This document shows positions 1-64,000 of a DNA stretch of 64,000 nt, in pieces. Source of the DNA: Haplodiscus bocki (lineage: Eukaryota). The stretch spans positions 88,722,001 through 88,786,000 of the forward strand of contig OZ296658.1 in assembly GCA_965655095.1 (NCBI GenBank). Direction: 5' to 3'. The notes under the pieces are model-generated. The model saw only the letters and a list, made by a program, of their open reading frames with translations. It was not told where the DNA came from and did not search any database. How positions within the stretch are numbered: position 1 is the first letter of the stretch; the number at the start of each line of letters is the position of its first letter. The translations under genes and the position numbers were made by a program.

Positions 1-870
1 TACTAGAGGTAACAACATCACTTTGTTAGTAATAGAAAATACAAGTAGAAAACCCTCGAGAGACTGGAATTTTAGATGAATGTTTCCAAGAAATGTTTTT
101 CTATTGGAATTCCATTAGTGCTTCGGGAAAAATGGATGGTGGGATTGAGGAGTTCTCAAGTTTACAAAATAGTTTGAATGATTTGACTGATAGAAACATT
201 ATATGCATTATATGAATTTTTCTAACCAATGTTTGTTATGAACGAAAACCTGTAGATGATGGTATTTCAAAATTAATGCTGATGGCGCATACCCCAAGCA
301 ACATAATTTACAATTCAATCTAGAACTGGTTGATTCTTATGGAAGTGATAGAAGAATTAGCGAGGATTTTCATTATTTGCGTGTTTTTGGATATCAAAAA
401 CGTAGAAGCTATAATTGAAGGTGTAAAAGATGACTTCCGCTGTCATTTTTTGAAGGAGGCATAGATGTGTAGATCAGTATGCAATCAACAACATGGGTGA
501 AAAGTCTTTTGGCTCCGTTTGGTTCGATCCAGTTGAAATTATCATCAATCCACCTGGATTATGTAAAATAACTGACATCGATAAAGCAATTGGAATTCAA
601 GTTTGAACAGATGATTTCTCAAGGAAATGTCTTCCCACAACACATCATCATTTAGTGTACACTCTAGGAAAGAATGAAGTTCTGGGTTTTACTTTTCATT
701 TTAGAAGCTGTAGAACAAATCGTTTGTGTCTTTGACTGGTCGAACAGTGATGAGGAAATTGTTATGGAAGCTATAAAAGAGATTGTGCATGCCTAAAAAT
801 TAGCTTTCGATTCATTCAAAAGAGAAAAGGAGTTTGTTGAATAAGCTCTAAAAAATGGTTTTCTTCCCAC

Positions 871-939
871 GTAAGCTGCTAAACTGGTTAAAAGTAGAAT
901 ATTGTTGTTACTTAAGCTTTAAGACCTAATTTTTTTTAG
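871..939 (+). other. Intron-like segment (69 nt) in the repeat unit
   Basis: GTAAGC donor at 871, CCTAAT branch-like site at 925-930, TTTTTTTAG acceptor ending at 939. Present in most copies; the donor GT is lost (AAAGAAAG) in units 20-22. Confidence 0.5.
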
Positions 940-2027
940 ATCACTCTTCGCTTCTGACTTACTGCTCAATGATAAGCTCTGAAATAATTTCGTCTAGCTT
1001 TAGAATTCGCTCATAGAATTCCGGAGATGGTTTGATGTTGTTTCATAGACCATAGACTTTTTTCGTGGTCAAGTGTGTGCTCCTTAGAAATTAGGAAATA
1101 GTGAAGTTCTTGTAAAAGCTGTAAAGTCACCCGTGTTCTTTGTGTTTCGCGTCAGAAAAATGCTAAAAATTGTTGAAGAATCTGTAGAAAAGTATGGGTT
1201 GATGTTGGCACAAGCTTCAGATAATTTCATACTCGAAAATGCAGTTGTTTTGAGGCAGTTAAAGAACCTCAAATTCCGGCTATTTGCATGCGAATAATTA
1301 AATAATTGGTATAGAAGCTATTGAATATGGTCTCCAAGTTGGATGTTTGCTAATCTAAACAGTAGCATAAATTGAATTCCAGTGCTGAAATCAAGGATAT
1401 TAGTCATCGCGAATTCCTTAATGGTAATACTTTTGTTGAATCACAAGGAATAAAATTGACTCCGTTTTCCAGTTTACAATGGTAGAGAAAGGTTATTTTT
1501 AACGTGATCAGTTCGGTAGAAAAATAGGTACAACTTCTTTCCTAATATTTAGGACAACCACTGGTTTGGAACAAACAGTTTTTTTTCGATGAGATGGAAA
1601 CCTAACTACTAAAAAGGAACCAACAACTCAAAAAAAATACTATCCTGAAGGAACTGAAATCAGAGATTTGATTTTGCTGAAGTTTCTGGAGTTACTATAA
1701 ATGACGAAAGGGAGTTTAGTTCAAGGAAACGAATTTCTTGCGAATTGAGATCAAATCGAAAAGTTGATGTTTAAGGTTGATGCTCTGTTAAAAACAAACT
1801 TTCAAAGTGGTTTTCGTGAAGGAAACTCAATTCGATGCTTTAATGTACAATAGAATAAAGTGCGAAACAGCATTTTTGTGGAGACAAATTGTTTCAAAAA
1901 TGATGTTCAATTGTTGTAATTTTTTTTCAAATTTGGTTTTTTTGCAATTGTTAGCATTAGTAGAATTTTTAGCAAATTATGATCCATGAAATAACACAAC
2001 AAGCAAAGTATTATAAAAGAAATACTC

Positions 2028-2079
2028 ATTGAATTAGAATTGGTTAGTGTGAAATTGAATTAGAATTGGTTAGTGTGAA
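2028..2079 (+). repeat. 26-bp perfect tandem duplication private to unit 1
   Basis: ATTGAATTAGAATTGGTTAGTGTGAA x2 (2028-2053, 2054-2079); single copy in other units. Confidence 0.95.
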
Positions 2080-2111
2080 TACTTATATGAAATTTGGTCC
2101 TGCATTAACAG
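2069..2111 (+). other. Mini-intron-like segment (43 nt)
   Basis: GTTAGT...TTAACAG, lying between two LRR-like coding remnants; the same segment is at 4972-5014 in unit 2. Confidence 0.4.
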
Positions 2112-2320
2112 CATCTGCCTTCAACCAACTTCTGGAACTCACTGGATTTTGTTTTCTGAAAATTACCGTTTAAATTCGTATGGTTGTGCGCAACGAAAAG
2201 TATTACTGAATCAACTGCCAAGGGAGCGTGGCGATTGTATTAACCTTTAATACGGAATCCGTCAACGATAGCTTACTTGCACGTTAGTGTTTGTATTCTG
2301 GATCTTTTTAACCATATGAG

Positions 2321-2952
2321 TTTCAAATATCAGAACAAATGACCATTATTTCAAACCTGCGGAGTAAGGTTCCTCAGCGAAGCGTTTTCGAGTCTCCTAT
2401 TGGACATCTCAAAGGATAACAACCTCTTTCATAGACCCAAATAGAAATCGATTGAACGAAGCACTACAAAACTTCAAAATTTTGCAGTCAATTTGTCATG
2501 TCTTCGAGTTGTGTTGACTGCATCACTAACTGCGTGTTGACTGGAAGATTTTTGAATTTGTCGTTAAAAATTAATGGACCGATCTGAATCTACTTCACTA
2601 ATGAATGTGAGTCTCTTCTACTAAAGAGTCTCTTTTTTTAAACTTTAATTTCAGATATCAAAACAAATACTCGAAACCTGTGGAGTTAGGTTCCTCAGCG
2701 AAGCTATTTCAAATCTTCGATATGACATGTCAAAGGATAACAGGATAACAACCTCGTTGATGAATCTAATCAAATCGATTGAACAAAGCACTACGAAACC
2801 TAAAATTTTTGCAGCTCAATGATCGTCTCTTTGAGATCTGTTGACTGCGTCAATAACTGCTAGTTGACTGGAAGATTTTTGGATTTGTCGGTAAAAATTC
2901 ATAGACCGATCTGAATGCACTTCAATAAGAATGTGAGTCTCCTCTACTAGAG
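2321..2952 (+). repeat. Internal ~320-bp diverged direct duplication (modules A and B) that defines the long 2.9-kb units
   Basis: A starts TTTCAAATATCAGAACAAAT...AAACCTGCGGAGTAAGGTTCCTCAGCGAAGC (2321). B starts TTTCAGATATCAAAACAAAT...AAACCTGTGGAGTTAGGTTCCTCAGCGAAGC (2649). Both end in GACCGATCTGAAT...GTGAGTCTC. Two modules are present in units 1-4, 6-8 and 11-13; one module in units 5, 9, 10 and 14-21. Confidence 0.93.
2607..2654 (+). other. Mini-intron-like segment (48 nt) separating the two internal LRR-like modules
   Basis: GTGAGT donor at 2607, T-rich tract, TTTCAG acceptor ending at 2654. A paralogous GTGAGT...AATAG segment (47 nt) lies at 2933-2979. Confidence 0.5.
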
Positions 2953-5900
2953 GTAACAACATCACTTTGTTAGTAATAGAAAATACAAGTAGAAAACCCT
3001 CGAGAGACTGGAATTTTAGATGAATGTTTCCAAGAAATGTTTTTCTATTGGAATTCCATTAGTGCTTCGGGAAAAATGGATGGTGGGATTGAGGAGTTCT
3101 CAAGTTTACAAAATAGTTTGAATGATTTGACTGATAGAAACATTATATGAATTTTTCTAACCAATGTTTGTTATGAACGAAAACCTGTAGATGATGGTAT
3201 TTCAAAATTAATGCTGATGGCGCATACCCCAAGCAACATAATTTACAATTCAATCTAGAACTGGTTGATTCTTATGGAAGTGATAGAAGAATTAGCGAGG
3301 ATTTTCATTATTTGCGTGTTTTTGGATATCAAAAACGTAGAAGCTATAATTGAAGGTGTAAAAGATGACTTCCGCTGTCATTTTTTGAAGGAGGCATAGA
3401 TGTGTAGATCAGTATGCAATCAACAACATGGGTGAAAAGTCTTTTGGCTCCGTTTGGTTCGATCCAGTTGAAATTATCATCAATCCACCTGGATTATGTA
3501 AAATAACTGACATCGATAAAGCAATTGGAATTCAAGTTTGAACAGATGATTTCTCAAGGAAATGTCTTCGCACAACACATCATCATTTAGTGTACACTCT
3601 AGGAAAGAATGAAGTTCTGGGTTTTACTTTTCATTTTAGAAGCTGTAGAACAATTCGTTTGTGTCTTTGACTGGTCGAACAGTGATGAGGAAATTGTTAT
3701 GGAAGCTATAAAAAAGATTGTGCATGCCTAAAAATTAGCTTTCGATTCATGCAAAAGAGAAAAGGAGTTTGATGAATAAGCTCTAAAAAATGGTTTTCTT
3801 CCCACGTAAGCTGCTGAACTGGTTAAAAGTAGAATATTGTTACTTAAGCTTTAAGACCTAATTTTTTTAGATCACTCTTCGCTTCTGACTTACTGCACAA
3901 TGATAAGCTCTGAAATAATTTCGTCTAGCTTTAGAATTCGCTCATAGAATTCCGGAGATGGTTTGATGTTGTTTCATAGACCATAGACTTTTTTCGTGGT
4001 CAAGTGTGTGCTCCTTAGAATTTAGGAAATAGTGAAGTTCTTGTAAAAGCTGTAAAGTCACCCGTGTTCTTTTTGTTTCGCGTCAGAAAAATGCTAAAAA
4101 TTTTGAAGAATCTGTAGAAAAGTATGGGTTGATGTTGGCACAAGCTTCAGATAATTTCATACTCGAAAATGCAGTTGTTTTGAGGCAGTTAAAGAACCTC
4201 AAATTCCGGCTATTTGCATGCGAATAATTAAATAATTGGTATAGAAGCTATTGAATATGGTCTCCAAGTTGGATGTTTGCTAATCTAAACAGTAGCATAA
4301 ATTGAATTCCAGTGCTGAAATCAAGGATATTAGTCATCGCGAATTCCTTAATGGTAATACTTTTGTTGAATCACAAGGAATAAAATTGACTCCGTTTTCC
4401 AGTTTACAATGGTAGAGAAAGGTTATTTTTAACGTGATCAGTTCGGTAGAAAAATAGGTACAACTTCTTTCCTAATATTTAGGACAACCACTGGTTTGGA
4501 ACAAACAGTTTTTTTTCGATGAGATGGAAACCTAACTATTAAAAAGGAACCAACAACTCAAAACAAATACTATCCTGAAGGAACTGAAATCAGAGATTTG
4601 ATTTTGCTGAAGTTTCTGGAGTTACTATAAATGACGAAAGGGAGTTTAGTTCAAGGAAACGAATTTATTGCGAATTGAGATCAAATCGAAAAGTTGATGT
4701 TTAAGGTTGATGCTCTGTTAAAAACAAACTTTCAAAGTGGTTTTCCTGAAGGAAACTCAATTCGATGCTTTAATGTACAATAGACTAAAGTGCGAAACAG
4801 GATATTTCTGGAGACAAATCGTTTCGAAAATGATGTTCAAGTGCTGTAATTTTTTTCAAAATTGGTTTCTTTGCAATTGTTAGCATTAGTAGAATTTTTA
4901 GCAAATTATGATCCATGAAATAACACAACAAGCAAAGTAATATAAAAGAAATGCTCATTGAATTAGAATTGGTTAGTGTGAATACTTATATGAAATTTGG
5001 TCTTGCATTAACAGCATCTGCCTTCAACCAACTTCTGGAACTCACTGGATTTTGTTGTGTGAAAATTACCATTTAATATCGTATGGTTGAGCGGAACGAA
5101 AAGTATTACTGAATCAACTGCCAAGGCAGCGTGGCGATTGTATTAACCTTTAATACGGAATCCATCAACGATAGCTTACTTGCACGTTAGTGTTTGTATT
5201 CTGGATCTTTTTAACCATATGAGTTTCAAATATCAGAACAAATGACCATTATTTCAAACCTGCGGAGTAAGGTTCCTCAGCGAAGCGTTTTCGAGTCTCC
5301 TATTGGACATCTCAAAGGATAACAACCTCTTTCATAGACCCAAATAGAAACCGATTGAACGAAGCACAAAACTTCAAAATTTTGCAGTTAATATGTCATG
5401 TCTTCGAGTTGTGTTGACTGCGTCACTAACTGCTGGTTGACTGGAAGATTTTTGAGTTTGTCGGTAAAAATAAATGGACCGATCTCAATTTACTTCAATA
5501 ATGAATGTGAGTCTCTTCTACTAAACAGTCTCTTCTTTTAAACTTCAGTTTCAGATATCAAAACATTTACTCGAAACCTGTGGAGTTAGGTTCCTCAGCG
5601 AAGCGATTTCAAATCTTCGATATGACATCTCAAATGATAACAGGATAACAACCTCGTTGATGAATCTAATCAAATCGATTGAACAAAGCACTACAAAACC
5701 AAAAGTTTTTGCAGCTCAATGATCGTCTCTTCGAGATCTGTTGACTGCGTCAATAACTGCTAGTTGACTGGAAGATTTTTGAGATGGTAGCTAAAATCAA
5801 AAAGACCCATCTGAATCTTCTTCAACAACGAAAGTGGGTCTCTTCGACTAAAGGTAGCAACATCACCTCAGTTGGTAATAGAAAATAAACATGAAAAACA

Positions 5901-8900
5901 CTCGAAAGATTGTTTTTTTAAATCAATGATTCCATAAATTGCTTTTCTTTTGGAAATCCGTCACAGCTTGGGGAAGAATGGGTGGTGGGATTAAGAAGTT
6001 CTCCAGGTTACAGAATAGTTTAATTAATACAACTGATAGAAACATCAGATGAAAGTTTCTTACCCCTGTTTATGAACGAAAACCTGTAGATAATGGTAAT
6101 TTGGAATTAATGCTGATGGCCAATACCCCAAGCAACATAATTTACAATTCAATCTAGAACTGGCTGATTCTTATGGAAGTGATAGAAGTTTTGATGAGGA
6201 TTTTCTTTGTTTGCATGATCTTGATCATTAAAAACTTTGAAAAAGCTATAATTGAGGGTTTAAACGGGGACATCAGATCTCATTTTTGAAGGAGACCCAG
6301 ATGTGTAGATCAGTATGCAATCAACATTATGGGCAAGAAGTTTATGCACTCCCTTTACTTTGATCCGGTTGAAACTGTTTACACTCCACCTGGTTTATGC
6401 GAGATGACTGACATCGGCAAAGCAATTGGAATTGAAGTTTGAACAGATGATTCCTCAAGGAAATGTCTTCGCACAACACATCATTATTTAGTGTACACTT
6501 AAGGAAAAAATGAATTTTTTGGTTTTACTTTTCAATTTAGAAGCTGTAGAACAATTGGTTTGTGTTTTGGAGTTTGTCTTTGACTAGTCCAACAGTGATT
6601 AGGAATTTGTTGTGGAAGCTATAAAAGAGAATGTGCTTGCCTAAAAATTAGCTTTCGGTTCATTCAAAAGAGAAAAGGAGTTTGTTGAATGAGCTTTAAA
6701 AATTGGTTTTCTTCCAAAGTAAACTGCTGAACTGGTTAAAAGTGGAATATTAATGCTACTTAAGCTTTAAGACGTAATGTTTTTTTAGATCACCCTTTGC
6801 TTCTGACTTACTGCACAATGATAAGCTGTAAATTAAATTTGTCTGGCTCTAGAATTCGCTCATAGAATTCCGGAGATGGTTAGGATGTTGTTTCATTGAC
6901 CATAATGTTTTTCGTGGTCAAGTGTGTGCTTCTTAGGAATTAGGAAATAATGAAGTTCTTGTACGTGCTGTAAAGGCAACTGTGTTCTTCATCTTTCGCC
7001 TGAGAAAAATTCTAAAAATTGTTGAAGAATCGGAAGAAAGGTATGGGTTGATGTTGGCACAAGCATCAGATAATTTGAAACTCGAAAATGCAGTTGTTTT
7101 TAGACAGTTAAAGAACCTAAAATGCCGTTTATTTGCACGCGAATAAATAATTAATTGGTATAGCAGCTGTTGAATATGGTCTCCAAGTTGGATGTTTGCT
7201 AATCTAAACAGTAGCTTAAAATGAATTCCATTGCTGAAATCAAGGAATTTAGTCAACGCGAGTTCCTTTTTGGTAATACTTTTGTTTAATCACAAGCAAT
7301 AAATTTGACTCCACTTTCTAGTTAACATTGTTGGAGAAAGGCTATTTTTAACGTGAGCACTTCGGTAGAAAAATAGGTACAACTTCTCTCTTAATATTCA
7401 GGACAACCACTGGTTTGGAACAAACAGTTTTTTTCGATGAGATAGGAACCTAGCTACCAAAAAAGAACCAACAACTCAAAAAAATTACTATCCTGAAAGG
7501 AACTGAAATCAGAGATTTGATTTTGCTGAAATTTCTGGAGTTACTATAATTGACGAAAAGGAGTTTAGTTCAAGGAAACGAATTTATTGCGAATTGAGAT
7601 CAAATCGAAAAGTTGATGTTTAAGGTTGATGTTCTGTTAAAAACAAACTTTCAAAGTCGTTTTCCTGAAGGAAACTCAATTCGATGCTTTAATGTACAAT
7701 AGAATAAAGTGCGAAACAGTATATTTGTGGAGACAAATCGTTTCAAAAATGATGTTCAAATGCTGTAATTTTTTTTCAAATTTGGTTTTCTTTGCATTTG
7801 TTAGCATTAGTAGACTTTTTAGCAAATTATGATCCACGAAATAACACAACAAGCAAAGTAATATAAAAGAAATGCTCATTGAATTAGAATTGGTTAGTGT
7901 GAATACTTATATGAAATTTGGTCTTGCATTAACAGCATCTGCCTTCAACCAACTTCTGGAACTCACTGGATTTTGTTGTGTGAAAATTACCATTTAATAT
8001 CGTATGGTTGAGCGCAACGAAAAGTATTACTGAATCAACTGCCAAGGGAGCGTGGCGATTGTATTAACCTTTAATACGGAATCCATCAACGATAGCTTAC
8101 TTGCACGTTAGTGTTTGTATTCTGGATCTTTTTAACCATATGAGTTTCAAATATCAGAACAAATGACCATTATTTCAAACCTGCGGAGTAAGGTTCCTCA
8201 GCGAAGCGTTTTCGAGTCTCCTATTGGACATCTCAAAGGATAACAACCTCTTTCATAGACCCAAATAGAAATCGATTGAACGAAGCACAAAACTTCAAAA
8301 TTTTGCAGTTAATTTGTCATGTCTTCGAGTTGTGTTGACTGGGTCACTAACTGCTGGTTGACTGGAAGATTTTTGAGTTTGTCGGTAAAAATAAATGGAC
8401 CGATCTCAATTTACTTATATAATGAATGTGAGTCTCTTTTACTAAACAGTCTCTTCTTTTAAACTTCAGTTTCAGATATCAAAACATTTACTCGAAACCT
8501 GTGGAGTTAGGTTCCTCAGCGAAGCGATTTCAAATCTTCGATATGACATCTCAAATGATAACAGGATAACAACCTCGTTGATGAATCTAATCAAATCGAT
8601 TGAACAAAGCACTACAAAACCAAAAGTTTTTGCAGCTCAATGATCGTCTCTTCGAGATCTGTTGACTGCGTCAATAACTGCTAGTTGACTGGAAGATTTT
8701 TGAGATGGTAGCTAAAATCAAAAAGACCCATCTGAATCTTCTTCAACAACGAAAGTGGGTCTCTTCGACTAAAGGTAGCAACATCACCTCAGTTGGTAAT
8801 AGAAAATAAACATGAAAAACACTCGAAAGATTGGTTTTTTAAATCAATGATTCCATAAATTGCTTTTCTTTTGGAAATCCGTCACAGCTTGGGGAAGAAT

Positions 8901-11673
8901 GGGTGGTGGGATTAAGAAGTTCTCCAGGTTACAGAATAGTTTAATTAATACAACTGATAGAAACATCAGATGAAAGTTTCTTACCCCTGTTTATGAACGA
9001 AAACCTGTAGATAATGGTAATTTGGAATTAATGCTGATGGCCAATACCCCAAGCAACATAATTTACAATTCAATCTAGAACTGGCTGATTCTTATGGAAG
9101 TGATAGAAGTTTTGATGAGGATTTTCTTTGTTTGCATGATCTTGATCATTAAAAACTTTGAAAAAGCTATAATTGAGGGTTTAAAGGGGGACATCAGATC
9201 TCATATTTGAAGGAGACATAGATGTGTTGATCGGTATGCAATCAACAGCATGGGCAAGAAGTTTATGCGCTCCCTGTGGTTTGATCCAGTTGAATTTACC
9301 ATCAATCCACCTGGATTATGTGAAATAACTGACATCGATAAAGCATTTGGAATTGAAGTTTGAACAGATGATTCCTCAAGGGAATGTCTTCGCACAACAC
9401 ATCATTATTTAGTGTACACTTAAGGAAAAAATGAAGTTTTTGGTTTTACTTTTCAATTTAGAAGCTGTAGAACAATTGGTTTGTGTTTTAGAGTTTGTCT
9501 TTGACTAGTCCAACAGTGATTAGGAATTTGTTGTGGAAGCTATAAAAGAGAATGTGCTTGCCTGAAAATTAGCTTTCGGTTCATTCAAAAGAGAAAAGGA
9601 GTTTGTTGAATGAGCTTTAAAAATTGGTTTTCTTCCAAAGTAAACTGCTGAACTGGTTAAAAGTGGAATATTAATGCTACTTAAGCTTTAAGACGTAATG
9701 TTTTTTTAGATCACCCTTTGCTTCTGACTTACTGCACAATGATAAGCTGTAAATTAAATTTGTCTGGCTCTAGAATTCGCTCATAGAATTCCGGAGATGG
9801 TTAGGATGTTGTTTCATTGACCATAATGTTTTTCGTGGTCAAGTGTGTGCTTCTTAGTAATTAGGAAATAATGAAGTTCTTGTAAGTGCTGTAAAGTCAA
9901 CTGTGTTCTTCATCTTTCGCCTGAGAAAAATTCTAAAAATTGTTGAAGAATCGGAAGAAAGGTATGGGTTGATGTTGGCACGAGCATCAGATAATTTGAA
10001 ACTCGAAAATGCAGTTGTTTTTAGACAGTTAAAGAACCTAAAATGCCGTTTATTTGCACGCGAATAAATAATTAATTGGTATAGCAGCTGTTGAATATGG
10101 TCTCCAAGTTGGATGTTTGCTAATCTAAACAGTAGCTTAAAATGAATTCCATTGCTGAAATCAAGGAATTTAGTCAACGCGAGTTCCTGTATGGTAATAC
10201 TTTTGTTTAATCACAAGCAATAAATTTGACTCCGCTTTCTAGTTAACATTGTTGGAGAAAGGCTATTTTTAACGTGAGCACTTCGGTAAAAAAATAGGTA
10301 CAACTTCTCTCCTAATATTTAGGACAACCACTGGTTTGGAACAAACAGTTTTTTTCGATGAGATAGGAACCTAGCTACCAAAAAAGAACCAACAACTCAA
10401 AAAAATTACTATCCTGAAAGGAACTGAAATCAGAGATTTGATTTTGCTGAAATTTCTGGAGTTACTATAATTGACGAAAAGGAGTTTAGTTCAAGGAAAC
10501 GAATTTATTGCGAATTGAGATCAAATCGAAAAGTTCATGCTCTGTTAAAAACAAACTTTCAAAGTCGTTTTCCTGAAGGAAACTCAATTCGATGCTTTAA
10601 TGTACAATAGAATAAAGTGCGAAACAGTATATTTGTGGAGACAAATCGTTTCAAAAATGATGTTCAAATGCTGTAATTTTTTTTCAAATTTGGTTTTCTT
10701 TGCATTTGTTAGCATTAGTAGACTTTTTAGCAAATTATGATCCACGAAATAACACAACAAGCAAAGTAATTTAGAAGAAATACTCATTGAATTAGAATTG
10801 GTTAGTGTGAATTCTTATTTGAAAGTTGGTCTTGTATTAACAGCATCTGCCTTCAACCAACTTCTGGAACTCACCGGATTTTGTTTTCTGAAAATTACCG
10901 TTTAAATTCGTATGGTTGTGCGCAACGAAAAGTATTACTGAATCAACTGCCAAGGGAGCGTGGCGATTGTATTAACCTTTAATAAGGAATCCATCAACGA
11001 TAGCTTACTTGCACGTTAGTGTTTGTATTCTGGATCTTTTAAACCTTATGAGTTTCAAATATCAGAACAAATGACCATTATTTCAAACCTGCGGAGTAAG
11101 GTTCCTCAGCGAAGCGTTTTGGAGTCTCCTATTGGACATCTCAAAGGATAACAACCTCTTTCATAGACCCATATAGAAATCGATTGAACGAAGCACAAAA
11201 CTTCAAAATTTTGCAGTTAATTTGTCATGTCTTCGAGTTGTGTTGACTGCGTCACTAACTGCGTGTTGACTGGAAGATTTTTGAGTTTTTCGTTAAAAAT
11301 TAATGGACCGATCTGAATCTACTTCACTAATGAATGTGAGTCTCTTCTACTAAAGAGTCTCTTTTTTTAAACTTTAATTTCAGATATCAAAACAAATACT
11401 CGAAACCTGTGGAGTTAGGTTCCTCAGTGAAGCTATTTCAAATCTTCGATATGACATGTCAAAGGATAACAGGATAACAACCTCGTTGATGAATCTAATC
11501 AAATCGATTGAACAAAGCACTACGAAACCTAAAATTTTTGCAGCTCAATGATCGTCTCTTCGAGATCTGTTGACTGCGTCAATAACTGCTAGTTGACTGG
11601 AAGATTTTTGGATTTGTCGGTAAAAATTCATAGACCGATCTGAATGCACTTCAATAAGAATGTGAGTCTCCTC

Positions 11674-14600
11674 TACTAGAGGTAACAACATCACTTTGTT
11701 AGTAATAGAAAATACAAGTAGAAAACCCTCGAGAGACTGGAATTTTAGATGAATGTTTCCAAGAAATGTTTTTCTATTGGAATTCCATTAGTGCTTCGGG
11801 AAAAATGGATGGTGGGATTGAGGAGTTCTCAAGTTTACAAAATAGTTTGAATGATTTGACTGATAGAAACATTATATGAATTTTTCTAACCCATGTTTGT
11901 TATGAACGAAAACCTGTAGATAATGGTAATTTGGAATTAATGCTGATGGCCAATACCCCAAGCAACATAATTTACAATTCAATCTAGAACTGGCTGATTC
12001 TTATGGAAGTGATAGAAGTTTTGATGAGGATTTTCTTTGCTTGCATGATCTTGATCATTAAAAACTTTGAAAAAGCTATAATTGAGGGTTTAAACGGGGA
12101 CATCAGATCTCATTTTTGAAGGAGACCCAGATGTGTAGATCAGTATGCAATCAACATTATGGGCAAGAAGTTTATGCACTCCCTTTACTTTGATCCGGTT
12201 GAAACTGTTTACACTCCACCTGGTTTATGTGAGATTACTGACATCGATAAAGCAATTGGAATTGAAGTTTGAACAGATGATTCCTCAAGGAAATGTCTTC
12301 GCACAACACATCATTATTTAGTGTACACTTAAGGAAAAAATGAATTTTTTGGTTTTACTTTTCAATTTAGAAGCTGTAGAACAATTGGTTTGTGTTTTGG
12401 AGTTTGTCTTTGACTAGTCCAACAGTGATTAGGAATTTGTTGTGGAAGCTATAAAAGAGAATGTGCTTGCCTAAAAATTAGCTTTCGGTTCATTCAAAAG
12501 AGAAAAGGAGTTTGTTGAATGAGCTTTAAAAATTGGTTTTCTTCCAAAGTAAACTGCTGAACTGGTTAAAAGTGGAATATTAATGCTACTTAAGCTTTAA
12601 GACGTAATGTTTTTTTAGATCACCCTTTGCTTCTGACTTACTGCACAATGATAAGCTGTAAATTAAATTTGTCTGGCTCTAGAATTCGCTCATAGAATTC
12701 CGGAGATGGTTAGGATGTTGTTTCATTGACCATAATGTTTTTCGTGGTCAAGTGTGTGCTTCTTAGAAATTAGGAAATAATGAAGTTCTTGTAAGTGCTG
12801 TAAAGTCAACTGTGTTCTTCATCTTTCGCCTGAGAAAAATTCTAAAAATTGTTGAAGAATCGGAAGAAAGGTATGGGTTGATGTTGGCACAAGCATCAGA
12901 TAATTTGAAACTCGAAAATGCAGTTGTTTTTAGACAGTTAAAGAACCTAAAATGCCGTTTATTTGCACGCGAATAAATAATTAATTGGTATAGCAGCTGT
13001 TGAATATGGTCTCCAAGTTGGATGTTTGCTAATCTAAACAGTAGCTTAAAATGAATTCCATTGCTGAAATCAAGGAATTTAGTCAACGCGAGTTCCTTTT
13101 TGGTAATACTTTTGTTTAATCACCAGCAATAAATTTGACTCCACTTTCTAGTTAACATTGTTGGAGAAAGGCTATTTTTAACGTGAGCACTTCGGTAGAA
13201 AAATAGGTACAACTTCTCTCTTAATATTTAGGACAACCACTGGTTTGGAACAAACAGTTTTTTTCGATGAGATAGGAACCTAGCTACCAAAAAAGAACCA
13301 ACAACTCAAAAAAATTACTATCCTGAAAGGAACTGAAATCAGAGATTTGATTTTGCTGAAATTTCTGGAGTTACTATAATTGACGAAAAGGAGTTTAGTT
13401 CAAGGAAACGAATTTATTGCGAATTGAGATCAAATCGAAAAATTGATGTTTAAGGTTGATGCTCTGTTAAGAACAAACTTTCGAAGTGGTTTTCCCGAAG
13501 GAAACGCAATTCGATGCTTTAATGTACAATAGACTAAAGTGCGAAACAGGATATTTGTGGAGACAACTCGTTTCAAAAATATGTTCAATTGTTGTAAATG
13601 TTTTTCAAAATTGGTTTCTTTGCAATTGTTAGCATTAGTAGAATTTTTAGCAAATTATGATCCATGAAATAACACAACAAGCAAAGTAATATAAAAGAAA
13701 TACTCATTGAATTAGAATTGGTTAGTGTGAATACTTTTATGAAATTTGGTCTGGCATTAACAGCATCTGCCTTCAACCAACTTCTAGAACTCACTGGATT
13801 TTGTTTTCTGAAAATTACTGTTTAAATTCGTATGGTTGTGCGCAACGAAAAGTGTTACTGAATCAACTGCCAAGGGAGCGTGGCGATTGTATTAACCTTT
13901 AATACGGAATCCATCAACGATAGCTTACTTGCACGTTAGTGTTTGTATTCTGGATCTTTTTAACCATATGAGTTTCAAATATCAGAACAAATGACCATTA
14001 TTTCAAACCTGCGGAGTAAGGTTCCTCAGCGAAGCGTTTTCGAGTCTCCTATTGGACATCTCAAAGGATAACAACCTCTTTCATAGACCCAAATAGAAAT
14101 CGATTGAACGAAGCACTACAAAACTTCAAAATTTTGCAGTCAATTTGTCATGTCTTCGAGTTGTGTTGACTGCATCACTAACTGCGTGTTGACTGGAAGA
14201 TTTTTGAATTTGTCGGTAAAAATTCATAGACCGATCTGAATGCACTTCAATAAGAATGTGAGTCTCCTCTACTAGAGGTAACAACATCACTTTGTTAGTA
14301 ATAGAAAATACAAGTAGAAAACCCTCGAGAGACTGGAATTTTAGATGAATGTTTCCAAGAAATGTTTTTCTATTGGAATTCCATTAGTGCTTCGGGAAAA
14401 ATGGATGGTGGGATTGAGGAGTTCTCAAGTTTACAAAATAGTTTGAATGATTTGACTGATAGAAACATTATATGAATTTTTCTAACCCATGTTTGTTATG
14501 AACGAAAACCTGTAGATAATGGTAATTTGGAATTAATGCTGATGGCCAATACCCCAAGCAACATAATTTACAATTCAATCTAGAACTGGCTGATTCTTAT

Positions 14601-16700
14601 GGAAGTGATAGAAGTTTTGATGAGGATTTTCTTTGCTTGCATGATCTTGATCATTAAAAACTTTGAAAAAGCTATAATTGAGGGTTTAAACGGGGACATC
14701 AGATCTCATTTTTGAAGGAGACCCAGATGTGTAGATCAGTATGCAATCAACATTATGGGCAAGAAGTTTATGCACTCCCTTTACTTTGATCCGGTTGAAA
14801 CTGTTTACACTCCACCTGGTTTATGTGAGATTACTGACATCGATAAAGCAATTGGAATTGAAGTTTGAACAGATGATTCCTCAAGGAAATGTCTTCGCAC
14901 AACACATCATTATTTAGTGTACACTTAAGGAAAAAATGAATTTTTTGGTTTTACTTTTCAATTTAGAAGCTGTAGAACAATTGGTTTGTGTTTTGGAGTT
15001 TGTCTTTGACTAGTCCAACAGTGATTAGGAATTTGTTGTGGAAGCTATAAAAGAGAATGTGCTTGCCTAAAAATTAGCTTTCGGTTCATTCAAAAGAGAA
15101 AAGGAGTTTGTTGAATGAGCTTTAAAAATTGGTTTTCTTCCAAAGTAAACTGCTGAACTGGTTAAAAGTGGAATATTAATGCTACTTAAGCTTTAAGACG
15201 TAATGTTTTTTTAGATCACCCTTTGCTTCTGACTTACTGCACAATGATAAGCTGTAAATTAAATTTGTCTGGCTCTAGAATTCGCTCATAGAATTCCGGA
15301 GATGGTTAGGATGTTGTTTCATTGACCATAATGTTTTTCGTGGTCAAGTGTGTGCTTCTTAGAAATTAGGAAATAATGAAGTTCTTGTAAGTGCTGTAAA
15401 GTCAACTGTGTTCTTCATCTTTCGCCTGAGAAAAATTCTAAAAATTGTTGAAGAATCGGAAGAAAGGTATGGGTTGATGTTGGCACAAGCATCAGATAAT
15501 TTGAAACTCGAAAATGCAGTTGTTTTTAGACAGTTAAAGAACCTAAAATGCCGTTTATTTGCACGCGAATAAATAATTAATTGGTATAGCAGCTGTTGAA
15601 TATGGTCTCCAAGTTGGATGTTTGCTAATCTAAACAGTAGCTTAAAATGAATTCCATTGCTGAAATCAAGGAATTTAGTCAACGCGAGTTCCTTTTTGGT
15701 AATACTTTTGTTTAATCACCAGCAATAAATTTGACTCCACTTTCTAGTTAACATTGTTGGAGAAAGGCTATTTTTAACGTGAGCACTTCGGTAGAAAAAT
15801 AGGTACAACTTCTCTCTTAATATTTAGGACAACCACTGGTTTGGAACAAACAGTTTTTTTCGATGAGATAGGAACCTAGCTACCAAAAAAGAACCAACAA
15901 CTCAAAAAAATTACTATCCTGAAAGGAACTGAAATCAGAGATTTGATTTTGCTGAAATTTCTGGAGTTACTATAATTGACGAAAAGGAGTTTAGTTCAAG
16001 GAAACGAATTTATTGCGAATTGAGATCAAATCGAAAAATTGATGTTTAAGGTTGATGCTCTGTTAAGAACAAACTTTCGAAGTGGTTTTCCCGAAGGAAA
16101 CGCAATTCGATGCTTTAATGTACAATAGACTAAAGTGCGAAACAGGATATTTGTGGAGACAACTCGTTTCAAAAATATGTTCAATTGTTGTAAATGTTTT
16201 TCAAAATTGGTTTCTTTGCAATTGTTAGCATTAGTAGAATTTTTAGCAAATTATGATCCATGAAATAACACAACAAGCAAAGTAATATAAAAGAAATACT
16301 CATTGAATTAGAATTGGTTAGTGTGAATACTTTTATGAAATTTGGTCTGGCATTAACAGCATCTGCCTTCAACCAACTTCTAGAACTCACTGGATTTTGT
16401 TTTCTGAAAATTACTGTTTAAATTCGTATGGTTGTGCGCAACGAAAAGTGTTACTGAATCAACTGCCAAGGGAGCGTGGCGATTGTATTAACCTTTAATA
16501 CGGAATCCATCAACGATAGCTTACTTGCACGTTAGTGTTTTTATTCTGGATCTTTTTAACCATATGAGTTTCAAATATCAGAACAAATGACCTTTATTTC
16601 AAACCTGCGGAGTAAGGTTCCTCAGCGAAGCGTTTTCGAGTCTCCTATTGGACATCTCAAAGGATAACAACCTCTTTCATAGACCCAAATAGAAATCGAT
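11674..16700 (+). repeat. Near-identical recent tandem duplication, period 2,596 bp (units 5/6)
   Basis: Identical ORFs at 12763/15359 and 13585/16181, both offset by 2596. Shared private variants TTTGCTTGCATG, GAGATTACTG and AATCACCAGC. Confidence 0.9.
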
Positions 16701-19700
16701 TGAACGAAGCACAAAACTTCAAAATTTTGCAGTTAATTTGTCATGTCTTCGAGTTGTGTTGACTGCGTCACTAACTGCTGGTTGACTGGAAGATTTTTGA
16801 GTTTGTCGGTAAAAATAAATGGACCGATCTCAATTTACTTCAATAATGAATGTGAGTCTCTTCTACTAAAGAGTCTCTTCTTTTAAACTTCAGTTTCAGA
16901 TATCAAAACATTTACTCGAAACCTGTGGAGTTAGGTTCCTCAGCGAAGCGATTTCAAATCTTCGATATGACATCTCAAATGATAACAGGATAACAACCTC
17001 GTTGATGAATCTAATCAAATCGATTGAACAAAGCACTACAAAACCAAAAGTTTTTGCAGCTCAATGATCGTCTCTTCGAGATCTGTTGACTGCGTCAATA
17101 ACTGCTAGTTGACTGGAAGAGATGGTAGCTAAAATCAAAAAGACCCATCTGAATCTTATTCAAAAACGAAAGTGGGTCTCTTCGACTAAAGGTAGCAACA
17201 TCACCTCAGTTGGTAATAGAAAATAAACATGAAAAACACTCGAAAGATTGGTTTTTTAAATCAATGATTCCATAAATTGCTTTTCTTTTGGAAATCCGTC
17301 ACAGCTTGGGGAAGAATGGGTGGTGGGATTAAGAAGTTCTCCAGGTTACAGAATAGTTTAATTAATACAACTGATAGAAACATCAGATGAAAGTTTCTTA
17401 CCCCTGTTTATGAACGAAAACCTGTAGATAATGGTAATTTGGAATTAATGCTGATGGCCAATACCCCAAGCAACATAATTTACAATTCAATCTAGAACTG
17501 GCTGATTCTTATGGAAGTGATAGAAGTTTTGATGAGGATTTTCTTTGTTTGCATGATCTTGATCATTAAAAACTTTGAAAAAGCTATAATTGAGGGTTTA
17601 AAGGGGGACATCAGATCTCATATTTGGAGGAGACATAGATGTGTTGATCGGTATGCAATCAACAGCATGGGCAAGAAGTTTATGCGCTCCCTGTGGTTTG
17701 ATCCAGTTGAATTTACCATCACTCCACCTGGATTATGTGAAATAACTGACATCGATAAAGCATTTGGAATTGAAGTTTGAACAGATGATTCCTCAAGGGA
17801 ATGTCTTCGCACAACACATCATTATTTAGTGTACACTTAAGGAAAAAATGAAGTTTTTGGTTTTACTTTTCAATTTAGAAGCTGTAGAACAATTGGTTTG
17901 TGTTTTAGAGTTTGTCTTTGACTAGTCCAACAGTGATTAGGAATTTGTTGTGGAAGCTATAAAAGAGAATGTGCTTGCCTGAAAATTAGCTTTCGGTTCA
18001 TTCAAAAGAGAAAAGGAGTTTGTTGAATGAGCTTTAAAAATTGGTTTTCTTCCAAAGTAAACTGCTGAACTGGTTAAAAGTGGAATATTAATGCTACTTA
18101 AGCTTTAAGACGTAATTTTTTTAGATCACCCTTTGCTTCTGACTTACTGCACAATGATAAGCTGTAAATTAAATTTGTCTGGCTCTAGAATTCGCTCATA
18201 GAATTCCGGAGATGGTTAGGATGTTGTTTCATTGACCATAATGTTTTTCGTGGTCAAGTGTGTGCTTCTTAGAAATTAGGAAATAATGAAGTTCTTGTAA
18301 GTGCTGTAAAGTCAACTGTGTTCTTCATCTTTCGCCTGAGAAAAATTCTAAAAATTGTTGAAGAATCGGAAGAAAGGTATGGGTTGATGTTGGCACAAGC
18401 ATCAGATAATTTGAAACTCGAAAATGCAGTTGTTTTTAGACAGTTAAAGAACCTAAAATGCCGTTTATTTGCACGCGAATAAATAATTAATTGGTATAGC
18501 AGCTGTTGAATATGGTCTCCAAGTTGGATGTTTGCTAATCTAAACAGTAGCTTAAAATGAATTCCATTGCTGAAATCAAGGAATTTAGTCAACGCGAGTT
18601 CCTTTATGGTAATACTTCTGTTTAATCACAAGCAATAAATTTGACTCCGCTTTCTAGTTAACATTGTTGGAGAAAGGCTATTTTTAACGTGAGCACTTCG
18701 GTAGAAAAATAGGTACAACTTCTCTCTTAATATTTAGGACAACCACTGGTTTGGAACAAACAGTTTTTTTTCGATGAAATAGGAACCTAGCTACCAAAAA
18801 AGAACCAACAACTCAAAAAAATTACTATCCTGAAAGGAACTGAAATCAGAGATTTGATTTTGCTGAAATTTCTGGAGTTACTATAATTGACGAAAAGGAG
18901 TTTAGTTCAAGGAAACGAATTTATTGCGAACTGAGATCAAATCGAAAAGTTGATGTTTAAGGTTGATGCTCTGTTAAAAACAAACTTTCAAAGTCGTTTT
19001 CCTGAAGGAAACTCAATTCGATGCTTTAATGTACAATAGAATAAAGTGCGAAACAGTATATTTGTGGAGACAAATCGTTTCAAAAATGATGTTCAAATGC
19101 TGTAATTTTTTTTTCAAATTTGGTTTTCTCTGCATTTGTTAGCATTAGTAGACTTTTTAGCAAAATATGATCCACGAAATAACACAACAAGCAAAGTAAT
19201 TTAGAAGAAATACTCATTGAAGTAGAATTGGTTAGTGTGAATTCCCATTTGAAAGTTGGTCTTGTATTAACAGCATCTGCCTTCAACCAACTTCTGGAAC
19301 TCACTGGATTTTGTTTTCTGAAAATTACCGTTTAAATTCGTATGGTTGTGCGCAACGAAAAGTATTACTGAATCAACTGCCAAGGGAGCGTGGCGATTGT
19401 ATTAACCTTTAATACGGAATCCATCAACGATAGCTTACTTGCACGTTAGTGTTTGTATTCTGGATCTTTTTAACCATATGAGTTTCAAATATCAGAACAA
19501 ATGACCATTATTTCAAACCTGCGGAGTAAGGTTCCTCAGCGAAGCGTTTTCGAGTCTCCTATTGGACATCTCAAAGGATAACAACCTCTTTCATAGACCC
19601 AAATAGAAATCGATTGAACGAAGCACAAAACTTCAAAATTTTGCAGTTAATTTGTCATGTCTTCGAGTTGTGTTGACTGGGTCACTAACTGCTGGTTGAC

Positions 19701-22700
19701 TGGAAGATTTTTGAGTTTGTCGGTAAAAATAAATGGACCGATCTCAATTTACTTATATAATGAATGTGAGTCTCTTTTACTAAACAGTCTCTTCTTTTAA
19801 ACTTCAGTTTCAGATATCAAAACATTTACTCGAAACCTGTGGAGTTAGGTTCCTCAGCGAAGCGATTTCAAATCTTCGATATGACATCTCAAATGATAAC
19901 AGGATAACAACCTCGTTGATGAATCTAATCAAATCGATTGAACAAAGCACTACAAAACCAAAAGTTTTTGCAGCTCAATGATCGTCTCTTCGAGATCTGT
20001 TGACTGCGTCAATAACTGCTAGTTGACTGGAAGATTTTTGAGATGGTAGCTAAAATCAAAGAGACCCATCTGAATCTTCTTCAACAACGAAAGTGGGTCT
20101 CTTCGACTAAAGGTAGCAACATCACCTCAGTTGGTAATAGAAAATAAACATGAAAAACACTCGAAAGATTGGTTTTTTAAATCAATGATTCCATAAATTG
20201 CTTTTCTTTTGGAAATCCGTCACAGCTTGGGGAAGAATGGGTGGTGGGATTAAGAAGTTCTCCAGGTTACAGAATAGTTTAATTAATACAACTGATAGAA
20301 ACATCAGATGAAAGTTTCTTACCCCTGTTTATGAACGAAAACCTGTAGATAATGGTAATTTGGAATTAATGCTGATGGCCAATACCCCAAGCAACATAAT
20401 TTACAATTCAATCTAGAACTGGCTGATTCTTATGGAAGTGATAGAAGTTTTGATGAGGATTTTCTTTGTTTGCATGATCTTGATCATTAAAAACTTTGAA
20501 AAAGCTATAATTGAGGGTTTAAAGGGGGACATCAGATCTCATATTTGAAGGAGACATAGATGTGTTGATCGGTATGCAATCAACAGCATGGGCAAGAAGT
20601 TTATGCGCTCCCTGTGGTTTGATCCAGTTGAATTTACCATCAATCCACCTGGATTATGTGAAATAACTGACATCGATAAAGCATTTGGAATTGAAGTTTG
20701 AACAGATGATTCCTCAAGGGAATGTCTTCGCACAACACATCATTATTTAGTGTACACTTAAGGAAAAAATGAAGTTTTTGGTTTTACTTTTCAATTCAGA
20801 AGCTGTAGAACAATTGGTTTGTGTTTTGGAGTTGGTCTTTGACTAGTCCAACAGTGATTAGGAATTTGTTGTGGAAGCTATAAAAGAGAATGCGCTTGCC
20901 TGAAAATTAGCTTTCGGTTCATTCAAAAGAGAAAAGGAGTTTGTTGAATGAGCTTTAAAAATTGGTTTTCTTCCAAAGTAAGCTGCTGAACTGGTTAAAA
21001 GTGGAATATTAATGCTACTTAAGCTTTAAGACGTAATGTTTTTTTAGATCACCCTTTGCTTCTGACTTACTGCACAATGATAAGCTGTAAATTAAATTTG
21101 TCTGGCTCTAGAATTCGCTCATAGAATTCCGGAGATGGTTAGGATGTTGTTTCATTGACCATAATGTTTTTCGTGGTCAAGTGTGTGCTTCTTAGAAATT
21201 AGGAAATAATGAAGTTCTTGTAAATGCTGTAAAGTCAACTGTGTTCTTCATCTTTCGCCTGAGAAAAATTCTAAAAATTGTTGAAGAATCGGAAGAAAGG
21301 TATGGGTTGATGTTGGCACAAGCATCAGATAATTTGAAACTCGAAAATGCAGTTGTTTTTAGACAGTTAAAGAACCTAAAATGCCGTTTATTTGCACGCG
21401 AATAAATAATTAATTGGTATAGCAGCTGTTGAATATGGTCTCCAAGTTGGATGTTTGCTAATCTAAACAGTAGCTTAAAATGAATTCCATTGCTGAAATC
21501 AAGGAATTTAGTCAACGCGAGTTCCTTTATGGTAATACTTCTGTTTAATCACAAGCAATAAATTTGACTCCGCTTTCTAGTTAACATTGTTGGAGAAAGG
21601 CTATTTTTAACGTGAGCACTTCGGTAGAAAAATAGGTACAACTTCTCTCTTAATATTTAGGACAACCACTGGTTTGGAACAAACAGTTTTTTTCGATGAG
21701 ATAGGAACCTAGCTACCAAAAAAGAACCAACAACTCAAAAAAATTACTATCCTGAAAGGAACTGAAATCAGAGATTTGATTTTGCTGAAATTTCTGGAGT
21801 TACTATAATTGACGAAAAGGAGTTTAGTTCAAGGAAACGAATTTATTGCGAACTGAGATCAAATCGAAAAGTTGATGTTTAAGGTTGATGCTCTGTTAAA
21901 AACAAACTTTCAAAGTCGTTTTCCTGAAGGAAACTCAATTCGATGCTTTAATGTACAATAGAATAAAGTGCGAAACAGTATATTTGTGGAGACAAATCGT
22001 TTCAAAAATGATGTTCAAATGCTGTAATTTTTTTTTCAAATTTGGTTTTCTCTGCATTTGTTAGCATTAGTAGACTTTTTAGCAAAATATGATCCACGAA
22101 ATAACACAACAAGCAAAGTAATTTAGAAGAAATACTCATTGAAGTAGAATTGGTTAGTGTGAATTCCTATTTGAAAGTTGGTCTTGTATTAACAGCATCT
22201 GCCTTCAACCAACTTCTGGAACTCACTGGATTTTGTTTTCTGAAAATTACCGTTTAAATTCGTATGGTTGTGCGCAACGAAAAGTATTACTGAATCAACT
22301 GCCAAGGGAGCGTGGCGATTGTATTAACCTTTAATACGGAATCCATCAACGATAGCTTACTTGCACGTTAGTGTTTGTATTCTGGATCTTTTTAACCATA
22401 TGAGTTTCAAATATCAGAACAAATGACCATTATTTCAAACCTGCGGAGTAAGGTTCCTCAGCGAAGCGTTTTCGAGTCTCCTATTGGACATATCAAAGGA
22501 TAACAACCTCTTTCATAGACCCAAATAGAAATCGATTGAACGAAGCACTACAAAACTTCAAAATTTTGCAGTTAATTTGTCATGTCTTCGAGTTGTGTGG
22601 ACTGCGTCACTAACTGCGTGTTGACTGGAAGATTTTTGAGTTTGTCGTTAAAAATAAATGGACCGATCTGAATCTACTTCACTAATGAATGTGAGTCTCT

Positions 22701-25700
22701 TCTACTAAAGAGTCTCTTTTTTTAAACTTTAATTTCAGATATCAAAACAAATACTCGAAACCTGTGGAGTTAGGTTCCTCAGCGAAGCGATTTCAAATCT
22801 TCGATATGACATCTCAAAGGATAACAGGATAACAACCTCGTTGATGAATCTAATCAAATCGATTGAACAAAGCACTACAAAACCTAAAATTTTTGCAGCT
22901 CAATGATCTTCTCTTCGGGATCTGTTGACTGCGTCAATAACTGCTAGTTGACTGGAAGATTTTTGGGTTTGTCGGTAAAAATTCATAGACCGATCTGAAT
23001 CCACTTCAATGAGAATGTGAGTCTCCTCTACTAGAGGTAACAACATCACTTTGTTAGTAATAGAAAATACAAGTAAAAAACCCTCGAGAGACTGGAATTT
23101 TAGATGAATGATTCCAAGAAATGTTTTTCTATTGGAATTCCATTAGTGCTTCGGGAAAAATGGATGGTGGGATTGAGGAGTTCTCAAGTTTACAGAATAG
23201 TTTGAATGATTTGACTGATGGAAACATTATATGAAATTTTCTAACCAGTGTTTGTTATGAACGAAAACCTGTAGATTATGGTAATTTGGATTTAATGCTG
23301 ATGGCCAATACCCCAAGCAACATAATTTACAATTCAATCTAGAACCGGTTGATTCTTATGAAAGTGATAGGAGTATTGATGAGGATTTTCTTCATTTGCA
23401 TGATCTTGATCATTAAAAACTTTGAAAAAGCTATAATTGAGGGTTTAAACGGGGACATCAGATCTCATTTTTGAAGGAGGCCCAGATGTGTAGATCACTA
23501 TGCAATCAACATTATGGGCAAGAAGTTTATGCACACCCTTTACTTTGATCCGGTTGAAACTGTTTACACTCCACCTGGTTTATGTGAGATGACTGACATC
23601 GATAAAGCAATTGGAATTGAAGTTTGATCAGATGATTTCTCAAGGAAATGTGTTCGCACAACACATCATTATTTAGTGTACACTTTAGGAAAGAATGAAG
23701 TTTTGGGTTTTACTTTTCAATTTAGAAGCTGTAGAACAATTCGTTTGTGTCTTTGACTAGTCGAACAGTGATGAGGAAATTGTTATGGAAGCTATAAAAA
23801 AGATTGTGCATGACTAGAAATTAGCTTTCGATTCATTCAAAAGAGAAAAGGAGTTTGTTGAATAAGCTCTAAAAAATGGTTTTCTTCCCACGTAAGCTGC
23901 TGAATTGGTTAAAAGTAGAATATTGTTGTTACTTAAGGTTTAAGACCTAATGTTTTTTAGATCAGTCTTCGCTTCTGACTCACTGCACAATGATAAGCTG
24001 TGAAATAAATTCGTCTAGCTTTAGATTTCGCTCATAGAATTCCGGAGATGGTTTGATGTTGTTTCATAGACCATAATTTTTTTTCGTGGTCAAGTTTGTG
24101 CTCCTTAGAAATTAGGAAATAGTGAAGTTCTTGTAAAAGCTGTAAAGTCACCCGTGTTCTTTATGTTTCGCGTCAGAAAAATGCTAAAAATTGTTGAAGA
24201 ATCTGTAGAAAAGTATGGGTTGATGTTGGCACAAGCATCAGATAATTTCATACTCGAAAATGCAGTTGTTTTTAGGCAGTTAAAGAACCTAAAAGTCCGG
24301 CTATTTGCATGCGAATAATTAAATAATTGGTATAGAAGCTATTGAATATGGTCTCCAAGTTGGATGTTTGCTAATCTAAACAGTAGCATAAATTGAATTC
24401 CAGTGCTGAAATCAAGGATATTAGTCATCGCGAATTCCTTAATGGTAATACTTTTGTTGAATCACAAGCAATAAAATTGACTCAGCTTTCCAGTTTACAT
24501 TGGTAGAGAAAGGTTATTTTTAACGTGATCAGTTTGGTAGAAAAATAGGTACAACTTCTTTCCTAATATTTAGGACAACCACTGGTTTGGAACAAACAGT
24601 TTTTTTCGATGAGATAGAAACCTAGCTACTAAAAAGGAACCAACAACTCAAAAAAAATACTATCCTGAAAGGAAGTGAAATCAGAGATTTGATTTTGCTG
24701 AAATTTCTGGAGTTACTATAAATGACGAAAGGGAGTTTAGTTCAAGGAAACGAATTTATTGCGAATTGAGATCAAATCGAAAAATTGATGTTTAAGGTTG
24801 ATGCTCTGTTAAGAACAAACTTTCGAAGTGGTTTTCCCGAAGGAAACGCAATTCGATGCTTTAATGTACAATAGACTAAAGTGCGAAACAGGATATTTGT
24901 GGAGACAACTCGTTTCAAAAATATGTTCAATTGTTGTAAATGTTTTTCAAAATTGGTTTCTTTGCAATTGTTAGCATTAGTAGAATTTTTAGCAGATTGT
25001 GATCCATGAAATAACACAACAAGCAAAGTAACATAAAAGAAATACTCATTGAATTAGAATTGGTTAGTGTGAATACTTTTATGAAATTTGGTCTGGCATT
25101 AACAGCATCTGCCTTCAACCAACTTCTAGAACTCACTGGATTTTGTTTTCTGAAAATTACTGTTTAAATTCGTATGGTTGTGCGCAACGAAAAGTGTTAC
25201 TGAATCAACTGCCAAGGGAGCGTGGCGATTGTATTAACCTTTAATACGGAATCCATCAACGATAGCTTACTTGCACGTTAGTGTTTGTATTCTGGATCTT
25301 TTTAACCATATGAGTTTCAAATATCAGAACAAATGACCATTATTTCAAACCTGCGGAGTAAGGTTCCTCAGCGAAGCGATTTCAAATCTTCGATATGACA
25401 TCTCAAAGGATAACAGGATAACAACCTCGTTGATGAATCTAATCAAATCGACTGAACAAAGCACTACAAAACCTAAAATTTTTGCAGCTCAATGATCTTC
25501 TCTTCGGGATCTGTTGACTGCGCCAATAACTGCTAGTTGACTGGAAGATTTTTGGGTTTGTCGGTAAAAATTCATAGACCGATCTGAATCCACTTCAATG
25601 AGAATGTGAGTCTCCTCTACTAGAGGTAACAACATCACTTTGTTAGTAATAGAAAATACAAGTAAAAAACCCTCGAGAGACTGGAATTTTAGATGAATGA

Positions 25701-28700
25701 TTCCAAGAAATGTTTTTCTATTGGAATTCCATTAGTGCTTCGGGAAAAATGGATGGTGGGATTGAGGAGTTCTCAAGTTTACAGAATAGTTTGAATGATT
25801 TGACTGATAGAAACATTATATGAAATTTCTAACCAGTGTTTGTTATGAACGAAAACCTGTAGATTATGGTAATTTGGATTTAATGCTGATGGCCAATACC
25901 CCAAGCAACATAATTTACAATTCAATCTAGAACTGGCTGATTCTTATGAAAGTGATAGGAGTATTGATGAGGATTTTCTTCATTTGCATGATCTTGATCA
26001 TTAAAAACTTTGAAAAAGCTATAATTGAGGGTTTAAGCGGGGACATCAGATCTCATTTTTGAAAGAGGCCCAGATGTGTAGATCACTATGCAATCAACAT
26101 TATGGGCAAGAAGTTTATGCACACCCTTTACTTTGATCCGGTTGAAACTGTTTACACTCCACCTGGTTTATGTGAGATGACTGACATCGATAAAGCAATT
26201 GGAATTGAAGTTTGAACAGATGATTCCTCAAGGAAATGTCTTGGCACAACACATCATTATTTAGGGTACACTTTAGGAAAGAATGAAGTTTTGGGTTTTA
26301 CTTTTCAATTTAGAAGCTGTAGAACAATTCGTTTGTGTCTTTGACTAGTCGAACAGTGATGAGGAAATTGTTATGGAAGCTATAACATGGAAGATTGTTA
26401 TGGAAGATTGTGCATGACTAGAAATTAGCTTTCGATTCATTCAAAAGAGAAAAGGAGTTTGTTGAATAAGCTCTAAAAAATGGTTTTCTTCCCACGTAAG
26501 CTGCTGAATTGGTTAAAAGTAGAATATTGTTGTTACTTAAGGTTTAAGACCTAATGTTTTTTAGATCAGTCTTCGCTTCTGACTCACTGCACAATGATAA
26601 GCTGTGAAATAAATTCGTCTAGCTTTAGATTTCGCTCATAGAATTCCGGAGATGGTTTGATGTTGTTTCATAGACCATAATTTTTTTTCGTGGTCAAGTT
26701 TGTGCTTCTTAGAAATTAGGAAATAGTGAAGTTCTTGTAAAAGCTGTAAAGTCACCCGTGTTCTTTATGTTTCGCGTCAGAAAAATGCTAAAAATTGTTG
26801 AAGAATCTGTAGAAAAGTATGGGTTGATGTTGGCACAAGCATCAGATAATTTCATACTCGAAAATGCAGTTGTTTTTAGGCAGTTAAAGAACCTAAAAGT
26901 CCGGCTATTTGCATGCGAATAATTAAATAATTGGTATAGAAGCTATTGAATATGGTCTCCAAGTTGGATGTTTGCTAATCTAAACAGTAGCATAAATTGA
27001 ATTCCAGTGCTGAAATCAAGGATATTAGTCATCGCGAATTCCTTAATGGTAATACTTTTGTTGAATCACAAGCAATAAAATTGACTCCGCTTTCCAGTTT
27101 ACATTGGTAGAGAAAGGTTATTTTTAACGTGATCAGTTTGGTAGAAAAATAGGTACAACTTCTTTCCTAATATTTAGGACAACCACTGGCTTGGAACAAA
27201 CAGTTTTTTTTCGATGAGATAGAAACCTAGCTACTAAAAAGGAACCAACAACTCAAAAAAATACTATCCTGAAAGGAAGTGAAATCAGAGATGTGATTTA
27301 GCTGAAATTTCTGGAGTTACTATAAATGACGAAAGGGAGTTTAGTTCAAGGAAACGAATTTATTGCGAATTGAGATCAAATCGAAAAATTGATGTTTAAG
27401 GTTGATGCTCTGTTAAGAACAAACTTTCGAAGTGGTTTTCCCGAAGGAAACGCAATTCGATGCTTTAATGTACAATAGACTAAAGTGCGAAACAGGATAT
27501 TTGTGGAGACAACTCGTTTCAAAAATATGTTCAATTGTTGTAAATGTTTTTCAAAATTGGTTTCTTTGCAATTGTTAGCATTAGTAGAATTTTTAGCAGA
27601 TTGTGATCCATGAAATAACACAACAAGCAAAGTAACATAAAAGAAATACTCATTGAATTAGAATTGGTTAGTGTGAATACTTTTATGAAATTTGGTCTGG
27701 CATTAACAGCATCTGCCTTCAACCAACTTCTAGAACTCACTGGATTTTGTTTTCTGAAAATTACTGTTTAAATTCGTATGGTTGTGCGCAACGAAAAGTG
27801 TTACTGAATCAACTGCCAAGGGAGCGTGGCGATTGTATTAACCTTTAATACGGAATCCATCAACGATAGCTTACTTGCACGTTAGTGTTTATACTCTGGA
27901 TCTTTTTAACCTTATGAGTTTCAAATATCAGAACAAATGACCATTATTTCAAACTTGCGGAGTAAGGTTCCTCAGTGAAGCGTTTTCGAGTCTCCTATTG
28001 GACATCTCAAAGGATAACAACCTCTTTCATAGACCCAAATAGAAATCGATTGAACGAAGCACTACAGAACTTCAAAATTTTGCAGTTAATTTGTCATGTC
28101 TTCGAGATGTGTTGTCTGCGTCACTAACTGCTGGTTGACTGGAAGATTTTTGAGATGGTAGCTAAAAGTAAATAGACCGATCTGAATCTACTTCAATAAT
28201 GAAAGTCAGTCTCTTCGACTAAAGGTAGCTAAATCACTTCAGTCAGTAATGAAAAATACACATGAAAAACCCACGAGAGACTGGTTTTTTAAATCAATGC
28301 TTCCAAAAATTGCTTTTCGTTTGGAAATCCATTACAGCTTCGGGGAAAATGGATGATGGGATTAAGAAGTTCTCCAGTTTACGGAATAGTTTAATTGATA
28401 TCACTGATAGAAACCTCACATGAAAGTTTCTTACCCATGTTTGTTATAAACGAAATCCTTTAGATAATGGTAATTTAGAATTAATGCTGGTCGCGATTAC
28501 CCCAAACAACACAACTTACATTTCAATCTAGAACTGGCTGATTCTTATGGAAGTGATAGAAGTTTTGATGAGGATTTTCTTTATTTGCATGATCTTGATC
28601 ATTAAAAACTTTGAAAAAGCTATAATTGAGGGTTTAAACGGGGACATCAGATCTCATTTTTGAAGGAGGCCCAGATGTGTAGATCAGTATGCAATCAACA

Positions 28701-31700
28701 TTATGGGCAAGAAGTTTATGCACTCCCTTTACTTTGAGATCCGGTTGAAACTGTTTACACTCCACCTGGTTTATGTGAGATGACTGACATCGATAAAGCA
28801 ATTGGAATTGAAGTTTGAACAGATGATTCCTCAAGGAAATGTCTTCGCACAACACATCATTATTTAGGGTACACTTTAGGAAAGAATGAAATTTTGGGTT
28901 TTACTTTTCATTTTAGAAGCTGTAGAACAATTCGTTTGTGTCTTTGAGTGGTCGAACAGTGATGAGGAAATTGTTATGGAAGCTATAAAAGAGATTGTGC
29001 ATGCCTAAAAATTAGCTTTCGATTCATGCAAAAGAGAAAAGGAGTTTGTTGAATGAGCTTTAAAAATTGGTTTTCTTCCAAAGTAAGCTGCTGAACTGGT
29101 TAAAAGTGGAATATTAATGCTACTTAAGCTTTAAGACGTAATGTTTTTTTAGATCACCCTTTGCTTCTGACTTACTGCACAATGATAAGCTGTAAATTAA
29201 ATTTGTCTGGCTCTAGAATTCGCTCATAGAATTCCGGAGATGGTTAGGATGTTGTTTCATTGACCATAATGTTTTTCGTGGTCAAGTGTGTGCTTCTTAG
29301 AAATTAGGAAATAATGAAGTTCTTGTAAGTGCTGTAAAGTCAACTGTGTTCTTCATCTTTCGCCTGAGAAAAATTCTAAAAATTGTTGAAGAATCGGAAA
29401 AAAGGTATGGGTTGATGTTGGCACAAGCATCAGATAATTTGAAACTCGAAAATGCAGTTGTTTTTAGACAGTTAAAGAACCTAAAATGCCGTTTATTTGC
29501 ACGCGAATAAATAATTAATTGGTATAGCAGCTGTTGAATATGGTCTCCAAGTTGGATGTTTGCTAATCTAAACAGTAGCTTAAAATGAATTCCATTGCTG
29601 AAATCAAGGAATTTAGTCAACGCGAGTTCCTTTATGGTAATACTTTTGTTTAATCACAAGCAATAAATTTGACTCCGCTTTCTAGTTAACATTGTTGGAG
29701 AAAGGCTATTTTTAACGTGAGCACTTCGGTAGAAAAATAGGTACAACTTCTCTCTTAATATTTAGGACAACCACTGGTTTGGAACAAACAGTTTTTTTCG
29801 ATGAGATAGGAACCTAGCTACCAAAAAAGAACCAACAACTCAAAAAAATTACTATCCTGAAAGGAACTGAAATCAGAGATTTGATTTTGCTGAAATTTCT
29901 GGAGTTACTATAATTGACGAAAAGGAGTTTAGTTCAAGGAAACGAATTTATTGCGAATTGAGATCAAATCGAAAAGTTGATGTTTAAGGTTGATGTTCTG
30001 TTAAAAACAAACTTTCAAAGTCGTTTTCCTGAAGGAAACTCAATTCGATGCTTTAATGTACAACAGAATAAAGTGCGAAACAGTATATTTGTGGAGACAA
30101 ATCGTTTCAAAAATGATGTTCAAATGCTGTAATTTTTTTTTTCAAATTTGGTTTTCTTTGCATTTGTTAGCATTAGTAGACTTTTTAGCAAATTATGATC
30201 CACGAAATAACACAACAAGCAAAGTAATTTAGAAGAAATAATCATTGAATTAGAATTGGTTAGTGTGAATTCTTATTTGAAAGTTGGTCTTGTATTAACA
30301 GCATCTGCCTTCAACCAACTTCTGGAACTCACTGGATTTTGTTTTCTGAAAATTACCGTTTAAATTCGTATGGTTGTGCGCAACGAAAAGTATTACTGAA
30401 TCAACTGCCAAGGGAGCGTGGCGATTGTATTAACCTTTAATACGGAATCCATCAACGATAGCTTACTTGCACGTTAGTGTTTGTATTCTGGATCTTTTTA
30501 ACCATATGAGTTTCAAATATCAGAACAAATGACCATTATTTCAAACCTGCGGAGTAAGGTTCCTCAGCGAAGCGTTTTCGAGTCTCCTATTGGACATCTC
30601 AAAGGATAACAACCTCTTTCATAGACCCAAATAGAAATCGATTGAATGAAGCACTACAAAACTTCAAAATTTTGCAGTTAATTTGTCATGTCTTCGAGTT
30701 GTGTGGACTGCGTCACTAACTGCGTGTTGACTGGAAGATTTTTGAGTTTGTCGTTAAAAATAAATGGACCGATCTGAATGTACTTCACTAATGAATGTGA
30801 GTCTCTTCTACTAAAGAGTCTCTTTTTTTAAACTTTAATTTCAGATATCAAAACAAATACTCGAAACCTGTGGAGTTAGGTTCCTCAGCGAAGCGATTTC
30901 AAATCTTCGATATGACATCTCAAAGGATAACAGGATAACAACCTCGTTGATGAATCTAATCAAATCGATTGAACAAAGCACTACAAAACCAAAAGTTTTT
31001 GCAGCTCAATGATCGTCTCTTCGAGATCTGTTGACTGCGTCAATAACTGCTAGTTGACTGGAAGATTTTTGAGATGGTAGCGAAAATCAAAAAGACCCAT
31101 CTGAATCTTCTTCAACAACGAAAGTGGGTCTCTTCGACTAAAGGTAGCAACATCACCTCAGTTGGTAATAGAAAATAAACATGAAAAACACTCGAGAGAT
31201 TGGTTTTTTAAATCAATGATTCCATAAATTGCTTTTCTTTTGGAAATCCGTCACAGCTTGGGGAAGAATGGGTGGTGGGATTAAGAAGTTCTCCAGGTTA
31301 CAGAATAGTTTAATTAATACAACTGATAGAAACATCAGCTGAAAGTTTCTTACCCCTGTTTATGAACGAAAACCTGTAGATAATGGTAATTTGGAATTAA
31401 TGCTGATGGCCAATACCCCAAGCAACATAAATTACAATTCAATCTGGAACTGGCTGATTCTTATGGAAGTGATAGAAGTTTTGATGAGGATTTTGTTTGT
31501 TTGCATCATCTTGATCATTAAATGCTCTTGATCTTGAAAAAGCTATAATTGAGGGTTTAAAGGGGGACATCAGATCTCATATTTGAAGGAGACATAGATG
31601 TGTTGATCGGTATGCAATCAACAGCATGGGCAAGAAGTTTATGCGCTCCCTGTGGTTTGATCCAGTTGAATTTACCATCACTCCACCTGGATTATGTGAA

Positions 31701-34700
31701 ATAACTGACATCGATAAAGCATTTGGAATTGAAGTTTGAACAGATGATTCCTCAAGGGAATGTCTTCGCACAACACATCATTATTTAGTGTACACTTAAG
31801 GAAAAAATGAAGTTTTTGGTTTTACTTTTCAATTCAGAAGCTGTAGAACAATTGGTTTGTGTTTTGGAGTTTGTCTTTGACTAGTCCAACAGTGATTAGG
31901 AATTTGTTGTGGAAGCTATAAAAGAGAATGTGCTTGCCTGAAAATTAGCTTTCGGTTCATTCAAAAGAGAAAAGGAGTTTGTTGAATGAGCTTTAAAAAA
32001 TGGTTTTCTTCCAAAGTAAGCTGCTGAACTGGTTAAAAGTGGAATATTAATGCTACTTAAGCTTTAAGACGTAATGTTTTTTTAGATCACCCTTTGCTTC
32101 TGACTTACTGCACAATGATAAGCTGTAAATTAAATTTGTCTGGCTCTAGAATTCGCTCATAGAATTCCGGAGATGGTTAGGATGTTGTTTCATTGACCAT
32201 AATGTTTTTCGTGGTCAAGTGTGTGCTTCTTAGAAATTAGGAAATAATGAAGTTCTTGTAAGTGCTGTAAAGTCAACTGTGTTCTTCATCTTTCGCCTGA
32301 GAAAAATTCTAAAAATTGTTGAAGAATCGGAAGAAAGGTATGGGTTGATGTTGGCACAAGCATCAGATAATTTCATACTCGAAAATGCAGTTGTTTTTAG
32401 GCAGTTAAAGAACCTAAAAGTCCGGCTATTTGCATGCGAATAATTAAATAATTGGTATAGAAGCTATTGAATATGGTCTCCAAGTTGGATGTTTGCTAAT
32501 CTAAACAGTAGCATAAATTGAATTCCAGTGCTGAAATCAAGGATATTAGTCGTCGCGAATTCCTTAATGGTAATACTTTTGTTGAATCACAAGCAATAAA
32601 ATTGACTCCGCTTTCCAGTTTACATTGGTAGGGAAAGGTTATTTTTAACGTGATCAGTTTGGTAGAAAAATAGGTACAACTTCTTTCCTAATATTTAGGA
32701 CAACCACTGGTTTGGAACAAACAGTTTTTTTCGATGAGATAGAAACCTAGCTACTAAAAAGGAACCAACAACTCAAAAAAAATACTATCCTGAAAGGAAG
32801 TGAAGTCAGAGATTTGATTTTGCTGAAATTTCTGGAGTTACTATAAATGACGAAAGGGAGTTTAGTTCAAGGAAACTAATTTATTGCGAATTGAGATCAA
32901 ATCGAAAAATTGATGTTTAAGGTTGATGCTCTGTTAAGAACAAACTTTCGAAGTGGTTTTCCCGAAGGAAACGCAATTCGATGCTTTAATGTACAATAGA
33001 CTAAAGTGCGAAAAAGGATATTTGTGGAGACAACTCGTTTCAAAAATATGTTCAATTGTTGTAAATGTTTTTCAAAATTGGTTTCTTTGCAATTGTTAAC
33101 ATTAGTATTTTTAGCAAATTATGATCCATGAAATAACACAACAAGCAAAGTAATATAAAAGAAATGCTCATTGAATTAGAATTGGTTAGTGTGAATACTT
33201 TTATGAAATTTGGTATTGCATTAACAGCATCTGCCTTCAACCAACTTCTAGAACTCACTGGATTTTGTTGTATGAAATTTACCATTTAAATTCGTATGGT
33301 TGTGCGCAACGAAAAGTATTACTGAATCAACTGCCAAGGGAGCGTGGCGATTGTATTAACCTTTAATACGGAATCCATCAACGATAGCTTACTTGCACGT
33401 TAGTGTTTGTATTCTGGATCTTTTTAACCATATGAGTTTCAAATATCAGAACAAATGACCATTATTTCAAACCTGCGGAGTAAGGTTCCTCAGCGAAGCG
33501 TTTTCGAGTCTCCTATTGGACATCTCAAAGGATAACAACCTCTTTCATAGACCCAAATAGAAATCGATTGAACGAAGCACTACAAAACTTCAAAATTTTG
33601 CAGTTAATTTGTCATGTCTTCGAGTTGTGTGGACTGCGTCACTAACTGCGTGTTGACTGGAAGATTTTTGAGTTTGTCGTTAAAAATAAATGGACCGATC
33701 TGCATCTACTTCACTAATGAATGTGAGTCTCTTCTACTAAAGAGTCTCTTTTTTTAAACTTTAATTTCAGATATCAAAACAAATACTCGAAACCTGTGGA
33801 GTTAGGTTCCTCAGCGAAGCGATTTCAAATCTTCGATATGACATCTCAAAGGATAACAGGATAACAACCTCGTTGATGAATCTAATCAAATCGATTGAAC
33901 AAAGCACTACAAAACCTAAAATTTTTGCAGCTCAATGATCTTCTCTTCGGGATCTGTTGACTGCGTCAATAACTGCTAGTTGACTGGAAGATTTTTGGGT
34001 TTGTCGGTAAAAATTCATAGACCGATCTGAATCCACTTCAATGAGAATGTGAGTCTCCTCTACTAGAGGTAACAACATCACTTTGTTAGTAATAGAAAAT
34101 ACAAGTAAAAAACCCTCGAGAGACTGGAATTTTAGATGAATGATTCCTAGAAATGTTTTTCTATTGGAATTCCATTAGTGCTTCGGGAAAAATGGATGGT
34201 GGGATTGAGGAGTTCTCAAGTTTACAGAATAGTTTGAATGATTTGACTGATAGAAACATTATATGAAATTTTCTAACCAGTGTTTGTTATGAACGAAAAC
34301 CTGTAGATTATGGTAATTTGGATTTAATGCTGATGGCCAATACCCCAAGCAACATAATTTACAATTCAATCTAGAACTGGCTGATTCTTATGAAAGTGAT
34401 AGGAGTATTGATGAGGATTTTCTTCATTTGCATGATCTTGATCATTAAAAACTTTGAAAAAGCTATAATTGAGGGTTTAAACGGGGACATCAGATCTCAT
34501 TTTTGAAGGAGACCCAGATGTGTAGATCACTATGCAATCAACATTATGGGCAAGAAGTTTATGCACACCCTTTACTTTGATCCGGTTGAAACTGTTTACA
34601 CTCCACCTGGTTTATGTGAGATGACTGACATCGATAAAGCAATTGGAATTGAAGTTTGATCAGATGATTTCTCAAGGAAATGTGTTCGCACAACACATCA

Positions 34701-37700
34701 TTATTTAGTGTACACTTTAGGAAAGAATGAAGTTTTGGGTTTTACTTTTCATTTTAGAAGCTGTAGAACAATTCGTTTGTGTCTTTGACTAGTCGAACAG
34801 CGATGAGGAAATTGTTATGGAAGCTATAAAAATGATTGTGCATGACTAGAAATTAGCTTTCGATTCATTCAAAAGAGAAAAGGAGTTTGTTGAATAAGCT
34901 CTAAAAAATGGTTTTCTTCCCACGTAAGCTGCTGAATTGGTTAAAAGTAGAATATTGTTGTTACTTAAGGTTTAAGACCTAATGTTTTTTAGATCAGTCT
35001 TCGCTTCTGACTCACTGCACAATGATAAGCTGTGAAATAAATTCGTCTAGCTTTAGATTTCGCTCATAGAATTCCGGAGATGGTTTGATGTTGTTTCATA
35101 GACCATAATTTTTTTTCGTGGTCAAGTTTGTGCTTCTTAGAAATTAGGAAATAGTGAAGTTCTTGTAAAAGCTGTAAAGTCACCCGTGTTCTTTATGTTT
35201 CGCGTCAGAAAAATGCTAAAAATTGTTGAAGAATCTGTAGAAAAGTATGGGTTGATGTTGGCACAAGCATCAGATAATTTCATACTCGAAAATGCAGTTG
35301 TTTTTAGGCAGTTAAAGAACCTAAAAGTCCGGCTATTTGCATGCGAATAATTAAATAATTGGTATAGAAGCTATTGAATATGGTCTCCAAGTTGGATGTT
35401 TGCTAATCTAAACAGTAGCATAAATTGAATTCCAGTGCTGAAATCAAGGATATTAGTCATCGCGAATTCCTTAATGGTAATACTTTTGTTGAATCACAAG
35501 CAATAAAATTGACTCCGCTTTCCAGTTTACATTGGTAGAGAAAGGTTATTTTTAACGTGATCAGTTTGGTAGAAAAATAGGTACAACTTCTTTCCTAATA
35601 TTTAGGACAACCACTGGCTTGGAACAAACAGTTTTTTTTCGATGAGATAGAAACCTAGCTACTAAAAAGGAACCAACAACTCAAAAAAAATACTATCCTG
35701 AAAGGAAGTGAAGTCAGAGATTTGATTTTGCTGAAATTTCTGGAGTTACTATAAATGACGAAAGGGAGTTTAGTTCAAGGAAACGAATTTATTGCGAATT
35801 GAGATCAAATCGAAAAATTGATGTTTAAGGTTGATGCTCTGTTAAGAACAAACTTTCGAAGTGGTTTTCCCGAAGGAAACGCAATTCGATGCTTTAATGT
35901 ACAATAGACTAAAGTGCGAAACAGGATATTTGTGGAGACAACTCGTTTCAAAAATATGTTCAATTGTTGTAAATGTTTTTCAAAATTGGTTTCTTTGCAA
36001 TTGTTAGCATTAGTAGAATTTTTAGCAGATTGTGATCCATGAAATAACACAACAAGCAAAGTAACATAAAAGAAATACTCATTGAATTAGAATTGGTTAG
36101 TGTGAATACTTTTATGAAATTTGGTCTGGCATTAACAGCATCTGCCTTCAACCAACTTCTAGAACTCACTGGATTTTGTTTTCTGAAAATTACCGTTTAA
36201 ATTCGTATGGTTGTGCGCAACGAAAAGTATTACTGAATCAACTGCCAAGGGAGCGTGGCGATTGTATTAACCTTTAATACGGAATCCATCAACGATAGCT
36301 TACTTGCACGTTAGTGTTTGTATTCTGGATCTTTTTAACCATATGAGTTTCAAATATCAGAACAAATGACCATTATTTCAAACCTGCGGAGTAAGGTTCC
36401 TCAGCGAAGCGTTTCCGAGTCTCCTATTGGACATCTCAAAGGATAACAACCTCTTTCATAGACCCAAATAGAAATCGATTGAACGAAGCACTACAAAACT
36501 TCAAAATTTTGCAGTTAATTTGTCATGTCTTCGAGTTGTGTGGACTGCGTCACTAACTGCGTGTTGACTGGAAGATTTTTGAGTTTGTCGTTAAAAATAA
36601 ATGGACCGATCTGAATCTACTTCACTAATGAATGTGAGTCTCTTCTACTAAAGAGTCTCTTTTTTTAAACTTTAATTTCAGATATCAAAACAAATACTCG
36701 AAACCTGTGGAGTTAGGTTCCTCAGCGAAGCGATTTCAAATCTTCGATATGACATCTCAAAGGATAACAGGATAACAACCTCGTTGATGAATCTAATCAA
36801 ATCGATTGAACAAAGCACTACAAAACCTAAAATTTTTGCAGCTCAATGATCTTCTCTTCGGGATCTGTTGACTGCGTCAATAACTGCTAGTTGACTGGAA
36901 GATTTTTGGGTTTGTCGGTAAAAATTCATAGATCGATCTGAATCCACTTCAATGAGAATGTGAGTCTCCTCCACTAGAGGTAACAACATCACTTTGTTAG
37001 TAATAGAAAATACAAGTAGAAAACCCTCGAGAGACTGGAATTTTAGATGAATGTTTCCAAGAAATGTTTTTCTATTGGAATTCCATTAGTGCTTCGGGAA
37101 AAATGGATGGTGGGATTGAGGAGTTCTCAAGTTTACAGAATAGTTTGAATTATTTGACTGATAGAAACATTATATGAAATTTTCTAACCAGTGTTTGTTA
37201 TGAACGAAAACCTGTAGATTATGGTAATTTGGATTTAATGCTGATGGCCAATACCCCAAGCAACATAATTTACAATTCGATCTAGAACTGGCTGATTCTT
37301 ATGAAAGTGATAGGAGTATTGATGAGGATTTTCTTCATTTGCATGATCTTGATCATTAAAAACTTTGAAAAAGCTATAATTGAGGGTTTAAACGGGGACA
37401 TCAGATCTCATTTTTGAAGGAGGCCCAGATGTGTAGATCACTATGCAATCAACATTATGGGCAAGAAGTTTATGCACACCCTTTACTTTGATCCGGTTGA
37501 AACTGTTTACACTCCACCTGGTTTATGTGAGATGACTGACATCGATAAAGCAATTGGAATTGAAGTTTGAACAGATGATTCCTCAAGGAAATGTCTTCGC
37601 ACAACACATCATTATTTAGGGTACACTTTAGGAAAGAATGAAGTTTTGGGTTTTACTTTTCAATTTAGAAGCTGTAGAACAATTCGTTTGTGTGCTTGAC

Positions 37701-39554
37701 TAGTCGAACAGTGATGAGGAAATTGTTATGGAAGCTATAAAAAAGATTGTGCATGACTAGAAATTAGCTTTCGATTCATTCAAAAGAGAAAAGGAGTTTG
37801 TTGAATAAGCTCTAAAAAATGGTTTTCTTCCCACGTAAGCTGCTGAATTGGTTAAAAGTAGAATATTGTTGTTACTTAAGGTTTAAGACCTAATGTTTTT
37901 TAGATCAGTCTTCGCTTCTGACTCACTGCACAATGATAAGCTGTGAAATAAATTCGTCTAGCTTTAGATTTCGCTCATAGAATTCCGGAGATGGTTTGAT
38001 GTTGTTTCATAGACCATAATTTTTTTTCGTGGTCAAGTTTGTGCTCCTTAGAAATTAGGAAATAGTGAAGTTCTTGTAAAAGCTGTAAAGTCACCCGTGT
38101 TCTTTATGTTTCGCGTCAGAAAAATGCTAAAAATTGTTGAAGAATCTGTAGAAAAGTATGGGTTGATGTTGGCACAAGCATCAGATAATTTCATACTCGA
38201 AAATGCAGTTGTTTTTAGGCAGTTAAAGAACCTAAAAGTCCGGCTATTTGCATGCGAATAATTAAATAATTGGTATAGAAGCTATTGAATATGGTCTCCA
38301 AGTTGGATGTTTGCTAATCTAAACAGTAGCATAAATTGAATTCCAGTGCTGAAATCAAGGATATTAGTCATCGCGAATTCCTTAATGGTAATACTTTTGT
38401 TGTATCACAAGCAATAAAATTGACTCCGCTTTCCAGTTTACATTGGTAGAGAAAGGTTATTTTTAACGTGATCAGTTTGGTAGAAAAATAGGTGCAACTT
38501 CTTTCCTAATATTTAGGACAACCACTGGTTTGGAACAAACAGTTTTTTTCGATGAGATAGAAACCTAGCTACTAAAAAGGAACCAACAACTCAAAAAAAA
38601 TACTATCCTGAAAGGAAGTGAAATCAGAGATTTGATTTTGCTGAAATTTCTGGAGTTACTATAAATGACGAAAGGGAGTTTAGTTCAAGGAAACGAATTT
38701 ATTGCGAATTGAGATCAAATCGAAAAATTGATGTTTAAGGTTGATGCTCTGTTAAGAACAAACTTTCGAAGTGGTTTTCCCGAAGGAAACTCAATTCGAT
38801 GCTTTAATGTACAATAGACTAAGGTGCGAAACAGGATATTTGTGGAGACAACTCGTTTCAAAAATATGTTCAATTGTTGTAAATGTTTTTCAAAATTGGT
38901 TTCTTTGCAATTGTTAGCATTAGTAGAATGTTTAGCAAATTATGATCCATGAAATAACACAACAAGCAAAGTAATATAAAAGAAATGCTCATTGAATTAG
39001 AATTGGTTAGTGTGAATACTTTTATGAAATTTGGTCTTGCATTAACAGCATCTGCCTTCAACCAACTTCTAGAACTCACTGGATTTTGTTGTATGAAATT
39101 TACCATTTAAATTCGTATGGTTGTGCGCAACGAAAAGTATTACTGAATCAACTGCCAAGGGAGCGTGGTGATTGTATTAACCTTTAATACGGAATCCATC
39201 AACGATAGCTTACTTGCACGTTAGTGTTTATACTCTGGATCTTTTTAACTTTATGAGTTTCAAATATCAGAACAAATGACCATTATTTCAAATTTGCGGA
39301 GTAAGGTTTCTCAGTGAAGCGTTTTCGAGTCTCCTCTTGGACATCTCAAAGGATAACAACCTCTTTCATAGACCCAAATAGAAATCGATTGAACGAAGCA
39401 CTACAGAACTTCAAAATTTTGCAGTTAATTTGTCATGTCTTCGAGATGTGTTGTCTGCGTCACTAACTGCTGTTCACTAAAAGATTTTTGAGATGGTAGC
39501 TAAAAGTAAATAGACCGATCTGAATCTACTTCAATAATGAAAGTCAGTCTCTTC

Positions 39555-42500
39555 GACTAAAGGTAGCTAAATCACTTCAGTCAGTAGTGAAAAATACACA
39601 TGAAAAACCCACGAGAGACTGGTTTTTTAAATCAATGCTTCCAAAAATTGCTTTTCGTTTGGAAATCCATTACAGCTTCGGGGAAAATGGATGATGGGAT
39701 TAAGAAGTTCTCCAGTTTACGGAATAGTTTAATTGATATCACTGATAGAAACCTCACATGAAAGTTTCTTACCCATGTTTGTTATAAACGAAATCCTTTA
39801 GATAATGGTAATTTAGAATTAATGCTGGTCGCGATTACCCCAAACAACACAACTTACATTTCAATCTAGAACTGGCTGATTCTTATGGAAGTGATAGAAG
39901 TTTTGATGAGGATTTTCTTTATTTGCATGATCTTGATCATTAAAAACTTTGAAAAAGCTATAATTGAGGGTTTAAACGGGGACATCAGATCTCATTTTTG
40001 AAGGAGGCCCAGATGTGTAGATCAGTATGCAATCAACATTATGGGCAAGAAGTTTATGCACTCCCTTTACTTTGAGATCCGGTTGAAACTGTTTACACTC
40101 CACCTGGTTTATGTGAGATGACTGACATCGATAAAGCAATTGGAATTGAAGTTTGAACAGATGATTCCTCAAGGAAATGTCTTCGCACAACACATCATTA
40201 TTTAGGGCACACTTTAGGAAAGAATGAAATTTTGGGTTTTACTTTTCATTTTAGAAGCTGTAGAACAATTCGTTTGTGTTTTGGAGTTTGTCTTTGACTA
40301 GTCCAACAGTGATGAGGAAATTGTTATGGAAGCTATAAAAGAGACTGTGCATGGCTAAAAATTAGCTTTCGATTCATTCAGAAGAGAAAAGGAGTTTGTT
40401 GAATTAGCTTTAAAAATTGGTTTTCTTCCAAAGTAAGCTGCTGAACTGGTTAAAAGTGGAATATTAATGCTACTTAAGCTTTAAGACGTAATGTTTTTTT
40501 AGATCACCCTTTGCTTCTGACTTACTGCACAATGATAAGCTGTAAATTAAATTTGTCTGGCTCTAGAATTCGCTCATAGATTTCCGGAGATGGTTAGGAT
40601 GTTGTTTCATAGACCATAATTTTTTTCGTGGTCAAGTGTGTGCTTCTTAGATTATAGGAAATAATGAAGTTCTTGTAAAAGTTGTACGGTCACCCGTGTT
40701 CTTTATCGTTCGCGTCAGGAAAATGCCAAAAATTGTTGAAGAGTCTGAAAAGTATGTGTTGATGTTGGCACAAGCATCAGATATTTTCAAACTCAGAAAT
40801 GCAGTTGTTTTTAGGCAGTTAAAGAACCTAAAAGTCCGGCTATTTGCATGCGAATAATTAAATAATTGGTATAGAAGCTATTGAATATGGTCTCCAAGTT
40901 GGATGTTTGCTAATCTAAACAGTAGCATAAATTGAATTCCAGTGCTGAAATCAAGGATATTAGTCATCGCGAATTCCTTAATGGTAATACTTTTGTTGAA
41001 TCACAAGCAATAAAATTGACTCCGCTTTCCAGTTTAAATTGGTAGAGAAAGGTTATTTTTAACGTGATCAGTTTGGTAGAAAAATAGGTACAACTTCTTT
41101 CCTAATATTTAGGACAACCACTGGTTTGGAACAAAGTTTTTTTTCGATGAGATAGAAACCTAGCTACTAAAAAGGAACCAACAACTCAAAAAAAATACTA
41201 TCCTGAAAGGAAGTGAAATCAGAGATTTGATTTTGCTGAAATTTCTGGAGTTACTATAAATGACGAAAAGGAGTTTAGTTCAAGGAAACGAATTTATTGC
41301 GAATTGAGATCAAATCGAAAAATTGATGTTTAAGGTTGATGCTCTGTTAAGAACAAACTTTCGAAGTGGTTTTCTCGAAGGAAACGCAATTCGATGCTTT
41401 AATGTACAATAGACTAAAGTGCGAAACAGGATATTTGTGGAGACAACTCGTTTCAAAAATATGTTCAATTGTTGTAAATGTTTTTCAAAATTGGTTTCTT
41501 TGCAATTGTTAGCATTAGTAGAATTTTTAGCAGATTGTGATCCATGAAATAACACAACAAGCTAAGTAACATAAAAGAAATACTCATTGAATTAGAATTG
41601 GTTAGTGTGAATACTTTTATGAAATTTGGTCTTGCATTAACAGCATCTGCCTTCAACCAACTTCTAGAACTCACTGGATTTTGTTGTATGAAATTTACCA
41701 TTTAAATTCGTATGGTTGTGCGCAACGAAAAGTATTACTGAATCAACTGCCAAGGGAGCGTGGTGATTGTATTAACCTTTAATACGGAATCCATCAACGA
41801 TAGCTTACTTGCACGTTAGTGTTTATACTCTGGATCTTTTTAACCTTATGAGTTTCAAATATCAGAACAAATGACCATTATTTCAAACTTGCGGAGTAAG
41901 GTTCCTCAGTGAAGCGTTTTCGAGTCTCCTCTTGGACATCTCAAAGGATAACAACCGCTTTCATAGACCCAAAAAGAAATCGATTGAACGAAGCACTACA
42001 GAACTTCAAAATTTTGCAGTTAATTTGTCATGTCTTCGAGATGTGTTGTCTGCGTCACTAACTGCTGGTTGACTGGAAGGTTTTTGAGATGGTAGCTAAA
42101 AACAAAAAGACCCATCTGAATCTTCTTCAATAACAAAAGTGGGTCTCTTCGACTAAAGGTAGCAACATCACCTCAGTTGGTAATAGAAAATAAACATGAA
42201 AAACACTCGAGAGATTGGTTTTTTAAATCAATGATTCCATAAATTGCTTTTCTTTTGGAAATCCGTCACAGCTTGGGGAAGAATGGGTGGTGGGATTAAG
42301 AAGTTCTCCAGGTTACAGAATAGTTTAATTAATACAACTGATAGAAACATCAGATGAAAGTTTCTTAACCCTGTTTATGAACGAAAACCTGTAGATAATG
42401 GTAATTTGGAATTAATGCTGATGGCCAATACCCCAAGCAACATAATTTACAATTCAATCTAGAACTGGCTGATTCTTATGAAAGTGATAGGAGTATTGAT

Positions 42501-45500
42501 GAGGATTTTCTTCATTTGCATGATCTTGATCATTAAAAACTTTGAAAAAGCTATAATTGAGGGTTTAAACGGGGACATCAGATCTCATTTTTGAAGGAGG
42601 CCCAGATGTGTAGATCACTATGCAATCAACATTATGGGCAAGAAGTTTATGCACACCCTTTACTTTGATCCGGTTGAAACTGTTTACACTCCACCTGGTT
42701 TATGTGAGATGACTGACATCGATAAAGCAATTGGAATTGAAGTTTGATCAGATGATTTCTCAAGGAAATGTGTTCGCACAACACATCATTATTTAGTGTA
42801 CACTTTAGGAAAGAATGAAGTTTTGGGTTTTACTTTTCAATTTAGAAGCTGTAGAACAATTCGTTTGTGTCTTTGACTAGTCGAACAGTGATGAGGAAAT
42901 TGTTATGGAAGCTATAAAAAAGATTGTGCATGACTAGAAATTAGCTTTCGATTCATTCAAAAGAGAAAAGGAGTTTGTTGAATAAGCTCTAAAAAATGGT
43001 TTTCTTCCCACGTAAGCTGCTGAATTGGTTAAAAGTAGAATATTGTTGTTACTTAAGGTTTAAGACCTAATGTTTTTTAGATCAGTCTTCGCTTCTGACT
43101 CACTGCACAATGATAAGCTGTGAAATAAATTCGTCTAGCTTTAGATTTCGCTCATAGAATTCCGGAGATGGTTTGATGTTGTTTCATAGACCATAATTTT
43201 TTTTCGTGGTCAAGTTTGTGCTCCTTAGAAATTAGGAAATAGTGAAGTTCTTGTAAAAGCTGTAAAGTCACCCGTGTTCTTTATGTTTCGCGTCAGAAAA
43301 ATGCTAAAAATTGTTGAAGAATCTGTAGAAAAGTATGGGTTGATGTTGGCACAAGCATCAGATAATTTCATACTCGAAAATGCAGTTGTTTTTAGGCAGT
43401 TAAAGAACCTAAAAGTCCGGCTATTTGCATGCGAATAATTAAATAATTGGTATAGAAGCTATTGAATATGGTCTCCAAGTTGGATGTTTGCTAATCTAAA
43501 CAGTAGCATAAATTGAATTCCAGTGCTGAAATCAAGGATATTAGTCATCGCGAATTCCTTAATGGTAATACTTTTGTTGTATCACAAGCAATAAAATTGA
43601 CTCCGCTTTCCAGTTTACATTGGTAGAGAAAGGTTATTTTTAACGTGATCAGTTTGGTAGAAAAATAGGTGCAACTTCTTTCCTAATATTTAGGACAACC
43701 ACTGGTTTGGAACAAACAGTTTTTTCGATGAGATAGAAACCTAGCTACTAAAAAGGAACCAACAACTCAAAAAAAATACTATCCTGAAAGGAAGTGAAAT
43801 CAGAGATTTGATTTTGCTGAAATTTCTGGAGTTACTATAAATGACGAAAGGGAGTTTAGTTCAAGGAAACGAATTTATTGCGAATTGAGATCAAATCGAA
43901 AAATTGATGTTTAAGGTTGATGCTCTGTTAAGAACAAACTTTCGAAGTGGTTTTCCCGAAGGAAACTCAATTCGATGCTTTAATGTACAATAGACTAAAG
44001 TGCGAAACAGGATATTTGTGGAGACAACTCGTTTCAAAAATATGTTCAATTGTTGTAAATGTTTTTCAAAATTGGTTTCTTTGCAATTGTTAGCATTAGT
44101 AGAATTTTTAGCAAATTATGATCCACGAAATAACACAACAAGCAAAGTAATTTACAAGAAATACTCATTAAATTAGAATAGGTTAGTGTGAATTCTTTTA
44201 TGAAAGTTGGTCTTGTATTAACACCATCTGCCTTCAACCAACTTCTGGAACTCACTGGTTTTTTTTTGTATGAGAATTACCTTTTAAATTCGTATGGTTG
44301 TGCGCAACGAAAAGTATTACTGAATCAACTGCCAAGGGTGCTTGGTGATTGTACTTACATATAATACCGAATCGAACAACACAAGCGTACTTGCACGTTA
44401 GTGTTTGTGTATTCTGTATCTTTTTAAACTTATGATTTTCAAATGTCAAAACAAATGACCAATGTTTCAAACTTGTGGAGTTGGGTTGCTCAGCGATGCT
44501 TTTTCAAGTCTTCTATTGGACGTCTCAAAGGATAACAACCTTTTTCATGGAGTGAAATAGAAATCAATTGAACGAAGCACTACAGTAGAACTGTAAAGAT
44601 TTGCAGTTAATTCATCTTCTGTGCGAGATGTGTTGACTGCACTGCGTCAATAACTGCTGGTTGACTGGAAGATTTTAGAGTTGTTTGCTAAAAGTAAATA
44701 GACCGATCTGAATCTACTTCAATAATGAAAGTCAGTCTCTTCGACTAAAGGTAGCTAAATCACTTCAGTCAGTAATGAAAAATACACATGAAAAACCCAC
44801 GAGAGACTGGTTTTTTAAATCAATGCTTCCAAAAATTGCTTTTCGTTTGGAAATCCATTACAGCTTCGGGGAAAATGGATGATGGGATTAAGAAGTTCTC
44901 CAGTTTACGGAATAGTTTAATTGATATCACTGATAGAAACCTCACATGAAAGTTTCTTACCCATGTTTGTTATAAACGAAATCCTTTAGATAATGGTAAT
45001 TTAGAATTAATGCTGGTCGCGATTACCCCAAACAACACAACTTACATTTCAATCTAGAACTGGCTGATTCTTATGGAAGTGATAGAAGTTTTGATGAGGA
45101 TTTTCTTTATTTGCATGATCTTGATCATTAAAAACTTTGAAAAAGCTATAATTGAGGGTTTAAACGGGGACATCAGATCTCATTTTTGAAGGAGGCCCAG
45201 ATGTGTAGATCAGTATGCAATCAACATTATGGGCAAGAAGTTTATGCACTCCCTTTACTTTGAGATCCGGTTGAAACTGTTTACACTCCACCTGGTTTAT
45301 GTGAGATGACTGACATCGATAAAGCAATTGGAATTGAAGTTTGAACAGATGATTCCTCAAGGAAATGTCTTCGCACAACACATCATTATTTAGGGTACAC
45401 TTTAGGAAAGAATGAAATTTTGGGTTTTACTTTTCATTTTAGAAGCTGTAGAACAATTCGTTTGTGTTTTGGAGTTTGTGTTTGACTAGTCCAACAGTGA

Positions 45501-48500
45501 TGAGGAAATTGTTATGGAAGCTATAAAAGAGACTGTGCATGGCTAAAAATTAGCTTTCGATTCATTCAGAAGAGAAAAGGAGTTTGTTGAATTAGCTTTA
45601 AAAATTGGTTTTCTTCCAAAGTAAGCTGCTGAACTGGTTAAAAGTGGAATATTAATGCTACTTAAGCTTTAAGACGTAATGTTTTTTTAGATCACCCTTC
45701 GCATCTCCGCTTCTGACTTATTGCACAATGTCTAGCTGTAAATTAAATTTGTCTGGCTCTAGATTTCGCTCATAGACATCCGGAGATGGTTAAGATGTTG
45801 TTTCATAGGCCATAAATATTTTTCATGGTCAAGTGTGTGCTTCTTAGATTATAGGAAATAATGAAGTTCTTGTAAAAGTTGTAAAGTCACCCGTGTTCTT
45901 TATCGTTCGCGTCAGGAAAATGCCAAAAATTGTTGAAGAGTCTGAAAAGTATGTGTTGATGTTGGCACAAGCATCAGATATTTTCAAACTCGGAAATGCA
46001 GTTGTTTTTAGGCAGTTAAAGAACCTAGAATTCCGTTTATCTGCATGCGAATAATTAAATATTGGGTATAGAAGCTGTTGAATATGGTCTCCAAGTTGGA
46101 TGTTTCCTAATCTAAACCGTAGCATTAAATGAATTCCATTGCTGAAATCAAAGAATTTAGTCATCGCGAATTCTTTAATGGTAATACTTTTGTTGAATCA
46201 CAAGCAATAAATTTGACTCCGCTTTCTAGTTAACATTGTTGGAGAAAAGCTATTTTTAACGTGAGCAGTTCGGTAGAAAAATAGGTACAACTTCTCTCTT
46301 AATTTTTAGGACAACCACCGGTTTGGAACAAACAGTTTTTTTCGATGAGATAGGAACCTAGCTACCAAAAAGGAACCAACAACTCAAAAAAATTACTATC
46401 CTGAAAGGAACTGAAATCAGAGATTTGATTTTGCTGAACTTTCTGGAGTTACTATAATTGACGAAAAGGAGTTTACTTCAAGGAAACGAATTTATTGCGA
46501 ATTGAGATCAAATCGAGAAGTTGATGTTTAAGTTTGATGCTCTGTTAAAAACAAACTTTCAAAGTGGTTTTCCTGAAGGAAACTTAATTCGATGCTTTAA
46601 TGTACAATAGACTAAAGTGCGAAACAGCATATTTGTGGAGACAAATCGTTTCGGAAATGATGTTCAAGTGCTGTAATTTTTTTCAAAATTGGATTTCTCT
46701 GCAATTGTTAGCATTACTAGACTTTTTAGCAAATTATGATCCACGAAATAACACAACAAGCAAAGTAATTTACAAGAAATACTCATTAAATTAGAATAGG
46801 TTAGTGTGAATTCTTTTATGAAAGTTGGTCTTGTATTAACACCATCTGCCTTCAACCAACTTCTGGAACTCACTGGTTTTTTTTTGTATGAGAATTACCT
46901 TTTAAATTCGTATGGTTGTGCGCAACGAAAAGTATTACTGAATCAACTGCCAAGGGTGCTTGGTGATTGTACTTACATATAATACCGAATCGAACAACAC
47001 AAGCGTACTTGCACGTTAGTGTTTGTGTATTCTGTATCTTTTTAAACTTATGATTTTCAAATGTCAAAACAAATGACCAATGTTTCAAACTTGTGGAGTT
47101 GGGTTGCTCAGCGATGCTTTTTCAAGTCTTCTATTGGACGTCTCAAAGGATAACAACCTTTTTCATGGAGTGAAATAGAAATCAATTGAACGAAGCACTA
47201 CAGTAGAACTGTAAAGATTTGCAGTTAATTCATCTTCTGTGCGAGATGTGTTGACTGCACTGCGTCAATAACTGCTGGTTGACTGGAAGATTTTAGAGTT
47301 GTTTGCTAAAAGTAAATAGACCGATCTGAATCTACTTCAATAATGAAAGTCAGTCTCTTCGACTAAAGGTAGCTAAATCACTTCAGTCAGTAATGAAAAA
47401 TACACATGAAAAACCCACGAGAGACTGGTTTTTTAAATCAATGCTTCCAAAAATTGCTTTTCGTTTGGAAATCCATTACAGCTTCGGGGAAAATGGATGA
47501 TGGGATTAAGAAGTTCTCCAGTTTACGGAATAGTTTAATTGATATCACTGATAGAAACCTCACATGAAAGTTTCTTACCCATGTTTGTTATAAACGAAAT
47601 CCTTTAGATAATGGTAATTTAGAATTAATGCTGGTCGCGATTACCCCAAACAACACAACTTACATTTCAATCTAGAACTGGCTGATTCTTATGGAAGTGA
47701 TAGAAGTTTTGATGAGGATTTTCTTTATTTGCATGATCTTGATCATTAAAAACTTTGAAAAAGCTATAATTGAGGGTTTAAACGGGGACATCAGATCTCA
47801 TTTTTGAAGGAGGCCCAGATGTGTAGATCAGTATGCAATCAACATTATGGGCAAGAAGTTTATGCACTCCCTTTACTTTGAGATCCGGTTGAAACTGTTT
47901 ACACTCCACCTGGTTTATGCGAGATGACTGACATCGATAAAGCAATTGGAATTGAAGTTTGAACAGATGATTCCTCAAGGAAATGTCTTCGCACAACACA
48001 TCATTATTTAGGGTACACTTTAGGAAAGAATGAAATTTTGGGTTTTACTTTTCATTTTAGAAGCTGTAGAACAATTCGTTTGTGTTTTGGAGTTTGTGTT
48101 TGACTAGTCCAACAGTGATGAGGAAATTGTTATGGAAGCTATAAAAGAGACTGTGCATGGCTAAAAATTAGCTTTCGATTCATTCAGAAGAGAAAAGGAG
48201 TTTGTTGAATTAGCTTTAAAATTTGGTTTTCTTCCAAAGTAAGCTGCTGAACTAGTTAAAAGTGGAATATTAATGCTACTTAAGCTTTAAGACGTAATGT
48301 TTTTTTAGATCACCCTTTGCTTCTGACTTACTGCACAATGATAAGCTGTAAATTAAATTTGTCTGGCTCTAGAATTCGCTCATAGATTTCCGGAGATGGT
48401 TAGGATGTTGTTTCATAGACCATAATTTTTTTCGTGGTCAAGTGTGTGCTTCTTAGATTATAGGAAATAATGAAGTTCTTGTAAAAGTTGTAAAGTCACC

Positions 48501-50270
48501 CGTGTTCTTTATCGTTCGCGTCAGGAAAATGCCAAAAATTGTTGAAGAGTCTGAAAAGTATGTGTTGATGTTGGCACAAGCATCAGATATTTTCAAACTC
48601 AGAAATGCAGTTGTTTTTAGGCAGTTAAAGAACCTAAAAGTCCGGCTATTTGCATGCGAATAATTAAATAATTGGTATAGAAGCTATTGAATATGGTCTC
48701 CAAGTTGGATGTTTGCTAATCTAAACAGTAGCATAAATTGAATTCCAGTGCTGAAATCAAGGATATTAGTCATCGCGAATTCCTTAATGGTAATACTTTT
48801 GTTGAATCACAAGCAATAAAATTGACTCCGCTTTCCAGTTTACATTGGTAGAGAAAGGTTATTTTTAACGTGATCAGTTTGGTAGAAAAATAGGTACAAC
48901 TTCTTTCCTAATATTTAGGACAACCACTGGTTTGGAACAAAGTTTTTTTTCGATGAGATAGAAACCTAGCTACTAAAAAGGAACCAACAACTCAAAAAAA
49001 ATGCTATCCTGAAAGGAAGTGAAATCAGAGATTTGATTTTGCTGAAATTTCTGGAGTTAATATAAATGACGAAAGGGAGTTTAGTTCAAGGAAACGAATT
49101 TATTGCGAACTGAGATCAAATCGAAAAATTGATGTTTAAGGTTGATGCTCTGTTAAGAACAAACTTTCGAAGTGGTTTTCCCGAAGGAAACGCAATTCGA
49201 TGCTTTAATGTACAATAGACTAAAGTGCGAAACAGGATATTTGTGGAGACAACTCGTTTCAAAAATATGTTCAATTGTTGTAAATGTTTTTCAAAATTGG
49301 TTTCTTTGCAATTGTTAGCATTAGTAGAATTTTTAGCAGATTGTGATCCATGAAATAACACAACAAGCAAAGTAACATAAAAGAAATACTCATTGAATTA
49401 GAATTGGTTAGTGTGAATACTTTTATGAAGTTTGGTCTTGCATTAACAGCATCTGCCTTCAACCAACTTCTAGAACTCACTGGATTTTGTTGTATGAAAT
49501 TTACCATTTAAATTCGTATGGTTGTGCGCAACGAAAAGTATTACTGAATCAACTGCCAAGGGAGCGTGGTGATTGTATTAATCTTTAATACGGAATCCAT
49601 CAACGATAGCTTACTTGCACGTTAGTGTTTGTATTCTGGATCTTTTTAACCTTATGAGTTTCAAATATCAGAACAAATGACCATTATTTCAAACTTGCGG
49701 AGTAAGGTTCCTCAGTGAAGCGTTTTCGAGTCTCCTCTTGGACATCTCAAAGGATAACAACCGCTTTCATAGACCCAAATAGAAATCGATTGAACGAAGC
49801 ACTACAGAACTTCAAAATTTTGCAGTTAATTTGTCATGTCTTCGAGATGTGTTGTCTGCGTCACTAACTGCTGGTTGACTGGAAGGTTTTTGAGATGGTA
49901 GCTAAAAACAAAAAGACCCATCTGAATCTTCTTCAATAACAAAAGTGGGTCTCTTCGACTAAAGGTAGCAACATCACCTCAGTTGGTAATAGAAAATAAA
50001 CATGAAAAACACTCGAGAGATTGGTTTTTTAAATCAATGATTCCATAAATTGCTTTTCTTTTGGAAATCCGTCACAGCTTGGGGAAGAATGGGTGGTGGG
50101 ATTAAGAAGTTCTCCAGGTTACAGAATAGTTTAATTAATACAACTGATAGAAACATCAGATGAAAGTTTCTTAACCCTGTTTATGAACGAAAACCTGTAG
50201 ATAATGGTAATTTGGAATTAATGCTGATGGCCAATACCCCAAGCAACATAATTTACAATTCAATCTAGAA
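39555..50270 (+). repeat. 3-unit higher-order duplication, period 7,806 bp
   Basis: Unit starts 39555->47361 and 42151->49957, and ORFs 39972->47778, 41310->49116 and 41465->49271, are all offset by 7806. Shared private variants GGAACAAAGTTTT, AACCGCTTTCAT and GGAAGGTTTTTGAG. Confidence 0.85.
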
Positions 50271-53200
50271 ATGGCTAATTCTTATGGAAGTGATAGGAGT
50301 ATTGATGAGGATTTTCTTTATTTGCATGATCTTGATCATTAAAAACTTTGAAAAAGCTATAATTGAGGGTTTAAACGGGGACATCAGATCTCATTTTTGA
50401 AGGAGGCCCAGATGTGTAGATCAGTATGCAATCAACATTATGGGCAAGAAGTTTATGCACTCCCTTTACTTTGAGATCCGGTTGAAACTGTTTACACTCC
50501 ACCTGGTTTATGTGAGATGACTGACATCGATAAAGCAATTGGAATTGAAATTTGAACAGATGATTCCTCAAGGAAATGTCTTCGCACAACACATCATTAT
50601 TTAGGGTACACTTTAGGAAAGAATGAAATTTTGGGTTTTACTTTTCATTTTAGAAGCTGTAGAACAATTCGTTTGTGTTTTGGAGTTTGTGTTTGACTAG
50701 TCCAACAGTGATGAGGAAATTGTTATGGAAGCTATAAAAGAGACTGTGCATGGCTAAAAATTAGCTTTCGATTCATTCAGAAGAGAAAAGGAGTTTGTTG
50801 AATTAGCTTTAAAAATTGGTTTTCTTCCAAAGTAAGCTGCTGAACTGGTTAAAAGTGGAATATTAATGCTACTTAAGCTTTAAGACGTAATGTTTTTTTA
50901 GATCACCCTTTGCTTCTGACTTACTGCACAATGATAAGCTGTAAATTAAATTTGTCTGGCTCTAGAATTCGCTCATAGATTTCCGGAGATGGTTAGGATG
51001 TTGTTTCATAGACCATAATTTTTTTCGTGGTCAAGTGTGTGCTTCTTAGATTATAGGAAATAATGAAGTTCTTGTAAAAGTTGTAAAGTCACCCGTGTTC
51101 TTTATCGTTCGCGTCAGGAAAATGCCAAAAATTGTTGAAGAGTCTGAAAAGTATGTGTTGATGTTGGCACAAGCATCAGATATTTTCAAACTCGGAAATG
51201 CAGTTGTTTTTAGGCAGTTAAAGAACCTAAAAGTCCGGCTATTTGCATGCGAATAATTAAATATTTGGTATAGAAGCTGTTGAATATGGTCTCCAAGTTG
51301 GATGTTTTCTGATCTAAACCGTAGAATTAAATGAATTCCATTGCCGAAATCAAAGAATTTAGTCATCGCGAATTCTTTAATGGTAATACTTTTGTTGAAT
51401 CACAAGCAATAAATTTGACTCCGCTTTCTAGTTAACATTGTTGGAGAAAAGCTATTTTTAACGTGAGCAGTTCGGTAGAAAAATGGGTACAACTTCTCTC
51501 TTAATTTTTAGGACAACCACCGGTTTGGAACAAACAGTTTTTTTCGATGAGATAGGAACCTAGCTACCAAAAAGGAACCAACAACTCAAAAAAATTACTA
51601 TCCTGAAAGCAACTTAAATCAGAGATTTGATTTTGCTGAAGTTTCTGGAGTTACTATAAATGACGAAAGGGAGTTTAGTTCAAGGAAACGAATTTATTGC
51701 GAATTGAGATCAAATCGAAAAGTTGATGTTTAAGGTTGATGCTCTGTTAAAAACAAACTTTCAAAGTGGTTTTCCTGAAGGAAACTTAATTCGATGCTTT
51801 AATGTACAATAGACTAAAGTGCGAAACAGCATATTTGTGGAGACAAATCGTTTCGGAAATGATGTTCAAGTGCTGTAATTTTTTTCAAAATTGGATTTCT
51901 TTGCAATTGTTAGCATTACTAGACTTTTTAGCAAATTATGATCCACGAAATAACACAACAAGCAAAGTAATTTACAAGAAATACTCATTAAATTAGAATA
52001 GGTTAGTGTGAATTCTTTTATGAAAGTTGGTCTTGTATTAACACCATCTGCCTTCAACCAACTTCTGGAACTCACTGGTTTTTTTTTGTATGAGAATTAC
52101 CTTTTAAATTCGTATGGTTGTGCGCAACGAAAAGTATTACTGAATCAACTGCCAAGGGTGCTTGGTGATTGTACTTACATATAATACCGAATCGAACAAC
52201 ACAAGCTTACTTGCACGTTAGTGTTTGTGTATTCTGTATCTTTTTAAACTTATGATTTTCAAATGTCAAAACAAATGACCAATGTTTCAAACTTGTGGAG
52301 TTGGGTTGCTCAGCGATGCTTTTTCAAGTCTTCTATTGGACGTCTCAAAGGATAACAACCTTTTTCATGGAGTGAAATAGAAATCAATTGAACGAAGCAC
52401 TACAGTAGAACTGTAAAGATTTGCAGTTAATTCATCTTCTGTGCGAGATGTGTTGACTGCACTGCGTCAATAACTGCTGGTTGACTGGAAGATTTTAGAG
52501 TTGTTTGCTAAAAGTAAATAGACCGATCTGAATCTACTTCAATAATGAAAGTCAGTCTCTTCGACTAAAGGTAGCTAAATCACTTCAGTCAGTAATGAAA
52601 AATACACATGAAAAACCCACGAGAGACTGGTTTTTTGAATCAATGCTTCCAAAAATTGCTTTTCGTTTGGAAATCCATTACAGCTTCGGGGAAAATGGAT
52701 GGTGGGATTACGAAGTTCTCCAGTTTACAGAATAGTTTAATTGATATCACTGATAGAAACCTCACATGAAAGTTTCTTACCCATGTTTGTTATAAACGAA
52801 AACCTTTAGATAATTGTAATTTAGAATTAATGCTGGTCGCGATTACCCCAAACAACACAACTTACATTTCAATCTAGAACCGGCTGATTCTTATGGAAGT
52901 GATGGAAGTATTGGCCTGGATTTTCATTATTTGCATGATCTTGATCATCAAAAACATAGAAAAAGCTATAATTGAGGGTTTAAAGGAAGAGATCGGTTCT
53001 CATTTTTTTGAAGGAGACCCAGATGTGTAGATCAGTATGCAATCAACAACATGGGTAAAAAGTTTATGCGCTCCTTTTGGTTTGATCCGGTTTAAATTAT
53101 CATCACTCCACCTGGTTTATGTGAAATGACTGACATCGATAAAGCAATTGGAATTGAAGTTTGATCAGATGATTTCTCAAGGAAATGTGTTCGCACAACA

Positions 53201-56200
53201 CATCATTATTTAGTGTACACTTTAGGAAAGAATGAAGTTTTGGGTTTTACTTTTCATTTTAGAAGCTGTAGAACAATTCGTTTGTGTTTTGGAGTTTGTC
53301 TTTGACTAGTCCAACAGTGATGAGGAAATTGTTATGGAAGCTATAAAAGAGATTGTGCATGGCTAAAAATTAGCTTTCGATTCATTCAGAAGAGAAAAGG
53401 AGTTTGTTGAATTAGCTTTAAAATGTGGTTTTCTTCCAAAGAAAGCTGCTGAACTGGTCAAAAGTGGAATATTGTTGCTACTTATGCTTTAAGACGTAAT
53501 GATTTTTAGATCACCCTTCGCATCTCCGCTTCTGACTTATTGCACAATGTCTAGCTGTAAATTAAATTTGTCTGGCTCTAGATTTCGCTCATAGACATCC
53601 GGAGATGGTTAAGATGTTGTTTCATAGGCCATAAATATTTTTCATGGTCAAGTGTGTGCTTCTTAGATTATAGGAAATAATGAAGTTCTTGTAAAAGTTG
53701 TAAAGTCACCCGTGTTCTTTATCGTTCGCGTCAGGAAAATGCTAAAAATTGTTGAAGAGTCTGAAAAGTATGTGTTGAAGTTGGCACAAGCATCAGATAT
53801 TTTCAAACTCGGAAATGCAGTTGTTTTTAGGCAGTTAAAGAACCTAGAATTCCGTTTATCTGCATGCGAATAATTAAATATTTGGTATAGAAGCTGTTGA
53901 ATATGGTCTCCAAGTTGGATGTTTGCTAATCTAAACCGTAGCATTAAATGAATTCCATTGCTGAAATCAAAGAATTTAGTCATCGCGAATTCTTTAATGG
54001 TAATACTTTTGTTGAATCACAAGCAATAAATTTGACTCCGCTTTCTAGTTAACATTGTTGGAGAAAAGCTATTTTTAACGTGAGCAGTTCGGTAGAAAAA
54101 TGGGTACAACTTCTCTCTTAATTTTTAGGACAACCACCGGTTTGGAACAAACAGTTTTTTTCGATGAGATAGGAACCTAGCTACCAAAAAGGAACCAACA
54201 ACTCAAAAAAATTACTATCCTGAAAGCATCTTAAATCAGAGATTTGATTTTGCTGAAGTTTCTGGAGTTACTATAAATGACGAAAGGGAGTTTAGTTCAA
54301 GGAAACGAATTTATTGCGAATTGAGATCAAATCGAAAAGTTGATGTTTAAGGTTGATGCTCTGTTAAAAACAAACTTTCAAAGTGGTTTTCCTGAAGGAA
54401 ACTTAATTCGATGCTTTAATGTACAATAGACTAAAGTGCGAAACAGCATATTTGTGGAGACAAATCGTTTCGGAAATGATGTTCAAGTGCTGTAATTTTT
54501 TTCAAAATTGGATTTCTTTGCAATTGTTAGCATTACTAGACTTTTTAGCAAATTATGATCCACGAAATAACACAACAAGCAAAGTAATTTACAAGAAATA
54601 CTCCTTAAATTAGAATAGGTTAGTGTGAATTCTTATATGAAAGTTGGTCTTGTATTAACACCATCTGCCTTCAACCAACTTCTGGAACTCACTGGTTTTT
54701 TTTGTATGAGAATTACCTTTTAAATTCGTATGGTTGTGCGCAACGAAAAGTATTACTGAATCAACTGCCAAGGGTGCTTGGTGATTGTACTTACATATAA
54801 TACCGAATCGAACAACACAAGCTTACTTGCACGTTAGTGTTTGTGTATTCTGTATCTTTTTAAACTTATGATTTTCAAATGTCAAAACAAATGACCAATG
54901 TTTCAAACTTGTGGAGTTGGGTTGCTCAGCGATGCTTTTTCAAGTCTTCTATTGGACGTCTCAAAGGATAACAACCTTTTTCATGGAGTGAAATAGAAAT
55001 CAATTGAACGAAGCACTACAGTAGAACTGTAAAGATTTGCAGTTAATTCATCTTCTGTGCGAGATGTGTTGACTGCACTGCGTCAATAACTGCTGGTTGA
55101 CTGGAAGATTTTAGAGTTGTTTGCTAAAAGTAAATAGACCGATCTGAATCTACTTCAATAATGAAAGTCAGTCTCTTCGACTAAAGGTAGCTAAATCACT
55201 TCAGTCAGTAATGAAAAATACACATGAAAAACCCACGAGAGACTGGTTTTTTGAATCAATGCTTCCAAAAATTGCTTTTCGTTTGGAAATCCATTACAGC
55301 TTCGGGGAAAATGGATGGTGGGATTACGAAGTTCTCCAGTTTACAGAATAGTTTAATTGATATCACTGATAGAAACCTCACATGAAAGTTTCTTACCCAT
55401 GTTTGTTATAAACGAAAACCTTTAGATAATTGTAATTTAGAATTAATGCTGGTCGCGATTACCCCAAACAACACAACTTACATTTCAATCTAGAACCGGC
55501 TGATTCTTATGGAAGTGATGGAAGTATTGGCCTGGATTTTCATTATTTGCATGATCTTGATCATCAAAAACATAGAAAAAGCTATAATTGAGGGTTTAAA
55601 GGAAGAGATCGGTTCTCATTTTTTTGAAGGAGACCCAGATGTGTAGATCAGTATGCAATCAACAACATGGGTAAAAAGTTTATGCGCTCCTTTTGGTTCG
55701 ATCCGGTTTAAATTATCATCACTCCACCTGGTTTATGTGAAATGACTGACATCGATAAAGCAATTGGAATTGAAGTTTGATCAGATGATTTCTCAAGGAA
55801 ATGTGTTCGCACAACACATCATTATTTAGTGTACACTTTAGGAAAGAATGAAGTTTTGGGTTTTACTTTTCATTTTAGAAGCTGTAGAACAATTCGTTTG
55901 TGTTTTGGAGTTTGTCTTTGACTAGTCCAACAGTGATGAGGAAATTGTTATGGAAGCTATAAAAGAGATTGTGCATGGCTAAAAATTAGCTTTCGATTCA
56001 TTCAGAAGAGAAAAGGAGTTTGTTGAATTAGCTTTAAAATGTGGTTTTCTTCCAAAGAAAGCTGCTGAACTGGTCAAAAGTGGAATATTGTTGCTACTTA
56101 TGCTTTAAGACGTAATGATTTTTAGATCACCCTTCGCATCTCCGCTTCTGACTTATTGCACAATGTCTAGCTGTAAATTAAATTTGTCTGGCTCTAGATT

Positions 56201-59200
56201 TCGCTCATAGACATCCGGAGATGGTTAAGATGTTGTTTCATAGGCCATAAATATTTTTCATGGTCAAGTGTGTGCTTCTTAGATTATAGGAAATAATGAA
56301 GTTCTTGTAAAAGTTGTACGGTCACCCGTGTTCTTTATCGTTCGCGTCAGGAAAATGCCAAAAATTGTTGAAGAGTCTGAAAAGTATGTGTTGATGTTGG
56401 CACAAGCATCAGATATTTTCAAACTCGGAAATGCAGTTGTTTTTAGGCAGTTAAAGAACCTAGAATTCCGTTTATCTGCATGCGAATAATTAAATATTTG
56501 GTATAGAAGCTGTTGAATATGGTCTCCAAGTTGGATGTTTGCTAATCTAAACCGTAGCATTAAATGAATTCCATTGCTGAAATCAAAGAATTTAGTCATC
56601 GCGAATTCTTTAATGGTAATACTTTTGTTGAATCACAAGCAATAAATTTGACTCCGCTTTCTAGTTAACATTGTTGGAGAAAAGCTATTTTTAACGTGAG
56701 CAGTTCGGTAGAAAAATTGGTACAACTTCTCTCTTAATTTTTAGGACAACCACCGGTTTGGAACAAACAGTTTTTTTCGATGAGATAGGAACCTAGCTAC
56801 CAAAAAGGAACCAACAACTCAAAAAAATTACTATCCTGAAAGCATCTTAAATCAGAGATTTGATTTTGCTGAAGTTTCTGGAGTTACTATAAATGACGAA
56901 AGGGAGTTTAGTTCAAGGAAACGAATTTATTGCGAATTGAGATCAAATCGAAAAGTTGATGTTTAAGGTTGATGCTCTGTTAAAAACAAACTTTCAAAGT
57001 GGTTTTCCTGAAGGAAACTTAATTCGATGCTTTAATGTACAATAGACTAAAGTGCGAAACAGCATATTTGTGGAGACAAATCGTTTCGGAAATGATGTTC
57101 AAGTGCTGTAATTTTTTTCAAAATTGGATTTCTTTGCAATTGTTAGCATTACTAGACTTTTTAGCAAATTATGATCCACGAAATAACACAACAAGCAAAG
57201 TAATTTACAAGAAATACTCCTTAAATTAGAATAGGTTAGTGTGAATTCTTATATGAAAGTTGGTCTTGTATTAACACCATCTGCCTTCAACCAACTTCTG
57301 GAACTCACTGGTTTTTTTTGTATGAGAATTACCTTTTAAATTCGTATGGTTGTGCGCAACGAAAAGTATTACTGAATCAACTGCCAAGGGTGCTTGGTGA
57401 TTGTATTTACATATAATACGGAATCGAACAACACAAGCTTACTTGCACGTTAGTGTTTGTGTATTCTGTATCTTTTTAAACTTATGATTTTCAAATGTCA
57501 AAACAAATGACCAATGTTTCAAACTTGTGGAGTTGGGTTGCTCAGCGATGCTTTTTCAAGTCTTCTATTGGACGTCTCAAAGGATAACAACCTTTTTCAT
57601 GGAGTGAAATAGAAATCAATTGAACGAAGCACTACAGTAGAACTGTAAAGATTTGCAGTTAATTCATCTTCTGTGCGAGATGTGTTGACTGCACTGCGTC
57701 AATAACTGCTGGTTGACTGGAAGATTTTAGAGTTGTTTGCTAAAAGTAAATAGACCGATCTGAATCTGCTTCAATAATGAAAGTCAGTCTCTTCGACTAA
57801 AGGTAGCACATCACTTCAGTCAGTAATGAAAAATACACATGAAAAACCCACGAGAGACTGGTTTTTTAAATCAATGCTTCCAAAAATTGCTTTTCGTTTG
57901 GAAATCCATTACAGCTTCGGGGAAAATGGATGGTGGGATTACGAAGTTCTCCAGTTTACAGAATAGTTTAATTGATATCACTGATAGAAACCTCACATGA
58001 AAGTTTCTTACCCATGTTTGTTATAAACGAAAACCTTTAGATAATTGTAATTTAGAATTAATGCTGGTCGCGATTACCCCAAACAACACAACTTACATTT
58101 CAATCTAGAACCGGCTGATTCTTATGGAAGTTATGGAAGTATTGGCGAGGATTTTCATTATTTGCATGATCTTGATCATCAAAAACATAGAAAAAGCTAG
58201 AATTGAGAGTTTAAAGGAAGAGATCGGTTCTCATTTTTTTGAAGGAGACCCAGATGTGTAGATCAGTATGCAATCAACAACATGGGTAAAAAGTTTATGC
58301 GCTCCGTTTGGTTTCATCCGGTTTAAATTATCATCACTCCACCTGGTTTATGTGAAATGACTGACATCGATAAAGCAATTGGAATTGAAGTTTGATCAGA
58401 TGATTTCTCAAGGAAATGTGTTCGCACAACACATCATTATTTAGTGTACACTTTAGGAAAGAATGAAGTTTTGGGTTTTACTTTTCATTTTAGAAGCTGT
58501 AGAACAATTCGTTTGTGTTTTGGAGTTTGTCTTTGACTAGTCCAACAGTGATGAGGAAATTGTTATGGAAGCTATAAAAGAGATTGTGCATGGCTAAAAA
58601 TTAGCTTTCGATTCATTCAGAAGAGAAAAGGAGTTTGTTGAATTAGCTTTAAAATGTGGTTTTCTTCCAAAGAAAGCTGCTGAACTGGTCAAAAGTGGAA
58701 TATTGTTGCTACTTATGCTTTAAGACGTAATGATTTTTAGATCACCCTTCGCATCTCCGCTTCTGACTTATTGCACAATGTCTAGCTGTAAATTAAATTT
58801 GTCTGGCTCTAGATTTCGCTCATAGACATCCGGAGATGGTTAAGATGTTGTTTCATAGGCCATAAATATTTTTCATGGTCAAGTGTGTGCTTCTTAGATT
58901 ATAGGAAATAATGAAGTTCTTGTAAAAGTTGTAAAGTCACCCGTGTTCTTTATCGTTCGCGTCAGGAAAATGCTAAAAATTGTTGAAGAGTCTGAAAAGT
59001 ATGTGTTGAAGTTGGCACAAGCATCAGATATTTTCAAACTCGGAAATGCAGTTGTTTTTAGGCAGTTAAAGAACCTAGAATTCCATTTATCTGCATGCGA
59101 ATAATTAAATATTTGGTATAGAAGCTGTTGAATATGGTCTCCAAGTTGGATGTTTGCTAATCTAAACCGTAGCATTAAATGAATTCCATTGCTGAAATCA

Positions 59201-59908
59201 AAGAATTTAGTCATCGCGAATTCTTTAATGGTAATACTTTTGAATCACAAGCAATAAATTTGACTCCGCTTTCCAGTTTACAAAGTTAGAGAAAAGTTTT
59301 TTTTATAACGTGAGCAGTTCGGTAGACAAATAGGTACAACTTCTCTCCTAATATTTAGGACAATCACTGGTTTGGAACAAACCGTTTCTCGATGAGATAG
59401 AAACCTAGCTACCAAAAAGAAACCAACGACTCAGAAAAAATTACTTTTCTGAAAGGAACTGAAATCAGAAATTTGATTTTGCTGAATTTTCTGGAGTTAC
59501 TGCCAATGACGAAAGGGAGTTTAGTTCAAGGAATCGAATTTATTGCGATTTGAGATCAAATCGAAAAAGTGATGTTTAAGGTTGATGCTCTGTTGAGAAC
59601 AATCTTTCGAAGTGGTTTTCCCGAAGGAAACGCAATTCGATGCTTTAATGTACAATAAAGTGCGAAACAGCATTTTTGTGGAGACAAATTGTTTCAAAAA
59701 TGATGTTCAATTGTTGTAAATGTTTTTCAAAATTGGGTTTCTTTGCAATTGTTAGCATTAGTAGAATTTTTAGCGAACTATGATCCAAAAAATAGCACAA
59801 CCAGCAATTTACAAGAGATAGTCACTGAATTAGCATTGTTAGTGTGAGTACTTATATGAAAGTTGGTCTTGTGTTAACAGAATATGCCTTCAACCAACTT
59901 CTGGTAAT

Positions 59909-60216
59909 CATGTTTGTTATAAACGAAAACCTTTAGATAATAGTAATTTAGAATTAATGCTGGTCGCGAATACCCCAAACAACGTAACTTACAATTCAAT
60001 CTAGAACCGGCTGATTCTTATGGAAGTTATGGAAGTATTGGCGAGGATTTTCATTATTTGCATGATCTTGATCATCAAAAACATAGAAAAAGCTAGAATT
60101 GAGAGTTTAAAGGATGAGATCGGATCTCATTTTTTGAAGGAGGCCCAGATGTGTAGATTAGTATGCAATCAACAACATGGGTAAAAAGTTTATGCGCTCC
60201 GTTTGGTTTGATCCGG
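59909..60216 (+). repeat. Terminal fragment of the repeat unit after a ~710-bp deletion
   Basis: Junction ...CAACTTCTGG|TAAT|CATGTTTGTTAT at 59904-59909 skips the sequence equivalent to 57302-58012. Confidence 0.9.
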
Positions 60217-60330
60217 ACGATGTTCAAGCAGCTTTGTGTCTGCATCAGCATGTGCTGTAACTCTTCGATCCGACTCCTCGTGAGTACTTCATGAGTCTGT
60301 TAGAGCAAACTGACGCAGGTGTATGAAGTG
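60217..60330 (-). mobile_element. Possible relic of an XPG/PIN-like nuclease of the type carried by Academ DNA transposons
   Basis: The minus strand at 60288-60247 reads STHEESDRRVTAHA, resembling the SxHEEADTRxxxHA motif. It is a single motif with a stop just upstream, and no TIRs were seen. Confidence 0.3.
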
Positions 60331-61555
60331 TACTGTATGAGTTCATGCTAGCTCGTGTTCTTGCATCTCAGCAAATTTCACTGGAAGCCCGCACGGTGTT
60401 GAAAACTTACAGAACTTGATAAAAATGCGTGAACATCTAACATGGAGTGGCTTCAGTTCGAATAAACAAAACTTGTGACTATTCAATGACTTTTCTGTCC
60501 TCTTGTTTTTGCCCGTACGATTAAGGCCAGGTGGGCTCCTTTCGTTGATTTGCTACTTCTTCATCATGTGGGAAGACTCAAAGGTTCAAACGCGATGAGT
60601 TGTTTTGCGGTCACTTGTGTCATGCTGCTGAGTGATCAATGAGAAAATTCGCACTTCGGCCTTTCTTTAAGATTTCACACGGCCGTCTATTTTCAATTAA
60701 GTGGCGCTTTACGATTAGGAAGATTAAAACCCCAATTGGTCCATCGCTGCTGTATTACAGCCGACCAGTTTTTAAACTTCCGAATCAGTTTTATTCAAAC
60801 CCATATCGGTTAGCTCGTGATATTTTCCACATTGTGTTGTTATTTTGACCCACTCAAACAGAAATAGGTTTCAAATCGGCACTTTTATGTCTGCCTTGAA
60901 AAAAGCCGGTTTTTTGTGAAAACATTGTCATTTTGTGAAAATGCGCACTATGCCAAAATTAGTTTTCTTCAAAACTGCTCGCCCTGTATGAGACGACGGA
61001 AAAGCGGCTGGAATTTTGGAAGAAGGGGACGTACGGCGACATGGCGTTACCAGACAATAATGGAAACCCACTAAGAGACATTTCAAGTGCGCCATATTTT
61101 TCCGAGAAATGCCTTGCTATGGAGATGTTCAATTTTGAAAATATTTTTTTCCGGTTTCGGAAAATTGTCCAGGTTAAATGTGGTTAAGCTTTCCAGGCTA
61201 CCGTCTAAATTGTTAGTTGACTCCGGTTGCTTTGCAATTTGCGCAATTTTGGTTCTAATTTCTTTCATGCTCTAAGCCTGGAAAATTAATGGCATGTTCT
61301 GACGTATTGTCAATTTCCTACCGGAGTTGAGATTGCTTCCTCTTCTTAGGTGGTAAATATATAGTGGGAAGTATATTGTGTTTTGCTTTAATTTAGCATC
61401 TATAAATTTAAATCAGCAAACCTGAAAGTATTGAATTGAAACTATTCCTCAACAACTATTTCTCTGTAGCAGAATCGACCCTTCTAATGAGATCGTGAAA
61501 ATCGGGAGAACTGAGGTGTTGAAACTTATGAGACCCATCATGCGAGATTAAAACA

Positions 61556-61572
61556 TGGTATTATGACAGGAA
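61556..61572 (+). other. Putative decayed primer-binding site directly after an LTR-like ...AAACA end
   Basis: AAACA|TGGTATTATGACAGGAA lies ~410 bp upstream of the gag ATG. It resembles a CpG-decayed TGGCGTCACGAACAGGAT (complement of a tRNA-Ser 3' end, from memory). Confidence 0.3.
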
Positions 61573-61966
61573 TCACTTTTTCTTCTAACACTCCAGCAAT
61601 TCGCGCTGATGGTGAAATAGTTGTCTTTGTGAATTTCTACTGTTGCTTTCCGGAATCGAAACTGTCTTCAGTATATGACAATTTCAATGAAAATTTGCCT
61701 GTCGTAATTGCTGCTTCGCTTGTCATCTAATGAAGTGGACACATACTCATTCTACCCCTGCACCTACTTACACATTCCCCTACTTCGCAAAGTGTACCTA
61801 CTCTCATCATACCATTAGCCTCCATGAAGCTTATGATTTTGCAGAGGTGCTGTCCTTGATGGATCTGTAGCTCTTCGACCAAGAATCGAATTAAATTACA
61901 GAGCATTGCAACACCCTCCAGGAGATTTGACTTTAGAAAGGGCTAATCTTGTAGATTTTAATAAGC

Positions 61967-62667
61967 ATGGGAGCCATACATCTTGTCAATTTACACCCAT
62001 TGAAAGGTTTAGAAAACGATAACTTTGAAGAATTGGAGCAACTGACGAGTTGTATTTGTGCCGCAGTCAAAGCAGATGGTTACGGCTTGCCACTTTCAAT
62101 TACACTTAAATGGTGCTGCTCATGCATTTTGTGACAGCCTCCCTGAAGCCACGTGATCTGAGAGTCGCCGCGACCACGCCAGACTTTTGGCTCAATCAAC
62201 TGAGCTACCAACCTCGTTGTAAAAAAAACTGAAAAAAGCATGTAACTTTCAACTAAGTCTCAGTCTTTTTTTGTGTACCTTTATCCCTAACTATATTCCA
62301 TATTACGGCCTGAGGACGTGCCGGCGTCTTTTCGTTGGTCTTAACACCCGAAGTTGTAACAGACTTCATTTATGGTCAACTAATTCCGTTTTCCGTTATA
62401 CTGACTCCTGGATTTGTCAAGGTCTCCTTAGTTCATACATTTGTGAGTAGTACATTTATTTTTTAAACTATGAGGCCAACCATTCACCGAAAAATTTAAA
62501 GTCCTCAAGAAAACGAACCGTCCAATATTAGCTAACCTTATTCTCAAAGATAACATTTCCTTAAATCCGAAGCCCCGAGCATCAGCACTGCACGATTTAC
62601 GCTTCAGCTAAACGAACTGTTATCGCCTTCGGGCTTACTTCAATACACTTGCGCTCGCAACTGTTAT
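61967..62667 (+). pseudogene. gag: Retrotransposon gag remnant
   Basis: MGAIHLVNLHPLKGLENDNFEELEQLTSCI..., then a +1 frameshift to HFQLHLNGAAHAFCDSLPEAT* (capsid LxLxLxGxAxx[FW]xxxLP motif). Frameshifted CYRxG...H..ARNCY zinc knuckle at 62618-62667. Confidence 0.6.
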
Positions 62668-62949
62668 ATCACAGACTGCCTGCTCGCTTTTCCGATCCGT
62701 TCACTACTCGAGTTGGGGTCTGTCTGCACGCTTATTTTAATGAACTATAAGGCGAAATAACTGCTTGAGTTGTTGTCTTGTTACACCTGTATATGAGTTG
62801 TTTCTGAAAATTAACTGAATGTAATTTCTGTTTAATTCTTCAATCAGTAGTTTTTGTAGTATTGTGAGCTCTTTAAACATCAGTCATCTTTTTTCAATTT
62901 GTTCATCAGTGTTCCGTTGGCGCAAGTATTGCCAACCACTGCTTGGCTT

Positions 62950-64000
62950 CTGCGCACGGCCTTTCCTAAAACAATACTTCCTCAAGACCGCAGTAGTTGG
63001 CAGTGAGGCCAATTTTTCGAAGTTTTTCAAAAAATCCAAAATTTGCCGAGTGGCGTGCGCGCCATTGTAGGACCATTGGTTCAGTGCTGCAAAAACCATT
63101 TGTGTCTGAAGCGTTATCGCCTCATATGACGATAAATAACGAGATCAGTTGCTTTTTTGAAAGTGACGTCAATCACAGAGATCGCAGGACACCGTCACTG
63201 TCTTAATTAAAATTTTGTAACCTAAACAAGCGAACCAATTGGCAACCGATCCACCCTGAATTATATACGACCATTCCGTCCAAATACTCAATGATTTTGT
63301 TCTCAATGCTTCATTACTTGACATTTCTATGCCAAAAACGGCGAATTCTGCTTCCCTGCTCCGGAAACATGCAAACTACTATAGAAACTCAATGGACTCC
63401 AAATATTTCGATTAAATACGAATCTTGACCTGCTTGTTGGTACTAACTCAATTTAGCAGTTCTTGCATCACTTCACCCGATATCTTTTTCAAACAAAACA
63501 GGAAAAGGAACAAAACAGCTAATAGAAAACTTTTTAATTGGATATCATGATACTTTCGCAAGACATATAATTCAAAGTGAGGTAATGATGAGTTCAAAAT
63601 AATACAGTCCAAGGATGATGAATTATAATTTTCATCTAAGCACCTTAGCTGATGCTAATGCTCATTTAGCGGGTAAAAGAACTTTGCAGAGCTTGTCAAA
63701 ATATGAAATTGGTTGATCCAGTATGAGTTCAGCTTTTGGGCTTTAACTTGGTTTCACGAACTTTTGCATACCTTTGTTGAGCACAAGGGCGGAGCTGATC
63801 TAGGAGCGCTTGAAGCTCGCTCATGGGGATTTACTTAGACACTTGCATAGCTGCTAACAAATCTTGTCATTACCTAGGCGATGTCGGACTGCCGGTAATA
63901 GCGTTGAATAACTTTGACACTTGGTAAACCCATCTTCGCATTTTTCAGAAAATCACGGTTAAAGATCGCTGTCTAAATGTGTAATTGGTCTCTTCGAAGT
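62950..64000 (+). pseudogene. pol: Retrotransposon pol remnant (aspartyl protease + reverse transcriptase)
   Basis: AVVGSEA (62990-63010) resembles ALVDSGA. RT reads NFHLSTLADANAHLAGKR (63627-63680), then VQLLGFNLVSRTFAYLC*AQGRS*SRSA*SSLMGIYLD (from 63727), YLGD (63871-63882, decayed YxDD) and RKSRLK..SKC. Multiple stops, frameshifts and deletions. Confidence 0.8.

What the first reader, a model, noticed from the sequence alone, without database searches (positions are those of the whole stretch)
1..60216. A >60-kb macrosatellite apparently built from a dead NLR (NACHT-LRR) immune-receptor gene
Seen: 21+ head-to-tail 2.6-2.9-kb units with no spacer DNA, whose + strand carries EVLGFT..EAVEQFV..AIKE(N), KLAFD, EFAHRIPEM, DLILLKFLELL, LALVEFL, SENYRLNSYGC, CGVRFLSEA and QKLLFVWKSITASG/QEMFFYWNSISASG in colinear order. 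Known: this order matches the NACHT-associated helical domain, winged helix (FxHxxxQE) and ribonuclease-inhibitor-like LRRs of animal NLRs. Inference: the copies share the same large deletions and lack a P-loop, so amplification happened after the gene died. That would make this a gene-derived satellite rather than an NLR gene cluster. Possible roles include a heterochromatic or centromeric block, a small-RNA source targeting live NLRs, or a gene-conversion donor library; none is demonstrated by the sequence.
Basis: partly seen in the sequence, partly recalled or inferred. Interest (0 to 1): 0.85.

Follow-up and report, generated by a model that had tools for sequence, protein, structure and literature searches.

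The report
Satellite built from dead DUF4116 gene
This is a real, single-locus 133-kb tandem repeat of 1.2-3.3-kb units that looks like decaying non-coding DNA; its only recognisable protein fossil is a DUF4116 helical-repeat gene fragment, not an NLR immune receptor, so it is an ordinary example of a gene- or transposon-derived satellite.

Summary
The window carries 22 head-to-tail units of 2.37-2.94 kb (83-100% identical) from base 57 to 60216, with no spacers, and every quoted peptide is present. The array continues upstream. In all it spans about 132.7 kb (contig C11, 88,649,5xx-88,782,216) in three sub-arrays: a 3.26-kb higher-order unit, a 1.24-kb unit and the window's 2.6-2.9-kb unit. 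It occurs nowhere else in the 1.5-Gb assembly.

The NLR reading does not hold. NACHT, NOD2_WH and NLRC4_HD2 searches of the genome never hit the array. No quoted piece matches a NACHT, winged-helix or LRR model in Pfam at E up to 10. The quoted motifs lie in all three frames.

The only recurring family is DUF4116 (PF13475). It scores 15.6-19.9 bits, below the 24.9-bit cut-off. A profile of this genome's own DUF4116 repeats scores 22.3 bits, against a maximum of 8.4 in 100 shuffles, and a reciprocal search agrees.

A stop inside the repeat is shared by all sub-families, and no codon-position bias remains.

A truncated Polinton abuts the left edge, and DUF4116 genes here usually sit in Polintons. 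An earlier scan note on the adjacent window had already proposed DUF4116. No function is indicated.

The parts
1..60216 (+). The window's share of the macrosatellite: the tail of one unit (1-56) plus 22 C-type units. Unit starts: 57, 3001, 5903, 8824, 11730, 14326, 17241, 20162, 23085, 25674, 28274, 31193, 34117, 37028, 39612, 42208, 44800, 47418, 50014, 52620, 55236, 57851.
   Evidence: the array continues 72.5 kb upstream of the window
28274..31192 (+). Representative 2.92-kb unit (unit 11).
28880..29260 (+). DUF4116-like fossil in unit 11, in one reading frame with about 9 stops: ..ILEAVEQFV.., DEEIVMEAIKEIVHA*, KLAFDS.KREKEFVE*ALK.., ..LALEFAHRIPEM. The same segment recurs in every unit, about 600-990 bp from the unit start.
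   Evidence: Pfam PF13475 19.9 bits, E 5.6e-4, for 28880-29005 and 19.7 bits for 3603-3728; local DUF4116 profile 22.3 bits against a shuffle maximum of 8.4; alignment; frames
29301..29510 (+). Weaker DUF4116-like continuation in the next frame (KLGNNEVLV.AVKS.., ..AQASDNLKLENAVV..). In the older A-type units the same stretch is open for up to 149 aa (ENEVGMEAVKQYKDAFSL..).
   Evidence: no relatives outside the array among 1.84 billion representative proteins
30543..31143 (+). Internal sub-repeat of about 320 bp (1.8-1.9 copies, 76-78% alike), which carries CGVRFLSEA. It is present twice in 2.9-kb units and once in 2.6-kb units.
57851..60216 (+). Last, truncated and most diverged unit (82-89% identity to the others). 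It is consensus 1-2038 followed by a 305-bp fragment of consensus 164-465. The array ends at 60216.
60217..64000 (.). Right flank: unrelated DNA of 40% G+C (the array is 34%), with no Polinton similarity. A weak LINE-type endonuclease fragment lies further on, in L009.

Best explanation
This is a single-locus, non-coding macrosatellite. A stretch of about 2.6 kb that contained an already broken DUF4116 helical-repeat gene fragment, probably cargo of a Polinton/Maverick element, was duplicated in tandem. It was then expanded, contracted and locally homogenised by unequal crossing-over or replication slippage. That produced three diverged sub-arrays (A: 3.26-kb higher-order unit; B: 1.24-kb unit; C: 2.6-2.9-kb unit) totalling about 133 kb. 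It encodes no protein and evolves neutrally.

Shown: the array structure, its uniqueness in the assembly, the absence of open frames and of codon bias, the shared stop, and DUF4116 similarity above shuffled background. Inferred: the mechanism of expansion, the Polinton-cargo source of the DUF4116 fragment (my odds about 0.45), and the absence of function.
For: Array structure and sub-arrays. Blocks of several units were duplicated inside the array (units 3/7, 4/8 and 15/18 are 98-99% identical, units 20/21 100%), as unequal exchange predicts.

Uniqueness: two 600-bp DNA segments and the 149-aa piece hit only C11:88,649,495-88,782,216.

No coding capacity: the longest open frame is 149 aa, and the consensus has stops in every frame. 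Diversity by codon position in the DUF frame is 0.038/0.082/0.044, so there is no third-position excess. A-to-C identity is a uniform 69-84% per 100 bp. There are no Rfam matches.

DUF4116 similarity:
- Pfam PF13475 is the only recurring family, at 15.6-19.9 bits in both the A and C variants.
- A profile of the genome's own DUF4116 repeats scores 22.3, 16.0 and 10.7 bits on C, A and B units, against maxima of 8.4, 11.6 and 9.2 in 100 dinucleotide shuffles each. All top hits are on the + strand.
- tblastx of the consensus against the DUF4116 locus L030 gives 36% identity over 56 aa, E 3.9e-5.
- The spacing between EIVMEAIKE and EFVELALK is 25 aa, and the B unit has a lag-75 autocorrelation of z 3.2.
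- The array-derived profile A1 finds outside the array places that Pfam also calls DUF4116 (C9:68205378-554, C9:68344164, C1414:17184).

Dead before amplification: the stop after ..IKE(N)xHA sits at the same codon in A1, A2, B and C (TAA/TAG/TGA/TAA).

Polinton link: the left flank holds a Pox_A32 packaging ATPase (32.8 bits, cut-off 22.8) and capsid-gene remnants. Homology to a fuller Polinton (L043) ends 43 bp before the array. Eleven of the 12 best DUF4116 loci lie within 1.5 kb of Polinton-like sequence.
Against: Every Pfam DUF4116 score is below the curated cut-off (24.9 bits). The non-array hits of the reciprocal profile are marginal (E 0.003-0.9).

Only about 0.4-0.7 kb of the 2.6-kb unit shows the similarity. 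The other roughly 1.9 kb has no recognisable origin.

The unit has no similarity to the Polinton copy examined or to the flanks of 12 DUF4116 loci outside the repeat region. The array lies beyond a truncated capsid gene, not where DUF4116 cargo sits in the other copies. The Polinton-cargo origin is therefore circumstantial.

No RNA, small-RNA, methylation or chromatin data could be examined, so 'no function' is a default and not a result.
Confidence: 0.72

Rival explanations
1. One reading: the unit is a dead NACHT-LRR (NLR) immune-receptor gene that was amplified after pseudogenisation.
For: Short peptides on the + strand recall NLR motifs (EVLGFT, F.H....E, leucine-rich stretches), and all are present. 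The idea of death before amplification is right.
Against: The array is not hit by NACHT, NOD2_WH or NLRC4_HD2 in whole-genome six-frame searches. No NLR-related Pfam family appears at E up to 10 for any motif-bearing piece. The genome's own NACHT open frames give no tblastn match to the unit. The motifs lie in three frames, and EVLGFT overlaps MKFWVLLF out of frame. The supposed helical and winged-helix motifs fit DUF4116 repeats. There is no 84-87-nt LRR periodicity.
Confidence: 0.03
2. The unit has no genic origin. The DUF4116 resemblance is chance in AT-rich DNA, and the array is a plain anonymous macrosatellite.
For: All curated-model scores are below threshold. Most of the unit matches nothing. 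Open frames occur on both strands of the same region.
Against: The local profile scores far above 100 shuffles in the C and A units. The same family recurs in variants about 25% diverged. The hits lie on one strand and in one frame, with the family's 25-aa spacing. Reciprocal hits fall on Pfam DUF4116 places.
Confidence: 0.13
3. The unit derives from Polinton core genes (a penton or minor-capsid fossil joined to a DUF4116 repeat), as an earlier scan note proposed.
For: A truncated Polinton with ATPase and capsid-gene remnants directly abuts the array. Its penton-like frame contains an LLGF motif.
Against: blastn and tblastx between the unit consensuses and 10.5 kb of the flanking Polinton or 20.7 kb of a fuller copy give nothing at E up to 0.1. 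The EVLGFT peptide is an out-of-frame reading of the DUF4116-like stretch. The piece that carries it matches no Pfam family.
Confidence: 0.03
4. The array has a chromosomal or regulatory role, such as a chromosome-specific centromere or heterochromatin block, or a one-strand small-RNA cluster. This could hold whatever its origin.
For: It is a large one-orientation array about 3 Mb from the end of a 91.8-Mb chromosome-scale contig. CpG observed/expected is 0.73 in the array, against 0.95 in the left flank. It has persisted long enough for sub-families to diverge by about 25%.
Against: The family is absent from all other chromosomes. No sub-element is conserved between sub-families. It shares no DNA identity with any possible target. 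No RNA run holds it.
Confidence: 0.07

Closest known systems
Gene- or pseudogene-derived macrosatellites (for example human D4Z4 built around DUX4; reviewed in PMC5687341 and PMC13558733)
   Same: Kilobase-scale units lie in a head-to-tail array at one locus. The monomer carries a gene-derived segment. There are higher-order units and local homogenisation.
   Different: No unit here keeps an open frame, and the gene fragment covers only about a quarter of the unit. No expression or chromatin data exist. The source family is DUF4116, not a transcription factor.
Satellites seeded by transposable elements (review PMC9659126; a hAT-derived 58-kb array in this same genome, scan note s1-366627)
   Same: A tandem array has grown from a fragment of, or next to, a mobile element, and then decays. 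The same genome shows at least one other case.
   Different: The unit itself has no detectable similarity to Polinton core sequence. The link rests on adjacency and on DUF4116 genes being Polinton cargo elsewhere in this genome.
DUF4116 (PF13475) helical-repeat proteins
   Same: There are about 25-residue repeats of the pattern D.E(I/V)V.EA(V/I)K.N..A(L)..(Y/F)(A/S), several in a row in one frame.
   Different: Scores are below the Pfam cut-off and the repeats are riddled with stops, so this is a fossil and not a member protein.
Animal NLR (NACHT-LRR) genes
   Same: Only short peptide resemblances.
   Different: The NACHT, winged-helix, HD2 and LRR models all fail to match.

Membership tests
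NLR (NACHT-LRR) gene or pseudogene | NACHT NTPase domain (PF05729), with or without a P-loop | tested here: not met
   The whole-genome six-frame search scored 90 candidates and gave 6 matches, none in C11:88.65-88.78 Mb. No NACHT hit appears in Pfam scans of 29 pieces at E up to 10. tblastn of the genome's own NACHT frames against the unit gave a best E of 0.29.
NLR (NACHT-LRR) gene or pseudogene | NACHT-associated winged helix or helical domain (NOD2_WH PF17779, NLRC4_HD2 PF17776) | tested here: not met
   Genome-wide searches at E up to 10 gave two weak hits each, none on C11. The EFAHRIPEM piece matches no family.
NLR (NACHT-LRR) gene or pseudogene | Ribonuclease-inhibitor-type LRRs with a 28-29-aa period | tested here: not met
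   The pieces with CGVRFLSEA, SENYRLNSYGC, LALVEFL and the ..WKSITASG motifs match no LRR family at E up to 10. Autocorrelation shows no peak at lags 84-87. Very decayed LRRs could escape these tests.
DUF4116 (PF13475) repeat | Match to the curated Pfam model at or above 24.9 bits | tested here: not met
   The best scores are 19.9, 19.7, 18.8, 18.3 and 15.6 bits (E 5.6e-4 to 0.012) in C- and A-type variants. DUF4116 is the only family that recurs, but always below the cut-off.
DUF4116 (PF13475) repeat | Similarity above composition-matched background, on one strand and in one frame | tested here: met
   A local profile built from 23 repeats of this genome scores 22.3, 16.0 and 10.7 bits on C, A and B units. 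The maxima in 100 dinucleotide shuffles are 8.4, 11.6 and 9.2. All top windows are on the + strand. tblastx against L030 gives E 3.9e-5.
DUF4116 (PF13475) repeat | Tandem repeats of about 25 residues | tested here: met
   EIVMEAIKE.. and EFVE.ALK.. lie 25 residues apart in one frame. The B unit shows a lag-75 autocorrelation of z 3.2. A single-repeat scoring matrix gives 6-8 hits on the + strand, against 1.2-3.2 expected.
DUF4116 (PF13475) repeat | Reciprocal hit: a profile of the array segment finds known DUF4116 places | tested here: inconclusive
   The non-array hits of profile A1 include C9:68205378-554, C9:68344164 and C1414:17184, all Pfam DUF4116 places. Their E-values are only 0.07-0.9, and the best non-array hit has E 0.003.
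Macrosatellite | Head-to-tail units of 1 kb or more, without spacers, at one or a few loci | tested here: met
   About 51 units of 1.24-3.26 kb span 132.7 kb at a single locus.
Polinton/Maverick-derived sequence | Similarity of the unit to Polinton core genes (pPolB, integrase, A32 ATPase, capsid proteins) | tested here: not met
   The unit gives no blastn or tblastx hit to the flanking remnant or to L043. Only adjacency and the cargo habit of DUF4116 genes link them.
Centromeric satellite | CENP-A occupancy, or the family shared among centromeres | not testable with these tools
   No chromatin data are available. The family occurs on one chromosome only.

The most novel reading that the evidence does not exclude
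A fragment of a Polinton cargo gene (DUF4116) seeded a chromosome-specific 133-kb one-orientation array that the host now uses, for instance as a heterochromatin or centromere-like block or as a one-strand small-RNA cluster against the thousands of Polintons in this genome.
Probability: 0.05. Interest if true: 0.6.

Novelty: new member of a known kind. Interest (0 to 1): 0.22.

Why it matters
The main value is as a correction. The claim of an NLR-derived satellite would have been notable, but it does not survive testing, so the locus should not be counted as immune-gene material.

What remains is a clean, fully assembled example of how a broken gene fragment, probably virus-like transposon cargo, becomes a long satellite. 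It has three diverged sub-arrays and higher-order units. That makes it useful for studies of satellite birth and turnover, and for repeat annotation of this genome.

The side observation may deserve more attention than the array. This genome holds thousands of Polinton ATPase copies and more than a thousand DUF4116 repeat candidates, and these mostly lie next to Polinton genes.

Tried and rejected
- NLR origin: rejected after the NACHT, NOD2_WH and NLRC4_HD2 genome searches, the Pfam scans and tblastn with the genome's own NACHT frames.
- Dispersed transposon: rejected, because no copy exists outside the locus. The first DNA search with a whole unit failed for size.
- Polinton capsid origin: rejected for lack of any similarity.
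- Best open frame (149 aa, L014:6352-6798): an exhaustive HMMER search of 1.84 billion representatives found only itself and one other open frame with 89% identity over residues 47-149, presumably called from another A-type unit of this array (origin not checked). The ESM Atlas feature search gave noise only (Hsp90 fragments at 0.89, low recognition). Pfam gave only E above 0.03.
- Structured RNA: no Rfam match at gathering thresholds.
- Live gene cluster with small exons: rejected on the shared stops, the lack of codon-position bias and uniform divergence.
- Expression: no RNA run holds the sequence, and only four DNA runs from one study do, so expression could not be assessed.
- Read laying returned only contigs. 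These show presence in two samples but give no copy number.
- The organism was not identified, because names are coded.

Full report
OBSERVATION

A self-comparison of the window and a MAFFT alignment of the units show 22 consecutive head-to-tail units from base 57 to 60216. Twenty-one are 2584-2944 bp and the last is a truncated 2366 bp. There is no spacer, and pairwise identity is 82-100%.

Units of 2.9 kb and 2.6 kb differ by one extra copy of an internal sub-repeat of about 320 bp. Near-identical units recur at distances of several units (3/7, 4/8 and 15/18 at 98-99%; 20/21 at 100%). Blocks of several units were therefore duplicated inside the array.

EXTENT

The window is G000:C11:88,722,001-88,786,000 on a 91.8-Mb contig of a 1.5-Gb assembly. 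I fetched 220 kb upstream and 10 kb downstream.

The array starts at about C11:88,649,493 and ends at 88,782,216, about 132.7 kb. It has three sub-arrays:
- A: about 13 copies of a 3.26-kb higher-order unit (consensus positions 231-2538 plus a second copy of 71-943), about 75% identical to the window consensus.
- B: about 12 units of 1.24 kb (positions 224-1395), about 78% identical.
- C: 26 units of the window type.

Two 600-bp DNA segments of the unit and its best open frame hit only this interval in the whole assembly. It is therefore a single-locus macrosatellite. It is neither a dispersed element nor a satellite shared among chromosomes.

A 485-kb ENA contig matches the left junction at 99.95% over 20.6 kb. 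Contigs of runs from two samples hold array sequence, at higher word depth than the flank, and also the right flank. No RNA run holds the sequence.

CODING CAPACITY

No open frame exceeds 149 aa on either strand anywhere in the 133 kb. The consensus of the window units has stops in all frames, and its longest open stretch is 69 aa.

Diversity among the window copies shows no third-position excess in the candidate frames (0.038/0.082/0.044 in the DUF frame). Identity between the A and C consensuses is a flat 69-84% per 100 bp, so no conserved sub-element stands out. Nucleotide autocorrelation shows no 3-base periodicity. Rfam finds nothing.

THE NLR READING

- A whole-genome six-frame NACHT search scored all 90 candidates. 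It returned 6 matches, none in the array.
- NOD2_WH and NLRC4_HD2 searches at E up to 10 returned two weak hits each, none on C11.
- Pfam scans at E up to 10 of 29 pieces, including every piece that carries a quoted motif, gave no NACHT, winged-helix or LRR family.
- tblastn of the genome's own NACHT open frames against the unit consensus gave nothing better than E 0.29.
- The quoted motifs lie in all three frames of a unit. EVLGFT is an out-of-frame reading of the bases that encode MKFWVLLF in the neighbouring motif's frame.

WHAT THE UNIT DOES RESEMBLE

An earlier scan note on the adjacent window (s1-359344) proposed DUF4116, and I tested that.

- Curated model: Pfam PF13475 is the only family that recurs. 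It scores 19.9 and 19.7 bits in C-type copies and 18.8 and 15.6 bits in A-type copies (E 5.6e-4 to 0.012). All are below the 24.9-bit cut-off.
- Genome background: the genome is very rich in real DUF4116 repeats. The first look found 1363 candidates, and 148 of the 150 scored matched, down to E 4e-15.
- Local profile: I built a profile from 23 of those repeats. It scores 22.3, 16.0 and 10.7 bits on C, A and B units. The maxima over 100 dinucleotide-preserving shuffles of each unit are 8.4, 11.6 and 9.2. All top windows are on the + strand.
- Frame and spacing: in unit 11 one frame reads ..ILEAVEQFV..DEEIVMEAIKEIVHA*KLAFDS.KREKEFVE*ALK......LALEFAHRIPEM.. (window 28880-29260). It shows the family's 25-residue spacing.
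- Weaker repeats: these follow in the next frame (KLGNNEVLV.AVK; ENEVGMEAVKQYKDAFSL in A units).
- Pairwise match: tblastx of the consensus against the DUF4116 locus L030 gives 36% identity over 56 aa, E 3.9e-5.
- Periodicity: the B unit has a lag-75 autocorrelation peak of z 3.2.
- Reciprocal search: a profile of the array's own segment (A1) finds, outside the array, places that Pfam also calls DUF4116 (C9:68205378-554, C9:68344164, C1414:17184). The E-values are marginal, 0.07-0.9.

Only about 0.4-0.7 kb of the unit shows this similarity. The rest matches nothing in Pfam, in the ESM Atlas, in 1.84 billion representative proteins or elsewhere in the genome.

ORDER OF EVENTS

In an alignment of the A1, A2, B and C versions, the stop directly after ..IKE(N)xHA lies at the same codon in all four (TAA, TAG, TGA, TAA). 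It sits inside a repeat that continues after it. The common ancestor of all units was therefore already broken.

SURROUNDINGS

The 2.4 kb to the left of the array holds an open frame for a Pox_A32-type packaging ATPase (L015:5140-5775; 32.8 bits, cut-off 22.8). It has more than 2,293 relatives with E up to 0.001 in the protein database; the best 120 listed are mostly 71-80% identical and come from long ENA contigs.

A fuller element from the same ENA assembly (L043) carries the ATPase, a double-jelly-roll capsid gene and an rve integrase. It is a Polinton/Maverick. Homology of the left flank to L043 ends inside the capsid gene, 43 bp before the first satellite base.

Neither the flanking remnant nor L043 shares any similarity with the unit. 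The right flank has no Polinton similarity. The 'penton fossil' reading of earlier notes is therefore not supported for the unit itself.

Eleven of the 12 best DUF4116 loci do lie within 1.5 kb of sequence that resembles L043 genes. This agrees with earlier notes that DUF4116 genes are Polinton cargo in this genome. A Polinton-cargo source for the fossil is thus plausible but circumstantial.

MECHANISM AND FUNCTION

The simplest account is tandem duplication of a dead fragment, followed by unequal exchange. That explains the higher-order units, the loss or gain of the 320-bp sub-repeat, the near-identical neighbouring blocks and the more diverged edge units.

CpG observed/expected is 0.73 in the array, against 0.95 in the left flank. 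This is at most a hint of methylation.

A small-RNA role against live paralogs is unlikely, because the unit shares no DNA similarity with any other locus. A centromeric or heterochromatic role cannot be tested here.

COMPARISON WITH KNOWN CASES

Gene-derived macrosatellites (PMC5687341, PMC13558733) and transposon-seeded satellites (PMC9659126) are well known. The same genome has a hAT-derived array (scan note s1-366627). Only four held papers mention DUF4116, and no title or abstract among the best-ranked papers of the satellite searches links it, or Polinton cargo, to satellites.

VERDICT

The array is real, and the reading of a dead gene amplified into a satellite is right in kind. The gene is not an NLR. 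The detectable fossil is DUF4116-like. It is a new member of a known kind, of low to moderate interest.

Noticed in passing
L015:4598-7490 (C11:88,646,6xx-88,649,49x), just left of the array: A truncated Polinton/Maverick remnant. It holds an open Pox_A32-type packaging ATPase frame (212 aa), a 127-aa frame that aligns to the penton-like genes of a fuller copy, and the first part of a double-jelly-roll capsid gene with an internal deletion of about 860 bp. Homology ends 43 bp before the satellite.
   Followed up: partly
genome-wide; example L043 (ENA ERZ26859043 ctg88233): The Polinton ATPase has more than 2,293 relatives with E up to 0.001; the best 120 listed are mostly 71-80% identical and come from long ENA contigs. 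This suggests a very large expansion of Polintons in this genome. L043 keeps open frames for the ATPase, the DJR capsid protein and the rve integrase.
   Followed up: partly
L030-L041 (12 best DUF4116 loci of the genome): Eleven of the 12 loci have sequence within 1.5 kb that resembles Polinton genes of L043 at the translated level. Several encode GF(D/N)-type pentapeptide repeats ahead of the DUF4116 repeats. DUF4116 genes therefore look like common Polinton cargo here. The genome has at least 1363 DUF4116 candidates.
   Followed up: partly
G000:C3:135,082,600-135,103,000: DUF4116 hits recur every 5.06 kb or so, with open frames of 128-244 aa. This may be a tandem cluster of intact DUF4116 genes or tandem Polinton pieces.
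   Followed up: no
window 57500-57760 and 60208-60753: One 930-letter contig of run X4 (the second sample) joins the right flank to array sequence on opposite strands, with 123 other letters between them. This is either a graph artefact or a structural variant at the array edge in that sample.
   Followed up: no
L009:1013-1330 (about 5 kb right of the array): A weak Exo_endo_phos match (18 bits) and neighbouring open frames suggest a decayed LINE-type retrotransposon.
   Followed up: no
whole genome: Vertebrate-type NLR helical domains are almost absent: the best NOD2_WH hit has E 0.15 and the best NLRC4_HD2 hit E 1.3. Only 6 NACHT matches reached E 0.001 among the 90 candidates scored.
   Followed up: no
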